Source: Candidatus Dojkabacteria bacterium
GTDB lineage: Bacteria > Patescibacteriota > Dojkabacteria > J137
Length of the DNA: 64,000 nt
NCBI GenBank assembly: GCA_040006935.1
Contig: JBDTVZ010000003.1
Span: forward strand, 139,988-203,987
Direction of reading: 5' to 3'
Shown here: positions 1-64,000 of the stretch, piece after piece
Layout of the letters: the number at the start of each line of letters is the position of its first letter
Position numbering within the stretch: position 1 is the first letter of the stretch
The notes under the pieces: generated by a model
Told to the model about the DNA's origin: nothing
Database searches by the model: none
What the model saw: the letters and a program-made list of their open reading frames with translations, nothing else
Program-made: the position numbers and the translations under genes

Positions 1-1
1 A

Positions 2-1390
2 GCACCAGGGAATATCATTCCAGGAATTCTTGTTTTTGAAAATAACCCAATAACTTTAGAAGCCAGAAAAATGAGGGGAGAAATGAGTGAAGGAATGATT
101 TTAGCAGAAGATGAATTTGTATTGAGTCATGATCACGAAGGAATCTATATAGTTAAGAGTGAAGAGTTAACAGTGAATAGTAATCTAATTGGGAAGTCGA
201 TCCTTGATGTTTTAACTTCTGAGCAGATGAAAGTTATCGAAAGAAATGCTGGGATTATTGAGATTACCACAGAGCTACAGCATAGGATTGATTTAATTAG
301 ATCTATCGCAGGAAATGGTGGAGAAATTGTAGGAGAAGATGAATTACCGGCGATTTTAACTTCTGGAGAAAAACTATTCACATACGATGGATTTGAACCA
401 TCGGGACAAATGCATATTGCCCAAGGAATTATCAGATCTGTAAATACAAATAAAATGATAGATGCAGGATTCACATTTAAAATGTGGGTAGCAGATTGGT
501 TTGGATATTTAAATAATAAAATGGGTGGAGATTTAGATAAGATTAAAAAAGTTGGAGAATACTTTATTGAAATTTGGAGAGCAAGTGGAATGAATGTTGA
601 TGGAGTTGAATTTTTATGGACTTCCGATTTTGCAAAACAACCATGGTATTGGGAATTAGTAATGAAAGTAGCAAAAGCAACTACATTAAAAAGAGCATTA
701 AGAACAACAGAAATTATGGGCCGAGCAGAATCTGATGATTTAACTGCAGCTCAAATACTCTACCCTTGCATGCAAGTGGCAGATATCTTTGGAGTGATGA
801 AATGTCAGGTTACTCAGTTAGGAATGGATCAAAGAAAAGCAAATATGTTGGCAAGAGAAGTTGGCCCAGAAATAGGTTTTTGGAAACCAGTTGTAGTTAG
901 CCACAGTATGTTACAAGGTCTTGGGAAACCAGCACCTAAAGACTCAGATACAGTAACAAGAGCAATCTCCATGAAAATGTCTAAATCAAAACCAGATACA
1001 GCAATTTTCATGACAGATACTTTTGAAGATGTAGAAAGAAAGATTAATAAAGCATACTGTCCAGAAGGAGAAGTTGACGATAATCCAATCTTGGATTACT
1101 GCAAACAAATTATTTTCCAAGCAAATTATTTAAAACGAAAAACACCATTGTTAGAAAATGGAAAATTCAAAATAGTAAGAGATGAAAAATTTGGTGGAAA
1201 TGTAGAATACTCTACTTATGAAGAATTAGAAAGCGACTATAAAGAGAAGAAATTATTCCCATTAGATTTAAAAGTTGCAGTTATTAAATACTTGGATGAA
1301 TTATTAAAACCAGTAAGAGAACATTTTGAAAACGATCCAAAAGCAAAAGCAATTTTGGAAGAAGTGAAGAGTTATCAAGTAACCAGATAG
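2..1390 (+). CDS. tyrS: Tyrosyl-tRNA synthetase, archaeal/eukaryotic type, 5'-partial. The reading frame is open to the window edge, and the N-terminal part carries the tail of a Trbp111/EMAP-like tRNA-binding domain.
   Basis: Class I motifs GFEPSGQMHIAQG (HIGH-like) and KMSKS are present. The stretch NKMIDAGF...ADWFGYLNNKMGGDLDKIKKVGEY resembles archaeal TyrRS. The upstream in-frame residues ...GEMSEGMILAEDE match the C-terminal signature of tRNA-binding (Trbp111/MetRS-C) domains. There is no stop codon between position 2 and the ATG at 71. Confidence 0.85.
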   Translation, partial: APGNIIPGILVFENNPITLEARKMRGEMSEGMILAEDEFVLSHDHEGIYIVKSEELTVNSNLIGKSILDVLTSEQMKVIERNAGIIEITTELQHRIDLIRSIAGNGGEIVGEDELPAILTSGEKLFTYDGFEPSGQMHIAQGIIRSVNTNKMIDAGFTFKMWVADWFGYLNNKMGGDLDKIKKVGEYFIEIWRASGMNVDGVEFLWTSDFAKQPWYWELVMKVAKATTLKRALRTTEIMGRAESDDLTAAQILYPCMQVADIFGVMKCQVTQLGMDQRKANMLAREVGPEIGFWKPVVVSHSMLQGLGKPAPKDSDTVTRAISMKMSKSKPDTAIFMTDTFEDVERKINKAYCPEGEVDDNPILDYCKQIIFQANYLKRKTPLLENGKFKIVRDEKFGGNVEYSTYEELESDYKEKKLFPLDLKVAVIKYLDELLKPVREHFENDPKAKAILEEVKSYQVTR

Positions 1391-1560
1391 TTTCTTGTCA
1401 TTGCGAGCACGAAGTGCGTGCCAATCTCGTTAGAATCAAACTTACGGGATTGCCTCGTCCCATCCTGGGACACCTGACATTATAAGTCCTTCTAAGAATT
1501 TACTAATCTCCCTGTTAGTCTCTAGTATTGAACAGCACCACTTACAGGAGGATTCACAAT
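1391..1560. other. GC-rich, hairpin-dense non-coding island A at a convergent gene junction.
   Basis: The intergenic stretch is locally GC-rich in an AT-rich context. Hairpins include gcacg-aagt-gcgtgc and gtccca-tcc-tgggac. It shares the 11-mer gcacgaagtgc with island C (24.5 kb) in inverted orientation. Confidence 0.3.
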
Positions 1561-1735
1561 GGTTGTTGAGTTATTGTTATTAACAACAAACAAATAAATT
1601 ATAATACCTACAATTACAACAAGCACGACAGCTACAATTACCATCATCATACTGTTGTCTTCTTCTACTATAACTGCATCTTAACTCTTAACCTTATTTC
1701 TAAGATTAAGAATAAGATAAAGATTGAGAATTAAG

Positions 1736-2347
1736 TTATAGAACTATATCTCCACATGACATATACACACTACTCTCAGCTGCAGACTTGTGAACATTAA
1801 TTGCAATATTTCCAAGAGCTTTCAATGCAGAAATTGATGTATCCAACATTGTTACTGAAGCTCCATCTACAACATCAGTTAAAGGAAATACAACAGTGCC
1901 AGGAGTAGGACAGCTTCCCATATGAATATGTGCAGGTTCAGGTGTACTCACTCCAGTTGGAAAATGAAGGGTAACTTGAACTTGACTTCCAACTTCAGTA
2001 AGGACTGCAGTTCCATCTTGTTCTGAACCATTTTGTGCTGTAAGAATGAATTCATTATTATCATTAGATACAGAGCTGCTAACAGGTGCTGGTGGATTCA
2101 CAACTGGAACCGGCGCAGGTGCAGGTGTAACTGGTGCTACATAATTATTTCTTAACATTAAGAATGCAATGATACCGATTATCACAATAACAATAACAGC
2201 TATTACTGCTATCATCATTCCTCTAGACGAGTCATTGTCTTGCACTGTTGTAGAACTTTCTGTCGTCGCTGTAGAAGTTTCTGTTTCCATAGAAAAAAAT
2301 AAAAAATAATTATATTTTATTATTAGCCTTAAAAAATTTAATTGCAA
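1736..2347 (-). CDS. Membrane-anchored protein with a Thr/Ser-rich N-terminus, one TM helix, a Pro/Ala/Val-rich linker and a C-terminal ~110-aa His/Cys-containing beta-rich domain (possibly Cu/Zn-SOD-like or CHRD-like).
   Basis: TM segment MMIAVIAVIVIVIIGIIAFLML; linker PVTPAPAPVPVVNPPAPV. The C-terminal motifs HIHMGSC and ...NVHKSAAESSVYMSCGDIV resemble SodC FHVHE.GSC and ...ACGVI. Confidence 0.45.
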   Translation of the reverse strand: MQLNFLRLIIKYNYFLFFSMETETSTATTESSTTVQDNDSSRGMMIAVIAVIVIVIIGIIAFLMLRNNYVAPVTPAPAPVPVVNPPAPVSSSVSNDNNEFILTAQNGSEQDGTAVLTEVGSQVQVTLHFPTGVSTPEPAHIHMGSCPTPGTVVFPLTDVVDGASVTMLDTSISALKALGNIAINVHKSAAESSVYMSCGDIVL

Positions 2348-2413
2348 CCCTAAAAGTAGTTCTTCCCCTTATCTTCTGATATTATCTACATATATAAATT
2401 TATTAATTAAAAT

Positions 2414-2935
2414 ATGGATACTATTCAAATAATTCTAATTGTTGTGATTACACTATTGTTCCTCTTCTTTATTTTCTACAGAAAAGTTATACATGTGGCC
2501 TTCGTGTTTATTACAATAATCTTTTTTTTCTCCTTGATCAGCACAATAGCAGCAATATTTATGCCTCAATTATTTCAAACAGGAACTGAATTTTTGGTGA
2601 AAGACACAGCTTTTGCAGTACAATTAAAAAACTTTGACGGAACAATCACCGAGATAGGTAAACTCCCAACAGGCGTTCTTAATAATATTCAAAATTTCTT
2701 TAATCAAAATAATAATTCAACTTCAGAATTTAAATCAGATTTATACAATCAATTCGTAATATTTGTTGCTGGAGTTCTAAGGATAGGAGTTTTAGTGCTT
2801 GGATTATTTCTCATGGCAATCTCAATTTATATCAGATACTCATACTCAGGTTTAAATGAAAGCATCAAGTTAAAACACAGAGTAGATGAACTAGAAAATC
2901 AACTTCAAATGCTTCAGTCAAAGGTATCTCAATAA
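2414..2935 (+). CDS. Hypothetical membrane protein with 2-3 TM helices and a C-terminal coiled-coil.
   Basis: Hydrophobic N-terminal segments are present. The C-terminal KLKHRVDELENQLQMLQSK has heptad character. Confidence 0.45.
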   Translation: MDTIQIILIVVITLLFLFFIFYRKVIHVAFVFITIIFFFSLISTIAAIFMPQLFQTGTEFLVKDTAFAVQLKNFDGTITEIGKLPTGVLNNIQNFFNQNNNSTSEFKSDLYNQFVIFVAGVLRIGVLVLGLFLMAISIYIRYSYSGLNESIKLKHRVDELENQLQMLQSKVSQ

Positions 2936-3002
2936 ACTTTGATAAAAACTTAGAAAACGCTTAAAATATAATAGGTATTAGATAATTTTCAATATCAATT
3001 AA

Positions 3003-6000
3003 ATGGATAGAGCTGTTTTTCTAAGGAGAATAATTAAGAGGCATGAGGACGTTGCTACTCTTATTAAAAAAGGAGAAAGACAAACTTTCATAGATATCTT
3101 AAAAGTAATTGCATTAGTACTAATGATAGTAACCCATGTAATTGCTATTGCTACGGACTACTCTGCAAACAATCAAGTAATTTCATACATCGGTCTCATT
3201 GGAGGAATTGGTTCATTTTCCACGTTCCTTTTTATGTCAGGAATGAATGCATTTTATTTCTTCGATCATCACTTAGATGAAAACCAATTACATTATTTTA
3301 AAAGTCTTTTTGTAAGAGTAGTTAAAATTTTCATAGCTTTTATAATACTATCAATTGTATATTTGGTGATATTTAATAAACTCTACCTTGAAACATATCC
3401 AATCCAAAGTCTCTTCAAAAATCTCTATGATTCCCTAACAGTTGGCCCAATGCCAGAATTCAGTGAGTACTTAATTGCAATCGCTATATTCACAGGTGGG
3501 GGTATATTCTTTTCAAAAATTTATAAATGGATATCCAAATCAATTGTTCGCGCTATATTCGTTGGAGGAATTCTATACACTTTAAGTTGGATATTATTTA
3601 GGACAGTTACTTTACCAGCTCGACTTAATGTATTCGCAGCAATATTATGGGGAAAAACTTTTGATGGCCTTAGAATTCATTCTTTCCCAGTTTTACAATA
3701 TTCAATTCTTTTCTTTCTCGGGCTAGCTTTTGCAAGATATTATAAAAATAATCCTGAAACTTTATCTAAATTAAAACTTTCTGCAATTGCCGTAATATCT
3801 TCAATAACACTTACAGGTGTTGCGCTTATAATTTACAATTTTTATGCTATATCCACTTTCTATCCTCTGCCACTTGAAGGTAGATTCCCCCCATCGCTAG
3901 GCTTTCTTTTCCTTAGCTCAATCATAGTATTTATTTCACTTATAGTTGCAATTTTAATTGCTACCAAAGTTCCATCTAGGATTAGGAAGATATGTGAATT
4001 TATGGGTAAACGATCATTATCTATTTTAGTTTGGCATTTAATCCTGCTATTTGGCTACAGGCTTCTTATACAGAAAGGGATAATTACTTCTCAGCCAAGA
4101 GATATTGGGGGAATTTTACTTTTATCGATAGCAATAATTTTCTTAAGTGTACTAATCAGCTGGGTATATACTCTATTCGTTACAAGAGTTGTAGAAGGAA
4201 GTTTAAAAAAAGAATCTTATTTCCTCATACATACAATATTTCCAATAACTTTAATGATTTTGTCTCTTTTAGGTATTATGATGTTAATTTATAGTAGATT
4301 TACACTTTACGCAGGGAATATTCCAGATAATATTTCAAACTTCAAACGTGTAATCTTACTTCCAGAACAAGATCCATTTTGGGCTAACGATGATTACAAA
4401 GTAAAACAACAAATCACCTTAGAAAACAAAACATCGAACATAGCACTGCAGGGAACTTTTGTGTCCTTTACCTTTGATCATTCAAAAGCTGTAGCAGAAA
4501 AAAATGCACTCAGTCCATCAGGAAATGATATTAGAATCTACTATTGGAATGTCAAAATTAATGCATTCGAGGAATTACCAATTTTAATAGAGTCACCTAA
4601 TACTGCAAATACAAAAATTACATTCATTCTTCAATCAGATTTGCTAGCAAATGAACAAAATACTAATTATTATCTTTACTATGGTAATTGGGAAATGAAG
4701 GAACCAGAAAAACTCACAGTCCCAGAAAATACATTAACATTTTCGGGCAATTTAAGTCTAAGTGGGGAAGTGGTTCACAAAATTGCCTTAAGTTTAAGTA
4801 GAGAGTGGCTATTATTAAAACCTGAGACAAAAGAATTGCTAGATACTCTGAGTGCAAATATAAATTTACCTGAAAATTTATCTGCAGATAAATATTTTTT
4901 AAGTTTCACTCTTTTTAATTCTGAAGGCAATATAGTTCAAACAAAAGACGTAGATGTAACTACCACAACAACATATACAATCTCTCCCGACATTGCTGGC
5001 CTTGGCCCTTCTCTTTATACTCTACAAGCACAACTAATAAAATTTGATAATAATTTAGAAGTGATCACTTCATATAAAACTCCTTTTAGAATAACTTACC
5101 CAATGTATGTAACCTGGAGTTTTGATTGGGATGGTTGGGATGCTTCAGATTATGATCTTTATAAAATTAATGATGTAGCAAATAGATATACTATTCCAGT
5201 CACTCAATTATTCAACCCAAGAATTTATGTTGCAGATCAATTTTCTGCAAACGGTTTTATCGGAAGAGTATCTACAGAAAGAGCAACTTATTTAACAAAT
5301 TGGGTTTTAAATAGGCATAATCAGTTTGGAGATGAAATTGGGATGCACTTACATATGTTCTCTGATATGGTTACAGAAGCAGGAGTTTCCCCTCGTCCTG
5401 GGCGTGTGGTTGGTGCTATGTATGGAGATGCAATGACTAGTGATTTTACAGAAACAGAGCTAGAAAAGATTATGAATTGGGGTTTTGGAAAATTTGAAGA
5501 ACATGGCTTACCAAGGCCAATTACTTACCGAGCGGGAGGTTGGTTTGCATCACCTCAAGTTTTACAAGCAGCCCAAAATACTGGATTTTTAATAGACTCA
5601 AGTGGTAGAACTGGTGGAACAATCAATCCAACTTCAGCCTATAGTACTCAAGTTCCCTGGAATTTACTTTCTACTACATGGCCTTATAAGCCAAATGTTA
5701 ACGATATGAATAGATGGGATGGGGACAGAACAAGTATTTTTGAGTTCCCTGATAATGGAGCGGACTCATATTGGTTTACTGCAGAACAGTTAATAAATAG
5801 ATTCCAAGACAATATGAAGATAACAACAAATGGAGTTCTTATGCATCCACAAGTACTTACATATTTAACTCATCCACACTGGTTTACAATAATAGACGAA
5901 CCTAAAGTAAGAAATCTTTTTGATTATGTTTCTCAATTCAAATACAATGATAATTCGGGACCAGTCATTTTCACTACTTTAGAAAAAGCATATCAAGATT

Positions 6001-6032
6001 GGGATAAAATAAATGATGTTAATGGAAGTTAA
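3003..6032 (+). CDS. Acyltransferase-3 (OatA-like) family polytopic membrane protein fused to a large extracytoplasmic C-terminal domain.
   Basis: The N-terminal DILKVIALVLMIVTHV matches the D..LR......V...H motif of the acyltransferase_3 family and is followed by about 10 TM helices. The ~600-aa C-terminal soluble region contains GMHLHMFSD and a possibly esterase/deacetylase-like segment. Confidence 0.6.
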   Translation: MDRAVFLRRIIKRHEDVATLIKKGERQTFIDILKVIALVLMIVTHVIAIATDYSANNQVISYIGLIGGIGSFSTFLFMSGMNAFYFFDHHLDENQLHYFKSLFVRVVKIFIAFIILSIVYLVIFNKLYLETYPIQSLFKNLYDSLTVGPMPEFSEYLIAIAIFTGGGIFFSKIYKWISKSIVRAIFVGGILYTLSWILFRTVTLPARLNVFAAILWGKTFDGLRIHSFPVLQYSILFFLGLAFARYYKNNPETLSKLKLSAIAVISSITLTGVALIIYNFYAISTFYPLPLEGRFPPSLGFLFLSSIIVFISLIVAILIATKVPSRIRKICEFMGKRSLSILVWHLILLFGYRLLIQKGIITSQPRDIGGILLLSIAIIFLSVLISWVYTLFVTRVVEGSLKKESYFLIHTIFPITLMILSLLGIMMLIYSRFTLYAGNIPDNISNFKRVILLPEQDPFWANDDYKVKQQITLENKTSNIALQGTFVSFTFDHSKAVAEKNALSPSGNDIRIYYWNVKINAFEELPILIESPNTANTKITFILQSDLLANEQNTNYYLYYGNWEMKEPEKLTVPENTLTFSGNLSLSGEVVHKIALSLSREWLLLKPETKELLDTLSANINLPENLSADKYFLSFTLFNSEGNIVQTKDVDVTTTTTYTISPDIAGLGPSLYTLQAQLIKFDNNLEVITSYKTPFRITYPMYVTWSFDWDGWDASDYDLYKINDVANRYTIPVTQLFNPRIYVADQFSANGFIGRVSTERATYLTNWVLNRHNQFGDEIGMHLHMFSDMVTEAGVSPRPGRVVGAMYGDAMTSDFTETELEKIMNWGFGKFEEHGLPRPITYRAGGWFASPQVLQAAQNTGFLIDSSGRTGGTINPTSAYSTQVPWNLLSTTWPYKPNVNDMNRWDGDRTSIFEFPDNGADSYWFTAEQLINRFQDNMKITTNGVLMHPQVLTYLTHPHWFTIIDEPKVRNLFDYVSQFKYNDNSGPVIFTTLEKAYQDWDKINDVNGS

Positions 6033-6034
6033 AT

Positions 6035-8056
6035 ATGTTCACAGAAATATTAAAAAATATAGGATTTGATAATTTTTTAATAATAGTTTTATCAACTATA
6101 CCTTTCTTTATATTTGTATTTTTAGATTTAATAATACTAAGAAAATCTCCAGAGAATAAATCTTTAAAATCTTTAATTTGGAGGAATAGATTTTTTATTT
6201 TAGGAACAATATTTGTAACAATAATCGCAGGATTTATTCTGATCGCAGCATCCTACTTCACAACAATTCCTACAATAATTTCATCAAAACCAGCTAGTAG
6301 TTTAAACTGGTCAAATTATACAGAACCAGTCGAAATTAAATTTAATGTTCCAGTAAAAATTAGTGCACTCCAGCCGAAAATAGTTCCAGGGATACAAGGC
6401 GATTGGGTTTGGGAAAGATTCTTATTAAGTGATTATACAATCAAGGGTAAATTTATACCTTCACAAACAGAAATGCCTGAGCAAAGGATTGTTGTATACA
6501 TAGTTGGTGCTCAAAGGTTTTTAATTCCGGGAGAAAACCACGAATTAGCACTTAACTTTTTAGCACCAACAGCTCCAATAATATTAAAATCAATTCCTTC
6601 TGATAATGCATCAGAAGTGGAAAGAGAAACTACTTTTAAAATTTATTTTAATAAAATAAACTACTATCTCTCCGATTGGACTTATACAATTGACCCTGCG
6701 ATAGACACAACTGTTTCAAATGAATTCGCTGATTATTTAGAAATTACACCCAAAACTATTTTGGCAGGCGATACACAATATAAAATTACTCTACAAAGAA
6801 AACCAATATCCTACGATTTGCAAACAAAGAATTTTATAGTTAAAGGTGATCCTGATTATACTTTTACAACAACTTTTCATACAGCAAAAGATGCGCTAAT
6901 AGAATCAATCACTCCCCAAGGAACAGGTGTAGATGCCACAACAACTATCAAAGTAAAATTTAGTTCTGAGATGGATAGGCAAACTGTTGAAGATAATTTT
7001 GAAATTAATCCTTCTGCAAGCGGGACTTTTACATGGACAGATAACAAAAGCTTCGAATTTAAACCAAATGAAATATTAGCAAAAGGGCAAGTTTATACAA
7101 TTACTTTAAAAAGTGGAATTACAAAAAAAGACGCAGGTGCTACGCAAAAAGACTTAAAATATTCTTTTGAAACGATAGGTGCCATTAAAGTTTTGTCTTT
7201 CTCACCAACTGATGGCGCAGCTAATGTAAATGAGTCATCAGGAGTATTAATAAAACTCGACCAGGATGTTGATCATGCTTCTGCAGAATCTAGTTTTCAA
7301 ATCACACCCGCAGTTGACGGACATTTTATTTGGAATGGAATAGATTTAATTTTTACTCCAAACTATAGTCTTCCATTTAATCAAACTTTCACTGTATTAT
7401 TTAAAAAAGGAGTTAAATCGATTCATGGTATAGATTTACAAAATGATGTGACTTTTAGCTTTGCAATAAGATCACAAGAAAGCATTGTTGGTGGAGTCCC
7501 ACAATTATATCAGCCATATGGTTCATTTTCATGTAATGTTTATGCGGGACTAATGGCATTATCTTGGAAAGGCTACAATTTAAGCGCAGCCGGACTAATA
7601 TCGGAAACAGGTTACGATGAAGGTCAATACAATGGGCAATGGACAGGAGATCCATACGTAGATTACGTTGGTAATTCTGATGGAAGCTGGGGATATGGAA
7701 TGTATTGGACTGCATTGCAAATACCTTTTAATAACCGAGGTATCGCAACTCAAATTAAAGAAGGCTGGAATGTTCAAGAATTAGCTCAAAGTATTTTAGA
7801 CGGACATCCTGTAATCATTTGGAGATACAATGGCGAAAGTGCGAATTATGATAAAAATTGGACTGCATCAGATGGAACTTATGTACATGGAATTAACGGT
7901 CAACATGGTGGACTTGTGATTGGTGTAAGAGGTTCAATTTCCAATCCGGATTCGTTTCTAGTAAACGATCCATGGTATGGTCAATATTGGTATAGTGCAG
8001 ATTACTTGGATTACACTTGGTCCCGGATGAACAGAACCGCAATGATTGTTTATTAG
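6035..8056 (+). CDS. Secreted or membrane-anchored protein with Ig-like repeats and a C-terminal papain-fold C39-like cysteine peptidase domain.
   Basis: N-terminal TM helices, central Big/SbsA-Ig-like beta-rich repeats, and a C-terminal Q...SFSCNVYAGLMAL ... HGGLVIGV ... VNDPWYG arrangement matching the Cys/His/Asp(P) order of Peptidase_C39_2-like domains. It abuts the upstream gene with a 2-nt gap, which suggests an operon. Confidence 0.55.
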   Translation: MFTEILKNIGFDNFLIIVLSTIPFFIFVFLDLIILRKSPENKSLKSLIWRNRFFILGTIFVTIIAGFILIAASYFTTIPTIISSKPASSLNWSNYTEPVEIKFNVPVKISALQPKIVPGIQGDWVWERFLLSDYTIKGKFIPSQTEMPEQRIVVYIVGAQRFLIPGENHELALNFLAPTAPIILKSIPSDNASEVERETTFKIYFNKINYYLSDWTYTIDPAIDTTVSNEFADYLEITPKTILAGDTQYKITLQRKPISYDLQTKNFIVKGDPDYTFTTTFHTAKDALIESITPQGTGVDATTTIKVKFSSEMDRQTVEDNFEINPSASGTFTWTDNKSFEFKPNEILAKGQVYTITLKSGITKKDAGATQKDLKYSFETIGAIKVLSFSPTDGAANVNESSGVLIKLDQDVDHASAESSFQITPAVDGHFIWNGIDLIFTPNYSLPFNQTFTVLFKKGVKSIHGIDLQNDVTFSFAIRSQESIVGGVPQLYQPYGSFSCNVYAGLMALSWKGYNLSAAGLISETGYDEGQYNGQWTGDPYVDYVGNSDGSWGYGMYWTALQIPFNNRGIATQIKEGWNVQELAQSILDGHPVIIWRYNGESANYDKNWTASDGTYVHGINGQHGGLVIGVRGSISNPDSFLVNDPWYGQYWYSADYLDYTWSRMNRTAMIVY

Positions 8057-8706
8057 TTATAGAAGATTTCTTCTCGTAATAAAATCATTAAAAAAGCAGA
8101 ACATAGCAATCCTAATATGATTGTATCTAAATACACCTGCTCTCTTTCGAAACCTGTTCCATCTAGAACTAAGAAAGTACTTTTATCAAAGTTACCTTTT
8201 AAATTTTCTGCTATTTTTTCTTTAACGCTATCTTCTAATTTATTCAACTGACTATCATTCACTGTATTTATATTGCCAGGTTCGTTTAGCTTAGAGATTA
8301 GATCATCTCCAAATCCAGAATTATCGATTTTTTTAATTATCCCCTGAAAAACTACATTGGAAGAGCTTTTGATTTTATCCGCCGAAATCCTAGCGATTAA
8401 CTTATCTCCAAATTTTTCAAAACCTACATAATAGACCTTGCCAGAATCATCGCCTAAAACTCTAAGATAGTTAATATTTGCATTAATCAAAACAGTATCA
8501 TTTTCTTTTAGAGTTTTGAGAGTTTCTTCAAAAGTAGATTCATCTAAAGTTTTAATAGGCCGATTTACAATTTCTAATGCACTGTAATTTACTAATAGTG
8601 TGAGTAAAATTGAAGCACCAACTGCAAGAAGAAGCTTAAATACCTTAGGGAAATTATAATTTAATTTTATATTTTTAATATCCATATTATTTTTCAATTC
8701 CCACAA
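8053..8706 (-). CDS. Hypothetical signal-anchored exported protein.
   Basis: Hydrophobic N-terminus KVFKLLLAVGASILLTLLV. It lies directly downstream of the putative anti-sigma gene. The real start is probably the internal Met at about 8685. Confidence 0.45.
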   Translation of the reverse strand: MWELKNNMDIKNIKLNYNFPKVFKLLLAVGASILLTLLVNYSALEIVNRPIKTLDESTFEETLKTLKENDTVLINANINYLRVLGDDSGKVYYVGFEKFGDKLIARISADKIKSSSNVVFQGIIKKIDNSGFGDDLISKLNEPGNINTVNDSQLNKLEDSVKEKIAENLKGNFDKSTFLVLDGTGFEREQVYLDTIILGLLCSAFLMILLREEIFYN

Positions 8707-10231
8707 GATTAAAATCTTTATTAATCATTTTATCAATATCTGATGATTTAAATAAGTATTTATATTGATTATAAGTAAATAATAAATACTTATTGGAACT
8801 TTCTTCAGAAAATGAGACTGGTACTCTAGAAGTATAAATGTTTGCCTTTACATTTATTCCATTTATTTCAAAGTTGGTTATAGCTTTCGAATCGAGATCG
8901 CCGAGTAAAATATTGGAATCAGCAACATCCGCATTGAAAACTTGAGCAGAAGTTTCAAATCCATCATCAATGGCATACTCCATAAGTGGAACTGTTTTTA
9001 AATTAATACCATTTAAATAATCTGCATCTGTTTTATAGAACTTTCTATCTTGTGAAGCTACTTCTTCAAAATTTGCAATTCTTATATTGATTATTTCTCC
9101 ATCCACAGGGACTAAATCTATCTTATCTGTAAGTATTGAGTTAAGTGTTTCTATTGGATTCAAATCTGAGATGTCTATTATATTCAGATCATTTGAAATT
9201 GTTTGGAAATTTTCCTTCACAGTTTCAAAATTTATATCTTGTTTAATAATTGAAAATTGAGTTCTTTTAATAAGGTTGTTTTCACTTTTATCATTATTTG
9301 CAAATACTTCAATCATTGATAATGAGAAGTCAGACGAACTGAACCATTTTTTATCAATTAAATTAATTCTTTCGTCTCCACAGTTAGATTGTGCAGATGA
9401 ACTAATTACATAAAAATCCTCATTACCTCTTCTCACAACTGCTAAGGTACTGGACACAGGATCGAAATATTTACCTTGCTCAAAAGCAGGTAGGTAAGAA
9501 ACGGGGAAAGATGTTGGAATTGTACTTGCTAAAGTTTCTGAATTTATTATTATTCCATAATTACCATTTTTTGTATAAAGGCTTGCAACATCATTATCAG
9601 TATTGTTCAATTGAATAGATTCAATTGTATTTCCCGATGAGTCTTTATTTATAACTCTGTATAGATAGCCTCCATTTGAACTTGTAAAAGTAAAAATTTC
9701 CTGTGACTTCACACTAGTATCTACCAATAACTTACAAGCACTACTCATCTCGCCAAGCTCAAAGTTACTTCTTGTATAACTGTAATTGTAATTCTTAGGA
9801 GCTGCTTCCGGAGCAATCATTTTAAGATCTTTAGCTAATGCACCTGTGTCTTGGAAGCTCTGAATATTATCGTTATTTAAACTTTGTGCTATTAAAATAT
9901 CTGGATTATTCTTAACTATAGATCCAATTATTGAAGAAGTTTCGTTGGACGGAACTGCGGCCACATCAGAAATATTTGACTGACTTTGGCTACTATTGAA
10001 AGTAGCAACACCAGCAATGGAAACGATGGCAATAGAAAGTACCACAATCGAAATTGACAATACGTTAATACTCTTCTCGTTAAAGAAAAAAAATGTGGGC
10101 TCAAAGGGAAGTTTGTATGAGTCCACAAATCTTGCTTTTAAAGAGTTCCTGAAAGAATGACTTGGTACAGATGAACTCTGTTTCAAATCTTCAAGTATAT
10201 TCTGATTTTCATTATCCTCAAAGGTTTCCAT
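8687..10231 (-). CDS. Putative anti-sigma factor: short cytoplasmic N-terminus, a single TM helix and a large extracytoplasmic domain.
   Basis: It lies immediately downstream of an ECF sigma gene, with a 30-nt gap and the same strand. It has about 55 aa before the TM helix VLSISIVVLSIAIVSIAGVA. The architecture is typical of ECF anti-sigma factors. Confidence 0.45.
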   Translation of the reverse strand: METFEDNENQNILEDLKQSSSVPSHSFRNSLKARFVDSYKLPFEPTFFFFNEKSINVLSISIVVLSIAIVSIAGVATFNSSQSQSNISDVAAVPSNETSSIIGSIVKNNPDILIAQSLNNDNIQSFQDTGALAKDLKMIAPEAAPKNYNYSYTRSNFELGEMSSACKLLVDTSVKSQEIFTFTSSNGGYLYRVINKDSSGNTIESIQLNNTDNDVASLYTKNGNYGIIINSETLASTIPTSFPVSYLPAFEQGKYFDPVSSTLAVVRRGNEDFYVISSSAQSNCGDERINLIDKKWFSSSDFSLSMIEVFANNDKSENNLIKRTQFSIIKQDINFETVKENFQTISNDLNIIDISDLNPIETLNSILTDKIDLVPVDGEIINIRIANFEEVASQDRKFYKTDADYLNGINLKTVPLMEYAIDDGFETSAQVFNADVADSNILLGDLDSKAITNFEINGINVKANIYTSRVPVSFSEESSNKYLLFTYNQYKYLFKSSDIDKMINKDFNLVGIEK

Positions 10232-10261
10232 ATACTTTAATAGTGTAAATTAGTGTACAAA

Positions 10262-10801
10262 TTAGTCATTGGTATCCTCCACCTTAGCATTTAGTTCTAG
10301 TGCTTGCCTAATAGATTTTAACCCTCTCTTTTGAGTGGTTTTTACATAATTCATGTCCTTGCCAAGCTTCTGCGCTATTTCTTCTAAACCAAGTTTCTCT
10401 ATAAATCTTAGCCTAATAACCTCTCTCTGCTTGGATGGAATTTGATCTAGAATTTTTAAAAGCTTTTCTTCTGGCGTCTCTTCATTCTCGGCAGTCCTTA
10501 CAACCTCTGCGGCATATTCTTCAAAATTCTCATCTAAGGCGGAAAATGGAATTCCTTCTTGATATTTCTTTCTTAAATATTGCATAAAAATATTTTTACC
10601 CACACCATAAAGGAATGCAGTAATATTATCAACTTGCTTGTGCTCATTAAGCAATTTTACAAAAGTAAGAAACGTTTCACTTGTTAGGTCCTCAGCAATA
10701 TTTTTATTTAAAGTCTTATAGTAGAAGAACTTATAAATACGATCAAAGTGGCTATCGTATATAAGTGATAAATCGTTTTTACTTACTCTTTTGTTTCCCA
10801 T
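10262..10801 (-). CDS. RNA polymerase sigma-70 family (ECF-type) sigma factor.
   Basis: Region 2 (IYDSHFDRIYKFFYYKT...EDLTSETFLTF) and region 4 HTH (REVIRLRFIEKLGLEEIAQKLGKDMNYVKTTQKRGLKSIR) are recognisable. Confidence 0.8.
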   Translation of the reverse strand: MGNKRVSKNDLSLIYDSHFDRIYKFFYYKTLNKNIAEDLTSETFLTFVKLLNEHKQVDNITAFLYGVGKNIFMQYLRKKYQEGIPFSALDENFEEYAAEVVRTAENEETPEEKLLKILDQIPSKQREVIRLRFIEKLGLEEIAQKLGKDMNYVKTTQKRGLKSIRQALELNAKVEDTND

Positions 10802-10820
10802 CTAGTTCTTTTAAGACTTT

Positions 10821-11510
10821 GTGATGACTTACATCAAACAATTTTTTCTGATATATTCAATTCAGATTATACATTGTTTTTCTAAGTATATGGTTTCCAA
10901 AAAGATTCTGCCTTTTGACTTTGCCCTCAACAAAGTAGTTTGGTTGCTTACTTTATCCGACATTTTTACTTGGGGACTTAGTCTGGTCATTAATGGATTT
11001 ATTGGTCTGTATCTCGCACAAAGATTTGGCATTGATGCCATTCAAATGGTGGGGATTGGAACAGCTTTTTTTTACGGAGCAAGAGTAATTACACAAATTC
11101 CAATAGGAATTATTAGTGATAAAATTAAAAAAGATAAAGATGATATAACCTTCCTTTTCTTTGGTAACTTATTAATGGGGGTACCGTATTTATTTTTCCC
11201 ATCGATTTCATCACCACTAATGTTTTACTTTCTTCAATTCATAATAGGATTTGGAGGAGCAATGAATTTAGTAAATTGGAGAAAACTATTTGCTGCAAAT
11301 CTTCAATCGCAAAAAGAAGGTCTATCTTACGCAACATATGATAGTGTTATGAGTTTTGCAATGCTTATATTCAGTATTTTTGCTGGAGTTCTTGCAGGTA
11401 TAGGCAAAGATTATTTTGACCTAGTTATGATATTAGTCGGCCTACTAACAGTTTCGAGTGGTTTATGGGCGATTTTAATATTCTTCGATAATAAAAGAAA
11501 GTCAATGTGA
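10821..11510 (+). CDS. Polytopic membrane protein, about 6 TM, MFS-like half.
   Basis: Repeated hydrophobic segments; no catalytic motif recognised. Confidence 0.4.
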   Translation: MMTYIKQFFLIYSIQIIHCFSKYMVSKKILPFDFALNKVVWLLTLSDIFTWGLSLVINGFIGLYLAQRFGIDAIQMVGIGTAFFYGARVITQIPIGIISDKIKKDKDDITFLFFGNLLMGVPYLFFPSISSPLMFYFLQFIIGFGGAMNLVNWRKLFAANLQSQKEGLSYATYDSVMSFAMLIFSIFAGVLAGIGKDYFDLVMILVGLLTVSSGLWAILIFFDNKRKSM

Positions 11511-11619
11511 GTATTATTAGAGATTATTTTGACGCCAGCATATCTTGCCAAATTCATCAAAATACGTAATACTATTAAGGTAAACTCAATTTGAGTTGTA
11601 TTCTTTAATCTAAAATTTC

Positions 11620-12954
11620 TTGACAAGATTTATTAATAAACAAAAAGCATTAATATCGAACCTTCGCGCAGGTAATCCATCACAAAAAATTAAAGTTATA
11701 GGTGTAACTGGTTCGAGAGGCAAAACTGTAGTAACCGAACTACTCTATCATCTATTTAAAAATGCTGGGATGAAGGTGGGTTTCATTTCCTCTACTGGGT
11801 ATACAGACAACATGGAAGAAGTTCAAAACGATTTAAGCGCAAATTTTGTTGAGGCGGGGGAATTGCATACCCTTCTGGATTCTATGATTAAGAATCAACT
11901 AGAATTTGCAATTGTAGAAATGACAGCTAAAAATTTACTGGATAAAAAATACGAAGGCTTAACCTTAGATTCAGGAATTATTACAAATATAATTGGAGAT
12001 GATAGTTCATATTTCCAAGATTGGTTTGAATATGCCAACACAAAGCTTGAATTCATAAGCAAAATTAGAGATAAAGGATTACTTATTCTAAATGACGACG
12101 AACCTCAAGTTGTAAATTGGCTACTATCCCAAGGCGATAATTTAGACAGAGATGTTTACGTTTACCCAATTTCAAGCAACGAAACTAAAGTTGAAGAACA
12201 GAATTTAGCACGAGGTTCTACGTTTGTTTGGGACGATAGAAAAATAATTACACCAAGTAGTCATAAAAATGCAATATTAAATAATATTCAAGCAATAAAA
12301 TTAGCTGAATCCTATAAACCGGATCCTAAAATGGCTTCATATACAGAAAATTTCAGTATACCTAAAGGAAGAATGGAAGTTATCGAAAGTAATCCATTTA
12401 CCGTGATAATTGATTATGCATATACTCCATCGATGCTTGAAGATTCCCTGGAACATATCTCGGAACTTAAAGATCCAAACGCAAAAATAATAACCGTATT
12501 TGGTTGTGCAGGAGAAAGAGAACACACAAGACGTCAAATGGGAGCAATCTCTGCTAAGTATAGTGACATTACAATACTAACTGCGGAGGATCCAAAATCA
12601 GAAAAAGTTTTTGATATTAATTCAGAGATTGTTGAGGTTGCACAAAATTATGGAGGAGTGCTTGTGGAGAGAATAAGTTCTACTGATGAATATAAAATGG
12701 TAAATAAAGATAATTTAAAGCAAAGAATCGAAAGAGTTACTACAAATCAAGATCATCCAATTGTTGCGTTTGATGCAGATGATTTTACTTCAAGACTAGA
12801 TGCAATCAATTTTGCCATTAAACACGCACAGCCAGGAGATGTAGTTTATATTACTGGGAAAGGCCACGAATCCACTTTGGCTTTTGATGGAATAGAATAT
12901 GAATGGAGTGATCATGAGGCGGTGAAGGTAGCATTAAATCAGCTAACAATTTAA
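11620..12954 (+). CDS. Mur ligase family protein with central ATPase and C-terminal domains. The canonical N-terminal substrate domain is absent or very short.
   Basis: P-loop VIGVTGSRGKT at residue ~27, GIITNIIGDD in the middle domain, and DYAYTPSMLEDSLEHI in the C-terminal domain. The ORF as tracked starts with TTG. Confidence 0.7.
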   Translation: MTRFINKQKALISNLRAGNPSQKIKVIGVTGSRGKTVVTELLYHLFKNAGMKVGFISSTGYTDNMEEVQNDLSANFVEAGELHTLLDSMIKNQLEFAIVEMTAKNLLDKKYEGLTLDSGIITNIIGDDSSYFQDWFEYANTKLEFISKIRDKGLLILNDDEPQVVNWLLSQGDNLDRDVYVYPISSNETKVEEQNLARGSTFVWDDRKIITPSSHKNAILNNIQAIKLAESYKPDPKMASYTENFSIPKGRMEVIESNPFTVIIDYAYTPSMLEDSLEHISELKDPNAKIITVFGCAGEREHTRRQMGAISAKYSDITILTAEDPKSEKVFDINSEIVEVAQNYGGVLVERISSTDEYKMVNKDNLKQRIERVTTNQDHPIVAFDADDFTSRLDAINFAIKHAQPGDVVYITGKGHESTLAFDGIEYEWSDHEAVKVALNQLTI

Positions 12955-13315
12955 AAGATCCCAATTGTTATTCAAATTTGTAGGGAACGTCAACCGTGCC
13001 TGCCTTGCATGTCGGCAGACACGGTCGGCATCCCTCGAGATTCGGAAAGTAAAATTTGCTAACGAGTTTTAAAATATGGACAGCCCAAACCCCCTGGTTT
13101 GCTTTTGGGGCTGTATGACCTCACCCTAACCCTCTCCTTGAAAGGAGAGGGAACATCACTTGGGATTCCAGCCTGCATGAAACCACGTAATAGTTCTGCA
13201 GGCCATTATTTTAGATTTGCTGTATCAATGAGATTGCTTCCCTTCGACTGCGCTCCGTGCCTGAGGCAGGTAAGCAGGCCGCAATGACATTTGGTATAGT
13301 AAGATTTCGATTCCT
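12955..13315. other. GC-rich, hairpin-dense non-coding island B at a convergent gene junction; possibly a structured ncRNA.
   Basis: A nested stem ccgtgcctgcc-N9-ggcagacacgg, hairpins cctctcc-ttgaaa-ggagagg and cagcccaaa...ttggggctg, and a repeated ccgtgcctg motif. There is no convincing ORF; the 62-aa ORF in the track is probably spurious. Confidence 0.3.
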
Positions 13316-15523
13316 TTAATAAAATTTCAACATATCTAATGCTTTCGTTTCGACATTATTCTCTTCAATATATTTCTGTTCGTTAGAGATTAGTCTTCCC
13401 TTCAATTCTTCATCACTTAATATTTCATCAACTCCAGATGCAACTGATTCTGAGGAATTATTTTCTATTCTAAAGCATTCGTCTTTAAATTCTGAAAACT
13501 GTTTTATATTTGTAATTATTACGGGATTTAATGCAGCTAATCCTTTCCTGACTGCTGCGCTTGCGGACTCTCCAACATCTGAATAATTAAACACACTTAA
13601 ATCAGAGCTCTGGAGTAATATTTCAATTATTTCATCGGGTAAAAAATCTGTGAAGAATCTTACATTTTCGCCAAGTTGTTCTTCCTGGATTGTCTCCAAA
13701 CATTTTTTATACAATCCACTGGAATGTATATTATTCGCACTTACTGCGTTTAAGCAAAGTAATAAAATATCAGGATATGTTTTCTTTAAGGTTTCCACAG
13801 CCCAAATCACTTCGGGAATTCCTTTGTTTGTATTTAGCAAACCATGAGTTGCGATTATAGGAAAATAATTATTTAATTCTAATTTATTTTTTAAAATATT
13901 TTTATTTCTCTTTTTGAATATAATATTAAAATGTTTGAATAAAACAATATTATTTAAGCCCTGGCTTGCGTACTCATAATCCTCGGTATTATGAATCAAT
14001 ACTTTATCTGCAAGTTTAAGGCCACCAACTTCTTTAATAAAATCAAAGTTTGTATTTCTCACTGCATGTAATGTTACTATTACTTCAATTTTTTCACTTT
14101 TCAAACTTTCAATCAACTTTGTCAAGGACTGAGGCGAAAAGTAATTTCCTGAATGATATTGAATATGAACAATATTAATATTTTTTTCTTTTGTAAATTT
14201 TAAAAATTCTGCAAAATTTTCTTCTCCAGTTTTCCAAAGTCTTAATACATTAGAATCATCTTTATCCGATCTATCAGCAATATCTTTATTCGCTACAAAA
14301 TAAAAAGATTTGAACGAAGACTGAATGGACTTATAAAGATCTTCTGAATAATCTGCGATTCCGCTCTCATCGTTGATTGGTGTAATTATTGCAATATTTT
14401 TCTCTTTCAAATCCGCTATCTTTTCAATTTCATTTACAAATTCTATAGTTTTCACAGCGGAGTTATTCCAAGTATATTTATCTGCAGTTTCACTAGCTAA
14501 TTTAATTTTATGCTCAAATTTTTCTGGATGGTCGTAAATTTCTCTCATTTTATTTCCTAAATCATTCACATCAGGCTCAGCCCATTTTGCACCAAGATTT
14601 ACAAGCTCAGAATCTTTTGCAAATTCAAGTTTGTAATCAACCAATATCGAATTGGTTTCATTACAAAAATCTAAGTAAGCACTGTAATTCGTAGCAATTA
14701 CAGGAGTCCCCAAATACATTGCTTCAAGTATCGGCAGTCCGAATCCCTCTGCTCTGCTTGGATAAACTTCACAGTCGGCTGTTGAATGTAAATTAGCAAG
14801 ATCTTGTTCTGTTAAATCTGGATTATTAATATGAATAACTTCTGGAGAATTTTCTTTCTTTAATTGAGTCAATAATTTATCAACTTCATTATCTGGTCCA
14901 GGGAAACTTTTTATTATTAAAGTTACATCGTCTTCATTAGTAAATTTATCAAAATATGCTTTTAAAAGAACGTCAATACCTTTTCTTTTCTTCGCAGTAC
15001 TTATGTGTAGGAATTTAAACTTCTTATTAGTTTTTAATTCATAAGGAGAAGTCTTTATATTCAGTAAAGAATCATCTAAGGCATTTGGAATAACTTTAAT
15101 TGGAACACTTATGCCAGAATTAATCAAAATATCTTTAGTGAAATTACTAGCAACCATTACACCGTGAATATTTTCGTTTATCTCTTTAACCCAAATTTCA
15201 GGATACACCGATTCTTCCCACGCAATATAAATAAATTTAATCTTTCCAGGAAGATCTTTAAGTCCATGTAAATTAGAAATACCTTTAGGAAAATTATTAT
15301 AAATCACAACATCAGTTTCGTTTCTATTAAATTGAACAAGATCTTTTAATTCTGATCTTGAATTTAATTCTTCAATAGTTGGAACAAAATCAATTTTATT
15401 TTTCTCTCCGTAAAAATTTACCTTGTAAGAATTTAATTTGGAAAGAGCAATTCCTAAGCCTCGATTAACTCGAGCAAGACTATAGTTTGTAAAATATGGA
15501 CCGACAATTTGAAGAGTTTTCAT
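13316..15523 (-). CDS. Tandem two-module GT4-family glycosyltransferase.
   Basis: The first module carries the EGFGLPILEAMYLGTPVIAT motif (E-x7-E GT4 signature). The second module has a degenerate version of the same motif. Confidence 0.75.
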   Translation of the reverse strand: MKTLQIVGPYFTNYSLARVNRGLGIALSKLNSYKVNFYGEKNKIDFVPTIEELNSRSELKDLVQFNRNETDVVIYNNFPKGISNLHGLKDLPGKIKFIYIAWEESVYPEIWVKEINENIHGVMVASNFTKDILINSGISVPIKVIPNALDDSLLNIKTSPYELKTNKKFKFLHISTAKKRKGIDVLLKAYFDKFTNEDDVTLIIKSFPGPDNEVDKLLTQLKKENSPEVIHINNPDLTEQDLANLHSTADCEVYPSRAEGFGLPILEAMYLGTPVIATNYSAYLDFCNETNSILVDYKLEFAKDSELVNLGAKWAEPDVNDLGNKMREIYDHPEKFEHKIKLASETADKYTWNNSAVKTIEFVNEIEKIADLKEKNIAIITPINDESGIADYSEDLYKSIQSSFKSFYFVANKDIADRSDKDDSNVLRLWKTGEENFAEFLKFTKEKNINIVHIQYHSGNYFSPQSLTKLIESLKSEKIEVIVTLHAVRNTNFDFIKEVGGLKLADKVLIHNTEDYEYASQGLNNIVLFKHFNIIFKKRNKNILKNKLELNNYFPIIATHGLLNTNKGIPEVIWAVETLKKTYPDILLLCLNAVSANNIHSSGLYKKCLETIQEEQLGENVRFFTDFLPDEIIEILLQSSDLSVFNYSDVGESASAAVRKGLAALNPVIITNIKQFSEFKDECFRIENNSSESVASGVDEILSDEELKGRLISNEQKYIEENNVETKALDMLKFY

Positions 15524-15540
15524 TTATTCTTCTTAAAATA

Positions 15541-16137
15541 TTACATCTTAACAAACTCGTCTGGATTACCAAGTAGAAGAACAATGTCCTGCATCATTAA
15601 ATCCAAAAGTAATTGATCTCTTCGTCTCTTTCTTAATTGAAACTCAGAAGGTTTTAAAACCATGTAATGAATTTCTTTGTTGAATTCATATTGAGCTTTT
15701 GTAACAATATCTTCCAGAACTTTTAAATCAACATTTCCAACAATAACCATATCAATAATCTGAACTCCCATGAAGATTCCTTTTGTGAAAGAAGGAGTTA
15801 GAAATGCATATTCAATTTCACCAAGCCTCTTCTCGTTATTTATAATTTCCCCTCCTAGTCCATATGATTTATGGAAAATTCCAATGAGTTCACTAATAAA
15901 AGGATGGTTGCCATTTAGTTCAAAATATTTTCTATTTCCTTTTGCTTCGGATTTAACAATCTTTGTTTCCTCTAATCTACTCAATTCCCTTCTCACAGCG
16001 TTAATTTCTTCTTTTAATTCTCTTACTGCACCTCGTAAATGAATAGGTTTGTCCGGATTCATCAAGAAATACCTTAGAGATTTAATCCTGACTTTTGATA
16101 TAAATATATGCTCTAAAGATTTTATAGTTAAGCTCAT
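15541..16137 (-). CDS. Hypothetical protein with an N-terminal winged-helix-like DNA-binding region.
   Basis: LRGAVRELKEEINAVRRELSRLEETKIV resembles an ArsR/wHTH recognition region. The function is unknown. Confidence 0.4.
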   Translation of the reverse strand: MSLTIKSLEHIFISKVRIKSLRYFLMNPDKPIHLRGAVRELKEEINAVRRELSRLEETKIVKSEAKGNRKYFELNGNHPFISELIGIFHKSYGLGGEIINNEKRLGEIEYAFLTPSFTKGIFMGVQIIDMVIVGNVDLKVLEDIVTKAQYEFNKEIHYMVLKPSEFQLRKRRRDQLLLDLMMQDIVLLLGNPDEFVKM

Positions 16138-16232
16138 TTAAATAGATCTAAAAGTTTAAATATTAGATAGTATAATAAATTTGCTCTGTATAGTCTATAC
16201 GTTTTGTAAAAGAAGGAGATTTTAGATGATAA

Positions 16233-16276
16233 AGTAAAAATAAAAATTGCTCGCAAGCCAAAAAACCTACGAGCAA
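16233..16276 (-). terminator. Rho-independent terminator downstream of fic.
   Basis: A 7-bp stem ttgctcg...cgagcaa (16247-16276) followed by a U-run on the minus strand (complement of aaaaataaaaa at 16236-16246). Confidence 0.5.
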
Positions 16277-16300
16277 TCGAATACATTGCTACTACATTTA

Positions 16301-17395
16301 TTAAATACTATCGTTATTCATGATTTGAATTAAATCTCTATTAAAATAAAGATTATAAATCCCACTTTTACCAGCTTCTATTAAACCAGTCTCAGCAAGT
16401 AACTTTAGGTTTCTACTTGCAGTATCAGCACCAACATTCATAGTAGTACTAAGCAACTTCGGCGAAATTACAGGAAAAGTAAATAATTTATCTACAATCA
16501 TATCCAGATTATGTATCAGTTTTGTAGATTCACTACTTCTTAATTTTTCTAAGAACTTATCGTAAGTATCATTAACTTTTGTTACTAATTCTAATGTTGC
16601 CTTAGACTGACTGTAAAATGCATCAAGCATGAAAGAAATATATGCTTCCCAATTGCCAAGAGAAGTAACTTCATTAAGAACAGTGTAGTATTCAGGTCTG
16701 TGTTTATTTATATAGTTACTAACATATAAAATAGGTATCCCAATTACATTATCCTCAACCAATTGTAAAAGCATCAAAATTCTTCCAGTTCTACCGTTTC
16801 CATCTCCAAAAGGGTGAATTGCTTCGAACTGATAATGACATATAGCACACTTTATTAATGGGTCTAAGTCATTAGTACTTTTATCATTGACGTAATTTTC
16901 CCAGTTACTCATATAATCTGGAATAGAGCTAGATATAGGAGGGGTATAAACAATAGAACTAGTACTTTTGTTCATTATTTGATTTTGTAAATTTCTGTAA
17001 CTACCATCTCCTGAAAGTAATATTTTTTGTATACCTGTTATTAGTCTTGTACTTAAACCCAATTCAGAGAGATTTTTAAATCCCCACATTGCTGCATCTC
17101 TATATTTTATAACCTGGCTTTCATTAGAACCTCTTTGTGATTCGGGAAAAACTTCATTTTGTAAAACATCAATAATTTGTGTCTCAATATTTTCGATTTT
17201 CGAACTATCAACGGCTTCTTTAATTAATGTAGGGTAAGTTAAAAGCAATGGCTCAGGAATTGAACGACATGCACCCTTTAATTCCCCAAGGAGGGCTCTA
17301 GTATTACCAATTTTCTCAAAGAATTTACTTTTATCAAAAGTAGCATTTGTTGGTAATTTAGCCAGTAGATGGGGCTTATTTGGATCAAAAGTCAT
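16301..17395 (-). CDS. fic: Fic/DOC family protein (AMPylase-type) with a C-terminal winged-helix domain.
   Basis: Canonical Fic motif HPFGDGNGRTGRILM. The start is assigned to the internal Met (MTFDPNKPHLL...). The tracked ORF extends to 17530 across a repeat-rich, non-protein-like region. Confidence 0.8.
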   Translation of the reverse strand: MTFDPNKPHLLAKLPTNATFDKSKFFEKIGNTRALLGELKGACRSIPEPLLLTYPTLIKEAVDSSKIENIETQIIDVLQNEVFPESQRGSNESQVIKYRDAAMWGFKNLSELGLSTRLITGIQKILLSGDGSYRNLQNQIMNKSTSSIVYTPPISSSIPDYMSNWENYVNDKSTNDLDPLIKCAICHYQFEAIHPFGDGNGRTGRILMLLQLVEDNVIGIPILYVSNYINKHRPEYYTVLNEVTSLGNWEAYISFMLDAFYSQSKATLELVTKVNDTYDKFLEKLRSSESTKLIHNLDMIVDKLFTFPVISPKLLSTTMNVGADTASRNLKLLAETGLIEAGKSGIYNLYFNRDLIQIMNNDSI

Positions 17396-17419
17396 AAGAT
17401 TTAAATAATATTTATATTT

Positions 17420-17540
17420 AATTATACCCAACACATTGGATTTTGTCAAAATATCCAATGTGTTGGCTCTGATACATTGGATGATACCATGTGTTATTAA
17501 AAATACATTGTATTCTTTATAAGTATCCAATGTGTTCCAG
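17420..17540. promoter_or_regulatory. Cluster of four or more copies of an ACATTGGAT / ATCCAATGT palindromic motif in the fic upstream region; candidate operator array.
   Basis: cccaacacattggat (17428-17442) and its exact inverted copy atccaatgtgttgg (17453-17466), plus atacattggatgatacc (17472-17488) and gtatccaatgtgttcc (17524-17539). Confidence 0.4.
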
Positions 17541-17541
17541 T

Positions 17542-17569
17542 AAAAAAGAGCCCATTTGGGCTCTTTTTT
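17542..17569. terminator. Bidirectional rho-independent terminator downstream of recA.
   Basis: aaaaaa-gagccca-tt-tgggctc-tttttt: a perfect 7-bp GC-rich stem flanked by an A-run and a T-run. Confidence 0.6.
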
Positions 17570-17584
17570 AGATTTTACTTTCTT

Positions 17585-18619
17585 TTAAACCATTCCCGCA
17601 GCTTTCTTTACCTCTGTCCAAACTTCTTTTAATAATTTTTGATCTTTTTTCAAAAGTTCTTTCACCCCTTCTCTTCCTTGTCCTAGGTTTTCACCGTTTC
17701 TTTTAAACCAAGCTCCTGCTTTTTCAATAACATTGTATTTCAAAGCAGCGTCTAATAAACTAGAAACTTTATCAATACCCTCTCCGTGAATAATTTCAAA
17801 TTCTGCTTCTCTAAATGGAGGAGCAACTTTGTTCTTAACAATTTTGACTCTTACTACATGTCCAATAATATTCTCATCTTTAGTAATTTTCTCTTTAGAT
17901 CTAATATCCATTCGGATAGATGCATAGAATTTAAGCGCATTTCCTCCAGTTGTAGTTTCTGGATTTCCAAACATAACTCCAATCTTCATTCTCAATTGGT
18001 TGATAAAAATAATTGTGGTGTTTGTTTTGCTTGCTATACCTGTAATTTTTCTTAATGCTTGACTCATAAGTCTAGCTTGTAATCCCATATGTGAATCTCC
18101 CATTTCACCATCAATTTCTGCTTTAGGTGTTAATGCAGCAACAGAGTCGACAACAATAATATCCACAGCACCTGATCGTAAAAGTGTTTCTAAAATCTCT
18201 AATGCTTGCTCACCATAGTCTGGTTGAGAAACTAACAAATCGTCAGTTTTAATTCCTAATTTTTTTGCATAACCTGAATCAAATGCATGCTCAGCATCAA
18301 TAAATGCAGCAATCCCACCAGCTTTTTGTGCTTCAGCTAAAATACTTAAAGCTAAAGTAGTTTTACCAGAAGACTCTGGACCATAGATTTCAATAATTCT
18401 TCCCTTTGGAACTCCACCAGTTCCTAGTGCAATATCGAGCGACAATGCTCCTGTTGGAATAGAATCTATTTTCTTGATCTTATCTTCAGCTAAAGTCATA
18501 ATTGCACCTTCGCCGTACTGCTTGGTTATTTGAGCCATAGCCATTTTTAAGGCCTCTGCTTTGGCAGTGTTAGTAGTCTGAATTACTGGTTTCTCTTTTT
18601 CATCGGAATGTTTTGCCAT
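17585..18619 (-). CDS. recA: Recombinase RecA.
   Basis: [19 protein letters not shown] Walker A and full-length RecA-like sequence ([14 protein letters not shown]2 region). Confidence 0.95.
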
Positions 18620-18782
18620 AAGTTAGCTAAGTTAATATGTATTTGATTTATAAAAGTTTTGTATTACTATTTTAATCGATTTTAGGGTAGTAAGACAAGT
18701 TTTATATTCAACTGTAAATCAAATCTTAATCTACAAGTATTCGATTTTAGAATATATGAACTTGGAATGTCAAGAAGAAATG

Positions 18783-20021
18783 TTATTTTAAGAGTAGCTG
18801 TTCGAAGAAATATAATAATTTTCGAAAAGAATTATTCTCCATTCTCATAGTATATATAGGATTATAGTATTTTCTTAATAGTGATTTTAAGAAGGGAATC
18901 TTAATTAAATTTTTCTCCCATGTATCTTTAAATTCAAAATAACCTAATTTTAAATGGTAGTTAAAAGAAGGTTTTGAAAGTTTATTTAGATATAAGTTAT
19001 GCCAAATATTATGCGTAAAGTATTCTGAGCCTTTTATACATGAGAAGAATTTAAATCTTTTATCTTCTGTATAAATATTATTGAAATCTTGTTGATTAAA
19101 CTCACTATCATGACCAATACCTTTCTTGTAACTTAGAACAAATACTGGTTTTTGAATAGCATTAAATTCTATGAATTTATCCACGTATTCGTTATTTTGA
19201 CCTCTTTCGTTTGGGAGGGAATGGTTTTCGAATAAGATGTAATCTTGGTTCTTTTCTAAAAATTTAATATCTGTTCCAAACATTTCTTTTGAATTAAATT
19301 TAGGATCAAAACTATTTGTCCCAAACTCCATTTTACCTTTATGGACAATTTCTGAAATTTCTGAAATAAATTGATTTGTACTTTTAACCCTAAATTTAAG
19401 ATATTCAGAAGTGTTTAAATCTTCTATCACATCAGGAATCTCTTTAGAATAGTCATTATAGAATTTATTGATACAAACACTACATTTGCATCCAGCAAAT
19501 GTAAATAATTGATTCGAGCTGTAAGAAGGAATGGGAATTTGCCCCATTTGAATATTATCTATAAATATTCCATCAAATCCAAGGTTATAGGTTTTCTGAA
19601 TTTTTTGAATTAAATAATTTTTAAATTCAGGATTATTCAAACAAACAACCTTTCTCCCTCTATAATAAGAAACTAATCGTCCTTTCTCATCTTTGCAAAA
19701 CCAATCTTTATCCTTATAGTCTTCGTAAACTAAATTTGTACCTTGAATGTAAGCATGCAATTTAATCCCTAGTTTCTTAAAATTATCTAATTTAGATAGC
19801 AGAAAATCGTATTGCTCTTGCTCACTTTTTTCCGAAAATCCCCATGAATATGAAGCCCAAAAATCGGTAATATTGAAAATCTCTTTAACCTTAGCCAAAT
19901 ATTCATAGTCATAACTTTTCATCAAACTACCAATATCAATTTTAGGATTGAAGAATTTTAAATTAGTCATTCGAATTGTATCTGGTCCAGCCCAGCAATA
20001 GTAGCCTACACGATCATTCAT
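18783..20021 (-). CDS. Hypothetical TIM-barrel glycoside-hydrolase-like protein (GH114-like GFDGIFID motif).
   Basis: GFDGIFIDN resembles the G(F/Y)DG(V/I)(F/Y)LD motif of GH114/GHL families. No signal peptide. Confidence 0.4.
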   Translation of the reverse strand: MNDRVGYYCWAGPDTIRMTNLKFFNPKIDIGSLMKSYDYEYLAKVKEIFNITDFWASYSWGFSEKSEQEQYDFLLSKLDNFKKLGIKLHAYIQGTNLVYEDYKDKDWFCKDEKGRLVSYYRGRKVVCLNNPEFKNYLIQKIQKTYNLGFDGIFIDNIQMGQIPIPSYSSNQLFTFAGCKCSVCINKFYNDYSKEIPDVIEDLNTSEYLKFRVKSTNQFISEISEIVHKGKMEFGTNSFDPKFNSKEMFGTDIKFLEKNQDYILFENHSLPNERGQNNEYVDKFIEFNAIQKPVFVLSYKKGIGHDSEFNQQDFNNIYTEDKRFKFFSCIKGSEYFTHNIWHNLYLNKLSKPSFNYHLKLGYFEFKDTWEKNLIKIPFLKSLLRKYYNPIYTMRMENNSFRKLLYFFEQLLLK

Positions 20022-20065
20022 AAATAATTGTTAATTAAAGAAAGTATATCAGTTTCAAAATAAAA

Positions 20066-20088
20066 AAAGACACCCTTGCGAGTGTCTT
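20066..20088 (-). terminator. Terminator hairpin downstream of the HD-domain gene.
   Basis: aagacac-ccttgcga-gtgtctt stem-loop; on the minus strand it is followed by a U-run (complement of aaaaaaa at 20062-20068). Confidence 0.5.
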
Positions 20089-20112
20089 AAAGAATTCAAA
20101 ACTAGATTTATT

Positions 20113-20736
20113 TTATTTAAACATTCCTTTACTCACAGCTTCATCTCTTATTGTAGTATATAGCTTCGTTATAATCTCTGAAAACTCATGTCGTGGAAGT
20201 TGCCTTGAATCTAACGCCTCTACAGTTCCATGTTCTCCGTCATCGGCTACATTTTTCCACCCTACTTCGTGAAAAGTTCTGTGTAAAACAGGATCTAATC
20301 GATCAATTGATTTAGCTATCATAGCTTCTACGCTTTCTCTTTTCTCACATTCTTCCCATAAATTTCTAAATTCATCTTTAAGGTCATCAGGTAAAAGATT
20401 GGTCATTTCATAAAAAGCAGCTCTTTCTTTTTCTTCCTTATCAACTCTTGCAGATGTATCCCAGGTCTTAGTATCACCAGTCTCAATCTCAGCCATATCG
20501 TGGATAATTGCCATTTTAATCATTTTCAATTGATCTATCTTTAAAGCTAATTCTTTTTCCAGCCTGGAAGCAAATAGCATGCAGATTAAAGCTACTGACC
20601 AAGAATGCTCAGCATCGTTTTCGAATGATCCGTCAGGTTTTGGAGTAAATCTATATGTGGTTTGAAGTTTACGAGCAATACGTAAGAATTCAATTATTTT
20701 AGAAATGTCAGAGCCTAATAATTCTAGACCTTCCAT
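20113..20736 (-). CDS. HD-domain phosphohydrolase (YfbR-like 5'-deoxynucleotidase family).
   Basis: HSWSVALI ... AIIHDMAEIETGD (H...HD...D metal-binding motifs). Confidence 0.8.
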   Translation of the reverse strand: MEGLELLGSDISKIIEFLRIARKLQTTYRFTPKPDGSFENDAEHSWSVALICMLFASRLEKELALKIDQLKMIKMAIIHDMAEIETGDTKTWDTSARVDKEEKERAAFYEMTNLLPDDLKDEFRNLWEECEKRESVEAMIAKSIDRLDPVLHRTFHEVGWKNVADDGEHGTVEALDSRQLPRHEFSEIITKLYTTIRDEAVSKGMFK

Positions 20737-21828
20737 TTATTTATTCTCTTTTACAATCTCAACTAATTTCTTAATTCCATTATTCCTTGTCATGAAAGTT
20801 CTCAATTGTTCTCTCATTGCAGGATTCCCTTTGTATTGTACTTTCAATACCTTATCCTCAACTTTTTCAATTTCTTTTTCCATATCTTCCTCTGTCGGGA
20901 TTAATTTTTCCTGAACAGCAAGGTTAATCGAAAGAATATCTGTGAAAGCCCCTTTAGTGATATCAGCTTCCCATTCTTTTTTAATATCATCCATTGATTT
21001 ATTCTGTGTCTTTAAGTATGTATCTAATTCCAGATTTATCTTTTTAAGTCTATCCTCAAAAGCGTGTTCTCTTCTATGTAACTCTTCGTGAACTAAATCT
21101 GAAGGAACTTCAAAATCTATAACTTTCATAGCTTCATCTAAAACTTTACTAGTAAATTCCTCCTCAGCTTGATTATCTTTTACTTCCTGTAAACTTTCTT
21201 TTACCTTACTTTTTAAACCCTCAACTGTCTTTTCATCTTCGTAGCCAAGTTCCACCACAAGTTCATCAGTAATTTCAAATGGCTTTACTTCTGACTTCGC
21301 TGAAGCTTCGTCAGATAAATCCTTATTCTTTTCATTTTTCTCATTCTTGCTCTCCCACTTCTCTTTTGGTAAAGTCGATTGAATAATGTTTCTAATTACC
21401 ATATCAACTTCTACATCTGTAACTGCTTCTTTCTTTACTGCAACTTTAATTTTTTTTAAATCTGAAATTTTGATTTCTGGAGAGTTAAATATTGAGAAAT
21501 TAAATGTGATGGATCCGTCTTTATTAAAATCTTTAAAATCATATTGAACTTTTGAAATTGGATTTAATTTTTCTTCGCTTAAAACTTCAAAGGCAACTTC
21601 TGGAAGAATTCTATTTACAGTCTCATTTAAGACGTCCATTGCAATTTTCCCCTCAATCATCTCTTTTGGAGCTTTCCCTGGTCTGAAACCCGGGACTTTA
21701 ACGTTTTTAGCTAGGTTATTAAACACTTTGGTCTGAACTTCCTTTTGATAAGTCTCTTTTACTGTTACTTCAAAAGTATAGTGATTTTTATGTTGATCAA
21801 TTTTCTTATATGAATATTTATCTGACAT
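20737..21828 (-). CDS. tig: Trigger factor, N-terminal ribosome-binding domain plus C-terminal domain; the PPIase domain appears absent.
   Basis: Signature GFRPGKAPK ribosome-docking motif at residue ~47. 363 aa versus ~430 for a canonical TF. No FKBP-type segment seen. Confidence 0.75.
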   Translation of the reverse strand: MSDKYSYKKIDQHKNHYTFEVTVKETYQKEVQTKVFNNLAKNVKVPGFRPGKAPKEMIEGKIAMDVLNETVNRILPEVAFEVLSEEKLNPISKVQYDFKDFNKDGSITFNFSIFNSPEIKISDLKKIKVAVKKEAVTDVEVDMVIRNIIQSTLPKEKWESKNEKNEKNKDLSDEASAKSEVKPFEITDELVVELGYEDEKTVEGLKSKVKESLQEVKDNQAEEEFTSKVLDEAMKVIDFEVPSDLVHEELHRREHAFEDRLKKINLELDTYLKTQNKSMDDIKKEWEADITKGAFTDILSINLAVQEKLIPTEEDMEKEIEKVEDKVLKVQYKGNPAMREQLRTFMTRNNGIKKLVEIVKENK

Positions 21829-21837
21829 TACATTTTA

Positions 21838-22215
21838 TTAATAAGTATCTATATCATCGCCGTCTCCGTATGGATTATCCATATCGAAATCTTCTTTGTC
21901 TAAATAAGGATCTTCATCCTTCATATTTACCTCTTCATCAACCCATTCCCCATCTTCATCCTCATCTGCTTCTGATGTTGGCAACTTTTTTACTACAACT
22001 TCCTCGGCTGCATCATTATCCGAAACCTGTATCTCACCCATTGTATAAGTAGTGTCATCATCTTCCTCAGGGGAAACTTCTGTGGGATAACCATCGTCAC
22101 CCATTATAGGTTCATCACTAATTATGGGATCTAACACAACATCCTCATCTGTCGAAGATTTTTTTATTTTCTTTGCACTTTTTGCTAGGTCAGTATTTAA
22201 TTTTGATTTAGCCAT
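21838..22215 (-). CDS. Highly acidic small protein (D/E-rich), function unknown.
   Basis: 125 aa with many Asp/Glu runs (EEDDDTTY, EADEDEDGEWVDEE). Immediately downstream of tig with a 9-nt gap. Confidence 0.45.
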   Translation of the reverse strand: MAKSKLNTDLAKSAKKIKKSSTDEDVVLDPIISDEPIMGDDGYPTEVSPEEDDDTTYTMGEIQVSDNDAAEEVVVKKLPTSEADEDEDGEWVDEEVNMKDEDPYLDKEDFDMDNPYGDGDDIDTY

Positions 22216-22289
22216 AATACTTTAGTTAATAAATAACTAGGTTTCAAAATATAACATAGATACGTCCTTTGTCAATACCCAAGGAGCTT

Positions 22290-23369
22290 CTAATATTCTT
22301 TAATGATACTCTCGGCGCAATGTTCCCAGGAAAATTTTTCTAGAAAATCCTCCTTAGGTTTCTTCTTCTTTATTTCGATTAATTCCTTCATTTTCATATA
22401 AATATCCCAATAATCATTCTGATCTGCATAAAGTGCATTCTCACCCATAACTTCTTTTAATACTTTTATATCACTACACAGAACCGGTAAACCTCTTGCA
22501 TATGCCTCGATTGGTGGAATCCCAAATCCTTCGTAAAAACTACAATACATAAATCCTCGTGCAAGGTCGAAAATATACGGAAGTTCTTCCTCAGGTACAT
22601 ATCCTGTAAAAATCACTTTGTCTTCCAGCCCAAATCTCTCTACCATTTCGAAGATTTCTTCATAATACCACCCTTTTTTCCCAACAATAACATAGCACAT
22701 ATCTGGCTCTTCTCTGCTTAATTCTGTAAATGCTCTAATCATTCGCAAGTGGTTCTTCCTAGGTTCTAGAGTACTCACACTTAATAGAAACTTTTTTGGG
22801 AGATTATATTTCCTTATAACTTTCTCTTGTTCTGAAATATTTTTAGGCTCAAAAGTCCATTTATGGAGGCCAGCTCCGGCAATAAAAATCTTCGATTGGG
22901 AAAATCTAGCATATTCGATTAATTCATCTCTAATTGTATTACACAATAAACTAATTTTGTAAGCTCTTCTTAATGCTAAATCAAGAAGAATTCTATACAT
23001 AAAACCAGCCTTCCGGCTAAAATATTGGGGGAATTTAATTGGCGCAAGATCATGGACCATTTGTATTGTCTTTGGGAAAAATATCGCAAAAGCAAAATTA
23101 GATGGAGAAATAAGCAAATCATACTTTTCTTCTTTAAGCATTCTAGAAACCTTCCAAATCCACTTGAAACCACCTCTTCCATCTACTATTTCTAGAACTT
23201 TAAAATTTTTTCGAAGATCTTTAAATTCCAGATTTTTCTTATTATTAGTTATTAATGTATACTCATTGATTTCATCAACTTTACTAAGTGCTTCTACAAT
23301 GCTCTGCGCGTAATAACCAATTCCTGCCTTAGTTGTAGTTATCATTGAGATATCGATAGCTATTTTCAT
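22290..23369 (-). CDS. GT4-family glycosyltransferase.
   Basis: C-terminal EGFGIPPIEAYARGLPVLCSD motif. Confidence 0.8.
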   Translation of the reverse strand: MKIAIDISMITTTKAGIGYYAQSIVEALSKVDEINEYTLITNNKKNLEFKDLRKNFKVLEIVDGRGGFKWIWKVSRMLKEEKYDLLISPSNFAFAIFFPKTIQMVHDLAPIKFPQYFSRKAGFMYRILLDLALRRAYKISLLCNTIRDELIEYARFSQSKIFIAGAGLHKWTFEPKNISEQEKVIRKYNLPKKFLLSVSTLEPRKNHLRMIRAFTELSREEPDMCYVIVGKKGWYYEEIFEMVERFGLEDKVIFTGYVPEEELPYIFDLARGFMYCSFYEGFGIPPIEAYARGLPVLCSDIKVLKEVMGENALYADQNDYWDIYMKMKELIEIKKKKPKEDFLEKFSWEHCAESIIKEY

Positions 23370-23412
23370 ATGATATACTGCTACTGCAAAATTAAGACTA
23401 AAAACCGAATAA

Positions 23413-24516
23413 ATGATTAATCAAATTTCGTTAAAAAACTTCAGGAACCTTGACCTGGAAAGCATAAAGCTTTCACCTCAATCAAACGTCATTATAGCAC
23501 CAAACGGAAGTGGTAAAACCAACTTTATTGAATCAATTTACTTTCTTGTATTGGGAAAATCATTTAAACCAGTGGAGAATAATATCCAACTAATCGGACC
23601 AAAGGAAAAGTTTTTCAGAATAAATCTAGAGGCCGAAAATAATGATTCTTACGAGCTTGTTATATCTAACGAAGATAATAGATTTACAAGAAAACTAAGC
23701 TTAAATACAAAAAAAATTCCAGTTTCTAAAATTCTCGATCGCTTACCAATATTGTTATTCGCTCCAAATTCAGTTGACCTTGTGGCCAATGAGCCAGGAC
23801 TTCGCAGAGATGATTTGGATAATTATTTATCTATGATCGACTCCACATATCGACAAAATACCGAGTCATATCAAAAAGTTCTCAAAAATAGAAATGTTTT
23901 AATTAAAATGATTAGAGAAGGAAAATCCTCCAGAAATGAACTCTCCTTCTGGACAAACAAAATCGCAGATTTAGCAGATTATATTTTCAAAACTAGATTG
24001 AAATTTTTTAAAGAAATTAATGAATTCCTAGATGAAACCGTAATTCAAATGAAGATTCTGGATTTAGAAACTAAGATCACAAGCCTTTATATAGAATACA
24101 AGCCCAACTTAGAAAGTGAAATAGAATCGTTCAAATTAAATCTTCTCAATAAATATGAGGAAAATATAGATAAAGAAATAATTGTAGGTAAAACACTATA
24201 CGGTACTCATAAAGATGACTTTAGCATTTTAATGAATGGAGAAAATCTCAGATTCTATGGTTCGAGAGGTCAACAAAGGCTTGGGGTTCTTCTTTTCAAG
24301 TTAAGCCAATCCAATCACTATTTCAGTCTTAAAAGTACAAAACCATTATTCTTAATCGATGACTTGATGAGTGAATTAGATGATTTTAATAGAGTTTTGG
24401 CTGCGGACTTGGTCTTAGGGAGTGGAAATCAATTTATCCTAACTTCAGCGGACGAAGATGAAGTTCCAGAAAAACTACAAAGTATTTCAAACTTGATTAA
24501 ATTAAAGCAAAGCTAA
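23413..24516 (+). CDS. recF: DNA replication and repair protein RecF.
   Basis: N-terminal LKNFRNL...PNGSGKTNFIESIYFL Walker A, GSRGQQRLGVLLFKLSQ signature and LFLIDDLMSELD Walker B; 367 aa. Confidence 0.8.
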   Translation: MINQISLKNFRNLDLESIKLSPQSNVIIAPNGSGKTNFIESIYFLVLGKSFKPVENNIQLIGPKEKFFRINLEAENNDSYELVISNEDNRFTRKLSLNTKKIPVSKILDRLPILLFAPNSVDLVANEPGLRRDDLDNYLSMIDSTYRQNTESYQKVLKNRNVLIKMIREGKSSRNELSFWTNKIADLADYIFKTRLKFFKEINEFLDETVIQMKILDLETKITSLYIEYKPNLESEIESFKLNLLNKYEENIDKEIIVGKTLYGTHKDDFSILMNGENLRFYGSRGQQRLGVLLFKLSQSNHYFSLKSTKPLFLIDDLMSELDDFNRVLAADLVLGSGNQFILTSADEDEVPEKLQSISNLIKLKQS

Positions 24517-24696
24517 ATATGGACCGTTGAAAGTTTTGTGTGCTTGTCCAACGGTAAAAATCCCTCGGCACTTCGTGCCACTCCCTTTTCAAAGGGAGAT
24601 TTCGCAATTCCTCCTTTTAAGGAGGTGGCCAGCTTTAGCTGGACGAAGGATGTTTACCGCACCGAAAGCAAGTCATAGACTTTGTGCGGTCCATAT
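24517..24696. repeat. GC-rich structured element C bounded by perfect 10-bp terminal inverted repeats (atatggaccg / cggtccatat); MITE-like or structured ncRNA.
   Basis: TIR at 24517-24526 and 24687-24696. Internal stems accgttg/caacggt, ggcac-ttc-gtgcc, ctccc-ttttcaaa-gggag, cctcc-ttttaa-ggagg, ccagc-ttta-gctgg and accgcac/gtgcggt. It shares gcacttcgtgc (reverse complement) with island A. The 63-aa ORF in the track is probably spurious. Confidence 0.35.
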
Positions 24697-24714
24697 TAGA
24701 ATTATTTTTAGGAA

Positions 24715-25116
24715 TTAGTCTTCAGGAAATAGGATGTTGAAATCCTTAATATTCTTAACTTCTTTCAAAGCGATAAGAGCGTCTAAAATCTCATTATTGT
24801 CTAAGATTTCTGCATTGGTATATTTTCTCATTTCTGAATTTGAAATATCAGTTTTGATTACAGCTTTCCTACCGGCTAAAACTCCTTCTGAAGGTGAGTT
24901 TAGAAACATGACGTAGCTGTTACCACAATTGTGGCAATCTAATCTACAAGAAATTCCATTAGGATCCTGATTGATTATTTCAACATCATTTTTATTATGT
25001 TTAGCACCACATTTATCACAAAAATTTGGGATAAGCGCAGTTAGTTGCTGTGTTAATTGTGAGTTATTTGCATTTCTTGGTGGCATAGTTTTATTTAAAA
25101 AAATAAATCTTAGCAC
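24715..25116 (-). CDS. Small zinc-ribbon protein (CxxC...CxxC), function unknown.
   Basis: CDKCGAKH ... CHNCGNSY pairs of cysteines. Confidence 0.45.
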   Translation of the reverse strand: MLRFIFLNKTMPPRNANNSQLTQQLTALIPNFCDKCGAKHNKNDVEIINQDPNGISCRLDCHNCGNSYVMFLNSPSEGVLAGRKAVIKTDISNSEMRKYTNAEILDNNEILDALIALKEVKNIKDFNILFPED

Positions 25117-25153
25117 TTTAATTATATACCTGCTAATAGCTATTTGGCAATAA

Positions 25154-25528
25154 TTAAATTTGTATGTATTCGAAATGCTCTATTTTAGACGTCTTATTTG
25201 GGTATGTTTGAATTGCCACAAAATCTACTCTCCACGGTTCTGATTTTAAATTATTTTTTAAAAGCCATTTATCGATTGTTTTCCTTAGGAAATATTTCTT
25301 TCTCTTCGTTAAAGATTGGTATACAGAGAAGGGAGAAAACACATTTAAACTTTTTACTTCTATAAATACGTAAAATCCGTCAAAGCTCATAATTAAATCA
25401 ATCTCTCCGCCTTTTACAGTAAAGTTCTTCTCAATTAATGTAAAACCTTTCTTTTGAAGAAATTTTAAAGCTAAATCCTCGGAATCTCTACCCTTTTCTC
25501 TATTTGAGACAGGGTTTTGCAAATTCAT
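25154..25528 (-). CDS. YraN/UPF0102 family (PD-(D/E)xK-like) protein.
   Basis: EDLALKFLQKKGFTLIEKNF...GEIDLIM...VFIEVKS matches the family pattern. Confidence 0.75.
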   Translation of the reverse strand: MNLQNPVSNREKGRDSEDLALKFLQKKGFTLIEKNFTVKGGEIDLIMSFDGFYVFIEVKSLNVFSPFSVYQSLTKRKKYFLRKTIDKWLLKNNLKSEPWRVDFVAIQTYPNKTSKIEHFEYIQI

Positions 25529-25540
25529 TTAAGAAGTGGA

Positions 25541-25930
25541 TTAACGCTTTGAATATTGCTCTGCTCTTCTTGCCTTTCTCAAACCTGGTTTCTTTCTTTC
25601 AACCATTCTAGGGTCTCGAGTAATAAGTTTAGCAAGTTTAAGCTGTTTCTTTTTCTCTGGGAACATTTTTGCAATTGCTCTAGAAATAGCATGTTGAACG
25701 GCTTCTAGTTGTGAGTATTTCCCACCACCAACTACTTTAGCAGTGAATGAGTAGGACTTAGGGTCCAAATCAGTTGCCTTAAATGGAACATCTAGTTTCA
25801 TTTGGTCAACATCATGAACATAAAGTTTATCAACGGGTTTTTCGTTAATTTGGTTTGTTCCAGCCTTCTTATACAATCTCAAAGTTGCTACTGATGTTTT
25901 TCTTCTTCCTATTGTGTAAATGTATTCCAT
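25541..25930 (-). CDS. rpsI: 30S ribosomal protein S9.
   Basis: C-terminal ...RKKPGLRKARRAEQYSKR signature. Confidence 0.95.
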   Translation of the reverse strand: MEYIYTIGRRKTSVATLRLYKKAGTNQINEKPVDKLYVHDVDQMKLDVPFKATDLDPKSYSFTAKVVGGGKYSQLEAVQHAISRAIAKMFPEKKKQLKLAKLITRDPRMVERKKPGLRKARRAEQYSKR

Positions 25931-25949
25931 ATTCTTAATTTATTTAATA

Positions 25950-26396
25950 TTAAATTGATAATTTCTTTACATCTAAAGGAGTTGGGTTCTGAGCTTCGTG
26001 AATGTGCTCTGCTCCACTGTAAATCTTAAGATTAGCCATCATTTTATCGGCTTGCTTTGTTCTTGGAAGCATTCCTCTTATTGCATTTTCTAATGGTCGT
26101 CCAGGAAATTTTCTCATCACTTCATCTAAACTCTGAAACTTTAATCCACCGGCAAATCCAGAATAACTTTTATAAAATTTAGTCATTCCTCGTTTTGGAG
26201 TGTAGTCTAGTTTAGCTGCGTTTATAACTACAACTTTAGTTTTTGGTTCGTGATAATCCCTTACTAATTTATCCATTTTACCTTGTAGAATTTCTGCAAC
26301 TTTCGAAGCAACTATTCCTATTCTTTTTCCTTGTGCATCTACGATGTACCAATTCTCTTTAATGTCTTTTTGTGATACTGAACTTGTCTTTTTCAT
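25950..26396 (-). CDS. rplM: 50S ribosomal protein L13.
   Basis: N-terminal WYIVDAQGKRIGIVASKVAEILQGK pattern; the standard position upstream of rpsI. Confidence 0.9.
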   Translation of the reverse strand: MKKTSSVSQKDIKENWYIVDAQGKRIGIVASKVAEILQGKMDKLVRDYHEPKTKVVVINAAKLDYTPKRGMTKFYKSYSGFAGGLKFQSLDEVMRKFPGRPLENAIRGMLPRTKQADKMMANLKIYSGAEHIHEAQNPTPLDVKKLSI

Positions 26397-26414
26397 CTTA
26401 TTTTATATTTTTAA

Positions 26415-26897
26415 TTATTTAGATTTGGTTACCTTTGAAACTGCTTTTTTCACTCTGCCAGCAACTGACTTCTTATCTTCTTTCTTCTTTTTCTGATCCA
26501 ACATTTTCTCTACCTCAGATTTCTTCCCTTTCTCTGAGTAGTTAACAAGCATTATATAAGCTTGCTCTGCATTATCTCCTTTTCTAGGTAAAGTCTTGAT
26601 TACTCTTGTGTATCCAGAATTTCTGTCTTGGCATTTTGTTTCTACAACTGTGTAGAATCTTTCAATTGCTCTATCGTTAGAAGCAAAGAAATTCGTTACC
26701 ATTTGCTTCCCACTTACAGTATTTCTTTTTGCATGTGTTACCAGTCTATCAAACTGAGATTTCACAATCTTAGCTTTACTAGGAGTAGTTTTAATTTTCT
26801 CTGCAATAACCAAGTCTAATACTAAGGATCTAACAAGAGCATCTTTATGAGCTGTTGTTTTGCCTTGCATTCTGTTTTTTTTGATTCCTTTCTTCAT
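26415..26897 (-). CDS. rplQ: 50S ribosomal protein L17 with a Lys-rich C-terminal extension.
   Basis: N-terminal HKDALVRSLV... L17-like; the standard position after rpoA; 160 aa versus ~120. Confidence 0.85.
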   Translation of the reverse strand: MKKGIKKNRMQGKTTAHKDALVRSLVLDLVIAEKIKTTPSKAKIVKSQFDRLVTHAKRNTVSGKQMVTNFFASNDRAIERFYTVVETKCQDRNSGYTRVIKTLPRKGDNAEQAYIMLVNYSEKGKKSEVEKMLDQKKKKEDKKSVAGRVKKAVSKVTKSK

Positions 26898-27865
26898 TAT
26901 ACTAATTTAATACTATATTTCTTTAATACATCAAGTAATTCTAAGTAAGACTTGCTTCCCATTCCTCTAATACTTGCAACTTCTTCCTCTGTAAGTCCTT
27001 CAAGTTTTCTAAGATTATCGTAATTTGATTTTAGTAAAGCATTCGTTAATCTTGTTGATAGGTTTAAATCTACAACTTTAATTGGAGCTTCCTTTACAAC
27101 AACTTTAGCCTGCTCTTCTTGTTCTTTTTGTAAAGCATTAACGGCAATAGTTACTTCCTTTCCAGTTAGCATTTGCTCTGTTTGAGTAATCAAGTGGCTA
27201 GTCATTTGATTTAGAATATCTGATGCAACATGAAGTGCCTCTACAGCAGTTACTGCTCCATTTGTTTCAATAACTAAGTCTAATTGATCCAGTTCAGTTT
27301 CTCTACCAACTCTCGCTGGGGAGATTGAATAAGTTACAAGCTTTACTGGTGAGTAGTTAGCATCAAGCGGTAACACTCCTAGCTCTTTTCGCATTTCTTC
27401 CTTAGGAAGAGAATAACCAACTCCTCTTTCGATTGTTAATTGAGCTTTAAATTTAGCTTTTGCGCTTGTTAGTCTTGTAATTACATATTCAGGATTAATA
27501 ACCTCAATATTTTGATTCTTCTCGATATCGCCAGCAGTTACTTCTACAACCTGCCCGTTTTTTCCGTTAATATTGATCTCTACTGTCACTGGCTCTAAAG
27601 ATTTAGAAACTACAACAACATTTTTTAAAGCAAGGGCAACTGTTAAGATATCATCACTTAATCCTTCCATAGAAGTATATTCATGATCGACACCATCGAT
27701 TTTCACTGCAGTGATTGCAGATCCAGGGATACTAGATAACAATGTCCTTCTTAAGAATGTCCCCAATGTACTTCCGTAACCATATGGCAAAGGTCCAATT
27801 TGGAACGTTACGGAATTATTTTCTCCTTGTACCTTTTTTATATTGAACTGTTTAAGTGAAATCAT
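26897..27865 (-). CDS. rpoA: DNA-directed RNA polymerase subunit alpha.
   Basis: N-terminal domain pattern (IGPLPYGYGSTLGTFLRRTLLSSIPG) and the C-terminal domain; TAATG overlap with rplQ. Confidence 0.9.
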   Translation of the reverse strand: MISLKQFNIKKVQGENNSVTFQIGPLPYGYGSTLGTFLRRTLLSSIPGSAITAVKIDGVDHEYTSMEGLSDDILTVALALKNVVVVSKSLEPVTVEININGKNGQVVEVTAGDIEKNQNIEVINPEYVITRLTSAKAKFKAQLTIERGVGYSLPKEEMRKELGVLPLDANYSPVKLVTYSISPARVGRETELDQLDLVIETNGAVTAVEALHVASDILNQMTSHLITQTEQMLTGKEVTIAVNALQKEQEEQAKVVVKEAPIKVVDLNLSTRLTNALLKSNYDNLRKLEGLTEEEVASIRGMGSKSYLELLDVLKKYSIKLV

Positions 27866-27892
27866 AGAATCTTTTTAATTAAGAGTTAATTA

Positions 27893-28492
27893 TTATCTAG
27901 AGTAAAGTTCAATTATTAATCTTTCTTTAATTGTCTTGTCCATGTCATCTCTAACAGGGTCATTTTTTACTTTACCGCCTTTTTCTAATTTAGTTAGCCA
28001 GTTAGGTACTACAGCAGCTTTATTTTGCTCTGTAATTTCTTTCATGTAAGTTGCTGACGATAAATCATCGTTTATTTTAATTTCATCACCAGGTTCTAAA
28101 ACTGTTGAAGGGATATTATGTTTTCTCCCATTAAGAGTAATATGTCCGTGTGTTACAAACTGTCTTGCTTGCCTTCTTGTAGTTGCAAATCCTAATCTAT
28201 AAACTACATTATCTGCTCTAAGCTCTAATAACTGTACAAGTCTCAATGCTGTGTTTCCTGGGGATTTTCTAGCTAATTTATAAAATCTAACAAATTGTGC
28301 TTCATTCAAGCCAAACATTCTCTTAACTTTTTGTTTTTCTCTGAATTGGATAGCGTAATCTGAAGGTCTCTTTTTAAGCACTGGGAATTGACCAGGTAAA
28401 GATGTTCTTCTCTTCCATTTATCGGAAGATCCAAGGACTGTTTCGCCTTCTCTTCTATTTATTCTCCATTTTGCACCTGTATATCTAGACAT
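27893..28492 (-). CDS. rpsD: 30S ribosomal protein S4.
   Basis: MSRYTG..., the RLDNVVYRLGFA-like segment and an S4 domain. Confidence 0.95.
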   Translation of the reverse strand: MSRYTGAKWRINRREGETVLGSSDKWKRRTSLPGQFPVLKKRPSDYAIQFREKQKVKRMFGLNEAQFVRFYKLARKSPGNTALRLVQLLELRADNVVYRLGFATTRRQARQFVTHGHITLNGRKHNIPSTVLEPGDEIKINDDLSSATYMKEITEQNKAAVVPNWLTKLEKGGKVKNDPVRDDMDKTIKERLIIELYSR

Positions 28493-28545
28493 AATTTAAT
28501 TTAATAAATTTATTTATACCCCTTGCATACGCTTGGGACGAACTA

Positions 28546-28959
28546 TTATTTCTTTGGTTTCTTTCTTGGTTTAGTTCCTCCGTGTGGTACAGGAGTTTTA
28601 TCAATTAACGCAGTGATTCTTAATCCTGCTGTTCTAATTCCTTTTACTGCTGCTTGTCTTCCGATTCCAACTCCGTCAACTATAACCTCAGACTCTCTCG
28701 CGCCTTGTTGAACCGCTTTTAATGCAGCATCCTCTCCAGCTTTAGTTGCAGCGTAAGCTGTACTTTTCTTACTCCCTTTGAATCCTACTAATCCACAGCT
28801 TGAATAAGAGATAACATTTCCTGCATAATCTGTAACACTAATAATAGTATTATTATATGTAGAATTTACTCTAACAAGAACCTTTGGAACTGAAACTTTG
28901 TTCTTTTTTTTCTTTACTACTTGTTTATCTACTTTTTTTGCTGCTGCTGATTTAGCCAT
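28546..28959 (-). CDS. rpsK: 30S ribosomal protein S11 with a Lys-rich N-terminal extension.
   Basis: ...GRQAAVKGIRTAGLRITALIDKTPVPHGGTKPRKKPKK, a typical S11 C-terminus. Confidence 0.9.
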   Translation of the reverse strand: MAKSAAAKKVDKQVVKKKKNKVSVPKVLVRVNSTYNNTIISVTDYAGNVISYSSCGLVGFKGSKKSTAYAATKAGEDAALKAVQQGARESEVIVDGVGIGRQAAVKGIRTAGLRITALIDKTPVPHGGTKPRKKPKK

Positions 28960-28981
28960 TTACTAATACTTAATTTAAATA

Positions 28982-29362
28982 TTATTTTGTGATTTTAACG
29001 TTTAATCCTCCTACAGGTCTAGCTTTACCTTTTCTAGTACGAGTATTGCTTCTCGTATTTTGACCTCTTACAGTTAGATTCGCCTTGTGTCTCAAGCCTC
29101 TATAGGCTCTAATATCTTTTAATCTTTTAATTGCTTGGAAAACTTTTTGTCTAACTTGTCCTTCTGTGGGAACATTCTTTTCAATGTATCCGTAGATTCT
29201 CTTGATTTCATCGTCTGTAAGCTCTCTTCCTTTTGTATCAGGTTTAACTTTAGTTGCGCCTAAAATTTTTTGTGAAGTTGATAATCCAATACCAAAAATG
29301 TAAGTTAGGCCTATTTCTATCCTCTTGTCATTTGGGATTTCTATACCAGCAATTCTAGCCAC
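28982..29362 (-). CDS. rpsM: 30S ribosomal protein S13.
   Basis: MARIAGIEIPNDKRIEIGLTYIFGIG N-terminus. Confidence 0.95.
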   Translation of the reverse strand: MARIAGIEIPNDKRIEIGLTYIFGIGLSTSQKILGATKVKPDTKGRELTDDEIKRIYGYIEKNVPTEGQVRQKVFQAIKRLKDIRAYRGLRHKANLTVRGQNTRSNTRTRKGKARPVGGLNVKITK

Positions 29363-29405
29363 AATATTATAATTAATAATTATATAGAGAAACTTCTCTT
29401 AAGTA

Positions 29406-29558
29406 TTATCCTTGTCTCTGCTTATGTTTAGGGTTTACTTTGCAATAAACATAGTAAGTAGGTCTCATTGAAACCTTTCCTTTAGAAATAACTTTCTTAT
29501 TTCTTTTCACTATGTAGCAATACCTACATCTTTTTTTTATTCCTGATTTTACTTTCAT
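29406..29558 (-). CDS. rpmJ: 50S ribosomal protein L36 carrying a ~12-aa internal insertion. Not in the supplied ORF track because it is shorter than 60 aa.
   Basis: Manual translation of the minus strand gives [50 protein letters not shown]. The consensus L36 ends ...[12 protein letters not shown]. It lies between rpsM and infA as in the canonical operon. Confidence 0.7.
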
Positions 29559-29646
29559 GTTTTAAAATTCAAATTAGCAAATGCATTTATAACAAATTCC
29601 AGGCTAAATGTAAAGCCTATCGTGCCCACGAGGCACATAATGACTT

Positions 29647-29958
29647 TTAACTGACTACAGCTTCAGGTGCTTTCCTATCTGTTAGTCTGAAAACAATTAT
29701 TCCACTATCTATGTCATAAAGGCTTACTTTAATTCTGACTTTATCTCCTCTCTTAATCTCAATAAACCTATTCCTCATTTTACCTGAAACATAGCAAATT
29801 ACACTATGTTTTAAACCTTTAAAATCAACATCCACTTTATATCTCATTTCCGGGTATACGTGTTCAACAACACCTTCAAGGGTAATTTTGTCATCTTTCT
29901 TGATTTTTTGCTCTTTAACACCTTCCACTGCCGGTTTTTTGTTCATTTTTGTTTTCAT
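29647..29958 (-). CDS. infA: Translation initiation factor IF-1 with a ~30-aa N-terminal extension.
   Basis: ...GVVEHVYPEMRYKVDVDFKGLKHSVICYVSGKMRNRFIEIKRGDKVRIKVSLYDIDSGIIVFR matches the IF-1 S1-like fold sequence. Confidence 0.85.
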   Translation of the reverse strand: MKTKMNKKPAVEGVKEQKIKKDDKITLEGVVEHVYPEMRYKVDVDFKGLKHSVICYVSGKMRNRFIEIKRGDKVRIKVSLYDIDSGIIVFRLTDRKAPEAVVS

Positions 29959-30013
29959 TTTGAAAAGTTCGTGAATTCTACTAAATTAAATTGAATATAT
30001 CAATATGTTATGA

Positions 30014-30769
30014 CTATATTTCGCCCTTTTTCTTTTTCTCAGTTCTGAGCTTAATTCCAGTTATTATTAAAATAATAGCTAGAATAACTGTGAAAGCGCT
30101 GCCAAAGTCATCGCTGACACCAGTAACAGGTATGATTGTAGTCCCAGTAGTACTTCCGGTCGTTTGGTTCGGTGGAGGGGGAGGCGGTGTTGTCCCTGTC
30201 GTTCCGCCAGCAGTTGCAGTTTTTACCTGTACAGTAAGCTGGTTAGGTGTAAAAGCAACTCCAACTCCACTTTGTCTAATTAATCTACTTCCATTTACAT
30301 CCTGGAATATTTTTATAGTTGGGCTCCCTGCAGCTTGTGCTTGAAATTGTATTTCGGCAACATCTCTATTAACTTGAAAAGGATTCCCACTATCTACTTT
30401 AGCTATTAGAGTAATTCTACCATTCTGAGAAACTGTATTGTCAGTAGCAGGATCCGCCACAGTAAATATAGTATCTAATAGTTTAACTTGGGTACCGGTA
30501 GTGTTTGTGTCTTGATCAACAACTTGAAGCTTAGTTGAATCAAAATCGATAACTACTCGATACTCATTAATAGTTACGGTGTTTGTTTTAACTTCGACTG
30601 TAACTGTAAACTTCTCACCAACTTCTACAGATGTTTTGTCTGATCGTAAAAGCATGCTGGCAGTAACAGTACTACCACCGCTAACATCTATCGGTCCAAA
30701 CGTAGGCTGTGCAGCCGCATCTAGAGTTTGGGCTTTTACAATTGGAAATAAATTAATCAAATTGGACAC
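30014..30769 (-). CDS. Cell-surface protein with a Thr/Gly/Pro-rich stalk and a C-terminal sortase-type sorting-signal-like tail (IPVTG + hydrophobic + basic).
   Basis: ...TTGTTPPPPPPNQTTGSTTGTTIIPVTG-VSDDFGSA-FTVILAIILIITGI-KLRTEKKKKGEI. Confidence 0.55.
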   Translation of the reverse strand: MSNLINLFPIVKAQTLDAAAQPTFGPIDVSGGSTVTASMLLRSDKTSVEVGEKFTVTVEVKTNTVTINEYRVVIDFDSTKLQVVDQDTNTTGTQVKLLDTIFTVADPATDNTVSQNGRITLIAKVDSGNPFQVNRDVAEIQFQAQAAGSPTIKIFQDVNGSRLIRQSGVGVAFTPNQLTVQVKTATAGGTTGTTPPPPPPNQTTGSTTGTTIIPVTGVSDDFGSAFTVILAIILIITGIKLRTEKKKKGEI

Positions 30770-30882
30770 AAAAAACTACCTCAAATATAAGTTTAATAAC
30801 ATTATACATTTTTTCGAAACTTGAGCCAGGGTTTTGGTTATAATTTAATAGTTTTTAGTTCATAGCTTTTAGTTTTTTAGAA

Positions 30883-31683
30883 ATGACTCATTTTAAAATA
30901 TCAGTTGTAATCGTTACTTATAATAGTGAAAACGACATTAGAGAATGTCTTGATAGTTTAAAAGATCAAACTTTTAAGGACTTCAATATTGTAGTTGTAG
31001 ACAATGCTTCGAAAGATGATACAGCTAAAATTGTAAAAGATAATTATGCTGATTTTGTGCATTTATTAGAATTGTCAGAGAATAGATTCCTAACAGGTGG
31101 AAATAATTATGGAATGAAATTTTGTATAGAAAATTTTGAATCGGAGTTTGTTTTAGTATTAAATCCCGATGTTAAATGTGAGAGTAACTTAATCGAATCT
31201 CTACTAGTCCCAATGTCTGATCCTATTGTTGGAGCTACTGGTCCAAAGGTAAAGTTCTATCGAAATCAAAATGAAGGTTTAATAAACTCGGCAGGCCTTC
31301 TCTTTGATGGTTTTAATCAAGCGTATGATATTGGTTTTATGGAAAAAGATGAGGGGCAATTTGATGAAGAAAAAACTGTATTTGGAGTAACCGGAACTGC
31401 AATTCTATTTAGATCCAGCATGCTTAAAGAGATTGGTTTTTATTGGGAGAAAATTAAACTTTATTTAGATGAAGTAGAAATGTTTATTCGTATGCAAAAA
31501 ACTGGTTGGAAAGTAATTTATACTCCAAAAACAACAATACACCATAAATATATGCAATCTACTGATAAAATGAAGCTAGGAAGAGTAGAAAAGGTAAAAA
31601 AAGAAGCTTGGCTATGGATTGCAATGAGGCACTATTCTTTAAGAGCAAAGCTAGCTATGATTAAATTATATTTGTTTAAATAA
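30883..31683 (+). CDS. GT2-family glycosyltransferase.
   Basis: ISVVIVTYNSENDIRECLDSLKDQTFKDFNIVVVDNASKDDT (GT-A N-terminal signature with DxD). Confidence 0.8.
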   Translation: MTHFKISVVIVTYNSENDIRECLDSLKDQTFKDFNIVVVDNASKDDTAKIVKDNYADFVHLLELSENRFLTGGNNYGMKFCIENFESEFVLVLNPDVKCESNLIESLLVPMSDPIVGATGPKVKFYRNQNEGLINSAGLLFDGFNQAYDIGFMEKDEGQFDEEKTVFGVTGTAILFRSSMLKEIGFYWEKIKLYLDEVEMFIRMQKTGWKVIYTPKTTIHHKYMQSTDKMKLGRVEKVKKEAWLWIAMRHYSLRAKLAMIKLYLFK

Positions 31684-31686
31684 ATT

Positions 31687-32655
31687 ATGGAGACGGCAAT
31701 TATCATAGTGAACTATAAAACTCCGTGGTATTTAAATAAGTGTTTAGAAAGTGTTTTCGAAAATACTTCGGACTTTCATATATTTATCGCCTTAAATTCT
31801 AACGATGAAGCGTCTTTAAAAGTAGTTAATAAATTTAAGAAAAAATATCCAAACGAAATTACTGTAATTGATAATAAGAAAAATTTAGGATTTGTGGGTG
31901 GTGTAAATTCTGCTTATTCACAAGCAATAAAATATGAACGAGTATGTTTATTAAATAGTGATACTATAGTAACGCCTGAATGGTTAATGGAGTTGAATAA
32001 AGTACTTGATGAAAATGATGATGTGGTGCAAGTGTCACCAGATTCAAATTCATTTTATGTTGATAAAAGTTTATGGAGATTTTCAAAATTACTGCCTCCT
32101 TTTTTAAGTAGATTGTCTTACTTGCAAATTTATACTAATTCACTCCCAGTTTCTACAAACTATGATGATCGTTTTAAAGAAATAAAATTTTATGAGTACA
32201 ATGAGTTCTATAAATTCTGTGCTGGTTTTTGTAATGTTTTCAAAAGTAAATACTTTAAAAATTTAGGATACTTTTGCGATCCAAACATAGTTCACGGTTA
32301 TTGGGACGATTTTGATTTATCAATGTATTTAAGAAAATTTGGAACTATTGGTTGGACCAACAGTTCTTACGTTTTTCATTATGTAAATATAAGTTTTAAT
32401 AAAATATCGGAAGAGAAAAAAGGAATGAAAGAAGAGTTGAATCTATTGAATGGATTATATGTAATGGATAAGTGGTCCAAGGAAGTTTTGGAAGGAATAA
32501 AAGAAATGGGACCAGAAGAATTAGAAGCAAGGCATGATTCCTATGTTGTAAATATGGCTTTAAAATATTTAGAACGTGTAAAAGAAGGTGCAAAATTTAC
32601 AGAGTATATTCAAACAATTCCGGCAAAATCAATTGGTGAAAAATTCCTAGGTTAA
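31687..32655 (+). CDS. GT2-family glycosyltransferase.
   Basis: AIIIVNYKTPWYLNKCLESV...; a 3-nt gap from the upstream GT2. Confidence 0.7.
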   Translation: METAIIIVNYKTPWYLNKCLESVFENTSDFHIFIALNSNDEASLKVVNKFKKKYPNEITVIDNKKNLGFVGGVNSAYSQAIKYERVCLLNSDTIVTPEWLMELNKVLDENDDVVQVSPDSNSFYVDKSLWRFSKLLPPFLSRLSYLQIYTNSLPVSTNYDDRFKEIKFYEYNEFYKFCAGFCNVFKSKYFKNLGYFCDPNIVHGYWDDFDLSMYLRKFGTIGWTNSSYVFHYVNISFNKISEEKKGMKEELNLLNGLYVMDKWSKEVLEGIKEMGPEELEARHDSYVVNMALKYLERVKEGAKFTEYIQTIPAKSIGEKFLG

Positions 32656-34073
32656 GGTCTTACGATATAAACATTATTATCAAAGTTCACAACTTCGCTA
32701 CCTTTCAATTCTTTGAAAAAATCTTCAGATCTTTCAGAACTTTTCTTAAAAATATAAACAGCTTTTTCTTTATTATTAAAAGCATCGTCTACTCCGAAAA
32801 TTGTTGCATTATTTAAATCTCGGTTCGCAAAATATATTACTTCTGGAACATCTGCATAAATTTTTTCATCTGCTTTTACATAACTCCTTAACCAATCTCC
32901 AGCTTCAGTGATTCCAGGTTCTATTTGGCTTCGAGTTTGCTGATTAAAAATTAAACCACCTCGTGTAAATATTAGTCCTGAAAATATTACCTGCAAAATA
33001 CAAATCATAATTATGATTAGTGAACTTTCAATTCTTGATTTAAGACCCACTAATATCTCATTGAAAAATAAACAAATAGAAATTATTGCTAATGGAATCA
33101 CTGTTATGAAATATCTCATCAAGCCTGCTGTTCCAAATAAACCAAATTTCCAAAATAAAACTTGGAGAAGAAAAAATAATGAAAATGAAAATATAATCCC
33201 AAATTCAATCCATTTTTTATTTCTAAAATATTTAAAAATATAAACAGCTGAAATCATAAATAAAGTAATAATCAACGGGTCTAGTTTAAAAAATCCTTCA
33301 AGATAATATGGATAACCACCATGACCGTATTTACCTACGGTTAAAGGATATCCACTATCGATAATATAAAAAATTCTTCCAGTCATTAGAAATCCGAAGA
33401 AGTCCCATATAATAGTCGGCAATAATAATAAAATGAGATTTAAGAAATATGATTTAAAATTTATGAATTTCTTAAGTCTTAAATCATAAATCAAATAAAC
33501 TATGAATATCACAACAAAGAATAAGCCTTCAATTCTAACCAAAGGTAATAATCCAAACATTAAACTCGAAAGTTTGAATTTTTTCTTTAATAGAAAATAA
33601 ATTCCAGCAATTAAAAATAATGCAAAAATTGGTTCTGTCATAATGCTTAAGCTTCCTCTTAGCATGAGGAAGGAAAAATTAGTAAGAACTAGTCCTAGAA
33701 TTTGTATTTGGAAATTACATTTAAGCACTTCTAAAATTTTAAGTACCAAATAGCTTGTCAGTAAAGTTAATAAAATAGTAAGTATTTGCACTGGAAAAAG
33801 ATTCGTAATACCAAATACCATTATCACTAAACCGTAAAGATAAATATAGCCAGGTTTTGACCAAACACCAATTCCGATATTTAAATTATGAGGAAAGTTT
33901 GTAAATAAAGTTTTAGCCTCTAGGAAATGCATATACTCATCTGCTTCCCATCCAAAACCATTTAATTTGGTAAGCAAGAATATTTTAACTAGAAAAATTC
34001 CACAGAGAATAAGTAAGATGATTAAAGACTTATTTCTTAACAATTGTTTTGTAAATTTAAGTTGCTGAATCAT
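32652..34073 (-). CDS. GT-C fold glycosyltransferase, PMT/ArnT (GT39/GT83)-like polytopic membrane protein.
   Basis: About 12 TM helices. A first-loop FGWEADEYMHFLEAKT motif resembling the DE..H/F loop-1 motif of the PMT/ArnT family. Confidence 0.6.
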   Translation of the reverse strand: MIQQLKFTKQLLRNKSLIILLILCGIFLVKIFLLTKLNGFGWEADEYMHFLEAKTLFTNFPHNLNIGIGVWSKPGYIYLYGLVIMVFGITNLFPVQILTILLTLLTSYLVLKILEVLKCNFQIQILGLVLTNFSFLMLRGSLSIMTEPIFALFLIAGIYFLLKKKFKLSSLMFGLLPLVRIEGLFFVVIFIVYLIYDLRLKKFINFKSYFLNLILLLLPTIIWDFFGFLMTGRIFYIIDSGYPLTVGKYGHGGYPYYLEGFFKLDPLIITLFMISAVYIFKYFRNKKWIEFGIIFSFSLFFLLQVLFWKFGLFGTAGLMRYFITVIPLAIISICLFFNEILVGLKSRIESSLIIIMICILQVIFSGLIFTRGGLIFNQQTRSQIEPGITEAGDWLRSYVKADEKIYADVPEVIYFANRDLNNATIFGVDDAFNNKEKAVYIFKKSSERSEDFFKELKGSEVVNFDNNVYIVRP

Positions 34074-34147
34074 CTATTAATTGAGTACATTTTTGTGGTG
34101 AAAGATAGTAAAATTACCTCTATTCAATCAATTTTAACATTAAATTA

Positions 34148-34879
34148 ATGAGCAAATTATCAATTGTAATTCCTGTATGGAACGAAGAAAGAACTCTCGA
34201 AGAACTTGTGAGAAAGGTTTATTCAGTAGATCTTCCAAGAAACTTTGAAAAAGAATTTGTAATTGTTAATGATGGTTCTAAAGATAAGTCATGGCAGATA
34301 ATGCTAAAACTTGCTACTGAATTAAAAAATGTAAAAGCAATTCAAAATGAAAAAAATATGGGGAAATCTCAAACAGTTCGGAATGGAATCTTAAAAACAA
34401 CTGGAGAATTCGTAATTATTCAAGATGCAGATTTAGAATACGATCCAAATGAAATTCAAAATTTGCTAAAGCTTGCTTTAGATAAAAATCTAGACGTAGT
34501 TTATGGAAATCGATTTGGTAAAGATAACAAAGTAATCTACTGGTTAAATTATATTGGCAATAGATTTCTTTCAGTATTTTCAAATGTCTTTACTCTTCCA
34601 CGAGTTAAAGTTTGGATTCCAGATATGGAAGTTTGTTATAAATTAGTTAAGGGAGATGTTTTTAGAGAAATTGCAAAAGATATTACAGCGAAATCGACTT
34701 TTGGATTGGAACCAGAAGTTACAGCAAAACTTTCGAAATATAAAGAAAACGGAAAACATTTAAAATTTGGAATTGTTCCAATTAGTTACTTCCCGAGAAG
34801 TATGGCTGAGGGAAAGAAAATGCATGCAGTCAAAGATGGATTAAAAGCAATGGTGGAAATAATAAAATATAACCTATAA
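34148..34879 (+). CDS. GT2 polyprenyl-phosphate glycosyltransferase (DPM1/ArnC/GtrB-like).
   Basis: LSIVIPVWNEERTLEEL...VIVNDGSKDKS...IIQDADLEYDP; a short soluble GT-A of 243 aa. Confidence 0.75.
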   Translation: MSKLSIVIPVWNEERTLEELVRKVYSVDLPRNFEKEFVIVNDGSKDKSWQIMLKLATELKNVKAIQNEKNMGKSQTVRNGILKTTGEFVIIQDADLEYDPNEIQNLLKLALDKNLDVVYGNRFGKDNKVIYWLNYIGNRFLSVFSNVFTLPRVKVWIPDMEVCYKLVKGDVFREIAKDITAKSTFGLEPEVTAKLSKYKENGKHLKFGIVPISYFPRSMAEGKKMHAVKDGLKAMVEIIKYNL

Positions 34880-34881
34880 TC

Positions 34882-35601
34882 ATGAGTATTAAATCTAATG
34901 ATAAAATCTACGTAATCATTCCGGCTTTTAACGAAGAACCTGTCATCTCTCAAGTTATTAAATCTGTTCAACAAGAAGGCTTTGAAAACATAATTGTTGT
35001 AAACGATGGTAGTTTTGATAATACCTCAACCGTTGCAAAAGAAACTGGTTGTATAGTTTTAGATCATTTAGTTAATCGAGGAAAAGGTGCAGCAACACAA
35101 ACAGGAATGGATGCTGCAAAACTTCTAGATGCAGATTACGCCGTGACTTTAGATGCTGACGGTCAGCATAACCCTGCAGACATTCATGAAATTCTAAAAC
35201 CCTTATTAAGTAAAGAAGTGGATGTCTCTCTCGGGAGTAGGTTCTTAAGTAAGCAGCCCATTCCTTTTTCAAGAGTTTTTGCAAACAAAGTTGGTAATTT
35301 AATTACGTTTTTATTCTACGGTATTCATGTATCAGACAGTCAGTCGGGATTCCGTGGATATAATACCAAAGCTTTAAAAACAATTTACACAACTTTTGAT
35401 CGATATGAATTTGAATCCGAAATAATTCATCAAATAAATATTCATCAATTAAAATATAAAGAAGTTCCAATTACGGTTTCATACTCAAATTATTCTCAAA
35501 ATAAATGGAAGAATATAAACAAAGGGACTCAAGTTTCGCAAACATTTCTTAATGGTTTCAATATGCTTTTTAGAATGATTATTAGAAGTATTACAACATG
35601 A
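34882..35601 (+). CDS. GT2 polyprenyl-phosphate glycosyltransferase (GtrB/ArnC-like), second copy.
   Basis: IYVIIPAFNEEPVISQVIKSV...VVNDGSFDNT...TLDADGQH. Confidence 0.75.
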   Translation: MSIKSNDKIYVIIPAFNEEPVISQVIKSVQQEGFENIIVVNDGSFDNTSTVAKETGCIVLDHLVNRGKGAATQTGMDAAKLLDADYAVTLDADGQHNPADIHEILKPLLSKEVDVSLGSRFLSKQPIPFSRVFANKVGNLITFLFYGIHVSDSQSGFRGYNTKALKTIYTTFDRYEFESEIIHQINIHQLKYKEVPITVSYSNYSQNKWKNINKGTQVSQTFLNGFNMLFRMIIRSITT

Positions 35602-35945
35602 CAGAAATATTTACTTATCAAATTATAGTTCTAATAGTTTGCGCACTATTAGTTTTGAGAACAATTTATTATTTTCTAAAAGGAATAAAATCTTTTAGAG
35701 AAGTAATTCTAGCAATTATAATTTGGGGAACATTTAGTTTAGTTAGTTTATTTCCTGTTGTTCTTCAAGACTTTGCACATTTACTTGGTTTTCAGCTTGG
35801 AGTTAATGCTGTATTAGTAATCTCAACTATAATCATTTTCTTCCTACTCTTAAGACTAATTGTTCGTGCAGATACACAAGAAATGATAATTACAAGATTA
35901 GTTAGAAGTTTAGCGTTAGAAGATTTAATGAAAAATAAGAATTAA
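35598..35945 (+). CDS. Small 3-4 TM membrane protein accompanying the GtrB-like GT2 (DUF2304/GtrA-like role).
   Basis: Hydrophobic 115-aa protein; 4-nt overlap with the upstream GT2. Confidence 0.4.
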   Translation: MTEIFTYQIIVLIVCALLVLRTIYYFLKGIKSFREVILAIIIWGTFSLVSLFPVVLQDFAHLLGFQLGVNAVLVISTIIIFFLLLRLIVRADTQEMIITRLVRSLALEDLMKNKN

Positions 35946-35954
35946 TTTCTAACT

Positions 35955-37100
35955 ATGGAAAAGATTGCTCTGGTTCTATATTATTACCAACCGTACGTAA
36001 GCGGACTTAGCAAATATGCCCAGACGATTGCAGAGGAACTTGCTGCCTCCGGAAATTACGAAGTGACTGTAATTACTTCCAAATATGAATCTTCAATTTC
36101 TCCCAACGAAACTATCAATAATGTAAAAGTATTAAGAAAGAAAGTATGGTTGAGTTTTGGGAAAGGAGTAATTGCGCCTGGAATAATTTGGGAATTATTT
36201 AAAAAAAGAAATAAATTCGATAAGGTTTTTGTTTTTGTTCCTTTTGGTGAGGCTGGAATAATCCCATTGGTTATAAATAAAAACAAACTATTTTCATTTT
36301 ATGTTTGCGATATAAATCTAGGAAAAAGTTTTATTATGAAGATAGTGGAAAAAATATCTTTTTTGTCAGCGAGAGTTTTATTAAATCGTTCTAAAAAAAT
36401 AATTCCTCTAAGTGACGACTACATGTTTCATTCAAGGATATTTAAGGAAAATGATAAGTCTAAGGTAATTTCATTATTTCCAAAAATAGAAGAGCCAGAT
36501 TTATCCGTTACAAAAGATCAAGTTGCTCAATACAAGTCTAGATACGGAATAAAAGAAAATGATTTTGTAGTTGGATTTTTAGGAAGAATAGTTTTTGAAA
36601 AAGGAATTGAATACTTAATTGATACAGTACCTCTACTCAAAGACAAAATAAAAAATCTTAAAATATTCATCGGTGGGGATTATAAAAACGTTCGAGGTGG
36701 AAGTGTATACGATAATTTAAAAGATAAAATAGAAAGTTATAAAGAAAATATTATTGTTACTGGATTTGTACTCGAGGAAGAAAAATCTTTATTTCTCCAT
36801 AGTTCAAATGTTTTTGTTCTTCCAAGTATTGATCCATTGGAGGCTTTTGGAATTGTTCAAGTTGAATCCATGATATGCGATGTTCCAGTAATTGCATCCT
36901 CTCTATTTGGTGTGAGAGAAGTTGTTAACAATACTAAATTTGGTTTCCTGGCTTCCCCAAAATCATCGGAGGAGCTTGCCGAAAAAATTATGCAAGTTTA
37001 TGAAAATGCTGATAAACTAAAGCCGTACAAGGATGAATATAAAAAATATTATTCGAATGAAATTTGGAAAAAACAATTATATAAAATTTTAGCTAATTAA
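35955..37100 (+). CDS. GT4-family glycosyltransferase.
   Basis: C-terminal PSIDPLEAFGIVQVESMICDVPVIAS motif. Confidence 0.75.
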   Translation: MEKIALVLYYYQPYVSGLSKYAQTIAEELAASGNYEVTVITSKYESSISPNETINNVKVLRKKVWLSFGKGVIAPGIIWELFKKRNKFDKVFVFVPFGEAGIIPLVINKNKLFSFYVCDINLGKSFIMKIVEKISFLSARVLLNRSKKIIPLSDDYMFHSRIFKENDKSKVISLFPKIEEPDLSVTKDQVAQYKSRYGIKENDFVVGFLGRIVFEKGIEYLIDTVPLLKDKIKNLKIFIGGDYKNVRGGSVYDNLKDKIESYKENIIVTGFVLEEEKSLFLHSSNVFVLPSIDPLEAFGIVQVESMICDVPVIASSLFGVREVVNNTKFGFLASPKSSEELAEKIMQVYENADKLKPYKDEYKKYYSNEIWKKQLYKILAN

Positions 37101-37102
37101 CT

Positions 37103-37804
37103 ATGCAGTTTGTTAAAGAAGATCAAAAATATTTTAACTCAAAGTATTTCAATAATAATGGTCAAAGCGGAGATAGATTAGCTCTTCAATTTTACTTTGA
37201 TATTCTAAAAAATTATTTAAAAGACGGAAAAGTTTTTGAATTTGGTTGTGGTGAGGGATATTTGTCTAAAAGAATTGCAACTAAATTTGATAGTTATGCG
37301 TACGATTTATCTGAATACTGTAGAAATAAAACCAAAGAGATTTCACCAAAATCTACAATAATAAATGCTGAAGCTGATTTCCCCTCAGATTCTTTTAATG
37401 CAGTGGTTACTCTTCATACATTAGAACATGTCCCAAATCCGCCGGAAACATTAGCTCTATTAAACAAATCCTTAAAAGTAGGAGGAATATTATTATTTGT
37501 TGTCCCTAACCCAAATGGATTAGGCCATAAAATAAAAAGAGAGAAATGGTTTGGATATAGAGATACTACACATATTTCCATGTATGAAAGTAGCAAATGG
37601 AAAGAGTTAGTTAAGTCATCAGGGTTTGAAATTGTAAAAACGGCATCTGATGGATTCTGGGATGTTCCCTATGTAAAATATCTTCCAAATATCCTACAAA
37701 AATTAATCTTTTTCCCAAGTGCTGGAATACAAGTTATTCTAAAAAGACTCTTCTTACCCGATTGGTTTGGAGAAGATTTAATTATGGTTGCAAGAAAGAA
37801 ATGA
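37103..37804 (+). CDS. Class I SAM-dependent methyltransferase.
   Basis: Motif I VFEFGCGEGYLS. Confidence 0.75.
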   Translation: MQFVKEDQKYFNSKYFNNNGQSGDRLALQFYFDILKNYLKDGKVFEFGCGEGYLSKRIATKFDSYAYDLSEYCRNKTKEISPKSTIINAEADFPSDSFNAVVTLHTLEHVPNPPETLALLNKSLKVGGILLFVVPNPNGLGHKIKREKWFGYRDTTHISMYESSKWKELVKSSGFEIVKTASDGFWDVPYVKYLPNILQKLIFFPSAGIQVILKRLFLPDWFGEDLIMVARKK

Positions 37805-38181
37805 AAAAAAAATCTATGTTCACACTAATCGATATCATTCTCTTTATATCCATTACAATAATTGCATCTATTGCAAATGTATTATTAAAAATTGGATCCG
37901 GTAAATTTATTTCGTATATTAATCCTGTACAATTCGTAACAGACAACCTCACAATACTTTTGGGTTATGTTTTGTATCTTATTCCTTTATTTCTAACAGT
38001 TATGTTATATAAAAAATTTAAGGTGAGTTTAGTTCAAACTGTGGCAGCAAGTGTTTATATTCTGACTCCATCATTGGCTGTAATCGTAGGGGTGGAAAAT
38101 TTAAATATTTATAAAGTAATAGGAATTGGATTAATAACCACGGCAGTGATTTATATAGTAAATTTAAGCTCTAAAGAATAA
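37801..38181 (+). CDS. SMR/EamA-like 4-TM small membrane protein (ArnE/ArnF-like putative lipid-linked sugar flippase subunit).
   Basis: About 126 aa with 4 hydrophobic helices; ATGA overlap with the methyltransferase stop at 37801-37804. The tracked start at 37762 is probably too early. Confidence 0.5.
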   Translation: MKKKSMFTLIDIILFISITIIASIANVLLKIGSGKFISYINPVQFVTDNLTILLGYVLYLIPLFLTVMLYKKFKVSLVQTVAASVYILTPSLAVIVGVENLNIYKVIGIGLITTAVIYIVNLSSKE

Positions 38182-38522
38182 TGCAAATACTGGATATCTT
38201 ATTAATAATTATTGATGTGAGTATTACCTCTCTAGGTGGAGTATTCCTCAAAGTAGGGGCTACTCGCAAAAATTTATTGGTGAAGCTTTTCTTTGTTGGC
38301 TTAGGAATTGGGATTTATCTTGGAATGTCCTTCATTACAGTCTTCCTATATTCAAAATATAGCATTGTTTTCGTACAAACAGCATTAGCTTTTACATATG
38401 TGACAACTCCTCTATTTGCAATGATTTTTCTTAAAGAAAAGGCTAGTAAAAAGATATTTCTTGGTCTATTGCTAATTGTAATAGGTGTGTTCTTTGTTAG
38501 TTATGGAAACTCTATAAACTAG
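38181..38522 (+). CDS. SMR/EamA-like 4-TM small membrane protein, the paired partner (ArnE/ArnF-like).
   Basis: 113 aa with 4 hydrophobic helices; TAATG overlap with the upstream paralog. Confidence 0.5.
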   Translation: MQILDILLIIIDVSITSLGGVFLKVGATRKNLLVKLFFVGLGIGIYLGMSFITVFLYSKYSIVFVQTALAFTYVTTPLFAMIFLKEKASKKIFLGLLLIVIGVFFVSYGNSIN

Positions 38523-38538
38523 TTCTTCTGCTTTGGAA

Positions 38539-39390
38539 TTAAATCTTAAATGCCAGTATTCCCAACATATAAAATCCCCAAATAACTACTAAAGTAATTA
38601 GCGGTTTGCTTTTAAATAAAGCAGACACAGGATCCTCTACTAGCTCTCCTGAAAATAATTCATAGAAATAAAGCATGAATCCTAGTACAACAAAAACTAT
38701 AGAAAGTTCAAAGGCCAAGCTTTTGGTAGTAGTGTATAAAGAATAGAACAAAATCGTGCTGAAAGAGGCAAGAGTGAGTACATATTTCAGAAAGTCATTA
38801 GTGTAGTGTTCCAGAACTTTTCTACTAGAACTGCCATTATTTGCCAGTTCCGCGTATCTTTTCCCTGAGCCTAGGAATAAAGCAAAGAAAAATGTTGTTA
38901 ATAAAATCCACGAAGACAAATCTACACCTGTCACAATACCTCCTGCCAACACTCTGATAATGTAGAATACTGCGAGAACAATAATATCCACTACAGCGAC
39001 ATGTTTTAAGTAAGTAGTATAAAGAATGTTGAGTATTAAATAGGTCACTAGAATCAAAACAAAGCTTGTTTCTAAATATAATGCAATAAAGATTGAAATT
39101 ATCAAAAGAATAGCTGCTAAAACCCAAGCAAATGATACACTTATAATATTTGCAGCAATTGGTCGAGTTTTCTTTTTAGAATGTTTACGATCACTTTCAA
39201 CATCTCTAATATCATTGAAAATATAAACTGTGCTTGCCATTAGCGAAAAACTTACGAATGCAAGAATATTAACTAAGTCTTTATTGAAATGTATAAATTC
39301 ACCAGAAAATATTAAAGGAAGGAATAAGAATCCATTCTTAACCCACTGGTGAACTCTCATTAATTTTAGAATGCTTTTTAATTTCTTCAT
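38539..39390 (-). CDS. UbiA-family prenyl-phosphate 5-phosphoribosyltransferase-like enzyme (DPPR synthase / Rv3806c-like).
   Basis: NDIRDVESDRKHSKKKTRPIAANIIS closely matches the ND..DvE.DR.HP.K..RPIA signature of the decaprenyl-phosphate phosphoribosyltransferase subfamily. The start is assigned to MKKLK, giving an ATGA overlap with the PAP2 stop. Confidence 0.65.
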   Translation of the reverse strand: MKKLKSILKLMRVHQWVKNGFLFLPLIFSGEFIHFNKDLVNILAFVSFSLMASTVYIFNDIRDVESDRKHSKKKTRPIAANIISVSFAWVLAAILLIISIFIALYLETSFVLILVTYLILNILYTTYLKHVAVVDIIVLAVFYIIRVLAGGIVTGVDLSSWILLTTFFFALFLGSGKRYAELANNGSSSRKVLEHYTNDFLKYVLTLASFSTILFYSLYTTTKSLAFELSIVFVVLGFMLYFYELFSGELVEDPVSALFKSKPLITLVVIWGFYMLGILAFKI

Positions 39391-39881
39391 ATAATTGTGA
39401 TATTTAAAGTACCGACAATTATACCTAAACATATGCTAAATAGCACATCTGATGCGTAATGATGTTTTAGAGTTATTCTTGAAAGTGCAACTAGGAATGC
39501 ATAACATGTCACCACAATCCCAAGATAAAAATTCAAGTTAAAGCACAATGGTAAGATTTGGAATGCTGTAAATGTATGTGCTGATGGAAACGAATATTGA
39601 TCGGGTCCAAGTCCAGTAAGTCTTTTCAAATGAGATTTACTAGGCTCTACCGGCCTTGTTCGTTTGATAATTCTTTTTAATATGAAAATAAAAATATCTG
39701 CAATAAAGAACACTACAATATTCAAAAGAATAGTATTATTCAAAAATACGAAGTTGATAAACAAAAAGAAAATATAAGTTATTTTTGGGTTAATCGAAAA
39801 AATTAGAATTAAATTTCTAATTTTTGATTTCCTTAAAAACTCTGTTTTTTCAAATACAAAATTGTCTAATTCGTTGATCAT
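39387..39881 (-). CDS. PAP2-family membrane phosphatase (Rv3807c-like).
   Basis: PAP2 motifs KRTRPVEP ... PSAHT ... SRITLKHHYASD. Confidence 0.75.
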   Translation of the reverse strand: MINELDNFVFEKTEFLRKSKIRNLILIFSINPKITYIFFLFINFVFLNNTILLNIVVFFIADIFIFILKRIIKRTRPVEPSKSHLKRLTGLGPDQYSFPSAHTFTAFQILPLCFNLNFYLGIVVTCYAFLVALSRITLKHHYASDVLFSICLGIIVGTLNITII

Positions 39882-39882
39882 A

Positions 39883-40104
39883 TTATAAAGCAGTTCTACC
39901 CATAATCAGATTAAGCAAATCTTTAACACTTATCAAAGCTACTTTTATCCCATGTACTTTATCTGGAGTAAGTGCAAAAACAAAATAATCTATAAAGAAA
40001 ATTAAAAATACGATTAATATTAGTGACTCTATAACTATTTTATTTTGGACTAGTTTTTTAAATATTTGTTTCATAAATTGCATAAGTATGTAAATCGCTT
40101 GCAT
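39883..40104 (-). CDS. Small hydrophobic protein between the PAP2 and GT-C genes.
   Basis: 73 aa with 1-2 TM helices; it overlaps the GT-C 3' end by 47 nt. It may be real or may reflect an alternative C-terminus of the GT-C. Confidence 0.3.
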   Translation of the reverse strand: MQAIYILMQFMKQIFKKLVQNKIVIESLILIVFLIFFIDYFVFALTPDKVHGIKVALISVKDLLNLIMGRTAL

Positions 40105-42304
40105 TAGTTAAACCAAATCTAATTTTTGATATTGAATTATATTTTAAAGGTATTGTTTGTGTTCCAAACATCACACCATTTCCATTTTCGGGAGCAAAAT
40201 CCAAGTTGACAAATGTCTCATCATTTCCTAGGAATATATGGAAAAATATTGCAGGATTCTCAATTTCGTCGGGTTTATTTAAATAAAATTCGATACTAAA
40301 GGTTTTAACTCCATAAACTTCGGTAAGTTTATAATCTTTAATCACAACCGCTTTACTAATATCGTTTTCAAATGTTTTTTCTGAAAGGGTCTTTTTAGTT
40401 GAAGTATTTGGTTTATATGCAAATAGGAAATGAGGTCCATCAATATCCGTAATTAATTTTTCGAATAACTCTGGATGTTTATTAGCAATTGCTGCTTCTG
40501 GCATTCCGTCCAAAACAACTACATAAACTGGGTTAACTTTAGCAACTGCATCTAGCCACACTGAATCGTCACCTGGTCTTGCGGGAACAAAAACAACGTC
40601 ATTACTAAAGTCTTTATTGTACAGAGCATAAGGAAACCAAATTTTATCTCCTATTACTACACTCTGATTTTTGCCTAGTGTAGTATTAATAAGTATATTC
40701 ATGTCCCGTGTCTTGAGTGAACTTGCATAACTAATATTATCCGCATTTATTAATTGTTTGATAGTATCTACCGGTCTAAAAAAAGTTCCATCTATAGTCA
40801 GTACAAAACTTAATCCAAATAATAAAAATAGAACTATAAGTACAATATAGCGTCCCAATTTAGAAGTAATATACTTATTTAATAAATATATGAACGGAAT
40901 TATTCCAGCTATACATATAAATCCCGTATAGTGTGGAATCCAATTCCCTGGAAGCACAAGTAATATTAAAGTAGGAACTATTATAAAAATAAATAAATCT
41001 AAATATTTCTTTAAAATCGAAATTAAAAAAACAATCAGCATACTTGGTAATAAGAATACAAACCAAATCGAACCAAACCCATCTAATTTGCCATCAGCTA
41101 TATAATAAACTCCAGACCATCCTTCTCTCTCCTCCCAAACATAGATTAACCTTTGTATAAGATTTCTACTTTCAATTTGAGGTAGGCTATTAGTAAAATC
41201 TAAACCAGCCCATTCACCCGGGAAATGTATCCCTAAAACTGTAAATTCCACTGGGAATAATGGATTACCAAAGTAGTACCAACTCCTAAAATACCAAAAT
41301 GAGCCAAGTACAAACATCGCTACAATAATAAATCCAGTGAGAATTACTAAAGGTTTAAAGATTTTTCTCCAACCAATTTGTTTGAATAAAACTATTAAAA
41401 ACCCTAAATAGAAAACAAGAACATAAATTATCGCAGAAGATTTTGATCCAAAAATTATTCCTAAAGATAAACAGATCCCAACAAAAAGTGTAAGATTTTT
41501 TCTTTTGAAAACTTCTTTAAAATTTATATTTAACAGGAGATATAAAGAAGCCATTAATAAGGTCCACATTGTAATGTCTACTTTTTCGGTTTTTGAGACT
41601 AATAATAATATTGGTATGCTATAAACTAAAAGTCCTCCAATAATTGCAAATCTTTTCTTAGATCCAAAATGACGACAAAGTAAGTAAATAACTCCACTTA
41701 GGGAAATGAGAAAGTACATATTAGTTATTTCTGCAAGGACGTCACTTCGGAAGAAAATCATATTCCATAAATCCAGAAGTTCGATATCATGTGGGAAACT
41801 AATGGTATACAAATGTGTATAATCAAAGTACCTTATTTGACCAGTTTTAATAATATCGGCTACAAATCCTAGATGATAATGATAATCATCCCACGAAGTA
41901 GGCGGATGAACTATAATCAGAATCAAAAGATTAGTTAAAGTAAATATTGCGAGAATAATAAATGCCCACAAAATAATATCTCTTTTATTAACTTTCTTGA
42001 ATTCATTATTAAAATTCTTTAATTTACTTAACAATATCTTTGGTCTAAATCTGGAGACATAAAGTAATATAAGTGATATCCCAATATTTAGAGTAAATAA
42101 TTCAACTGGGTATAAACGTTTAAGAATTAGTCCCAAGAAGAAAGAAGTTAGAATAATTTGAGTAATTCCAAATATGAAAGTAAGTATAAAATTGAATCGT
42201 CTTTGTAAATTAAACTTCTCTTTGAAAAACCAGTACCAACCTAAAATCAGAAAGGAATTTATGATTATATATGCGAGTAAATTTATTAGGAATGACTCAG
42301 TCAT
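40058..42304 (-). CDS. Large GT-C fold polytopic membrane glycosyltransferase (arabino/ribofuranosyltransferase-like; lipid-linked donor user).
   Basis: 748 aa. About 13 or more TM helices in the N-terminal 500 aa with a WDDYHYH loop motif after an early TM helix, and a soluble ~230-aa C-terminal domain. Confidence 0.55.
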   Translation of the reverse strand: MTESFLINLLAYIIINSFLILGWYWFFKEKFNLQRRFNFILTFIFGITQIILTSFFLGLILKRLYPVELFTLNIGISLILLYVSRFRPKILLSKLKNFNNEFKKVNKRDIILWAFIILAIFTLTNLLILIIVHPPTSWDDYHYHLGFVADIIKTGQIRYFDYTHLYTISFPHDIELLDLWNMIFFRSDVLAEITNMYFLISLSGVIYLLCRHFGSKKRFAIIGGLLVYSIPILLLVSKTEKVDITMWTLLMASLYLLLNINFKEVFKRKNLTLFVGICLSLGIIFGSKSSAIIYVLVFYLGFLIVLFKQIGWRKIFKPLVILTGFIIVAMFVLGSFWYFRSWYYFGNPLFPVEFTVLGIHFPGEWAGLDFTNSLPQIESRNLIQRLIYVWEEREGWSGVYYIADGKLDGFGSIWFVFLLPSMLIVFLISILKKYLDLFIFIIVPTLILLVLPGNWIPHYTGFICIAGIIPFIYLLNKYITSKLGRYIVLIVLFLLFGLSFVLTIDGTFFRPVDTIKQLINADNISYASSLKTRDMNILINTTLGKNQSVVIGDKIWFPYALYNKDFSNDVVFVPARPGDDSVWLDAVAKVNPVYVVVLDGMPEAAIANKHPELFEKLITDIDGPHFLFAYKPNTSTKKTLSEKTFENDISKAVVIKDYKLTEVYGVKTFSIEFYLNKPDEIENPAIFFHIFLGNDETFVNLDFAPENGNGVMFGTQTIPLKYNSISKIRFGLTNASDLHTYAIYETNI

Positions 42305-42423
42305 TAGTTACAACAATAATTAGGTATAATATTAAATAGTTTATAACATAATACTTAAAATATGGACAAATATCTAAACTACAGTAGAGTTATGGGATTG
42401 AATATAAATCAATATATATTATA

Positions 42424-43698
42424 ATGAATCCCATGGATAAAATAAAAAAATTTATTGGTATATATCAAAATTTTGGTCTAAGTTACTTTCTGGATTTGAT
42501 TATCAGAAAAGCATCCTTCGGGAAGATAAATTTAAATATTAAACCTAATTTTGATAAATTTCTAGAAAACAATGTTTCATCGGATCACTCAAAGAAACAA
42601 ATTATCTTCTTTGTCCCTTGGTTTACTTTTGGGGGAACAGATATTGTAAACTACACGCTCCTTAATAATATGGACCAAACTAAATTCCAGTTCCATCTCT
42701 TCTCTACAATCCGAGGAGCAAACAATATTTGGTTTGATAAATTTAAAGCTATTAATAACGAAATTTTTCATCTTCCTGATTTAATATCAGAAGATAATTA
42801 CGAAGAGTTGATAAAAAAGTATATTAAGTATGTGAATGCAGAGACTTTTTTTGTTTCTAATTCATCTAAAGGTTATGACTTAATCCCATTCGTCAGAAGA
42901 GAATTCCCTCAAATTAAGATAGTCGATCTTTTACATGGACAAGGAGGCTCTAAAGAAAGTGGTGGTTTCCCAGAATATTCTAAAAATCTAGATAAATATA
43001 TTGATACAAGAATTGCAATTAATAATTTCTTAAAGAACTATTTAATAGAAAAATATAATATAGATCCTAAAAAAATAACAGTAATCCAAAATGCTATTGA
43101 ATTCAGTGATAAAGTGGAGAAAGGTATATATAGATCAAAACAAAAAGTGGATGAGAACGAATTTGTTGTTACGTACTTAGGAAGATTAGCACCAGAGAAA
43201 CATCCTGAAATTATTGTAAAAATAGCAAATGAGCTTGTTAATAATCAAGGTGTGGGAAATATCAGCTTTTTTATTGGAGGCGATGGACCACTTTTCGACG
43301 AGGTATCCAAAGAAATTCGAACTTTAAAACTAGGAAATAAAATTCATCTATTAGGCTATTATCCGAATAATGAAGCGGTCAAAATTCTAAGTGATTCTAA
43401 CCTTCTTGCTGTGACATCTGAGATGGAAGGTTCTCCCATTGTAATTCTAGAAGCAATGAATTTAGGAGTACCCGTCCTAGCAAGTAAAGTTGGTGGAATT
43501 CCAGAACAAGTGGACGATCAAATAACTGGCGTATTGATAGAGTTCAATGAGAACTTTGTAGAAACGGCCGCCCAAGAAATTCTTGAGTTGAAAAATAATA
43601 GAGAAAAGCTCTCCTCAATGGGTTTAAAATCCAAAGAGAAAGCAACAACAACTTTTTCAGTTAAAGAGATGATTTCGAAGTACGAAAGTTCACTTTAA
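42424..43698 (+). CDS. GT4-family glycosyltransferase.
   Basis: EGSPIVILEAMNLGVPVLASKVGGIPE. Confidence 0.8.
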   Translation: MNPMDKIKKFIGIYQNFGLSYFLDLIIRKASFGKINLNIKPNFDKFLENNVSSDHSKKQIIFFVPWFTFGGTDIVNYTLLNNMDQTKFQFHLFSTIRGANNIWFDKFKAINNEIFHLPDLISEDNYEELIKKYIKYVNAETFFVSNSSKGYDLIPFVRREFPQIKIVDLLHGQGGSKESGGFPEYSKNLDKYIDTRIAINNFLKNYLIEKYNIDPKKITVIQNAIEFSDKVEKGIYRSKQKVDENEFVVTYLGRLAPEKHPEIIVKIANELVNNQGVGNISFFIGGDGPLFDEVSKEIRTLKLGNKIHLLGYYPNNEAVKILSDSNLLAVTSEMEGSPIVILEAMNLGVPVLASKVGGIPEQVDDQITGVLIEFNENFVETAAQEILELKNNREKLSSMGLKSKEKATTTFSVKEMISKYESSL

Positions 43699-46521
43699 GA
43701 TTTCGTTAAATGCTTTCTGCATTTCTTTTAAAGAAAACTCTCTTTCAACTGTTTCTCTAGCATTTTTACCTATACCTTGAACAATCTTTTTATCTTCTGC
43801 TAAAAGACTAACAATAAGATCTGCAAAATCATTAACTAAGTTATTGCCATATTCAATTAAGAATCCGTCCCTGCCGTGTTCAACCATTTCCGGTATTCCA
43901 CCAACTTTAGTACTTATAACAGGAACTTCCATCGCCATACTTTCTAACGTACTTACTGGCATTCCCTCCATTTCAGAAACTATTAATGAGTAATCTGTAT
44001 CTTTTAATATGTAGGGTGCTTCAGAATTTTGAAAAAAATCTGTAAAGAAAACTGATTCATTAAGTTTTAAATCTTCAACTTCAGTTTGTAGTTCCTTCAA
44101 CATTGGACCACCACCAGCAATTATTAATTTTACATTCCTTATTTTTCGAACGTTTATTAATTCATTTGCAATTTCAACAAGTTTTTCAGGACTCTTATCA
44201 AAATTTAACCTGCCTAAATAACTTAGAACAATATCTTTTGCACTCATTTTAAATTTCTTTCGATACTTCCCAGCCTCAAATTTTGTAGGATCAAATTTGT
44301 TTAAATCTATTCCATTATGGACGACCAAGATCTTTCCTGGATTTACTCCATACTCGTTCACCATTAATTCCTTAAGCATTTTACTAGCCACGATATGAGT
44401 TTCAATATGTTCATCAAATTGGACGCAGTATTTAGGGTAACCACCACCTTCGTTTTTCATACCTTGCGCTTGGATCAGGTCCATAATCCTTATCTTTGGA
44501 AATACTTTTTTAATCTCAGGAATCATGTCAAATCCAGCTTGGCTATTTCCAATCAAAATAGTATCTATGTGGCCTAGTTTTATATACTCCTTAATAAATG
44601 CAAAATAGAAGTTTTCATTTACATACTCAGACAAGTGGAACATATTTGGAGTAAGTTTTTTAAATTCTTTCTCCCAAGTATGGTTTGATAAAAGAGTTGT
44701 AAAAACGTGAGTATTAAATTCCTTTGGATTTAATCCGGCAATAGTATCCAGCATTAACTTATCAAAGCCTCCGGCAACAAGCCACGGAAAAATAAACATA
44801 ATATTTTTCTTATCTTCATTAAATTTAGCGCGATCATTTATGAATGTAGAAATATTATTATAGTCATCTCTGATTGAATATTTCATTACAAATCTTTTCT
44901 GAGGATCGAGGTTTAATATTAAATTATTACTTTCTTCGAATAAGTATAATTTTGTATTGCCAATTCCAGTTTCAAGCTTGCCAATCGCAAAGTCTATATG
45001 TTCCTCTTTTAAATCAAAAGACTCTTTATCCTTGTCATCATTAAGAATGGCTACAATTTGTAACTTTGGATATCTCATCTTAATTTCAGGAAGATGTAAA
45101 TATAAAAAGTTTGATTTGGATACAATTAAAGTAGAGGTTTTTCTGGTCTCGATTAGGTAGTATAAAATCTCACGCCAGTTATCTTTATTTGGATAAAGTT
45201 TCCCGAGATGGAAAATGTCACTAGTTAAATCCTCAAAATTATAAGGAGATTCAAGTAAATAACTTTCGAAATCACTAGTTGTAACAAAACCTATGTTAGC
45301 ACCAGTAATTAATTTAGTTTTACTTGCGAAATTGTAAATGTATCTAGATTCATCTTCTATTCCTAAAGTTTCGGCAACAAATAGTATATGAGTTCTTTGA
45401 TTATCATTGGTTCGATCTGCATCCAATAAATTTAGTAGGGGATTTTTTACTGTATATTTCTTAAGTTTGTTTACAATATTTTGAATATACTTTCGGTTGG
45501 TAATTGCCTTAATATGTTTATTCCTTATTGTACTTACCCAATGCATATGCCTATCGTGTGATTTCTGACTCTCTGTGTGTCCATGTCTTCTATATAAAAG
45601 TAAAGGTTCGTGAACAATATCACTTGCAGCACTCTGCTCTGCCATTGATATCCAGAAATCCCAATCCTCGTAACCTTTTATTTTTGAATCATAAGGACCC
45701 ACTTTCATTCCTAATTCCCTTCTAAAAATTGCAGAACAATGTTGAGTATTTTCATGAACAATTGATCGAATATCTAAAATTCCACGTTCAAAGGTAAAGC
45801 TGGCATCTCCAAATTCTTTATGCCATGTATTACATACGTCTAAATTCCCAAGTTCAAGCTTAAGTAAACATTTTTCTAAATATGTAGGTTTAAGTTTATC
45901 GTCTGCATCTAATCTACAAATATATTTTCCTTTAGCGTGCCTAACTCCATTGTTAAACGCTCCTGGAATATAGGTATTTTCTTCTTGAAAAATAACTCGA
46001 GTCTTAGGTTTTTTGAGACTGTGGATAATATCAATCGAATATGGTTCAGTCGAAGCATCATCTACAATTATAATTTCAAAATTCTGGAAAGTCTGGTTAA
46101 GTACAGAGTCCACTGCTTGTTCTATGTATCTACCATAGTTGTGATATGGAATAACTACGCTGACAAGTGGTGCACCTTTTTTCCATTTTGTTAATTCCAC
46201 TTCTACAGGTAAACTGGGTTTAACAACAACGGGTTGAATAGTATTTGGAGTCATTCGTGCCTTTATGGCTCGAGTCGGGGGATTTAAAATTCTTTTTGCT
46301 CTCTCGGGTAATATTAATTTCCCTATTAAGTAAACACTTCTGAAAATCTTTCTCGGCACAGTATCAAACCTGAAAGTGGAGTAAAAGCGGTAAAATGCGT
46401 TATCCCTTAATATATATGAATCGTATTCTACTCTTTTATTGATTGCATCTAGCTCCCTATTTCTATTTAATAAAAATGTTCTTTCCTTTTCCAAAAAGGC
46501 TTTTTCATCAAGATCGTCCAT
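43690..46521 (-). CDS. Bifunctional GT2 (N-terminal) - GT4 (C-terminal) fusion glycosyltransferase, 943 aa.
   Basis: N-terminal LVSVVIPYHNYGRYIEQAVDSVLNQTFQNFEIIIVDDAS...RLDADD and C-terminal EGMPVSTLESMAMEVPVISTKVGGIPE. Confidence 0.75.
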   Translation of the reverse strand: MDDLDEKAFLEKERTFLLNRNRELDAINKRVEYDSYILRDNAFYRFYSTFRFDTVPRKIFRSVYLIGKLILPERAKRILNPPTRAIKARMTPNTIQPVVVKPSLPVEVELTKWKKGAPLVSVVIPYHNYGRYIEQAVDSVLNQTFQNFEIIIVDDASTEPYSIDIIHSLKKPKTRVIFQEENTYIPGAFNNGVRHAKGKYICRLDADDKLKPTYLEKCLLKLELGNLDVCNTWHKEFGDASFTFERGILDIRSIVHENTQHCSAIFRRELGMKVGPYDSKIKGYEDWDFWISMAEQSAASDIVHEPLLLYRRHGHTESQKSHDRHMHWVSTIRNKHIKAITNRKYIQNIVNKLKKYTVKNPLLNLLDADRTNDNQRTHILFVAETLGIEDESRYIYNFASKTKLITGANIGFVTTSDFESYLLESPYNFEDLTSDIFHLGKLYPNKDNWREILYYLIETRKTSTLIVSKSNFLYLHLPEIKMRYPKLQIVAILNDDKDKESFDLKEEHIDFAIGKLETGIGNTKLYLFEESNNLILNLDPQKRFVMKYSIRDDYNNISTFINDRAKFNEDKKNIMFIFPWLVAGGFDKLMLDTIAGLNPKEFNTHVFTTLLSNHTWEKEFKKLTPNMFHLSEYVNENFYFAFIKEYIKLGHIDTILIGNSQAGFDMIPEIKKVFPKIRIMDLIQAQGMKNEGGGYPKYCVQFDEHIETHIVASKMLKELMVNEYGVNPGKILVVHNGIDLNKFDPTKFEAGKYRKKFKMSAKDIVLSYLGRLNFDKSPEKLVEIANELINVRKIRNVKLIIAGGGPMLKELQTEVEDLKLNESVFFTDFFQNSEAPYILKDTDYSLIVSEMEGMPVSTLESMAMEVPVISTKVGGIPEMVEHGRDGFLIEYGNNLVNDFADLIVSLLAEDKKIVQGIGKNARETVEREFSLKEMQKAFNEILK

Positions 46522-46545
46522 AAAATTCTTTTAAATAATTATAAT

Positions 46546-47553
46546 TTGATATATATTCATTGTATGAATCCTGTAAGAAACATTATACCTAAAGTTAAAA
46601 CAATAATTAAAGAATTCCTTGGTTTAAACTACCCATATGTTTATGTTCAAAGACGACTTAGCTCTTTTGCAAAAGTCGTTTCTCCAATCTCTAATAAGGA
46701 AGTATATAACAAAGAGGTAGATATTATAATGCCTATCTATAACAGATTAGCGGAAACAAAAATGGCTATTGAGTATTTATTTAAGAATGCCAATATAAAA
46801 TTCAAACTAATCCTTGTTGATAATAACTCAGATAATAAAACGCAGGAATATCTTAAGAATTTATCACATAAAAATATTAAAGTAATTTTTCTTAAAGAAA
46901 ATCTTGGTGCTTCAATCGCCCGAGAATCTGGATTAAAAGAGTCACAGAATGAGTTTGTAGCATTTGTTGATAACGATATCTTAATCATGCCAAATTACTT
47001 TGAAAATCTTCTAACAACAATTCAAACTGATAATAAAATTGCTGGGGTCCAATCCAAAGTTGTTCTACCAAATTTAAAGATTCAAATAAATACTCCAACT
47101 TTCATGATAAAAGATCAAGATATTGTCTTCACAGATAAAGATATTGACAAAAAATTCGACGACAAATCCACTTTTGAATCTAAAACATGTAACTATATTC
47201 CAATAGGTGCAACTTTATGGAGAAGAGAAGTTTTTAACAGGTTCAGCTTTGACGAAGGAATGAATACAGCTTTTGAAGATAATGACTTCGCATATTCTGT
47301 ATATAAGGGAGGATATATTTTTAGAAACTGTCCTAAAGCAATTGCTTTGCATATAAATTCAGAATTCTCTCCCAAAACCATTCAAGATAATAGTTATATG
47401 GCAGGAAGATATTCAAATGATAAATTACTCAAAAGTCTTAAAATCTTCTATAAAAAACATCAGCTAATTTTCTATTTTAAGACTAAAGAAGGGTTTGCTA
47501 AATATTTAGGTTTTAGCAATCCAGAAGAATATGAAAACTCCCTCAAAGCCTAA
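46546..47553 (+). CDS. GT2-family glycosyltransferase.
   Basis: VDIIMPIYNRLAETKMAIEYL...LVDNNSDN...FVDNDI. Confidence 0.7.
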   Translation: MIYIHCMNPVRNIIPKVKTIIKEFLGLNYPYVYVQRRLSSFAKVVSPISNKEVYNKEVDIIMPIYNRLAETKMAIEYLFKNANIKFKLILVDNNSDNKTQEYLKNLSHKNIKVIFLKENLGASIARESGLKESQNEFVAFVDNDILIMPNYFENLLTTIQTDNKIAGVQSKVVLPNLKIQINTPTFMIKDQDIVFTDKDIDKKFDDKSTFESKTCNYIPIGATLWRREVFNRFSFDEGMNTAFEDNDFAYSVYKGGYIFRNCPKAIALHINSEFSPKTIQDNSYMAGRYSNDKLLKSLKIFYKKHQLIFYFKTKEGFAKYLGFSNPEEYENSLKA

Positions 47554-48488
47554 AGTACTTGCCCATTAAATATCTTCAAGAACCAACTTAACAATTTGTA
47601 TGGAGGTGTAGATTTTATTTTAGTTATTTTGTTCTTTAATCTATCTAATTCTTCACTTTTTACGGATAAGATTTTTTCTGTCTCGACTAATTCATTAAAG
47701 ACTTTCTTATTCTCAGCAACTAATATATCGTAATCATTTATCGTTGCAATGATTCTTTTTTCCTCTTGTAAAATTATTTCAATATAATTTTTTTTATAAA
47801 ACTCTTCGTTATTCTCAATTACTTTTCTCAAGAGTTCAATTTTCCTCTTCCTCGCCTCAACTATCATTGAATTTTTCTTTACTCGATAATTAAATAATTC
47901 TTCTGGAATACAAATCCACTTATAACCTTTCGCAATAATTGAAATCCAAAAACTCATATCCTCAAATCCACCATGTGCCATGTTTGAAGAATATCCCCCA
48001 ACTTCTTCCCAAACCTTGCGCTTAAACATTGAAGCAACATGAACTCCAGTACCTCCCTCTGTTGCTAACTTCATTGGATCGTAATCCGAAGTTTTCCAAA
48101 GTTCATCGATTTCACCAAAAGTTCTTACCCAGGTTGTTGCTATTGCAACTTTTTCATCAGAATTATCTAATGCACTTACACATTTTTCTAAAAATTGCGG
48201 AAAATATTTATCGTCAGCATCAAGGCAGCAAATATATTCACCTTTTGCAATTTTAATACCATTGTTTCTTGCATTGGGAAGCCCTTGATTTTCAGTAGTC
48301 AGTACTTTTGTTTTTGGTTTATTGTAATTAGCTAATAGCTTATTAGTTGCCTCATCAGTAGAACCATCATTAACAATGATAATTTCAAAGTCTTGGAAAG
48401 TTTGTGCAAGAACTGAGTTTACTGCCTCATCAACATATTCTCCATGGTTATAGCAAGGAATTACAACTGAGACTTTAGGTTCAGCCAT
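47550..48488 (-). CDS. GT2-family glycosyltransferase.
   Basis: VSVVIPCYNHGEYVDEAVNSVLAQTFQDFEIIIVNDGSTDE...CLDADD. Confidence 0.8.
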   Translation of the reverse strand: MAEPKVSVVIPCYNHGEYVDEAVNSVLAQTFQDFEIIIVNDGSTDEATNKLLANYNKPKTKVLTTENQGLPNARNNGIKIAKGEYICCLDADDKYFPQFLEKCVSALDNSDEKVAIATTWVRTFGEIDELWKTSDYDPMKLATEGGTGVHVASMFKRKVWEEVGGYSSNMAHGGFEDMSFWISIIAKGYKWICIPEELFNYRVKKNSMIVEARKRKIELLRKVIENNEEFYKKNYIEIILQEEKRIIATINDYDILVAENKKVFNELVETEKILSVKSEELDRLKNKITKIKSTPPYKLLSWFLKIFNGQVL

Positions 48489-48489
48489 T

Positions 48490-49185
48490 TTACTTATTTT
48501 TAATAAATATCATTGCATTCTGTGATAGCCACCATGCAACTTTCTTTTCTTTTAAACTTTCTCTCATTTTCATCGTATCTTCCTTTTTATATTCAAATCC
48601 TTGTTCCTCAAAAAGTTTAATCCAATATTCATTAGGCTGCTCATTAATATGGTCATCTCCACCTTGTCCCGGAATCGCAGCAGTAAAGAATAGCTTATCT
48701 GCATGTCTTGTCATATTACCAACTAAAGTAGAAGCAAATTTAGCCTGTAAATGCTCTGCAACTTCTATACAGATTACAAGATCAAATTTTTTCCCTAACT
48801 CTAACTTCTTTCTTAAATCGAAAACTTGAATATATTTAGGATCAACTAATGCATTTTGTTTTGCCCAGTCGCTTCCATCAACCCCCTGTGCATCAACCCC
48901 CCGTTTCAAAAATTCTCTTAGGTAAGGACCATTTCCGCAACCAACGTCCAGCAATGTTTTAGGTTGAAAATAATTATATAGTTCATCAATAAATCTATTC
49001 ATATTGGGAAGATTTGAAATATCTTCGTAATATTCGCCATTATAAATTGTGCTAATTTCATTTTTACCCTGTACTCTTGCAAGGAATTTCCTAACTTTAT
49101 ATTCTAAAGATTTAGAAGCTCTGAAGATTACGTATTTGAAGCCGTGATTCTTGAAATATAAATAGTAATTTGAAAAAAGATTCAT
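48490..49185 (-). CDS. Class I SAM-dependent methyltransferase.
   Basis: Motif I LLDVGCGNGPYL; 1-nt gap to the downstream GT2. Confidence 0.7.
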   Translation of the reverse strand: MNLFSNYYLYFKNHGFKYVIFRASKSLEYKVRKFLARVQGKNEISTIYNGEYYEDISNLPNMNRFIDELYNYFQPKTLLDVGCGNGPYLREFLKRGVDAQGVDGSDWAKQNALVDPKYIQVFDLRKKLELGKKFDLVICIEVAEHLQAKFASTLVGNMTRHADKLFFTAAIPGQGGDDHINEQPNEYWIKLFEEQGFEYKKEDTMKMRESLKEKKVAWWLSQNAMIFIKNK

Positions 49186-49252
49186 AACATTATCTGATAA
49201 AATATTGCTACAATTATAATCTAAAAAAGTAATTTGTTATACAGATTTTATT

Positions 49253-50209
49253 ATGCTAAATGAGATTAGAGATATTTTATTATCGATAGTTCTATTTATT
49301 TTTTTTAAACCTGTTCTTCTTGTTGGTAGACTTCTGCTATCTAAGAAAGCTTATAAGGCGCTTTCATTTAAATTAATAACCTTCACTAACAATGTTTTCG
49401 GTTATTATCGAGATCAATTATCCGATTATAATAAAATAAAATATGACATGAGGAAATATCGAGATACTTACGATAGAAAAGGGTTAGAATTATATTTTCA
49501 ATTAGTCTCGGCAGAGGATTTATTTTTAAATAAAAAAATCTTAGATTTTGGTTGTGGAGTAGGTGGAAAAGCTTTAGAAATTTTAAAATATAATCCAGAG
49601 CACGTTATGGGAATTGATTTATCGAAAAGAGATATCGATTATGCTAAGGAACTTTTAAATGATTCGAATAAATCAAAATTGTTTTTTGAATATAAAGATA
49701 TTCTCGACCTCAAAGATCCTGAATCATTCGATAGTATCGTATCTTTCACAGTCTTTGAACATGTGGATACTCCCTTGTTATTACCAATTCTTGATAAAAT
49801 GTACGAACTATTAAAAAAGAATGGAAATTTATTAATAGTATTTAATCATTTTAATGATAGATTCGGTTCCCATCTAAAAGAATATATTTTCCATCCATGG
49901 CCTCAAAGTTTATTTGATGAGGAAATGATTTACGAATACTGGAATCAGTCACTAATTTCAGATAAGAACTCAAATGATAATAGTTATTTCCCGAAAAATT
50001 ACAGACATGGAGTAGGAAACCATAATGAAGATTGTTATATAAATCTAAATAAATTAAATATCAGTGATTTCGAGAAGATAATTAAGCAGACTAAATTTAA
50101 ATATGTAGACAGATACGATTATTCTCGATTGAAGATTCTAGATAAGTTAAATTTTCTACCTTCTAAATATCTACAAGGATCTAGTGTTTATTATCTTAAG
50201 AAGGGTTAG
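49253..50209 (+). CDS. Class I SAM-dependent methyltransferase.
   Basis: Motif I ILDFGCGVGGKALEIL. Confidence 0.65.
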   Translation: MLNEIRDILLSIVLFIFFKPVLLVGRLLLSKKAYKALSFKLITFTNNVFGYYRDQLSDYNKIKYDMRKYRDTYDRKGLELYFQLVSAEDLFLNKKILDFGCGVGGKALEILKYNPEHVMGIDLSKRDIDYAKELLNDSNKSKLFFEYKDILDLKDPESFDSIVSFTVFEHVDTPLLLPILDKMYELLKKNGNLLIVFNHFNDRFGSHLKEYIFHPWPQSLFDEEMIYEYWNQSLISDKNSNDNSYFPKNYRHGVGNHNEDCYINLNKLNISDFEKIIKQTKFKYVDRYDYSRLKILDKLNFLPSKYLQGSSVYYLKKG

Positions 50210-50210
50210 A

Positions 50211-51503
50211 TTAATCTAATTTTGTAACAGTGAATTGTGGTTCCACAAATACTTTACCCCAACGTACTTGTTTGTAGTAAACATCAATCTTTTCAAAGTT
50301 TGCAAGTTGATGTAGATCTTGATAATAAGGTGGGTAATCTAAACCTTCACTTATTACAAATGAAACGTAATAAATTCCAGGATTTAGTGGTAGATTTGCT
50401 TCGCATTCATATTCTAAAATATTTCCAATTTTTACTGGTGGGGTTTTTAAAGGCTTAAGATTATATGTTGAATGTAATCCATATAGTTGATGATTAATAT
50501 CATCTTTAATCATTACACCTAATATCATTTGATTGTTTGTATCAATATTAGATTTAACTTTAACTTTGAACTTAAAATTCTGATTACTTTCCAATTTCAA
50601 AGTAGACTTGCCTGTGTGGTCAATAAATTCGTAACTTATGATTTCTGCCTTCTCTCCACCGATTGTATAACTTAACTCATGAGCTCCCACTTCGGTTGTA
50701 TTGTCGTTTTTCTTTTCTTTTTTCTCCTTTCCTTTCACATCTTTTTTACTCGTACCTTCTGTTTCTTGAAATAACTGCTCATATATATAAGTTACCTTGT
50801 CTGGTTTACCATCTTCTACTAATTCATGATGATCAATTAGAATTGCTCTATCGCAAAGATCTCTAACTGCCTGCATACTATGTGATACAAAAAGAATAGT
50901 TTTTTGCTCTTGTTTTAATCTTTTTATAACTTCAAAAGATTTTTTTTGGAAAGCTAAATCACCAACGGCTAAAATTTCATCCAATAAAAATACATCTGCA
51001 TCAGTTTGAATTGCAATTGAGAAGGCTAGCCTTACAACCATTCCACTGGAGTAATTCTTCACTGGAGTGTCTATAAATTCTCTTAATTCCGCAAAATCTA
51101 TAATATCGTTAAGTTTGTTATCTAAGAATTTTTTAGTCATTCCTAGAATTGTCCCGTTTAGATAAATATTTTCTTTACCAGACAATTCAGGATTGAATCC
51201 AACTCCTAGTTCTAGAAAAGGAACTAGTTTTCCATTTATCTTAACTTTACCACCTTTATCGGGAGAATAAATCCCTGCAATGATTTTCAAGAGAGTGCTT
51301 TTTCCACTTCCGTTTTTACCTACAACTCCTACAAATTCTCCTTTTTTTATTTCAAAACTAATATTTTTTAAAGCTTTAAAATGCCTAGATTTCCCTTGAT
51401 TAAAGAAAGAACTAAATAAAGATCTCAGAGTTTCTTTTTTATCATCTCTTAATAAGAAAGTTTTAGAAACATTTTGAATTGTAATTGCATTATCCTTATT
51501 CAT
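50211..51503 (-). CDS. wzt: Polysaccharide ABC exporter ATP-binding protein (Wzt/TagH-like) with a ~160-aa C-terminal extension.
   Basis: GKNGSGKSTLLKIIAG Walker A, LSGG-like YSSGMVVRL, a Walker B; then a Lys-rich linker and a beta-rich C-terminal domain. Confidence 0.8.
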   Translation of the reverse strand: MNKDNAITIQNVSKTFLLRDDKKETLRSLFSSFFNQGKSRHFKALKNISFEIKKGEFVGVVGKNGSGKSTLLKIIAGIYSPDKGGKVKINGKLVPFLELGVGFNPELSGKENIYLNGTILGMTKKFLDNKLNDIIDFAELREFIDTPVKNYSSGMVVRLAFSIAIQTDADVFLLDEILAVGDLAFQKKSFEVIKRLKQEQKTILFVSHSMQAVRDLCDRAILIDHHELVEDGKPDKVTYIYEQLFQETEGTSKKDVKGKEKKEKKNDNTTEVGAHELSYTIGGEKAEIISYEFIDHTGKSTLKLESNQNFKFKVKVKSNIDTNNQMILGVMIKDDINHQLYGLHSTYNLKPLKTPPVKIGNILEYECEANLPLNPGIYYVSFVISEGLDYPPYYQDLHQLANFEKIDVYYKQVRWGKVFVEPQFTVTKLD

Positions 51504-51504
51504 T

Positions 51505-52284
51505 TTAGAAAAATTCCGCTATTTGTTTAACTTTGTAATTAAAATAGATCCAACCTAGAATCACAATTAATACGCTAACTGCGAAGTAAGCCAACATCAA
51601 GGGTAAATTAATATCACCATAAATTCCAAACCCTGCTCTAACCTGATTTAAAATTATTCCAATAGGATTGAATCTTATTATCTTAGCTGTAAATGAATCA
51701 AATAAACTATTGTCCACCACATACATAATTGGTGTTGCCCAGAATAATAGAAAGAATGCGAGTTCGAAAATATTTTTTAAATCTCTAAACCTAACTGTAA
51801 GAATACTTGTAAAAAAAGATAAACCTAAATTAAATAAGAAAATAATCAGTGTCAAAAACAGAACATACAAAATTCCCATTGGGTTTATTTCTTTACCCTG
51901 CAGAACTAATATTATAAAAATGAAAATTAGATTAATGAACAAATTTATTACACCACTAAACAATGCACTGATTATCGCTATCTGCCTTGGGAAATTAACT
52001 TTCAATATAATATGCGCTCTTTCCAATAGTGACATCTGTCCTAGTATTGCGAGCTCATTAAAGTATGTATAAAAAACTATTCCAATTAATAAATATAAGG
52101 GGTAATTTTCTATACTTTGACTTGATATCTTAGACCACACAAAGTACATTACAAGAAATGTAGCGTATGGTTTGATTAAAACCCATAGAATACCAAGAAT
52201 TGAATTCTGATATCTCATCTTAAAACTCGTTTTCACCAGCTCATTCAGAAGGTCAATTTTTGCTCTATCAATTATTTTTGCCAT
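51505..52284 (-). CDS. wzm: ABC-2 type polysaccharide exporter permease (Wzm/TagG-like).
   Basis: 259 aa with 6 TM helices in ABC-2 topology; a 1-nt gap to wzt. Confidence 0.75.
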   Translation of the reverse strand: MAKIIDRAKIDLLNELVKTSFKMRYQNSILGILWVLIKPYATFLVMYFVWSKISSQSIENYPLYLLIGIVFYTYFNELAILGQMSLLERAHIILKVNFPRQIAIISALFSGVINLFINLIFIFIILVLQGKEINPMGILYVLFLTLIIFLFNLGLSFFTSILTVRFRDLKNIFELAFFLLFWATPIMYVVDNSLFDSFTAKIIRFNPIGIILNQVRAGFGIYGDINLPLMLAYFAVSVLIVILGWIYFNYKVKQIAEFF

Positions 52285-52319
52285 AAAAATGATTATATCA
52301 TTAAAGATTGTTCTTTTTA

Positions 52320-55049
52320 TTATTCGTAGTAATACCTAGTATTAACAGCACCATCAGACGTTCTAACAGCTTGGAATAATTTACTACTCATGTAAGCCAT
52401 AGTAATATTGCTAGCCATAGTAATATTTTTAACCCAAGGTTGCCAAGTATTCCCATCTGTTGTATATCGAGTCCAAACAGCATTATCAAACCCTCTGACA
52501 GATTGAAATAATTTTATTGTACTAAATGATTGCATTGAAACCTCGTATGGTGTGGTCCCCCCATCCATAACCCAAGATTGCCAGGTATTCCCATCAGTCG
52601 AGTATCGAGTCCAGATATGATTATCCCACCCCCTCACAGATTGATAAATTCTTGCATTAAATACGCTAAGCGTAGGATTTGAAGGAGTTCCTCCATCTCT
52701 GATCCAAGGTTGCCAAGAAGATCCATCAAAGTATCTGGTCCAGACTGCACCTTCAAATCCTCTCACTGCTTGATACAATCTGTTACCCGTTGGACCACTA
52801 GGATCAAATGAAGCCATACTTATTTCTCCGGGAGTTGTCCCCCCATCTTTAGACCATGCCTGCCAAGCTGCACCATCGAAATACCTATTCCAAACATTAT
52901 TATCTCCGCCTCTCACTGTTTGGTAAAGTCGACTTGTTCCGTATGCTGCCATAGAGATTTTTCCTGCTGTCCCCCCATCATTTACCCAAGGTTGCCAAGT
53001 ATCTCCATCAGTTGTGTACCTAGTCCAAACTCTTCCATCTACACCCTGCACCACTTCAAACAAAAAGTCTTGAGAACCATTATTAAAATAAGCAAGCGTT
53101 GGAGTAATTAAAGAACTCCCACTACTAACCCAAGGTTGCCAAGTATTTCCGTCTGTTGAGTATCTAATATAGACTCTGGAGTCATATCCTGTTACTGCTT
53201 GGTAAACCCTTTCAGTCCCTCCAAATGTAGTCGTAGCCATTGCAACGTCGTAAGGTGTTCCACCATTTCGTTGCCAGGAAGACCAAGAATATTGACTTAC
53301 TGAATTCAAAGCATTTTGCGCATCCAAAAGTCCATAACCTGTATCTAAATCTAAGCCACCGCCGCTACCCACGCTACCATTTGCACTACTTCTCAATATA
53401 GTTTTCACATCTACAGGAGCTAAGGAATCTGACTTGGCTCTTAGCATCACAGCCACTGCTGTTACTTGCGGTGCCGCAAAAGATGTTCCTTCCCAAAATT
53501 TATTACCAAAAGTTGTAAAACTACGAGATGTTACAGGAGTTACAGACCATGAGTCTGCGTCTTGAAAAGTTTGAGCATAAGCTGCACTTCCAGCTACGCC
53601 ACTACCACTTGCGTTCCCAACTGGTGCTACTAAATCTAATCCTGTCCCATAACTTGCATAATCTGCTTTAGTATCTGATGTGTTAGTAGCTCCAACAGCA
53701 ATTACATTTCCATAAGAATTTGTATAAGCTGCCGGATATTCGATAGATGATAGATTTTGATTTCCACTTGCTGCAACTAGAAGCACACCTAATCCATTTG
53801 CATAACTAATTGCACTTTCTACTGTTGCACTTGGTGAAGTTAATCCAGCAATACTTAAGTTTATAACTTTGGCACCGTGATTTGCTGCGTAACGAATGCC
53901 TTGTGCAATTGTGAAAGTTGTACCAGTACCAGTGTAATCTAAGACTTTAATAGGCATAATTGTAGTTTTAAATGCCGCCCCAAAACTGCTAGTGCCATTG
54001 TCCGTTAAAGAGGTGATCATATTTGTTACATATGTCCCGTGCCCATCGTCATCGTTTGGATGACCTTCTTTCGTTACCCATGAGACTTGAGCATCGCAAT
54101 CCGCATTCCATTCAGCATCAGTTGGAATTAAAGCAAGATTATCCACAACAGCTATAAAATCTACACCATGCAAGTCATCGCAAATTAAATTTGCATCGTC
54201 ATCATGGCCTGTGTAATTCTCTAAAGAGTTTGTCCAAATATTTATCCCATTTATTTCCGGTGCAGCAGTAAAGTTTAAAGGAGTTCTGTCGGCAAAAGTT
54301 CCACCACCTAGGTTTTCTCGATAAGTTGCTCCAGTATTTGTTTCGAATGCTAATCCAGTATCAAGCACTGCAACTGTTAATGTACTCGAGCCACCGCAAA
54401 GAGTTCCGGATGGGCAACCTTGATCTTTAAATGCCTCAGGAAGTTTAGTTTTAGTATGGAACCAGTGATTAGTATTATTAAAATCGTTAGGTTTCGCAGT
54501 AGATCCCGTAACTGTCCAACTATCTTTTTTTACAATTTGATCTGTTTCAATATATTCAACAGAATCATCTAAATTAAACCTTGTCATCTGATCAATCTTT
54601 TTATCTTCACCATCTTGATCTTTATCAATTTTTATTAACCTTACATCTTCTCCAAAAAACTTTGTAAATCTTGAAGGCACTGTGTTTTCTGGTGCTACTT
54701 CTTGCGTAACACGATTTGCAGATTCCTCATCGTTGAATTTAACTATAAAAAAATCATTTTTAGACTCTTCAGCAATAGCTTTTTTTACTTTCTCAACAGC
54801 ATTATTAACTTTTTCTTCACCGAAATCTCTGTACCTTTCCTGGAGATTTGATTCTAGGTCTTCTGGAATTTGTCTCGGTGCAAGATCAGTTGCTATTGGT
54901 TCGTTTGTCGAAACAGGCAAGGAAACAACTCCATCTTGTGCAGATAAAGTTCTTGAATGAAATGCAGGCAAGAGAATTAGAACTATAAATAGTAAAGAAA
55001 TAACTTTAGAAGGTGTATTTTTTAATTTTGTGAGTTCGCAATATTTCAT
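52320..55049 (-). CDS. Secreted subtilisin-like (S8) serine protease fused to a C-terminal 7x tandem ~47-aa W-x-x-W repeat (beta-propeller / lectin-like) domain.
   Basis: Catalytic triad contexts VAVLDTGLA (D), HGTYVTNMI (H) and GTSFAAPQVTAV (S). The C-terminal 322 aa contain seven copies of ...(V/L)(Y/F)Q.VRG.D..VWTRY..DG.TWQPW..DGGT... The start is set to the Met preceding the signal peptide; the tracked ORF starts at 55142. Confidence 0.8.
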   Translation of the reverse strand: MKYCELTKLKNTPSKVISLLFIVLILLPAFHSRTLSAQDGVVSLPVSTNEPIATDLAPRQIPEDLESNLQERYRDFGEEKVNNAVEKVKKAIAEESKNDFFIVKFNDEESANRVTQEVAPENTVPSRFTKFFGEDVRLIKIDKDQDGEDKKIDQMTRFNLDDSVEYIETDQIVKKDSWTVTGSTAKPNDFNNTNHWFHTKTKLPEAFKDQGCPSGTLCGGSSTLTVAVLDTGLAFETNTGATYRENLGGGTFADRTPLNFTAAPEINGINIWTNSLENYTGHDDDANLICDDLHGVDFIAVVDNLALIPTDAEWNADCDAQVSWVTKEGHPNDDDGHGTYVTNMITSLTDNGTSSFGAAFKTTIMPIKVLDYTGTGTTFTIAQGIRYAANHGAKVINLSIAGLTSPSATVESAISYANGLGVLLVAASGNQNLSSIEYPAAYTNSYGNVIAVGATNTSDTKADYASYGTGLDLVAPVGNASGSGVAGSAAYAQTFQDADSWSVTPVTSRSFTTFGNKFWEGTSFAAPQVTAVAVMLRAKSDSLAPVDVKTILRSSANGSVGSGGGLDLDTGYGLLDAQNALNSVSQYSWSSWQRNGGTPYDVAMATTTFGGTERVYQAVTGYDSRVYIRYSTDGNTWQPWVSSGSSLITPTLAYFNNGSQDFLFEVVQGVDGRVWTRYTTDGDTWQPWVNDGGTAGKISMAAYGTSRLYQTVRGGDNNVWNRYFDGAAWQAWSKDGGTTPGEISMASFDPSGPTGNRLYQAVRGFEGAVWTRYFDGSSWQPWIRDGGTPSNPTLSVFNARIYQSVRGWDNHIWTRYSTDGNTWQSWVMDGGTTPYEVSMQSFSTIKLFQSVRGFDNAVWTRYTTDGNTWQPWVKNITMASNITMAYMSSKLFQAVRTSDGAVNTRYYYE

Positions 55050-55128
55050 ATTAATACATTGTTTTGATGAAATTTTACATACAATCCAAAGAAAAGTACA
55101 ATGATATATATATTTATTAGTAGTTAGT

Positions 55129-55548
55129 ATGAATTTCTTCACAAGAAATATTATCCCAGGATGTGTTTCTATATTAATATCCCTAGTATTGTCTGTTTGT
55201 ATAGGTGTAGTTTATTGGCAATTTAGCGTAGCTTCCACCTCGGCGTTAAAAGATCAATCAGGTGTAGGTGCATATGGTTTCGCAATGATTTGTCTAATTA
55301 TTTGTTTGCTTCCAGTAGTAATGATAGGTATGAATGTTCTGATAACATTATTTTTCTTTAAAAATGAGAAAAAACTTTTACCTGTAAATATATTAGTCTC
55401 TATAGTATTAGCATTTATTCTTCTGATATGCAGTGGAGTGACTATTGTGGGTTATTCCATAGTTTCAGGAAGCTATTTACAACGTTCTGCAGAAGGAACC
55501 TGTCACGGATTGGATTGCTTTAGAGGAATTTATACGAGAGATTATTAA
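55129..55548 (+). CDS. Hypothetical 4-TM membrane protein.
   Basis: Hydrophobic segments; no motif recognised. Confidence 0.35.
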   Translation: MNFFTRNIIPGCVSILISLVLSVCIGVVYWQFSVASTSALKDQSGVGAYGFAMICLIICLLPVVMIGMNVLITLFFFKNEKKLLPVNILVSIVLAFILLICSGVTIVGYSIVSGSYLQRSAEGTCHGLDCFRGIYTRDY

Positions 55549-56048
55549 CTAAAAAGAGTTAGATCCTTTTCTTGGCTATCGCTAGATAAATTAGGATCTA
55601 ACTTTTTCAAAAAATCAATTTGAGATGGGTTAATTTTCTTTGATGCTGTTTGCAAGTCAAACCATTCTCCCTTATCAACTTCTGGAATCTGCATCTTTTT
55701 ACCAGATTTAGGCGGCCAGTCTATTACTATTAGATTACTTTTGACTTGTATGTCTCCAAAGTCGGTTTCGTAAGCAAAGGCATGTATAATTTTACCTGAT
55801 TTCATTCTAACTTCTCCGATATCTTTAAATTTAGATATGTCGATTTGTAGATCTAAACCTAATTCTTCTTTGACTTCGCGAATTGCTGTATCTTTTAAAT
55901 CTTCACCTTCCTCTACTAAACCTTTAGAAATACTCCAAGCACCTGAATCTTTTTTTGCCCAAAAAGGTCCACCTGGATGAACAAGAAAGACCTTTGGAAT
56001 ATTAGAATCTTTTTTGAATAATAAAATTCCAGAAGAAATTTTATTCAT
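55545..56048 (-). CDS. NUDIX hydrolase.
   Basis: Nudix box GLVEEGEDLKDTAIREVKEELGL (G-x5-E-x7-REVxEExGx). Confidence 0.8.
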   Translation of the reverse strand: MNKISSGILLFKKDSNIPKVFLVHPGGPFWAKKDSGAWSISKGLVEEGEDLKDTAIREVKEELGLDLQIDISKFKDIGEVRMKSGKIIHAFAYETDFGDIQVKSNLIVIDWPPKSGKKMQIPEVDKGEWFDLQTASKKINPSQIDFLKKLDPNLSSDSQEKDLTLFS

Positions 56049-57112
56049 AGTGGCAGATTATTTATATTATTATCTTCTGAATTTCGTACGATAAAATCAG
56101 TTAGACTCATTACAGGGGCTAGGTTAACGTCTTGCTTTATTATGTTTTTCAAATCTACGACAATATGCTTTATTGCTTTCTGAGTATTACTTGAAACATT
56201 TGTTATTGCTTCTAAAACTAGAACAAATTCAATTAATAATGTAAAGGTGATTCCTGGATTTATTATTGAAGTTTTTTCTAGTAAGTTCCTCTCTACAAAA
56301 ATGATCTCGTTAATTTTAGTATAAACATATTCCTCTGTAAGCTGCTGATTACTAAAGCCTCCAACTTGCAAAATAAATGCTGTTAACCTTTTCCCTGCCC
56401 CTACTATATGTTCATCTTGAAGCAATTCTTCGATTGTTGCACCATTATATTTATCCAATTTCTCTAATTTGTATTTATCTTCCCTCCAACCACCATGAAT
56501 ATTTATAATTAAATTCCTAAGCAAGTCATTTTGGTCCAATTGATCCATTGTAGCTCGTATAGTTGCGCTCGATGTAAGGTTATCGATAGCTGTTTTTAAT
56601 TTATTTAAACTTTGTAAGAAAGGCTCTTTGTAATCACTATTAGTAAGTTCAACGAGTGAATTCTGATCGACACTCTGTTCAATCTCTTTCCCAATTAACA
56701 TCATTGCAAGAAAGATAGCCGCGTCCCCCCAGTTATCGTTTGCTACTGCCCATCTTACGGTTAGTTCTTCAATCCACCTATTAAGATTTTCTGGAGTAAT
56801 ATTTTTTAGAGTGTTTTGGACGCTTTCGTATTCTAAAGTAGTCATAGTTTCTTCATATGGATCTAAAAGTTGTAGAAAAAGGGATTTCTTATCCTCCACA
56901 TTCCAGTCAGCATTTTTTACAGCTTGCATAAAATCAAAAGGAAGCATTCCAGGGTGAAATTTTTCTGTTCTTGGATAGCCTGGTTCCTTTCCTACTGATC
57001 TGAGCCCTCTCTTCCAGCTTTCAAACCCAAATCTTGCGGCGGATGTTCTAATTGTATTGTCTATGGAATCTATTTGTTTTTCGTCAACAGATTCCACCAT
57101 GTCATCTATCAT
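56045..57112 (-). CDS. Hypothetical protein, translationally coupled to the downstream NUDIX gene by a 4-nt overlap.
   Basis: Long ORF with no recognisable motif. Confidence 0.45.
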   Translation of the reverse strand: MIDDMVESVDEKQIDSIDNTIRTSAARFGFESWKRGLRSVGKEPGYPRTEKFHPGMLPFDFMQAVKNADWNVEDKKSLFLQLLDPYEETMTTLEYESVQNTLKNITPENLNRWIEELTVRWAVANDNWGDAAIFLAMMLIGKEIEQSVDQNSLVELTNSDYKEPFLQSLNKLKTAIDNLTSSATIRATMDQLDQNDLLRNLIINIHGGWREDKYKLEKLDKYNGATIEELLQDEHIVGAGKRLTAFILQVGGFSNQQLTEEYVYTKINEIIFVERNLLEKTSIINPGITFTLLIEFVLVLEAITNVSSNTQKAIKHIVVDLKNIIKQDVNLAPVMSLTDFIVRNSEDNNINNLPL

Positions 57113-57133
57113 ATCTTTATATGAAATAATTAA

Positions 57134-59428
57134 TTACCAAATAGTATACATTAAACTTCTAAAATCACCTTTGCCCTTAGGCACTTCACTCCAAATCTTT
57201 TCTGTTATAAATGGAATGAATGGATGTAGCATTTTTAGGTATTCTTTTAGAGTATATAACAAAATATTTTTCATCTCTTCTTTTTCTTCTTTACTAGGCT
57301 CAGAAATAATTTCTCCTGTTTCTTTATTCTTAACTACATTTATATGCTTCTTACTTTCTTCAATAAGAATGTCACAGAATGTGTGCCAGAACTCATCATA
57401 AAGAGTTTCTGTCGCATAACCAAATTCAAAACTATCAATATTTTTAGTAACCTTTTCTTTTACAGATTTAATATGTTCAAATATTTTCTTTGAAAGATCT
57501 AATTTTAATTCTTTCTCATTCAATTCTTGATTAACAGCTTCAAGATCCTGCATTACAAACTTTGATGCATTCCAAAGCTTATTATTAAACTGTTTAAAGT
57601 TCTTTAACTTGTCTGGAGAAATTACATAAGATCCACCAGCAGAATTCTGATAAAAATAAGCCATTCTTAAAGCATCGCTTCCATATTCTGTTTTAATTTG
57701 GTCTACATCTATAATATTGCCTTTAGATTTACTCATTTTCTGACCATCTTTCCCTAAAACTAAACCAGTTAGAAATAAATGTTTGAAAGGAATTTGTTTG
57801 TGTTTAAAATATGTAAACATCATCATTCTAGAATCCCAGTTTTCTAAAATATCTGAAGCAGAAACTAAAACACTTGTTGGAAAAAATTTATCCATCAAAT
57901 TGTATTTAGTTAAAGTTGCGTAAACCCATTGTCCGGAGCTAAACCAGGTATCTAAAACATTTTCATCTTGCATCCAACCCGCACCTGGATTTTCTTTTTG
58001 AACTTTTAGATGATTAGGATTTGAATAATCTAATTCTTTTTTTTCACCATTTACTTCAATAAATTCTTTTACTAAGCCTTGGTCATCTATTTCTTCGAAA
58101 ACTTTTCCAGCATACCAAACTGGAAGCCTGTATCCCCACCATAAACTTCTCGAAATTGCCCAGTCTCTAAGATTATCCATCCAATGATTAAACTTTTGTA
58201 CCATATTGTCAGGATGAATTTGAACATCTCCTTTCTTTACCATGTCTATCGCAGCTTCTTTTAAGCCATCATATTTTAAATACCATTGAGAAGACATTAA
58301 AGGTTCTACAATCGCTTTTGTTCTTTCTGTAATTAAAATATTTTGTTTTATAGATTCTTCTTTTTCTAATTGCCCTGCCCCTTTTAAATCCTCAATAATT
58401 TCAGGAAGAGCTTCTTTGTATTTTCTTCCTTTATATTTTTCTGGAGTCAATCCAACTAATTTGAGTTCTTGCGAAACAACGTTTCGATAACTAATTTTTT
58501 TATCAGGATTTGTTGAGTTCCATTCCATCATAATTTGATAGTCATCTTGTGCATGTGCAGGAGTAATTTTTAAAGCACCTGTTCCAAAGTCAGTTAAAAC
58601 TCTTGGACTTGTAATAACCGGAATTTCAATACTAGTTAAAGGAATTATTAAAGTTTTTCCAATAAAATCTTTGAACCTCGAATCTTTTGGATTAACAGCA
58701 ACTGCAGTATCTCCAAACATTGTTTCTGGTCTTGTTGTTGCAACAGTTATAAAGTCATCGGAATCTAAGATTTTATATTTAATATAATAAATCTTTCCAT
58801 CTCTTTCTTCCCTTAAGCATTGATTATCTGCAACTGCAGTTCTAGCTTTCGGATCCCAATTTACAATTCTAACTCCTTTATAAATTCGACCATCTTTATA
58901 CATTTCTACAAATGTATCTAAAACGATTTTTACAATTTCTGGGTCTAATGTGAAAGTATCTCTTTCAAAATCAGCGGATAATCCAATTTCTCTTTCGTCC
59001 TTAGCAGCAATATCAATATTTTTCATAAAGAATTCCATCATTTCTTTATAAAAATCTTCTCTATTCATTTCAAATTTATTTCTACCTTGCTTTTCCAAAA
59101 CCTCTCGAACAAAAACACCTTCGCCTTCTAATCCTGCATGATCTTTTCCAGGTAAAACTAAAACTTTTTTACCCTGCATACGAGCGTAACGAGCCATAGC
59201 ATCTTGATAGGCATATCCAGAAATATTACCAACATGAGGACGTGCGTATGCATTGGGTGGCGGACAAATTAAAGTCCAAGCCTCTCTAACATCAGATTTC
59301 ATTTCTTCTGTGGATTTAACTTTATCAACAACAGGATCAAACTCTGGTTTGTAGAATTTATTGTCTAGCCAAAATTTTAGAATCTTTGGTTCCTCTATCT
59401 GAGGATTGTAGGGACCATCTGTAAGCAT
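57134..59428 (-). CDS. valS: Valyl-tRNA synthetase, short form (764 aa; no long C-terminal coiled-coil).
   Basis: CPPPNAYARPHVGN (PPPN...HxGH region), KDHAG, TTRPETMFGDTAVAVNPKD (CP1 editing), DWAISRSLWWGYRLPVWY and KMSKSKGN. Confidence 0.85.
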   Translation of the reverse strand: MLTDGPYNPQIEEPKILKFWLDNKFYKPEFDPVVDKVKSTEEMKSDVREAWTLICPPPNAYARPHVGNISGYAYQDAMARYARMQGKKVLVLPGKDHAGLEGEGVFVREVLEKQGRNKFEMNREDFYKEMMEFFMKNIDIAAKDEREIGLSADFERDTFTLDPEIVKIVLDTFVEMYKDGRIYKGVRIVNWDPKARTAVADNQCLREERDGKIYYIKYKILDSDDFITVATTRPETMFGDTAVAVNPKDSRFKDFIGKTLIIPLTSIEIPVITSPRVLTDFGTGALKITPAHAQDDYQIMMEWNSTNPDKKISYRNVVSQELKLVGLTPEKYKGRKYKEALPEIIEDLKGAGQLEKEESIKQNILITERTKAIVEPLMSSQWYLKYDGLKEAAIDMVKKGDVQIHPDNMVQKFNHWMDNLRDWAISRSLWWGYRLPVWYAGKVFEEIDDQGLVKEFIEVNGEKKELDYSNPNHLKVQKENPGAGWMQDENVLDTWFSSGQWVYATLTKYNLMDKFFPTSVLVSASDILENWDSRMMMFTYFKHKQIPFKHLFLTGLVLGKDGQKMSKSKGNIIDVDQIKTEYGSDALRMAYFYQNSAGGSYVISPDKLKNFKQFNNKLWNASKFVMQDLEAVNQELNEKELKLDLSKKIFEHIKSVKEKVTKNIDSFEFGYATETLYDEFWHTFCDILIEESKKHINVVKNKETGEIISEPSKEEKEEMKNILLYTLKEYLKMLHPFIPFITEKIWSEVPKGKGDFRSLMYTIW

Positions 59429-59447
59429 AATAAGATTGTAAAAGTTA

Positions 59448-59807
59448 TCAGTTATCAGAAATCAGATTTTTCTGAAAAGAGTAAATCATTTTTCTAATTT
59501 CTATTATCTCACTTTGAATTTTAATTTTCGTGTCTTCTTTTATTAATAATAATTTGAATGAGATTTCAATGAAAGTAAATAATTCATTTAATGAGCCTAC
59601 CGCAATGTTCATAAAGTTAATAAAATCTTTCTTTGTTCTTCTGCCAGCACCTTCGGCAATATTTGCCGGAACAGAAGTGGAGCATCTTCTTATTTGAGAA
59701 ATAAGTCCATATTTTTCTGACTCTGGAAAAGTTTTAGTAATTCTGTAAATCTCAACAGAAAGATCCAATGATCTTTTCCAAATATTCATCTTAGTAAAAT
59801 CTTGCAT
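59448..59807 (-). CDS. Four-helix-bundle protein of the 23S-rRNA-intervening-sequence protein family.
   Basis: ...IWKRSLDLSVEIYRITKTFPESEKYGLISQIRRCSTSVPANIAEGAGRRTKKDFINFMNIAVGSLNEL matches the family consensus. The start is assigned to an internal Met (59807); the tracked start at 59909 adds a non-conserved extension. Confidence 0.7.
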   Translation of the reverse strand: MQDFTKMNIWKRSLDLSVEIYRITKTFPESEKYGLISQIRRCSTSVPANIAEGAGRRTKKDFINFMNIAVGSLNELFTFIEISFKLLLIKEDTKIKIQSEIIEIRKMIYSFQKNLISDN

Positions 59808-60076
59808 TTCTGATAGCTGAAAACTGATATCTGAGGACTGTTTGTACAGTGTTACCACCTCTATTCCGCAAGTGAAGCTTGCAGCACTCATTAATGCTAT
59901 AACGGGCAACCCGGAAAGTTCTACTTAATTTCTTCTTTCTACATTCCTTAGTGACGTTAGGCTAAGGTTTATCGTATTTATGAGATTATACAGTGGGTAT
60001 TTGTAATTTACAATAATATTTACAAAGTATAATTATTACTGATAATATAGAGTAATTATCCTTTAGTTTAATTCAA

Positions 60077-60616
60077 ATGACAGATACTAAATCCAATACT
60101 GTTAAAGAACAGGCAAATCAATTTATTAACAAAATGAGTAATGATTATCTTGTAATAAGGAATTTATTAGGATTATCGTGTTTTGCGCTAGCATTTGGCT
60201 TATTTTTATCCTACGCATTTGTTAGAGGAGATCTAGTTAAAACTGCAGTGGCATTAATGGGAATTGTAGTTATGTTTTTAGGGTCTGGACTTATTTTAGA
60301 ATTCATTTTAAAAACTGTTGCACTTGAAAATAATCCCAATGTTAAGAGATTCAGTGCATTATTCTCTGTGAATATGATTTTAGGATTGGCAGTCCCATTA
60401 TTCATCATCAACATGATTATGTGGGGAGTTGTTCAACTATTTTCTCAAATAACTAATTACGGAACTGCATTATGTGAAATTAGACAAAGTTTTGTGAGGT
60501 TCTACTATTACAATGGAATTTTCTTTACTGTGAATGAATTTATTAAGTTAGTTGTAGTGACTTCATTTTTCGTATTTGTATTTGGAGCTTTGGTAGAAAG
60601 ATACTGGAAGAAATAA
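60077..60616 (+). CDS. Hypothetical membrane protein, about 4 TM.
   Basis: Hydrophobic helices; followed by a strong terminator. Confidence 0.5.
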   Translation: MTDTKSNTVKEQANQFINKMSNDYLVIRNLLGLSCFALAFGLFLSYAFVRGDLVKTAVALMGIVVMFLGSGLILEFILKTVALENNPNVKRFSALFSVNMILGLAVPLFIINMIMWGVVQLFSQITNYGTALCEIRQSFVRFYYYNGIFFTVNEFIKLVVVTSFFVFVFGALVERYWKK

Positions 60617-60631
60617 TCTTACCAAGACATT

Positions 60632-60659
60632 AAAAAAGGCCGATTGCTCGGCCTTTTTT
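60632..60659. terminator. Bidirectional rho-independent terminator between the membrane-protein gene and pyk.
   Basis: aaaaaa-ggccg-attgct-cggcc-tttttt. Confidence 0.7.
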
Positions 60660-60673
60660 CTAATAAATTTCAA

Positions 60674-62068
60674 TTAGATGTTTATCACTTCAAAGATATT
60701 TGGGAAGTACTCACCCCCTCCAAATGGAGTTTTACAGATTAAAAGTACTTTTTCTCCCTTATTCACAAACCCTTCCTTTAAAGATTTCTCTACGATACTT
60801 TTAATTGCAGCATCTCTATCTGTATGAGTTTCTTCTTGTACAAATGCATTAAAGATTCCCTTGCTCAACATTAAGGTTCTCATGTAAAAATCTGAGCTTA
60901 CAAATGCATAAATAGGTTGTTTGATAGAATGTCTTCCAAGCAATCTAGCAGTTGTACCGGACTTAGAAACTACAATTACTTTACTAATTTCGTCTTCAGA
61001 ATTAATACATAATTCCGCAGCAGCTTTTGTTAAAGCATCGGTGGAATTTGTTGAGTGTGCCTTATATTTTACAATTTGAGGTTCAATCTGAGGTTCTATC
61101 TCGGTTGCAATTTTTGTCATATATTTTACCGCCTCAACAGGATATTCGCCTGTAGTAGTTTCTGCAGACAACATAATTGCATCTGTTCTTAATAAAATTG
61201 CAGTAGCTACATCGTTTACTTCTCCTCTTGTTGGCCTTGGATTGCTAATCATAGATTCGAACATTTGAGTTGCAGTAATTACTGGCTTTCCTGCTTCGTT
61301 ACACTTTCTAATTAACATTCTCTGCACCATTGGAACTTTTTCCAATCCTAATTGAAGCCCTAAATCTCCTCTCCCGATCATAATTCCATCAACCTCTGGA
61401 AGAATTTCATCAATGTTATCTACTCCTTGTTGGTTTTCGATTTTTGCAATTAATTTCATTTTATCTCCCATCACAGCTCTCACTTCTTTTGCGGCGGCAG
61501 CACTTCTAATGAAAGATGCCGAGACAAAATCCCAATTTAGGTCTATACAATGTTTAATATTTTCTTTATCTTTCTCTGTTAACGTAGTGGCACCGTATTC
61601 TGCGTTAGGAATTGTTATGCCTTTTGCAGGTTTCAAAACATTCCCATAAGTTACTTCACAATGCATTTGTCCATCTTTAATTTCTTTTATAATCAATTCT
61701 GTATCTCCATCGCCTACTATAATTCTTTGCCCAGCTTTTAAGTATTTATATAAATCTGGGTAACTAAGTGGGTATATTTCATCCTTGTCTGAAGATCCTA
61801 TAATTACTGGATCACCAATATTCAAATGCTTTTCTTCTGCGAATTTATTTAATCTAATTTGCGGACCTTTAACATCAATCATTAATGAAACTCTATCGCT
61901 TACATCTCGAACTAGCTTGCTTACTTTCTCTAGTTCTTCTCTATCGGCAAATGCTCCATTAACTCTTGCAACATTCATACCTGATTCGATCATATTTTTC
62001 ATTACTGTTGGATCCCATGTTGAAGGTCCAATTGTTACAACTATCTTCGTTTTTTTATTATAGTCCAT
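60674..62068 (-). CDS. pyk: Pyruvate kinase.
   Basis: TKIVVTIGPST..., MVARGDLG-like IMIGRGDLGLQLG, the catalytic core and a C-terminal regulatory domain. Confidence 0.9.
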   Translation of the reverse strand: MDYNKKTKIVVTIGPSTWDPTVMKNMIESGMNVARVNGAFADREELEKVSKLVRDVSDRVSLMIDVKGPQIRLNKFAEEKHLNIGDPVIIGSSDKDEIYPLSYPDLYKYLKAGQRIIVGDGDTELIIKEIKDGQMHCEVTYGNVLKPAKGITIPNAEYGATTLTEKDKENIKHCIDLNWDFVSASFIRSAAAAKEVRAVMGDKMKLIAKIENQQGVDNIDEILPEVDGIMIGRGDLGLQLGLEKVPMVQRMLIRKCNEAGKPVITATQMFESMISNPRPTRGEVNDVATAILLRTDAIMLSAETTTGEYPVEAVKYMTKIATEIEPQIEPQIVKYKAHSTNSTDALTKAAAELCINSEDEISKVIVVSKSGTTARLLGRHSIKQPIYAFVSSDFYMRTLMLSKGIFNAFVQEETHTDRDAAIKSIVEKSLKEGFVNKGEKVLLICKTPFGGGEYFPNIFEVINI

Positions 62069-62205
62069 AAAATTTTATAAAAATTATCTAATATCAATGT
62101 GAAATTGTAGCATAAAGCCTCTAGTATTTTCTCTAAAATAGGACTAGAAAACAATATGGTCGACATGTTATTCTTTATTGGCGATTTTATTTATTATCTA
62201 TTTTT

Positions 62206-62418
62206 ATGAAAGACTCTATTGAAGAAAACGGAACTGTTGAAAAGTTAGGTGAGATTAATAATCCATTGGTAGAAATTCCTGTCGATGAAATTGCTAAGTA
62301 CAGAGAATTAATAAATAGTGCAAGAATTTCATCAGTAGTAAAAGAAGAATTAACAAGTATGTTGATTGAAGGGAATACAAATTTCCTAAATGCATTTGAA
62401 GCATATACTTCAATTTAA
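62206..62418 (+). CDS. Small hypothetical protein of 70 aa.
   Basis: An ORF in the pyk-eno intergenic region with no recognisable similarity; it could be non-coding. Confidence 0.25.
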   Translation: MKDSIEENGTVEKLGEINNPLVEIPVDEIAKYRELINSARISSVVKEELTSMLIEGNTNFLNAFEAYTSI

Positions 62419-62426
62419 TTTTAATA

Positions 62427-62452
62427 CTACACCTCTCAACTTGGAGGTGTAG
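62427..62452. terminator. Terminator-like perfect 9-bp hairpin downstream of eno.
   Basis: ctacacctc-tcaacttg-gaggtgtag; the flanks are A/T-rich but lack a clean U-run. Confidence 0.45.
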
Positions 62453-62460
62453 TAAAATAC

Positions 62461-63702
62461 CTATAATTCTTCCTCAATTCTTAATAATTCATTGTACTTA
62501 GCGGTCCTCTCTCCTCTACTGGGTGCTCCTGTTTTAATTTGTCCACAGCCAGTTCCAACTGCAATATGAGAAATTGTTACATCTTCAGTTTCTCCACTTC
62601 TGTGAGAAATTACATTGTTCCAGCCAGCATCCGAAGACATCTTCATTGCGTTTAGAGTCTCTGTCAATGTTCCAATTTGATTAACTTTAACAAGTAATGC
62701 GTTACATGCTTTTTCTACAATTCCTTTCTCTACTCTCTTTACGTTTGTAACTAATAAATCATCTCCAACAATTTGGATTTTACTTCCAACTTTCGCTGTA
62801 AATGCTGTCCAATGTGACCAATCATCTTCTGCAAATGGATCCTCAATACTTCTAAAAGGATATTTTTCGACCCATCCTTCTAATGTAGCCATCCATTCAT
62901 CTGCAGATAACTCCTTGTTTTCAGTTTTTAAAGTGTAAGTTCCTTTTTCTGCATTGTAAAATTCACTAGAAGCAACGTCGATTGCAAAGAATATATCTTT
63001 TCCTAATTCATAACCAGCTTTTGAAATAGCTTCAGAAATTACCGTAAATGCTTCCTCATTATTTTTAAACCCTGGAGCATATCCACCTTCGTTTCCAATG
63101 TTTATGTTCAAACCTTTCTCTTCTAAGATTTTTCCTAAGTTTAGGAAGATTTCACAAGCAGCTCTTAATTGTTCGTGGTATGGTTTATTCTCTACAACAA
63201 TCATAAACTCTTGAATATCAGTTGCCCAGTTTGCATGCTTTCCTCCATTCATAATATTGAACATTGGACTTGGAAGTTTCATTTCTGGTTTTCCATAAAT
63301 TTCGTTTACATATTTATACAATGGAATTTTTTGAGATGCTGCCATTGCGTGTGCAAAAGCTAATGAGATTCCTAAAATTGCATTTGCTCCTAAAACAGAT
63401 TTAGTTTCAGTTCCATCTTTTTGAATTAACCAAGAGTCTAATGCATCTTGAGTATCAAACATCATTGCAGATAATTCTTCGCTTAAATTATTTACATTCG
63501 CTACTGCTTTGTTAACAGACTTTCCTAAAAAGTTAGATTTGTCCCCATCTCTAAGTTCTAGAGCCTCGTGAGTTCCAGTAGATGCCCCGCTTGGAATTGC
63601 AGCTCTTCCCATAGATCCGTCTTCTAAGTAAAGGTCAACTTCGATTGTTGGAGTCGCTCGAGAATCGATAATTTGCCTTGCGTGAACTTTTCTAATTTTC
63701 AT
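62461..63702 (-). CDS. eno: Enolase (phosphopyruvate hydratase).
   Basis: MKIRKVHARQIIDSRATPTIEVDL..., SHRSGETED, VKVNQIGTLTET. Confidence 0.95.
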   Translation of the reverse strand: MKIRKVHARQIIDSRATPTIEVDLYLEDGSMGRAAIPSGASTGTHEALELRDGDKSNFLGKSVNKAVANVNNLSEELSAMMFDTQDALDSWLIQKDGTETKSVLGANAILGISLAFAHAMAASQKIPLYKYVNEIYGKPEMKLPSPMFNIMNGGKHANWATDIQEFMIVVENKPYHEQLRAACEIFLNLGKILEEKGLNINIGNEGGYAPGFKNNEEAFTVISEAISKAGYELGKDIFFAIDVASSEFYNAEKGTYTLKTENKELSADEWMATLEGWVEKYPFRSIEDPFAEDDWSHWTAFTAKVGSKIQIVGDDLLVTNVKRVEKGIVEKACNALLVKVNQIGTLTETLNAMKMSSDAGWNNVISHRSGETEDVTISHIAVGTGCGQIKTGAPSRGERTAKYNELLRIEEEL

Positions 63703-64000
63703 TGCTTAGTTTTAAAAAATAATTAAATTCGAATGTAAAACACCTGATTATAGTTTTTTAGAGATTTGTTTTCAACTCAAATTGTTGATGATTTGTACAG
63801 ACAGATATTCAGATTTCACATTTACCTGTTATAATCCTAGTAAATCTAAATGCTTGGTGGCTTTGGATTCGAATGGTATCCAGGAAACTGGTGCACGATC
63901 TTTAAAAATCCGGTGTACTAAAATATACGTCGAAAAGAGTTCATGATTATTCAGGGATTCTTTTCGACGTATAGAAATAACACCTAATTGTGAACGACAA

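Follow-up and report, generated by a model that had tools for sequence, protein, structure and literature searches.

A promoter-overlapping array of inverted repeats is a probable autoregulatory operator of a SoFic-type fic gene in a candidate-phylum Dojkabacteria bacterium

The gene for a putative Fic AMP-transferase, encoded in a 64-kb stretch of a Dojkabacteria genome (64,000 nucleotides, hereafter the window), is preceded by six alternating copies of a 12-base word that overlap its promoter. We predict that these repeats serve as operators through which fic is negatively autoregulated, their probable ligand being the product of the gene itself. Repression of a fic gene by the DNA-binding domain of its own protein is a known mechanism, of which the array described here is a further probable case.

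The array lies between the recA terminator on one side and the fic start codon on the other, and spans 107 nt (17430-17536). Positions in the array are given on the minus strand, that of fic, and half-sites are read in the sense of the gene. The word AACACATTGGAT is present here six times in alternating orientation, three copies being exact and three carrying two mismatches. The distal candidate operator pair consists of F1 (17536-17525, AACACATTGGAT, exact) and, 11 nt away, R1 (17513-17502, ATACAATGTATT, two mismatches to ATCCAATGTGTT). The central pair, F2 (17495-17484, AACACATGGTAT) and R2 (17482-17471, ATCCAATGTATC), has two mismatches in each half-site and a spacer of 1 nt. The third pair is formed by F3 (17464-17453, AACACATTGGAT, exact), directly upstream of the -35 box, and R3 (17441-17430, ATCCAATGTGTT, exact), which occupies most of the 17-nt spacer between the -35 and -10 hexamers. 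Because the spacers between the six half-sites run 11/6/1/6/11 nt, the array is symmetric about position 17483, and as a whole it forms an imperfect palindrome. A first-pass annotation of this DNA had reported four or more copies of a repeat motif at this position; the repeats are real, and they number six, arranged as three inverted pairs.

The same annotation had held that a motif common throughout the genome and not associated with regulator genes would speak against a regulatory role. Within the window, the exact 9-mer ACATTGGAT is confined to the array, with all four of its occurrences falling between 17433 and 17533, while the 12-mer at up to two mismatches has 13 matches in the 64 kb, six of which belong to the array. 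Among 20,000 dinucleotide shuffles, only 70 placed at least four copies of a single 9-mer in the 189-nt intergenic region (p=0.0035), and the array tile alone reaches four copies among the 672 tiles of the window. Furthermore, the best inverted repeat upstream of fic outscores all 100 shuffles of the region.

The longest open reading frame for fic (16301-17530, TTG start, 409 aa) crosses the repeats and adds 45 aa ahead of the sequence MTFDP. This extension is absent from all 30 aligned homologues (44-51% identity, 345-367 aa), whose alignment begins at the methionine equivalent to that of MTFDP; one of them, P0010, has an unrelated 9-aa overhang. The NCBI protein (P0001, 364 aa, 100% identical) likewise begins at MTFDP. 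Since both the homologues and the database record start at ATG 17395, the 45-aa extension is an artefact of longest-ORF calling, and by homology ATG 17395 is the true start of fic, giving a coding sequence at 16301..17395 (minus strand, 364 aa) with Pfam domains Fic_N and Fic. The first-pass annotation had proposed MTFDP as the first plausible start, and was right to do so. Its suspicion of a mis-called start applies to the longest-ORF track and not to the NCBI record, which was already correct, while the conserved extended N-terminus that it named as contrary evidence is seen in none of the 30 homologues.

The placement of the array relative to the fic promoter is exact. A promoter scan identified a -35 hexamer TTGACA (17444..17449, minus strand) inside the 11-nt F3/R3 spacer and a -10 hexamer TATAAT (17421..17426, minus strand), together a 12/12 match to consensus. 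This TTGACA-17-TATAAT element is the sole perfect TTGACA-N16-18-TATAAT promoter in the window, and the F3-N11-R3 pair both flanks its TTGACA and fills the spacer toward its TATAAT. From the position of the promoter we infer that fic transcription starts near 17413-17415, downstream of every repeat, which would leave a leader of approximately 20 nt with no Shine-Dalgarno motif. Such a leader is normal here, since none of the 48 long ORFs of the window has a Shine-Dalgarno-like motif. On the far side of the array, a terminator scan placed an intrinsic terminator after recA (17541..17570, minus strand; hairpin AAAAAAGAGCCCA/TGGGCTCTTTTTT, a perfect 14-nt inverted repeat). This strong terminator would isolate fic from recA read-through. 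A terminator downstream of fic (16245..16278, minus strand) is part of the conserved backbone, and relatives have it too. A search of the intergenic region for antitoxin-like small ORFs returned only ORFs of 26-28 aa with TTG or GTG starts on the opposite strand, and on these grounds they were rejected as antitoxin candidates.

The protein carries both a Fic core and a plausible DNA-binding domain. The Fic motif HPFx[D/E]GN[G/K]R is present as H194-PFGDGNGRTGR (Pfam Fic, E=4.6e-19), and H194, P195, F196, D198, G199, N200, G201 and R202 are invariant in the homologue alignment. N-terminal to it lies the inhibitory motif S64-S-K-I-E68-N (Pfam Fic_N, E=7.5e-17), which follows the definition (S/T)xxxE(G/N) (PMC9755527) and in which S64 and E68 are likewise invariant. 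Using phmmer, residues 32-363 align to SoFic (SO_4266/MloA) of Shewanella oneidensis with E ~1e-50, winged helix included, and an AlphaFold model (pLDDT 85.8) superposes on the SoFic structures 3zcn and 3eqx with a TM-score of 0.86 over approximately 365 columns (368 for 3zcn). The model contains a C-terminal winged helix at residues ~297-352 (H297-306, H312-319, H323-334, E340-344 and E347-351, each with pLDDT >90), in which residues 323-334, ADTASRNLKLLA, form the putative recognition helix; the corresponding Pfam SoFic-like_C match is below threshold (E=0.0065). By sequence and predicted fold the protein is thus a SoFic-type class II Fic AMP-transferase with a C-terminal winged helix (IPR048770 architecture), in agreement with the C-terminal wHTH that the first-pass annotation had read from the sequence.

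Comparison with close Dojkabacteria relatives places the gene and the array in the same cassette. In blastn alignments against three relatives (L255, L256 and L257), homology ends at 17580 and picks up again at 16309 (L255/L256). The intervening 1270 bp (16310..17579, minus strand), comprising the terminator, array, promoter and fic, have no counterpart in these relatives, in which the slot after recA holds either a DUF559 gene with a 62-aa ORF or YecM. Judged by this synteny, fic is a self-contained, horizontally acquired, monocistronic cassette in a variable slot after recA, and the gene and its array were acquired together.

Three characterised Fic proteins provide the closest precedents. 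CccR of Yersinia pseudotuberculosis is a class II Fic toxin with a C-terminal HTH, whose dimer represses its own promoter 3.3-fold by binding two inverted 10-bp repeats near the -35 and -10 elements, as established with a lacZ fusion, EMSA, DNase footprinting, ITC and palindrome mutation (PMC9755527). The present Fic shares with CccR the order of N-terminal inhibitory helix, Fic core and C-terminal HTH, and the present gene shares its promoter-overlapping inverted repeats near -35 and -10. The two differ in that CccR uses one pair with a 26-bp spacer, compared to three pairs with spacers of 11, 1 and 11 bp here, and in that CccR is a T6SS-secreted effector targeting FtsZ, whereas the present Fic gives no sign of secretion. 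Kinship between the two proteins is distant: a PDB sequence search returned no full-length match to a CccR-labelled chain. Chain 7xux (2022), which we presume to be CccR, matches in the Fic core only (E 3.9e-9) and superposes poorly (TM 0.55).

Among well-characterised homologues SoFic is the nearest, with 32% identity along the whole chain including the winged helix, although one unnamed chain, 9vjc, scores slightly above it by sequence. SoFic forms a homodimer via its N-terminal helix, with which helix 22-44 of the present Fic aligns. Dimeric SoFic has been reported to bind specifically to the 100-bp stretch that precedes its start codon (bioRxiv 10.64898/2026.07.09.737422). The SoFic precedent is one of own-promoter binding, and that of CccR one of repression as well. 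We found five ATGTCGAT half-sites, both inverted and direct, in the bound SoFic promoter. Three lie in its best-bound promoter fragment (F1) and two in fragment F2, while fragment F3 has none. We predict that ATGTCGAT is the SoFic half-site, with binding at ACATGTCGATTGAATCGACAT and TATGTCGATAAAA in fragment F1. The arrangement of these half-sites is unlike that of the present array, and the half-site itself (ATGTCGAT versus AACACATTGGAT) differs, as does the recognition helix (AKRQTASVYLKQL versus GADTASRNLKLLA here).

A third protein, CbFic2 of Coxiella burnetii, likewise belongs to class II and carries at its C-terminus a winged helix through which it binds DNA. It takes random DNA with high affinity and no clear sequence specificity; DNA binding leads to dimerisation and a switch between AMPylation and deAMPylation (PMC10628234). 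It differs from the present case in having no described operator, and its fold match to the present Fic is poor (TM 0.59). The unspecific binding of CbFic2 counts against our reading of the array, as does the longer spacer of the CccR site. More generally, autoregulated toxin and toxin-antitoxin promoters (e.g. AbiEi, cited in PMC9755527) resemble the fic promoter as proposed here, in that several palindromic operators, bound cooperatively, lie over the promoter of a potentially toxic enzyme. The present fic differs from these systems in having no separate antitoxin; the toxin polypeptide itself carries the inhibitory element, the alpha-inh helix, as well as the DNA-binding domain.

Similar elements accompany many other fic genes. 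The closest homologue (P0002, 50% identity), whose gene has different neighbours, is preceded by CACACCTAGAAA-gTTGTAt-TTTCTAGGTGCATG-atc-TATAAT, so that the -35 element lies within the repeat spacer and one half-site lies in the -35/-10 spacer, with a second pair farther upstream. The layout at this locus is as described here; the half-site sequence is different. Across the wider family, we scored the 130 nt ahead of each gene for inverted repeats, and the top repeat exceeded 95% of shuffles at 26 of 62 fic loci (42%), compared to 12 of 123 non-fic genes from the same contigs (10%; Fisher p=1.3e-6, Mann-Whitney p=4e-14), where control starts were taken as the first ATG and fic starts by homology, a difference that may slightly lower the control rate. 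The centre-to-centre distance between half-sites clusters at 19-23 bp, and several loci (L135, L140, L154, L177 and L190) have two or three pairs. The metagenome locus search supplied, among the matches listed, relatives of 28-38% identity. The closer clade (45-50%) was sampled protein by protein with a mixed outcome: four of six loci (L120, L258, L259 and L260) have no significant inverted repeat upstream, just short direct repeats of the GATATAT type. The inverted-repeat rule applies to approximately 40% of the family, and not to all of it.

Half-site sequence also varies in step with the protein. SoFic has a recognition helix of the RQ[TA]AS type, and at least two TGTCGA words were found upstream of seven of ten loci encoding such a helix, compared to one of 56 others (Fisher p=1.2e-6). 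Identity among the RQ[TA]AS proteins is 55-86%, and apart from these words their upstream regions cannot be aligned. On this covariation, the half-site follows the recognition helix of the winged-helix domain across unrelated genomes. The comparison suggests that many SoFic-type Fic proteins, in different phyla, repress their own genes through half-sites that overlap the promoter and lie ~21 bp apart.

We can outline how repression might operate at the present locus. Fic most likely dimerises via its N-terminal helix, which would place the two C-terminal winged-helix domains approximately two DNA turns apart. Each dimer could then bind one inverted pair, AACACATTGGAT-N11-ATCCAATGTGTT, whose half-site centres are 23 bp apart. 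Since F3 and R3 flank the -35 hexamer and fill the -35/-10 spacer, a dimer bound there would be expected to exclude RNA polymerase. The distal F1/R1 pair and the weaker central F2/R2 pair probably contribute cooperative binding. The combination of such an array with a very strong consensus sigma-70 promoter would provide tight, fast feedback, by which a potentially toxic enzyme would be kept scarce.

Other readings of the array have to be weighed against autorepression by Fic. An improbable one is that a different trans-acting regulator, encoded elsewhere, binds the array, with fic as one member of a larger regulon. Our motif search covered 64 kb of the genome, which leaves room for further sites and regulators, but within those 64 kb the motif is unique to the array and was not found upstream of recA. 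The joint gain of fic and array as one cassette also argues against a host regulon, and the tracking of half-sites with the Fic recognition helix across unrelated genomes would be unexpected for host regulators. A LexA/SOS box, considered on account of the adjacent recA, was rejected, as the motif is cassette-specific, lies downstream of recA and its terminator, and is missing upstream of that gene.

We consider it decidedly improbable that the operators belong to the neighbouring 198-aa winged-helix protein (15541-16137), which would then control fic in trans. Its gene adjoins fic on the same strand, its residues 13-63 weakly match the putative transcriptional regulator 3r0a (E=0.54), it is labelled an ArsR-family regulator by JGI, with some sources naming homologues likewise, and in one contig (L143) a homologue lies 640 nt upstream of a fic gene. 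This gene is, however, conserved in Dojkabacteria, its 232 homologues reaching 93% identity, and the array sits within the fic-specific cassette rather than in the conserved backbone. L255, L256 and L257 retain the gene but have neither fic nor ACATTGGAT, a distribution that disfavours the first-pass suggestion of this wHTH protein as a binder. Moreover, no copy of the motif precedes the 198-aa gene itself or occurs elsewhere in the 64 kb, and among 76 other fic loci a homologue of the 198-aa protein is missing from 75, yet many share the operator architecture.

It is very unlikely that the array stems from, or still serves, the DNA mobility that brought in the cassette, whether as the inverted termini of a miniature element or as a recombinase core site. 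The R-N6-F pairs do resemble the 11-8-11 layout of tyrosine recombinase sites, the array as a whole is palindromic, and the cassette was inserted into the variable slot after recA or replaced what stood there. Against this, the repeats are found at one cassette end only, with no copy at the 16310 boundary, the cassette contains no recombinase or transposase gene, and the 64 kb hold no further copies. A search for CACATTGGAT-N1-30-ATCCAATGTG in 596 Gb of representative genomes, a set that excludes the source MAG, gave 118 loci, none in Dojkabacteria and none with a Fic homologue inside the locus. At 73 of these loci the gap is 15 or 16 nt, as in a REP-like palindrome of Pseudomonas (CGCTCCCACATTGGAT-N15/16-ATCCAATGTGGGAGCG), a coincidental match. 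In IMG/VR, the looser 9+9-nt query ACATTGGAT-N1-30-ATCCAATGT gave 54 scattered matches with all gap sizes and none at fic, which is chance level. Mobility would also leave both the exact overlap with a perfect promoter and the family covariation unexplained.

An RNA-level role for the repeats, as a structured leader or small RNA, is more doubtful still. The array strand folds at -25.4 kcal/mol as single-stranded DNA (z=-6.2), as would any palindrome, but the consensus promoter would place the transcription start downstream of all repeats, the strong terminator would stop recA read-through into the array, and a search of Rfam (E up to 1) gave no family at threshold, only sub-threshold noise. 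That the same 12-mers recur in either orientation at a constant 11-nt spacing suits protein sites better than RNA stems. Lastly, chance clustering is scarcely credible, for although the region is AT-rich (27% G+C) and low-complexity repeats are frequent in such DNA, the array motif is not of low complexity, its spacing is symmetric, and the 9-mer and inverted-repeat shuffles described above both speak against it.

Autorepression by Fic may have two further aspects, which we advance as a tentative and rather unlikely extension: that the array is an allosteric platform, and that the family pattern is a readable specificity code. By analogy with CbFic2, the array might couple Fic copy number to catalytic mode, such that operator-bound dimers would be deAMPylating, while any Fic beyond what the three dimer sites can take up would stay free, tend to the monomer and AMPylate. 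The code would consist of half-sites approximately two helical turns apart whose sequence follows the recognition helix, with ATGTCGAT as the site predicted for SoFic, and would hold for a large family, spread across phyla, of modules in which one protein is toxin and repressor at once.

For this genome the gain is mainly one of annotation, in that the fic start is fixed and the cassette defined. In addition, a likely function can be assigned to a puzzling repeat array in a bacterium of a candidate phylum beyond culture. The analysis yields operator predictions that can be put to the test, with half-site AACACATTGGAT for the present Fic and ATGTCGAT for SoFic. If the family pattern holds, self-repression by Fic proteins would be no peculiarity of CccR.

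The repeats that the first-pass annotation placed directly 5' of the fic start resolve into six 12-nt half-sites of alternating orientation at 17430-17536, all read on the minus strand: F1 (AACACATTGGAT, 17536-17525), R1 (ATACAATGTATT, 17513-17502), F2 (AACACATGGTAT, 17495-17484), R2 (ATCCAATGTATC, 17482-17471), F3 (again AACACATTGGAT, 17464-17453) and R3 (ATCCAATGTGTT, 17441-17430). Because the spacers between them are 11, 6, 1, 6 and 11 nt, the 107-nt array is symmetric about 17483. In gene sense, the end of recA (17585) is followed by a minus-strand terminator with a perfect 14-bp stem (17570-17541), the six repeats and the fic ATG (17395). A search of the 64-kb window for the motif elsewhere found the exact 9-mer core only in the array, four times; at up to two mismatches, 6 of 13 matches to the 12-mer fall there. 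In the Pseudomonas fluorescens group, a REP-like palindrome, CGCTCCCACATTGGAT-N15/16-ATCCAATGTGGGAGCG (loci L005, L010, L014 and about 70 more Pseudomonas loci), has the same 10-nt core as the fic half-site; it has no Fic gene nearby, and we judge the resemblance a coincidence.

The longest fic reading frame begins at a TTG (17530) within F1 and adds 45 residues. All 30 homologues (44-51% identity) start at a methionine aligned with MTFDP, none with the 45-residue extension, so the proposed start at MTFDP holds. The suspected mis-call does not apply to the public record, as NCBI already holds the identical 364-aa protein, labelled Fic family protein from a Candidatus Dojkabacteria MAG.

The array overlies a strong promoter match. 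On the minus strand, TTGACA (17449-17444) and TATAAT (17426-17421), separated by 17 nt, match the sigma-70 consensus at 12 of 12 positions, and this is the sole perfect TTGACA-N16-18-TATAAT in the window. F3 adjoins the -35 box on its upstream side and R3 takes up the greater part of the -35/-10 spacer; the 11 nt between F3 and R3 (ATTTTGACAAA) therefore include the -35 box itself. We infer that transcription starts near 17414, 3' of all repeats. The leader of ~20 nt lacks a Shine-Dalgarno motif, and in a rough count that took the first ATG as the start, none of 48 window ORFs of at least 150 aa had GGAG, GAGG, AGGA or AAGG at -20 to -4; translation in this genome seems to start without a Shine-Dalgarno interaction. 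With its own downstream terminator (16278-16245, minus strand), fic forms a monocistronic unit.

In the fic product, Pfam identifies Fic_N and Fic, with SoFic-like_C below threshold, and phmmer aligns residues 32-363 to Shewanella oneidensis SoFic (E ~1e-50). The AlphaFold model (pLDDT 85.8) fits SoFic from end to end (TM 0.86), and its C-terminus is a winged helix of three helices and two strands, in agreement with the domain first read from the sequence. The catalytic motif HPFGDGNGRTGR and the class II inhibitory motif S64xxxE68N are intact. The same domain logic is found in CccR of Yersinia pseudotuberculosis, a dimeric repressor of its own promoter, with DNA-binding helices 70 Å apart, that binds AGATAATCAT-N26-ATGATAATCT near the -35/-10 boxes, as demonstrated by lacZ fusion, EMSA, DNase footprint, ITC and palindrome mutants (PMC9755527). 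In a 2026 preprint (bioRxiv 10.64898/2026.07.09.737422) the SoFic dimer, not the monomer, showed specific binding to the 100 bp preceding its start codon, the site within the promoter being left unmapped. Coxiella burnetii CbFic2 uses its winged helix to bind DNA, and DNA-induced dimerisation switches the protein (PMC10628234). The mechanism that the earlier proposal invokes, autoregulation, is thus already established for the Fic-winged-helix architecture. The array is most likely a well-formed set of operators for autorepression, lying on a consensus promoter, and binding at the predicted operators would probably be cooperative.

An unknown host regulator, a relic of mobility, RNA structure, the neighbouring regulator and chance jointly account for about a quarter of our expectation. 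The neighbour, a 198-aa protein (15541-16137) with a weak winged-helix signal, is a conserved Dojkabacteria gene, and close relatives keep the order recA, variable slot, 198-aa gene. In these relatives (L255, L256 and L257) no copy of ACATTGGAT was found. Their homology to the window stops at 17580 and restarts at 16309, so terminator, array, promoter and fic make up one 1270-bp cassette, which ties the repeats to fic and counts against the neighbour as their reader. The array exceeds chance expectation: only 70 of 20,000 dinucleotide shuffles of the 189-nt intergenic region contained as many as four copies of a single 9-mer, and none of the other tiles among the window's 672 did.

The fic cassette is of SoFic type and horizontally acquired. 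The slot between recA and the 198-aa gene varies in content within Dojkabacteria (window 16310-17579, L255 2932-3687, L257 4334-4912): the window has the fic cassette there, a relative whose 198-aa protein shows 93% identity has DUF559 and a small 62-aa ORF, and one at 83% identity has YecM. On the far side of the 198-aa gene, before the glycosyltransferase, L255 carries two further genes (310 and 196 aa) that are absent from the window. The 735-aa double glycosyltransferase downstream (13316-15523) matches PF20706 'GT4 in conflict systems' (E=5e-13) and is kept in L255 and L257. Among 76 fic loci listed, only L143 combines a 198-aa-gene homologue (199-795, 31% identity) with fic, 640 nt downstream of it and apparently frameshifted (1434-2501; ORFs 1434-1730 and 1752-2501).

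The closest homologue, P0002 (50% identity), has unrelated contig neighbours and shares the layout with another word; it carries CACACCTAGAAA-gTTGTAt-TTTCTAGGTGCATG-atc-TATAAT upstream, arranged as in the window, and a second repeat pair further upstream. For 82 contigs with SoFic-type fic genes, among the matches listed, we compared the top inverted repeat within 130 nt of upstream DNA with dinucleotide shuffles. The repeat beat 95% of shuffles at 26 of 62 intergenic fic genes versus 12 of 123 other genes on the same contigs, whose starts are cruder (Fisher p=1.3e-6, Mann-Whitney p=4e-14). The combined length of arm and spacer is mostly 19-23 bp, about two helical turns; this amounts to ~71-78 Å, near the helix separation of the CccR dimer, to which it may correspond. 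Like the window, several loci contain more than one pair (two or three), set 40 or 70 bp from each other. Of six loci sampled from the clade at 45-50% identity, only 2 show a significant inverted repeat; the other four (L120, L258, L259, L260) have GATATAT-type direct repeats instead, which may be promoter elements. In these four (Fic 45-49% identity; L120 745-785, the others about 1300-1500), at least two copies of GATATAT(T) or GATATACT occur, and in L120, L258 and L260 one of them is no more than about 8-17 nt from the ATG; the copies may represent either direct-repeat half-sites or extended -10 promoters in tandem, whose mRNAs would be near-leaderless.

Half-site and recognition helix covary. 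At least two upstream TGTCGA words occur at 7 of 10 loci encoding an RQ[TA]AS recognition helix versus 1 of 56 others (Fisher p=1.2e-6); these Fic proteins are 55-86% identical, with upstream DNA otherwise unalignable, and the variant helix AGRQAASRYLK pairs with TGTCGC. SoFic shares its helix, AKRQTASVYLKQL, with metagenomic Fic proteins (L139, L154, L155, L160, L174, L156, L134) that have 2-6 TGTCGA words upstream, and its own 300 bp upstream (Table S2, bioRxiv 10.64898/2026.07.09.737422) contains five ATGTCGAT copies (-137R, -107F, -68F, -57R, -28F). We therefore predict ATGTCGAT half-sites as the SoFic operator. SoFic promoter fragments F1, F2 and F3 contain three, two and none, and fragment F1 was the best bound in experiment (bioRxiv 10.64898/2026.07.09.737422). 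The fic array probably belongs to an already known class of mechanism and is by itself only modestly interesting; of more use are two by-products, the operator rule across the family and the half-site predicted for SoFic.

Follow-up and report, generated by a model that had tools for sequence, protein, structure and literature searches.

Twenty-two close-set glycan genes form an unbroken block of ~21 kb (30883-52284, ~99% coding) within the window, which is the whole 64-kb stretch of DNA that was analysed (Table 1). The block is a cell-surface polysaccharide assembly locus with a familiar layout, and its domain content and Wzm/Wzt exporter (g21 and g20) bear out the large surface-glycan biosynthesis and export locus proposed in the initial annotation. 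Both GT-C proteins match NCBI entries with 100% identity, ABI721_04835 and ABI721_04890 from a Dojkabacteria MAG, which belongs to the ultra-small bacteria of the candidate phyla radiation (CPR/Patescibacteria).

Table 1. Genes of the glycan locus.
Gene	Positions	Strand	Product	Evidence
g01	30883-31683	+	GT2, 266 aa (module A)	PF00535, 83.6 bits
g02	31687-32655	+	GT2, 322 aa (module A)	PF00535, 57 bits
g03	32652-34073	-	GT-C membrane glycosyltransferase, 473 aa	predicted structure
g04	34148-34879	+	Soluble GT2, ArnC/GtrB/AglJ/PgfS type, 243 aa	PF00535, 102 bits
g05	34882-35601	+	GT2, PpgS/GacI type, 239 aa	NCBIfam PpgS match
g06	35598-35945	+	DUF2304 small membrane protein, 115 aa, 3 TM	PF10066, 56.1 bits (cut-off 25.5)
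g07	35955-37100	+	GT4, 381 aa	PF00534, 121 bits
g08	37103-37804	+	SAM methyltransferase, 233 aa	PF13489, 87 bits
g09	37801-38181	+	Small membrane protein, 126 aa (homolog-supported ATG)	4 predicted TM
g10	38181-38522	+	Small TM protein, 113 aa	weak EamA/ArnE matches
g11	38539-39390	-	UbiA-family polyprenyl-phosphate 5-phosphoribosyltransferase (PPPRS/DPPRS, Rv3806c type)	NF008978
g12	39387-39881	-	PAP2 membrane phosphatase, 164 aa	PF01569, 61 bits
g12b	39883-40074	-	Single-TM microprotein, 63 aa	ORF directly downstream of g13
g13	40058-42304	-	GT-C glycosyltransferase, 748 aa	predicted structure
g14	42424-43698	+	GT4, 424 aa; candidate adaptor or backbone GT	PF00534, 114 bits
g15	43690-46521	-	Bifunctional GT2-GT4, 943 aa	PF00535 (residues 121-246), PF00534 (residues 752-923)
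g16	46546-47553	+	GT2, 335 aa	PF00535, 79 bits
g17	47550-48488	-	GT2, 312 aa	PF00535, 121.6 bits
g18	48490-49185	-	SAM methyltransferase, 231 aa; candidate chain-end modifier	PF13489, 50.8 bits
g19	49253-50209	+	SAM methyltransferase, 318 aa; candidate chain-end modifier	PF13649, 60.9 bits
g20	50211-51503	-	Wzt ABC ATPase with C-terminal carbohydrate-binding Wzt_C	PF00005, 76.9 bits
g21	51505-52284	-	Wzm ABC-2 permease, 259 aa, 6 TM	PF01061, 48.6 bits

Six stand-alone GT2 genes are present (g01, g02, g04, g05, g16 and g17) where five had been counted, and two stand-alone GT4 genes (g07 and g14) rather than four; two more GT4 genes lie outside the block, at 13316-15523 and 22290-23369. The GT2-GT4 fusion and the three SAM methyltransferases of that count stand, as do its two GT-C enzymes, which are both Pfam-negative and are recognised by fold (AlphaFold/Foldseek). 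Its two lipid-carrier modules become three candidates for the formation of polyprenyl-phosphate-sugars (g04, g05 with DUF2304, and UbiA with PAP2), and the conserved gene g12b had been missed. With homolog-supported starts, the "many" ATGA overlaps are reduced to three (35598, 37801 and 39387) and one TAATG (38181). The frequent strand switching is real but not distinctive, with switches at 9 of 21 junctions inside the block and, beyond it, at 11 of 38 (Fisher p = 0.39).

Lipid-linked sugar modules and GT-C enzymes

Module A (g01-g06) begins with two GT2 genes that have orthologs in related loci (L numbers). That of g01 is found in the same position with 72% identity in L008/L010 and 49% in L012, and those of g02 have 68% (L008, L009), 55% (L012) and 52-53% (L011, L013). 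The g03 sequence has no Pfam or PDB match. With its AlphaFold model (pLDDT 89.5), Foldseek matches in the PDB are STT3 (6ezn_F, E 6e-6), ArnT (5ezm), ALG9, PglB, AftA and Pmt4, and an acidic first-loop motif, E43/D45/H49, is invariant among 25 homologs. Of its neighbours, g04 accompanies the g03 family most consistently, with a g04-like GT2 within ~4.5 kb in 8 of 11 related loci. The top NCBIfam matches of g04 are AglJ, PgfS and ArnC, every one under cut-off, and it is a candidate polyprenyl-phosphate-hexose synthase paired with g03, whose donor would be a polyprenyl-phosphate-sugar on the outer side of the membrane. g05 matches PpgS (NF058614) with 136.8 bits (E 6.9e-40), well under the 370-bit equivalog cut-off, and AglJ with 122 bits, and is a candidate polyprenyl-phosphate-HexNAc synthase. 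It is joined by an ATGA overlap to g06, which by analogy may be a GacJ/Rv3632-type activator of the adjoining g05. [quoted passage not shown] The two GtrB/ArnC/PpgS-like GT2s, one with its DUF2304 activator, would thus make polyprenyl-P-hexose or -HexNAc, and g03 would pass the hexose/HexNAc onward extracytoplasmically. No dedicated flippase was found in module A, which counts against this scheme.

In module B (g07-g13), g11 (283 aa with the ATG at 39390 as start; in its longest form the ORF opens at 39432) scores 211.9 bits against NF008978 "decaprenyl-phosphate phosphoribosyltransferase", over the 207-bit cut-off, matches M. tuberculosis Rv3806c over its full length (PDB 8j8j, E 3e-47) and keeps the Rv3806c catalytic motifs NDxRDVExDRxH, RPIA and GKRYAEL. 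By sequence, it is assigned to the PPPRS family. The g11 ortholog of L027 has a PRPP synthetase gene immediately upstream. g12 is ATGA-coupled to g11 and may be a polyprenyl-P-5-phosphoribose 5-phosphatase with an Rv3807c-like role, the split UbiA and PAP2 layout being of the mycobacterial Rv3806c/Rv3807c type. PAP2 adjoins UbiA in L002, L003, L006, L023 and L025 and the GT-C in short contig L024, and a HAD phosphatase takes its place in L004. By hhalign, g09 is a paralog of g10 (probability 98%, E 1.3e-13). g09 is conserved in L001, L002, L003 and L027, and g10, which is 48-56% identical to its counterparts in L001-L003, weakly matches EamA (PF00892, E 3.8e-4), ArnE (NF011625, E 2.3e-3) and, in the PDB, LicB/DMT. 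These similarities suggest an ArnE/ArnF-like lipid-sugar flippase pair; however, the pair is missing from module-B loci L004, L006 and L025, and thus its role would not be obligatory. Homologs of g07 adjoin GT-C/UbiA genes with 46-63% identity in L001, L002, L003, L025 and L027 and 30% in L004, and homologs of g08, which is joined to g09 by an ATGA overlap, are inside module B in L025 (50%) and L004 (37%).

The g13 sequence matches neither Pfam nor the PDB. Its model (pLDDT 74.9) carries a C-terminal beta-sandwich, CBM-like domain (~residues 635-748) and has Foldseek matches to ArnT (5ezm, E 6e-5), STT3, Pmt4, AftA, ALG9, PimE, AftD and AftB; an acidic first-loop motif, SWDDYxYH, is invariant in the family. 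In 9 of 9 other loci (L001-L004, L006, L023-L025 and L027; ~seven independent contexts) the family adjoins UbiA and/or the phosphatase. The small-TM pair is found in L001, L002, L003 and L027. L001, L002, L003, L004, L025 and L027 also have a g07-type GT4, L006 lacks one, and the flanks of short contigs L023 and L024 are too short to score. Counterparts of g12b, ORFs of 55-68 aa with an F-x-DYF...TPDK motif in common, are found 3' of the GT-C in L002, L003, L004 and L027. The family has no similarity (hhalign probability <1%) to putative GT-Cs beside PPPRS genes on a Lactococcus plasmid and a phage-like fragment. With the donor read from the gene neighbourhood only, g13 would be a pentofuranosyltransferase, a previously unclassified membrane enzyme that attaches a pentose outside the cell.

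Module B is probably a "three-component" pentofuranose module of PPPRS, PAP2, ArnE/F-like pair and GT-C. It would start from PRPP, from which g11 and then g12 would produce a lipid-linked five-carbon sugar, with g12 stripping the 5-phosphate to give polyprenyl-P-ribofuranose. The g09/g10 pair would flip this outward, and g13 would move the pentofuranose onto the exported glycan, a transfer in which its CBM-like domain and g12b may assist. The role of the g07-type GT4 is left unexplained by the three-component model; g07 and the methyltransferase probably install or modify the acceptor residue.

Backbone assembly and export

In module C (g14-g21), the two halves of g15 are paralogous to g17 (41%) and g14 (36% over 380 aa of the GT4 half). 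Multi-module GTs are found at the equivalent position in L004, L006 and L025, and g15 is a candidate chain polymerase. A homolog of g16 is present in L012 (43%). g19 has an N-terminal hydrophobic helix (one predicted TM, residues 7-25), and methyltransferases likewise precede Wzt in L008. The Wzt_C domain of g20 (PF14524, residues 281-404) has 69.7 bits (E 3.4e-19); the top NCBIfam matches of g20 are TagH and galactan Wzt/RfbE, both under cut-off, and g21 weakly matches the galactan Wzm/RfbD permease. In the cytoplasm, the chain would be built up on a polyprenyl-diphosphate primer, which would come from an initiating transferase with its gene in another part of the genome; the single GT2s and GT4 would be the adaptors and g15 the polymerase. 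The non-reducing end would be capped by g18, g19 or both, the C-terminal domain of Wzt would read the cap, and Wzm/Wzt would export the completed chain.

As the initial annotation stated, no PNPT/PGT initiating transferase (WecA/WbaP type) or nucleotide-sugar enzyme was found by Pfam among ~60 window ORFs, ~10 of which have no Pfam match. This is not anomalous, since loci for ABC-transporter-dependent pathways usually do not include the gene for the initiating WecA (PMC11127046), and PRPP is the source of the pentofuranose donor. No LCP/ligase-type attachment enzyme was found in the 64-kb window.

Composition and conservation

The block had been described as a mosaic island, to be compared with its flanks in GC and codon usage. 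The two are indistinguishable, with GC3 of 0.229 within the block vs 0.233 outside and an RMS difference of 0.035 in synonymous codons. The GC of the block is slightly lower, and as the drop sits in codon positions 1 and 2, this is an amino-acid composition effect. No tRNA gene, long flanking repeats or integrase/transposase Pfam match was found for the block, and an island in the sense of foreign DNA is not upheld.

g01-g06 are collinear at the same site in Dojkabacteria GCA_047445235.1 (63-73% identity), and g01-g04 likewise in a more distant MAG (42-68%); in both, the site adjoins the ribosomal alpha operon (IF1-S13-S11-S4-rpoA-L17). However, g07-g21 have no ortholog of comparable identity in the two genomes, the best in the nearest relative having 28-39%. 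Thus, the core gene order that was to speak against an island is kept for g01-g06, with ordinary composition throughout, but not for g07-g21, and the suspected variability among related genomes is seen from g07 to the exporter, which is replaced in the closest relative. The site is thus conserved and its interior variable, a trait in common with O-antigen loci. A horizontally acquired, mosaic, strain-variable island would fit the lower identity of g07-g21, and module B, which is found on contigs of 26-49% GC, appears to travel across lineages; PPPRS genes are also found on many plasmids. Such an origin is nevertheless improbable for the block, given its flank-like GC3 and codon usage, the lack of the mobility features sought, and the retention of the site and left third in two related genomes.

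Nature of the product

The initial annotation held the composition of the glycan to be unpredictable. This applies to the sugars, which are unreadable from sequence because all Leloir GTs are far under every NCBIfam equivalog cut-off, but not to the architecture, which matches known loci. Neither the window nor any of the related loci showed a FAD_binding_4/DprE1-like or DprE2-like gene, and ribofuranose is thus the likeliest module B sugar. A doubtful though serious alternative is D-arabinofuranose (or xylofuranose), on the model of mycobacterial arabinan or Pseudomonas pilin glycans, with polyprenyl-P-ribose epimerised by enzymes encoded beyond the window or by an unrecognised epimerase: the split UbiA and PAP2 are of mycobacterial type, the window covers only 64 kb of a 213-kb contig, and SDR genes often adjoin module B in relatives. 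These SDRs are, however, nucleotide-sugar enzymes of Gmd type or UDP-GlcNAc-dehydratase type (the Gmd-type pair, TIGR01472, 375.8 bits, being for GDP-6-deoxyhexose synthesis), and in C. youngae O1 UndP-Ribf has been proven to serve directly as donor (PMC11127046).

The GT-Cs, especially g03, could instead be PMT-like or oligosaccharyltransferase-like, with part or all of the locus serving protein glycosylation. The top structural matches of g03 include STT3/PglB oligosaccharyltransferases and Pmt4, PF02366 (PMT) occurs in some family members, one member goes by the name "Gpi18-like mannosyltransferase", and the GT-C TfpW attaches Araf oligomers to pilin (bioRxiv 10.1101/2020.04.19.049825). Candidate acceptors are pilins, an S8 protease, and a secreted protein adjoining g01 with a Thr/Pro-rich linker (TTGTTPPPPPPNQTTGSTTGTT) and an IPVTG sorting signal, kept in L008 and L012. 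This reading is unlikely, as GT-C folds are all mutually alike at the degree of similarity seen here (TM-scores 0.4-0.64), and a Wzm/Wzt exporter that has Wzt_C, together with a multi-module polymerase and terminal methyltransferases, typifies the assembly of polymers. A membrane-anchored lipoglycan (lipomannan/LAM or lipoteichoic acid-like), in which the GT4 acts on a diacylglycerol-type lipid and the GT-Cs extend it outside, seems quite improbable. It would fit the absence of an LCP ligase from the window, the minimal module without a nearby ABC exporter in L001 and L027, and the weak g07 matches to alpha-monoglucosyl-DAG synthase, processive DAG glucosyltransferase and the LTA-anchor GT IagA/BgsA; however, these matches are generic (27-47 bits vs cut-offs of 400-500), and module B is embedded in a Wzm/Wzt locus here and adjoined by ABC genes in L004 and L006.

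The block is thus probably the main cell-envelope glycan assembly locus, with three cooperating modules that make an ABC-transporter-dependent polysaccharide, presumably wall-linked, and decorate it after export. Kelly et al. 2024 (PMC11127046) describe an ABC-transporter backbone system in which Wzt has a CBM, the terminator is methyl-containing, the polymerase is multi-module, GT4s are the adaptors and WecA is encoded elsewhere, and a side-chain system of PPPRS, flippase and GT-C(+CBM) in which undP-Ribf is used directly. The Dojkabacteria locus corresponds nearly part for part to such Citrobacter youngae O1-type O-antigen loci, and to the logic of the streptococcal group A carbohydrate.

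Gene content and chromosomal setting of the glycan locus

The glycan locus placed by the initial annotation at 30883-52284 is real and its location is right. It comprises 22 genes, g01-g21 plus g12b for a 63-aa microprotein missing from the earlier gene list, with a coding density of about 99%, in a window of about 31-33% GC that also encodes recA, trigger factor, LeuRS, enolase and pyruvate kinase. Three putative modules are distinguished: A (g01-g06, hexose/HexNAc addition), B (g07-g13, pentofuranose addition) and C (g14-g21, backbone and export). Two large membrane proteins of the locus are 100% identical to ABI721_04835 and ABI721_04890 (NCBI; 'Candidatus Dojkabacteria bacterium' MAG), which places the source within the CPR/Patescibacteria. 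The earlier glycosyltransferase tallies change: GT2 genes number six rather than five and GT4 genes two rather than four, the two surplus GT4 genes lying outside the locus. ATGA overlaps are present, but with homolog-supported starts there are three, plus one TAATG, and not the many described. Strand switches are indeed frequent (9 of 21 junctions), but are not enriched relative to the rest of the window (11 of 38, p = 0.39, not significant), and were rejected as a distinctive feature. The reported lack of a WecA/WbaP-type or nucleotide-sugar gene in the window holds for all scanned ORFs, with no match to PF00953 or PF02397 (initiating transferases, WecA/TagO type). Scanning the window for Rfam families and tRNAs gave no matches.

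Features of the window and of homologous loci, with coordinates and strand where available (positions refer to the window unless a locus is named)
Feature	Genes	Position	Strand	Remark
Acyl_transf_3 protein, 1009 aa		3003-6032	+	OafA-like O-acyltransferase candidate; outside island
Secreted Big_5 x3 + Peptidase_C39_2 protein		6035-8056	+	no evident island link
Tandem-GT4 protein, 735 aa		13316-15523	-	design like 751-aa protein in L006; outside island
Fic/DOC-domain protein		16301-17530	-	no evident island link
GHL6/GH114-like putative glycoside hydrolase		18783-20021	-	outside island
GT4		22290-23369	-	outside island
Ribosomal alpha-operon segment		24.7-30 kb	-	IF-1, S13, S11, S4, RpoA, L17, L13, S9
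Secreted protein, 251 aa		30014-30769	-	Pfam-negative; Thr/Pro-rich linker
Single-TM microprotein, 63 aa	g12b	39883-40074	-	directly downstream of GT-C; conserved
S8 subtilase, 940 aa		52320-55142	-	GC 0.39, noticeably above surroundings
S8 subtilase repeats (DNA)		52417-53177		period 132-150 nt
23S-rRNA-intervening-sequence (four-helix bundle) protein		59448-59909	-	no evident island link
Stand-alone GT2 (n=6)	g01, g02, g04, g05, g16, g17			Pfam/NCBIfam scans
Stand-alone GT4 (n=2)	g07, g14			Pfam/NCBIfam scans
GT2-GT4 fusion, 943 aa	g15			Pfam/NCBIfam scans
SAM methyltransferases (n=3)	g08, g18, g19			Pfam/NCBIfam scans
DUF2304 protein	g06			Pfam/NCBIfam scans
Small polytopic proteins (n=2)	g09, g10			Pfam/NCBIfam scans
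UbiA-family protein; PAP2 phosphatase	g11; g12			Pfam/NCBIfam scans
Wzt with Wzt_C domain; Wzm	g20; g21			Pfam/NCBIfam scans
Pfam-negative polytopic proteins	g03 (473 aa), g13 (748 aa)
PRPP synthetase gene (Pribosyltran_N)		L027 2810-4634		related metagenomic contig; directly upstream of UbiA-GT-C pair
HAD phosphatase		L004 9289-9918		CPR-like locus; beside UbiA in place of PAP2
HAD phosphatase		L022 7903-8481		Lactococcus plasmid pLLF27D; beside UbiA in place of PAP2

A mosaic island, in the sense of foreign DNA, is not borne out by the composition of the locus or its borders. GC3 is 0.229 in the locus against 0.233 elsewhere, and the RMS difference in synonymous codon usage is 0.035; a slight AT excess over the flanks is confined to codon positions 1 and 2 (0.395/0.280 vs 0.428/0.335). 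No tRNA gene, long border repeats or integrase/transposase Pfam matches were found, and a repeat search for mobile-element signatures returned only the tandem repeats of an S8 protease and similarity among GT2 paralogs. The composition of the locus is ordinary and its architecture familiar.

Among the relatives that could be retrieved, Dojkabacteria GCA_047445235.1 is the closest (78-93% identity in ribosomal proteins); it shares the site, recF...S9-L13-L17-rpoA-S4-S11-S13-IF1-251-aa protein, and keeps the order of g01-g06 at 63-73% identity, with a two-gene insertion inside the block. Beyond g06 it carries other GT2s, Methyltransf_21 proteins, a GT2-DUF6492 protein and a Wzt only ~30% identical. 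The variability suggested for the locus may apply to g07-g21, replaced in this one close relative compared, but g01-g06 are conserved in place. In a less closely related MAG (52-71% identity in ribosomal proteins), g01-g04 are found at this site too. Since g01-g06 are kept and the content after g06 differs in the closest relative, the locus appears to occupy a constant place in the chromosome, its left third conserved and the rest exchangeable, a pattern familiar from O-antigen and capsule loci, rather than being a recent insertion.

The S8 subtilase encoded beside the locus carries in its C-terminal 300 residues six tandem Trp-rich repeats of ~46 aa (VWTRYxTDGxTWQPW), which might bind wall glycan. 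An S8 protease likewise borders the glycan genes in two of the numbered homologous loci compared with the island (L004 and L005).

Putative donor synthesis in module B and the GT-C family of g13

The PPPRS (UbiA-family polyprenyl-phosphate 5-phosphoribosyltransferase) component of a three-component pentofuranose system is present as g11, which exceeds the cut-off of NF008978 (decaprenyl-phosphate phosphoribosyltransferase; 211.9 bits, cut-off 207) and aligns end to end with the M. tuberculosis Rv3806c structure 8j8j (E 3e-47), with signature motifs intact. It is translationally coupled to g12, a PAP2 phosphatase (PF01569), as is also the class of mycobacterial Rv3807c. In L004 a HAD phosphatase stands in for PAP2; a HAD gene in this position beside UbiA, found also in L022, looks like a non-orthologous replacement of the phosphoribose phosphatase. 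PPPRS homologs were found on 91 plasmids from Rhizobium, Lactococcus, haloarchaea and others, the gene order on Lactococcus plasmid pLLF27D being hypothetical-533aa, PPPRS, HAD-IB, GtrA. The adjacent g09 and g10 are paralogous 4-TM proteins (hhalign 98%, E 1.3e-13) with weak EamA/ArnE similarity, and Pfam scans found no MATE/MOP protein in the island. The g09/g10 pair would flip the polyprenyl-P-pentose for the GT-C.

Neither a DprE1-like FAD oxidase nor a DprE2 reductase, the mycobacterial enzymes for epimerisation of polyprenyl-P-ribose, is present in the window or in any of the related loci recovered. An SDR pair beside module B in relatives was considered as a DprE1/E2 substitute and rejected, its members being Gmd-type (TIGR01472, 375.8 bits) and LegB/GalE-like or PseB-type. 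With no DprE1-like oxidase, and with nearby SDRs of the GDP-mannose 4,6-dehydratase and similar types, an unepimerised ribofuranose donor is therefore the simplest reading.

Sequence searches with g03 and g13 against PDB and Pfam were empty. However, the top Foldseek/PDB matches of their predicted structures (AlphaFold pLDDT 89.5 for g03, 74.9 for g13) are all GT-C enzymes (STT3, ArnT, ALG9, PglB, AftA, Pmt4, PimE, AftB, AftD), and the earlier count of two GT-C enzymes is therefore right. Both families carry an invariant acidic/aromatic motif at the expected catalytic loop, GWEPDxYxH in g03 and SWDDYxYH in g13, and the g13 model ends in an additional beta-sandwich. Only about nine clusters at 50% identity make up the g13 subfamily (E < 1e-160), against 351 in the wider Pfam-less GT-C family to which it belongs (E <= 1e-30). 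A metagenome scan with the g13 family gave two short contigs only, tblastn of g13 against phages gave no match, and the g13 profile has no similarity to the GT-C candidates beside PPPRS in L021 (phage-like fragment) and L022 (Lactococcus plasmid).

In all nine other loci with a g13-family gene (L001-L004, L006, L023-L025 and L027), UbiA and/or a phosphatase lies beside it; these represent about seven independent contexts, because L023 and L024 resemble L006. PAP2 is present in L002, L003, L006 and L023-L025, and the small-TM pair in L001, L002, L003 and L027. A g07-type GT4 occurs in L001-L004, L025 and L027 and is absent from L006 (the flanks of L023 and L024 are too short to count). The g13-family loci often include a methyltransferase and a 55-68-aa single-TM homolog of g12b, which in L002, L003, L004 and L027 occupies the equivalent position and has the motif F-x-DYF...TPDK. 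The UbiA and phosphatase neighbours would tie the g13 GT-C to a PRPP-derived, polyprenyl-linked pentose donor. The placement of a PRPP synthetase gene in L027 is direct evidence, from gene context, in favour of PRPP as donor substrate.

A bolder reading, which is unlikely, is that the g13-type GT-C founds a new CAZy-level family and, with the g07-type GT4, the 63-aa microprotein, the ArnE/F-like pair and PPPRS plus phosphatase, forms a self-contained, mainly CPR-borne pentofuranosylation machine, maybe polymerising a ribofuranan/arabinan-like domain or building a pentose glycolipid on scavenged host lipids. If so, the product could matter for epibiont attachment to hosts.

Module A and putative chain assembly and export

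A GT2 synthase followed by a DUF2304 partner, the GacI/GacJ-type feature, is present as g05-g06. The best NCBIfam match of g05 is PpgS, at family level (136.8 bits, equivalog cut-off of 370 not reached), and g06, joined to it by an ATGA overlap, matches PF10066 with 56.1 bits (cut-off 25.5). Pfam scans of the island gave no match to the Wzx/PST or GtrA families (GacK-type flippase). In a genome scan with the g03 family, which yielded 11 loci with the window's own genome not among them, the ArnC/GtrB-like GT2 of g04 is the most consistent partner, lying at most ~4.5 kb away in eight. With a soluble GT2, an overlapping DUF2304 gene and a GT-C, module A fits the GacI/GacJ/GacL and PpgS/Rv3632 precedents, in which the GT-C decorates a glycan. 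A role of g03 in protein glycosylation is a live alternative, favoured by the conservation beside the locus of a sortase-signal protein with a Thr/Pro-rich linker.

This 251-aa protein, whose linker reads TTGTTPPPPPPNQTTGSTTGTT, ends in an IPVTG motif, a hydrophobic helix and a KKKK tail, resembling a sortase sorting signal, and is conserved directly beside g01 in two loci with module A relatives, L008 (78% identity) and L012 (44%). The protein might serve as a glycoprotein substrate or as a partner anchored to the wall.

By its hallmarks, module C would carry out chain assembly and gated export. An ABC-2 permease (PF01061, 48.6 bits) is accompanied by an ATPase (PF00005, 76.9) bearing Wzt_C (PF14524, 69.7). 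Two methyltransferases flank Wzt, and no kinase domain of a WbdD-like chain terminator was found with them; methyltransferases beside a Wzt with Wzt_C are also seen in L008. Within the locus, the GT2 half of the fusion has g17 as a paralog and the GT4 half g14. An initiating WecA is usually unlinked in the ABC-transporter-dependent pathway (PMC11127046).

Significance and relation to known systems

To our knowledge, nothing is known experimentally of Dojkabacteria surface glycans, and literature searches on Patescibacteria/Dojkabacteria with phosphoribosyltransferase or glycosyltransferase found nothing relevant. CPR genomes are expected to be very small. Since the locus accounts for one fifth of a 100-kb stretch of such a genome, its glycan product presumably matters a good deal to the cell surface, through which the cell meets hosts and phages. 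The PRPP-to-polyprenyl-P-pentofuranose route, previously seen in mycobacteria and recently in Gram-negative O antigens, would thereby reach CPR. The SWDDYxYH GT-C beside UbiA provides a bioinformatic marker for further examples, and the enzyme set is testable.

In the Citrobacter youngae O1/O2 system, PRPP is converted by PPPRS and a phosphatase into undP-Ribf (Ribf, ribofuranose). Once a flippase has exported this donor, the founding member of GT136, a GT-C that ends in a CBM, transfers the pentofuranose to an O antigen whose ABC-transporter-dependent pathway has a Wzt CBM, methyl-containing terminator, multi-module polymerase, adaptor GT4s and WecA elsewhere; such three-component systems are widespread (Kelly et al. 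2024 PNAS, PMC11127046; commentary PMC11194591). Shared with the locus are the ABC-transporter-dependent backbone, the C-terminal carbohydrate-binding domain of Wzt, a methyl-adding enzyme near the exporter, a candidate multi-module polymerase with putative single adaptor GTs, the absence of an initiating transferase from the locus, and a predicted PRPP-dependent UbiA-type synthase with phosphatase, candidate flippase and a GT-C whose C-terminus forms an additional beta-rich domain; Ribf would need no epimerase here either. However, the locus has the mycobacterial solution of a separate PAP2 phosphatase where C. youngae has a fused HAD domain, and a 4-TM ArnE/F-like (SMR/DMT-like) pair as candidate flippase in place of a MATE transporter; its GT-C, possibly distinct from GT136, comes from a Pfam-less family; and backbone GTs are GT2/GT4 rather than GT4/GT1. 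Unlike in C. youngae, a GT4, a methyltransferase and the 63-aa microprotein accompany the module, and the host is a monoderm-type CPR bacterium without LPS.

The ArnC/ArnE/ArnF/ArnT system for lipid A aminoarabinose likewise has two small 4-TM proteins of the DMT/SMR type that form a heterodimer-like pair and whose adjacent genes overlap, and ArnT is the top structural match of g13. However, ArnE similarity is marginal (E 2e-3), the donor would derive from PRPP and not from UDP-Ara4N, and there is no lipid A. With the streptococcal group A carbohydrate system (GacI/GacJ/GacK/GacL and GacD/E), which has its initiating GacO/WecA encoded elsewhere (bioRxiv 10.1101/180810), the locus shares a soluble GT2, here a candidate polyprenyl-P-HexNAc synthase, directly ahead of a putative DUF2304 activator, and a GT-C that would decorate an ABC-exported polymer in the absence of an outer membrane; it differs in having no Wzx-type GacK, rhamnose synthesis or rhamnosyltransferase equivalogs, or GacH-type glycerol-phosphate transferase.

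The mycobacterial decaprenyl-phospho-arabinose pathway and arabinan system have in common with the locus a separate Rv3806c-type PPPRS directly coupled to a PAP2 phosphatase, GT-C transferases, a Wzm/Wzt-type exporter (Rv3781/Rv3783) for a cytoplasmically built chain, and a PpgS/Rv3632-like GT2 and DUF2304 pair, there used for GalN decoration of arabinogalactan. In contrast to mycobacteria, the locus has no DprE1/DprE2, GlfT-type equivalog or sequence kinship to the Aft/Emb families, and its Dojkabacteria organism, at 31% GC, is phylogenetically remote. The locus extends an established concept rather than introducing a new one; what appears new from gene content is the combination of parts, in which an unclassified GT-C family is joined by a PAP2 phosphatase, a microprotein and an SMR-like pair.

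Follow-up and report, generated by a model that had tools for sequence, protein, structure and literature searches.

A 21-kb glycan island (~30.8–52.3 kb) was found in a 64,000-nucleotide stretch (the window) of a Candidatus Dojkabacteria metagenome-assembled genome. On balance, we favor the reading that this island juxtaposes three independent systems (A, B and C) for the extracytoplasmic addition of side-chain sugars, partly within one operon. Judged jointly with this reading and favored to the same degree are two further proposals: that the island is the locus for an ABC-transporter-dependent cell-surface glycopolymer in this member of the candidate phyla radiation, and that its pair of SMR-like proteins belongs with a neighboring ribose-lipid pathway and not with the enzymes among which a first-pass annotation had placed it. 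The division into three units follows from synteny. Gene identities, folds, conserved motifs, the opposite charge bias of the SMR-like proteins and synteny were observed directly, and from them we infer donor sugars, acceptors and flipping activity. The locus is real and coherent, and is largely explained by known systems; known kinds of decoration machinery are found here in an unstudied phylum.

The open reading frames of the first-pass annotation were all recovered at the same positions and with the same overlaps. They are genuine genes and not chance reading frames, since homologues of each recur in other metagenome assemblies and NCBI annotates them (ABI721_04835 to _04870). The genes of GT2a, GT2b, a DUF2304 protein and the two SMR-like proteins form one operon with intergenic gaps of at most 9 bp. 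An ATGA overlap joins the methyltransferase gene to SMR1 (37801–37804) and the previously noted TAATG joins SMR1 to SMR2 (38179–38183), both readable directly in the sequence. A convergent operon, overlooked by the first-pass annotation, begins 17 bp past the last SMR gene. At the end of the island lie the genes of a Wzm/Wzt ABC exporter with a Wzt_C domain (50211–52284, minus strand; ABC_tran 3e-21, Wzt_C 3.4e-19, ABC2_membrane 1e-12), the source of the probable acceptor polymer; additional methyltransferases and a GT2-GT4 fusion complete the polymer context. At the edge of the island, positions 30014–30769 encode a surface protein that is rich in Thr and Pro and apparently sortase-anchored.

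Unit A comprises the membrane glycosyltransferase GT-C473 (473 aa; 32652–34073, minus strand) and the divergently encoded GT2a (243 aa; 34148–34879, plus strand; PF00535 4e-29); a cytoplasmic 322-aa GT2 (31687–32655, plus strand; PF00535 3e-15) is a conserved neighbor of GT-C473. The AF2 model of GT-C473 (pLDDT 91.3, pTM 0.90) has a multi-helix GT-C fold with about 11–13 membrane helices, so that the 12 proposed earlier is an approximate count, followed by a C-terminal alpha/beta domain. The description of this protein as PMT/ArnT-like was appropriate at the level of fold; the protein itself matched no Pfam model, and only a few of its 22 homologues (26–68% identity) weakly matched PMT (4/22) or PMT_2 (3/22). 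The acidic loop-1 motif expected from the first inspection lies directly after TM1 (E43-A-D45-E-Y-M-H49; family form W-E-x-D-x-Y-x-H), and a check set in advance showed that E43, D45 and H49 are invariant in all 22 homologues, as are K73, P74, T146, E147, R180 and E182. We predict GT-C473 to be an extracytoplasmic transferase using the product of GT2a.

The best Foldseek matches of GT-C473 in the PDB (TM ~0.6) were STT3, ArnT (5ezm), ALG12, ALG9, PglB, DPY19 and Pmt4. Together with the weak PMT and PMT_2 matches in the family and the sortase-anchored protein mentioned above, the presence of STT3, PglB, Pmt4 and DPY19 in this list could indicate a PMT- or oligosaccharyltransferase-like protein O-glycosyltransferase that modifies a surface protein, pilin or S-layer protein in place of an ABC-exported polymer. 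We regard this as rather unlikely, given that the lipid- and glycan-modifying enzymes ArnT, ALG9/12, AftA/B and PimE fit the fold equally well, that GT-C473 sits among cytoplasmic GT2/GT4 genes and Wzm/Wzt, and that a further GT2 is the conserved neighbor on its opposite flank.

GT2a has DPMS (5mlz, 1e-16), GtrB (5ekp) and ArnC as closest solved relatives, and the AglJ model covers it from end to end. Hydrophobic or transmembrane segments were found in neither GT2a nor GT2b, in agreement with their initial description as short soluble enzymes of the polyprenyl-phosphate-sugar synthase type. In 7 of 10 related loci bearing GT-C473, homologues of GT2a (44–73% identity) lie between 55 bp and 4.5 kb from the GT-C gene, and in L001–L004 homologues of the 322-aa GT2 (52–68% identity) adjoin it. 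According to this model, GT2a, working at the cytoplasmic face, would make a hexose-type donor linked to polyprenyl phosphate, and GT-C473 would then move its sugar onto an acceptor outside the membrane; the 322-aa GT2 may build the acceptor residue.

The first-pass annotation had joined these genes into a single complete module, in which an SMR heterodimer flips the product of GT2a and/or GT2b for use by GT-C473. In the window this arrangement is suggestive: all genes except that of GT-C473 lie in one tight operon divergent from it, neither GtrA nor Wzx was found as another flippase candidate among the window reading frames scanned with Pfam, and relaxed substrate specificity has been reported for ArnE/F. 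However, the SMR pair, GT4, the methyltransferase, UbiA and TM748 are absent from all 10 GT-C473 loci, two of which (L002 and L004) carry a GtrA-family protein instead; GT2a is the conserved neighbor. In the closest relative, L001, the gene series GT2a-GT2b-DUF2304 simply ends there. Conversely, every informative locus with the SMR pair contains TM748 and/or UbiA homologues and lacks GT-C473. The concept of synthase, flippase and GT-C holds, but synteny does not support these genes as one complete module, and we consider that arrangement improbable.

Unit B, also separable from GT2a, consists of GT2b (239 aa; 34882–35601, plus strand; PF00535 2.7e-24) and the DUF2304 protein (115 aa; 35598–35945, plus strand; PF10066 56.1 bits against a cut-off of 25.5). 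The two GT2s had been treated as one set; both are of the synthase type, but GT2b belongs with the DUF2304 gene, which had been missed and which overlaps it by 4 nt. GT2b matched the NCBIfam PpgS model over its full length with 136.8 bits, which falls short of the equivalog cut-off (370), and the AglJ model with 122 bits; its PDB relatives are DPMS and ArnC, and it carries a DADGQH motif. The DUF2304 protein has three hydrophobic helices, and the pair is kept in L001 (65% and 63% identity). A GacI/GacJ complex and the stimulation of PpgS by Rv3632 have been described (bioRxiv 10.1101/180810). By analogy, we propose that the DUF2304 protein is a GacJ/Rv3632-type activating partner of GT2b, a PpgS/GacI-like enzyme that is probably a polyprenyl-phosphate (N-acetyl)hexosamine-type synthase. 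The activated GT2b would thereby make a second polyprenyl-phosphate sugar, probably HexNAc. Three donor synthases and two GT-Cs were counted in the window, so one donor/GT-C assignment is incomplete.

SMR1 (126 aa; 37801–38181, plus strand; NCBI start at 37816) is a 4-TM half-size DMT protein, and SMR2 (113 aa; 38181–38522, plus strand) is its 4-TM paralogue (31% identical), each with four hydrophobic helices. Only 21 cluster representatives related to SMR1 (E ≤ 1e-3) were retrieved among 1.8 billion proteins. EamA was matched by 19 of them and Multi_Drug_Res (PF00893) by one; among NCBIfam models, ArnF was matched by 14 and ArnE by 13, with any Qac or Ebr model at 6/21 or fewer. In this other check set in advance, the small proteins thus group with EamA and ArnE/ArnF and not with the EmrE/Qac/SugE models, in favor of the earlier view. 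SMR2 itself gave weak matches (EamA 3.8e-4; ArnE 2.3e-3, 18 bits against an ArnE/ArnF cut-off of 92) and SMR1 gave none to ArnE/ArnF, so the ArnE/F-like placement rests on more distant family members. An ordinary exporter of drugs, guanidinium or polyamines, present in a glycan operon by chance, would have the same size and four-helix layout; 'EmrE-like' appears among the database annotations of distant relatives, and the family profile weakly matches TM2–TM4 of EmrE (E about 0.02–0.04). Nevertheless, we consider this explanation highly unlikely in view of the Pfam counts, of the synteny with GT4, TM748 and UbiA kept across genomes of 31–49% GC, and of the middle of TM1, which has no conserved acidic residue at the place of the glutamate that is essential in proton-coupled SMRs (PMC9574504).

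The K+R bias is +4 for SMR1 and −7 for SMR2 (−4 to −6 in four SMR2 orthologues), and SMR2 always lies 3' of SMR1, the two genes either overlapping or separated by a short distance. This predicts that SMR1 (N-in) and SMR2 (N-out) are subunits of a heterodimeric lipid-linked-sugar flippase. According to work cited in bioRxiv 10.1101/2020.04.19.049825, E. coli arnE/F restored the arabinose content of an M. smegmatis Rv3789 mutant and relieved its accumulation of decaprenyl-P-arabinose.

The partners of the SMR pair were identified in a few contigs, of which several are short. The gene orders were UbiA..GT4-SMR1-SMR2-TM748 in L012, PRPP synthetase-UbiA-TM748-GT4-SMR1-SMR2 in L018, with PRPP synthetase directly upstream of UbiA, SMR1-SMR2-TM748 in L019, and TM748-PAP2-UbiA in L014 and L015 (UbiA 45–46% identity). 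In L016, TM748..GT4-MT-SMR1-SMR2 faces UbiA-PAP2, convergent as in the window and with Wzm/Wzt close by. UbiA accompanies both the SMR pair and TM748 in three contigs, L012, L016 and L018 (33–51% identity), PAP2 and UbiA are found paired in L014, L015 and L016 (44–49% identity), and TM748 occurs in all six contigs together with UbiA, the SMR genes or both. GT4 (35955–37100, plus strand; PF00534 4e-35) invariably comes before the SMR genes, and its homologues (51–55% identity) lie immediately 5' of them in L012, L016 and L018. Homologues of the SAM-dependent methyltransferase (37103–37804, plus strand; PF13489 1.3e-24) adjoin those of SMR1 in L013 and L017 (56–62% identity), and a different methyltransferase occupies the corresponding position in L016. 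Unit C groups the SMR pair with GT4, often a methyltransferase, UbiA, PAP2 and TM748; the last three fall outside the region grouped by the first-pass annotation.

Within the convergent operon, the UbiA-family protein (38539–39432, minus strand; true start probably at 39390) scored 211.9 bits with NF008978 (decaprenyl-phosphate phosphoribosyltransferase), above the curated cut-off of 207, and carries an NDIRDVESD motif, which identifies it as a polyprenyl-phosphate 5-phosphoribosyltransferase (DPPR/PPPR synthase). Next to it, at higher coordinates, lie the genes of a PAP2 phosphatase (39387–39881, minus strand; PF01569 1.3e-16), predicted to remove the 5-phosphate in the role of Rv3807c, and of TM748 (748 aa; 40058–42304, minus strand). 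The structure prediction of TM748 had a pLDDT of 42.6, and its top PDB sequence matches, ArnT and EmbC, were non-significant; its status as a GT-C paralogue comes from profile homology. In hhalign, it aligned with the GT-C473 family over 367 columns (probability 93.6%, E 2e-7), pairing SWDDYxYH..FPHN with GWExDxYxH..FPHN, and it has an additional N-terminal region of ~110 aa and a beta-rich C-terminal region of ~120 aa. We predict that TM748 is a pentofuranosyltransferase. The pentose is presumed to be ribofuranose, because neither DprE1/E2 nor a pentose epimerase was found among the window reading frames scanned.

In the proposed unit C pathway, the UbiA enzyme would move 5-phosphoribose from PRPP onto polyprenyl phosphate, the PAP2 enzyme would take off the 5-phosphate, and an antiparallel SMR1/SMR2 heterodimer would carry polyprenyl-P-ribofuranose across the membrane, where TM748 would add the pentofuranose to the exported polymer. 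The acceptor residue on the polymer would probably come from the co-conserved GT4. Since the SMR genes appear co-transcribed with those of GT2a, GT2b and DUF2304, the pair may, in this genome, serve units A and B as well as C.

Several known systems resemble parts of this island. ArnC, ArnE, ArnF and ArnT carry out the undecaprenyl-P-Ara4N modification of lipid A. The window shares with them a GT2 synthase, a GT-C and tandem 4-TM DMT subunits of ~110–130 aa without a central glutamate, whose relatives match ArnE and ArnF more often than any other named family. In contrast, it lacks ArnA/B/D genes and its host lacks lipid A, SMR1 and SMR2 score well short of the ArnE/ArnF cut-offs, the C-terminal TM helices of ArnC are missing from the GT2s, and GT-C473 lies outside the ArnT/PMT_2 Pfam families. 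GacI/GacJ/GacK/GacL of Streptococcus pyogenes and PpgS/Rv3632/Rv3779 of M. tuberculosis are comparable to unit B in having a GT2 with a three-TM DUF2304 partner, and to the island in the extracytoplasmic GT-C decoration of an ABC-exported polymer; however, GT2b is far below the PpgS equivalog cut-off, and the window has no Wzx-type GacK. The mycobacterial decaprenyl-phosphoarabinose pathway uses Rv3806c, Rv3807c, DprE1/DprE2, Rv3789 and the Emb/Aft GT-Cs. Unit C has in common with it the UbiA-type DPPR synthase, an adjacent separate PAP2 and a GT-C that would use the lipid-linked pentose, but it has an ArnE/F-like pair in place of the GtrA-family Rv3789 and a single GT-C in place of a battery of arabinosyltransferases; lacking DprE1/DprE2 in the window, its donor would presumably be ribofuranose and not arabinofuranose.

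Unit A fits the GtrA/GtrB/GtrV-type scheme of three-component glucosylation (Mann & Whitfield 2016, as cited in PMC11127046), a likeness extended by the GtrA-family protein of its relatives, although a TM anchor is missing from GT2a and GtrA from the window. Unit C corresponds to the published three-component system of Citrobacter youngae O1/O2, in which ORF15 (PPPRS-PRP), ORF14 (a 4-TM EmrE/ArnE-like flippase) and ORF12 (GT-C/GT136) decorate an ABC-exported O antigen with side chains of pentofuranose (Kelly et al. 2024, PMC11127046). The two differ in that the phosphatase is a separate PAP2 in the window, as in mycobacteria, and a fused HAD-type PRP domain in C. youngae, and in that two paralogous flippase genes with opposite charge bias replace a single one. 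In addition, TM748 has the ~110-aa N-terminal extension, GT4 is co-conserved, and the patescibacterial host has no outer membrane or LPS. Both systems nonetheless have a PRPP-dependent UbiA-type polyprenyl-phosphate phosphoribosyltransferase, a step that removes the 5-phosphate, an EmrE/ArnE-like flippase of four helices for which antiparallel dimers are predicted, and a GT-C whose C terminus carries an additional beta-rich domain, within an ABC-transporter-dependent polymer locus that includes terminator-type methyltransferases.

The source MAG of the window, a Candidatus Dojkabacteria of the candidate phyla radiation, has a GC content of about 30 %. In the first-pass annotation, positions 32652-38522 had been described as one complete module for the synthesis, flipping and transfer of a lipid-linked monosaccharide. 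ORF calling recovered every ORF of that description with the same boundaries, and we also found a gene that it had overlooked, encoding a DUF2304 protein (35598-35945, plus strand). Seven plus-strand genes between 34148 and 38522 are separated by gaps of at most 9 bp or overlap, and thus form one apparent operon: two GT2 genes (GT2a, 34148-34879, and GT2b, 34882-35601), the DUF2304 gene, a GT4 gene (35955-37100), a methyltransferase gene (37103-37804) and two small SMR-like genes (SMR1, 37801-38181, and SMR2, 38181-38522). The TAATG junction reported between SMR1 and SMR2 is legible in the sequence as a one-base overlap, as is an ATGA junction ahead of the pair. On the minus strand, the 473-aa protein GT-C473 (32652-34073) is 100 % identical to NCBI ABI721_04835, encoded on a 213-kb contig. 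A search for promoters and terminators was uninformative (shuffled sequences had more sites), and neither Rfam models nor a tRNA scan gave a match in the window.

Comparison across genomes separated the genes of this operon. We scanned for GT-C473 loci, taking one genome per species, and obtained 11 loci, 10 of them informative; locus L011, with a 51-residue match at its very start and no neighbour homologues, was set aside. A GT2a homologue (44-73 % identity) was located 55 bp to 4.5 kb from the GT-C473 homologue in seven of the 10 loci, and the GT2 encoded at 31687-32655 had a homologue in four (52-68 % identity). The GT2b and DUF2304 pair was present only in L001, the closest relative. The SMR pair, the GT4, the methyltransferase and three genes downstream of the operon, encoding a UbiA-family protein (38539-39432, minus strand), a PAP2 phosphatase (39387-39881, minus strand) and a 748-aa membrane protein, TM748 (40058-42304, minus strand), were absent from all 10 informative loci. 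The proposal of a single complete module is therefore not sustained, since none of these loci carries the SMR pair, the GT4 or the methyltransferase. Two of them, L002 (5566-6054) and L004 (5557-6045), encode GtrA-family proteins (PF04138, 6e-17) about 1.3 kb from the GT2a homologues, which indicates that relatives complete unit A (GT2a plus GT-C473) with a GtrA-type protein that is absent from the window.

The contigs encoding the closest SMR1 relatives, together with tblastn, showed where the SMR pair belongs. In L016, the TM748 homologue (36 %), a small ORF, the GT4 (52 %), the methyltransferase, SMR1 and SMR2 are convergent with UbiA (51 %) and PAP2 (44 %); this layout is that of the window, and Wzm/Wzt genes are close by. 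L012 carries UbiA, Gmd, an SDR, the GT4 (55 %), SMR1 (47 %), SMR2 (48 %), a TM748 homologue (41 %) and a methyltransferase, and L018, with a GC content of 49 %, carries PRPP synthetase, UbiA, a TM748 homologue, a small ORF, the GT4, SMR1 and SMR2. L019 has SMR1, SMR2 and a TM748 homologue, and in L014 and L015 a TM748 homologue, PAP2 and UbiA follow the order seen in the window. Because the SMR-pair contigs carry UbiA homologues, TM748 homologues or both, we assign the pair to the convergent operon at 38539-42304, which falls outside the limits of the module as first drawn. A metagenome scan for TM748 returned two short loci only. We accordingly distinguish unit A, unit B (GT2b plus DUF2304) and unit C (the GT4, with or without the methyltransferase, and the SMR pair, with UbiA, PAP2 and TM748), so that the earlier interpretation had the type of system right but its composition wrong. 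Given the apparent operon and the lack of another flippase gene nearby, the SMR pair possibly also serves units A and B here.

Some of these contigs showed further features. Between UbiA and the GT4, L012 encodes two SDRs, one of them a GDP-mannose 4,6-dehydratase (6919-8866); their position points to a GDP-6-deoxyhexose as a possible substrate of the co-conserved GT4. We considered that the SDR genes might be pentose epimerases, and rejected this, as one is a GDP-mannose 4,6-dehydratase (1e-113) and the other a related reductase or epimerase. Two contigs that are unrelated to each other (L016, 7338-7544, and L018, 6557-6742) have single-TM ORFs (61-68 aa) separating the TM748 homologue from the GT4, and no counterpart was seen in the window. 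In L016, a GT2a homologue (60 %) adjoins a 659-aa DUF7657/DUF7654 protein instead of a GT-C473 homologue (12829-15537); this protein may be another GT-C-like partner.

The AlphaFold2 model of GT-C473, built on an alignment of 22 homologues, reached a pLDDT of 91.3 and a pTM of 0.90. All 17 Foldseek matches in the PDB at E <= 1e-3 were GT-Cs (TM about 0.55-0.63), with STT3, ArnT, ALG12, ALG9 and PglB at the top and DPY19, Pmt4, AftA/B and PimE lower. Homology searches returned 24 homologues, mostly from Patescibacteria. After TM1, a W-E-x-D-x-Y-x-H motif has E43, D45 and H49 invariant in the 22 aligned sequences, and K73, P74, T146, E147, R180 and E182 are likewise invariant. A GT-C is expected to conserve one or more acidic residues in the first extracytoplasmic loop after TM1, and the predicted loop of GT-C473 does so; the loss of this motif had been named as a finding that would count against the assignment, and E43 and D45 are kept in every sequence. 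GT-C473 itself had no Pfam match at E <= 0.01 and only trivial NCBIfam matches, the family profile found nothing significant among PDB sequences, and weak PMT and PMT_2 matches appeared in 4 and 3 of 22 family members, respectively. The description as a PMT/ArnT-like GT-C thus holds for the fold but not for membership of PF02366 or PF13231 (GT39/GT83), for which there was no match above the gathering score. Since the significant matches to solved structures are all GT-Cs, GT-C473 is a GT-C outside the PMT and ArnT sequence families.

The two GT2 enzymes had been described as soluble polyprenyl-phosphate-sugar synthases, and their features agree with this: neither has a hydrophobic segment, and the nearest characterised relatives are DPMS, GtrB, ArnC and PpgS. 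Among solved structures, GT2a matched DPMS (of Pyrococcus, 1e-16), GtrB (2e-14) and ArnC (2e-14), and it scored below the equivalog cut-offs of both ArnC (66.4 vs 529) and AglJ (73 vs 325). The motifs DADLEYDP in GT2a and DADGQHNP in GT2b resemble DADLQxxP, which we take to be the signature of polyprenyl-phosphate glycosyltransferases. Unit A matches the scheme of a GtrB-type enzyme plus a GT-C. For GT2b, whose relatives in the PDB are DPMS and ArnC, the full-length NCBIfam matches were PpgS (136.8 bits, 6.9e-40, below the equivalog cut-off of 370) and AglJ (122 bits, 2.3e-35, likewise below its cut-off). The gene overlapping it by 4 nt encodes a three-helix DUF2304 protein (PF10066, 56.1 bits vs a cut-off of 25.5), and the pair is kept in L001. 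DUF2304 proteins include GacJ, a complex partner of the GlcNAc-P-undecaprenol synthase GacI that strongly boosts the activity of this enzyme, and Rv3632, which stimulates PpgS (bioRxiv 10.1101/180810). The arrangement of unit B, a GT2 synthase followed by a small DUF2304 membrane protein, is the same as in GacI/GacJ and PpgS/Rv3632.

SMR1 and SMR2 are paralogues (31 % identity) with four helices each, and show opposite K+R biases (+4 and -7, respectively) that are kept in their orthologues (0 to +4 and -4 to -6), a signature of an antiparallel heterodimer. Adjacent genes, four-helix subunits of about 110-130 aa and opposite predicted orientation bear out the ArnE/ArnF arrangement proposed earlier. 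The SMR1 subfamily is a rare one: an exhaustive search of 1.8 billion proteins gave 21 cluster representatives at E <= 1e-3, and a word-indexed search with SMR2 found no protein other than SMR2. A grouping with the drug-efflux proteins EmrE and SugE would have spoken against a lipid flippase. Instead, 19 of the 21 family members matched EamA and one matched Multi_Drug_Res (PF00893), which matches neither SMR protein of the window; the commonest named NCBIfam matches were ArnF (14/21) and ArnE (13/21), and Qac, Ebr, Mdt, SugE and EmrE reached at most 6/21. With NF011625 and NF002816, SMR2 obtained 18.1 bits against the ArnE/ArnF cut-off of 92 and SMR1 gave no match, and PDB sequence searches with both proteins returned nothing significant. 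The pair is thus predicted to be ArnE/F-like in working and, judged by sequence, is outside the ArnE/ArnF family. In the alignments, the middle of TM1 has no conserved acidic residue, and the central glutamate is also absent from lipid-transporting SMRs (PMC9574504). A TM1 Asn/Asp was considered as the 'central' residue of lipid SMRs and dropped, as TM1 could not be aligned to EmrE. No ArnA, ArnB, ArnC, ArnD or ArnT gene of the Ara4N pathway was found among the window ORFs scanned.

Regarding gene starts, SMR1 begins at 37816 (121 aa) in NCBI and at 37801 (126 aa) in another public record. More distantly related 4-TM EamA proteins of 113-139 aa, encoded in tandem with 4-nt overlaps, are conserved as pairs in L020-L023 and in a JGI contig (that of P0132), divergent from signal peptidase S26 and ManC-like nucleotidyltransferase genes. 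Half-size DMT proteins in tandem pairs thus seem to recur widely as an uncharacterised theme.

UbiA passed the curated cut-off of the decaprenyl-phosphate phosphoribosyltransferase model NF008978 (211.9 vs 207) and carries an NDIRDVESD motif; in L018, the PRPP synthetase gene is adjacent to it. As called, its ORF overlaps PAP2 by 46 nt, and the family models align only from residue 15-19, which makes M15 (39390, a 4-nt overlap) the likelier start. PAP2 (PF01569, 1.3e-16), overlapping UbiA and syntenic in L014-L016, is predicted to correspond, by analogy, to the mycobacterial Rv3807c step. TM748 gave no family match, and in a PDB sequence search its best matches, ArnT and EmbC, were non-significant. 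A six-sequence TM748 profile aligned with the GT-C473 family over 367 columns (93.6 % probability, E 2e-7), placing SWDDYxYH and FPHN on the GT-C473 motifs, and D139 and D140 are invariant in the six homologues. From this alignment, we infer that TM748 is a GT-C paralogue to which about 110 N-terminal residues and a C-terminal beta-rich region have been added. The single-sequence AF2 model (pLDDT 42.6) was too poor to use, so the beta-rich extension is of low confidence, and the C-terminal 105 aa matched no Pfam domain.

These units are part of a glycan island that extends from a GT2 gene at 30883 to Wzm/Wzt (50211-52284, minus strand), in which Wzt bears a Wzt_C carbohydrate-binding domain. 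The island includes a 943-aa GT2-GT4 fusion (43690-46521, minus strand), two extra methyltransferases (48490-50209) and, according to the Pfam scan of the window ORFs, additional GT2 and GT4 genes. Its layout is that of an ABC-transporter-dependent, terminator-capped polymer; Wzm, Wzt_C, the fusion and the two methyltransferases suggest that methylation caps the polymer and that Wzt_C reads the capped end. At the island edge is an ORF of 251 aa, as called, with no Pfam match (30014-30769, minus strand). Its N-terminal part is beta-rich and is followed by a linker rich in Thr, Gly and Pro (..TATAGGTTGTTPPPPPPNQTTGSTTGTT..), by IPVTG and a hydrophobic helix, and finally by a KKKK tail; this C-terminus looks like a sortase sorting signal. 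The product could be a glycoprotein acceptor, and the acceptor of GT-C473 could be a protein. Elsewhere in the window are a stand-alone 23S rRNA intervening-sequence protein (PF05635; 59448-59909, minus strand), a Fic-domain protein (16301-17530, minus strand) and a 1009-aa membrane protein of the Acyl_transf_3 type that is considerably extended at its C-terminus (3003-6032, plus strand).

Overall, known mechanisms occur here as new family variants and combine into a coherent locus, for which the donor sugars, the acceptors and the flipping activity are predicted. The expected product is a polymer that would receive as many as three types of side-chain sugar, a pentofuranose among them, on the outside of the cell. 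The locus also defines two GT-C families for which Pfam has no model. To our knowledge, the cell envelope of the candidate phyla radiation is almost uncharted experimentally. We tentatively propose, at somewhat less than even confidence, that Patescibacteria such as Dojkabacteria place pentofuranose on an ABC-exported envelope polymer by means of a previously undescribed conserved set (a UbiA phosphoribosyltransferase, a PAP2 phosphatase, an ArnE/F-like flippase that is an obligate heterodimer, a new GT-C family and a GT4 dedicated to the pathway), in which the half-size DMT pair, and not GtrA, would be the native polyprenyl-P-pentofuranose partner. If so, it would offer a clean genetic handle on the long-disputed flipping of lipids of the decaprenyl-P-arabinose/ribose type. 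Natural genetic evidence on which protein translocates polyprenyl-P-pentofuranoses, a point still debated in mycobacteria for Rv3789, comes from the recurring association of an ArnE/F-like heterodimer with a phosphoribosyltransferase pathway. For annotation, the lesson is that adjacency in one operon can merge separate modules, and that assigning a flippase needs synteny across genomes.

Two known systems bear on unit C. In mycobacteria, the DPA pathway has the DprE1/DprE2 pair; among the window ORFs scanned with Pfam we found no DprE1/DprE2, FAD_binding_4/ALO or DprE2-type SDR, nor GtrA or Wzx. In work cited in bioRxiv 10.1101/2020.04.19.049825, E. coli arnE/F reportedly restored the arabinose content of an M. 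smegmatis Rv3789 mutant and relieved its accumulation of decaprenyl-P-arabinose; given this rescue, an ArnE/F-like protein is plausible as a flippase of pentose lipids. The other system is the three-component pentofuranose side-chain system of Citrobacter youngae, which acts on an ABC-exported O antigen and combines PPPRS, a four-helix EmrE/ArnE-like flippase for which an antiparallel dimer was modelled, and a GT-C of family GT136 that carries a carbohydrate-binding module at its C-terminus (PMC11127046). Unit C matches this system, its polyprenyl-phosphate phosphoribosyltransferase being of the UbiA type. The two differ in the candidate phosphatase, a separate PAP2 in the window, as in the mycobacterial Rv3807c solution, versus the HAD-type PRP domain of C. 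youngae ORF15; in the flippase, a predicted two-gene heterodimer in the window; and possibly in the GT-C, where the TM748 family is an unplaced GT-C homologue and that of C. youngae belongs to GT136. Unit C further departs from it in the co-conserved GT4 and in its host, the Patescibacteria.
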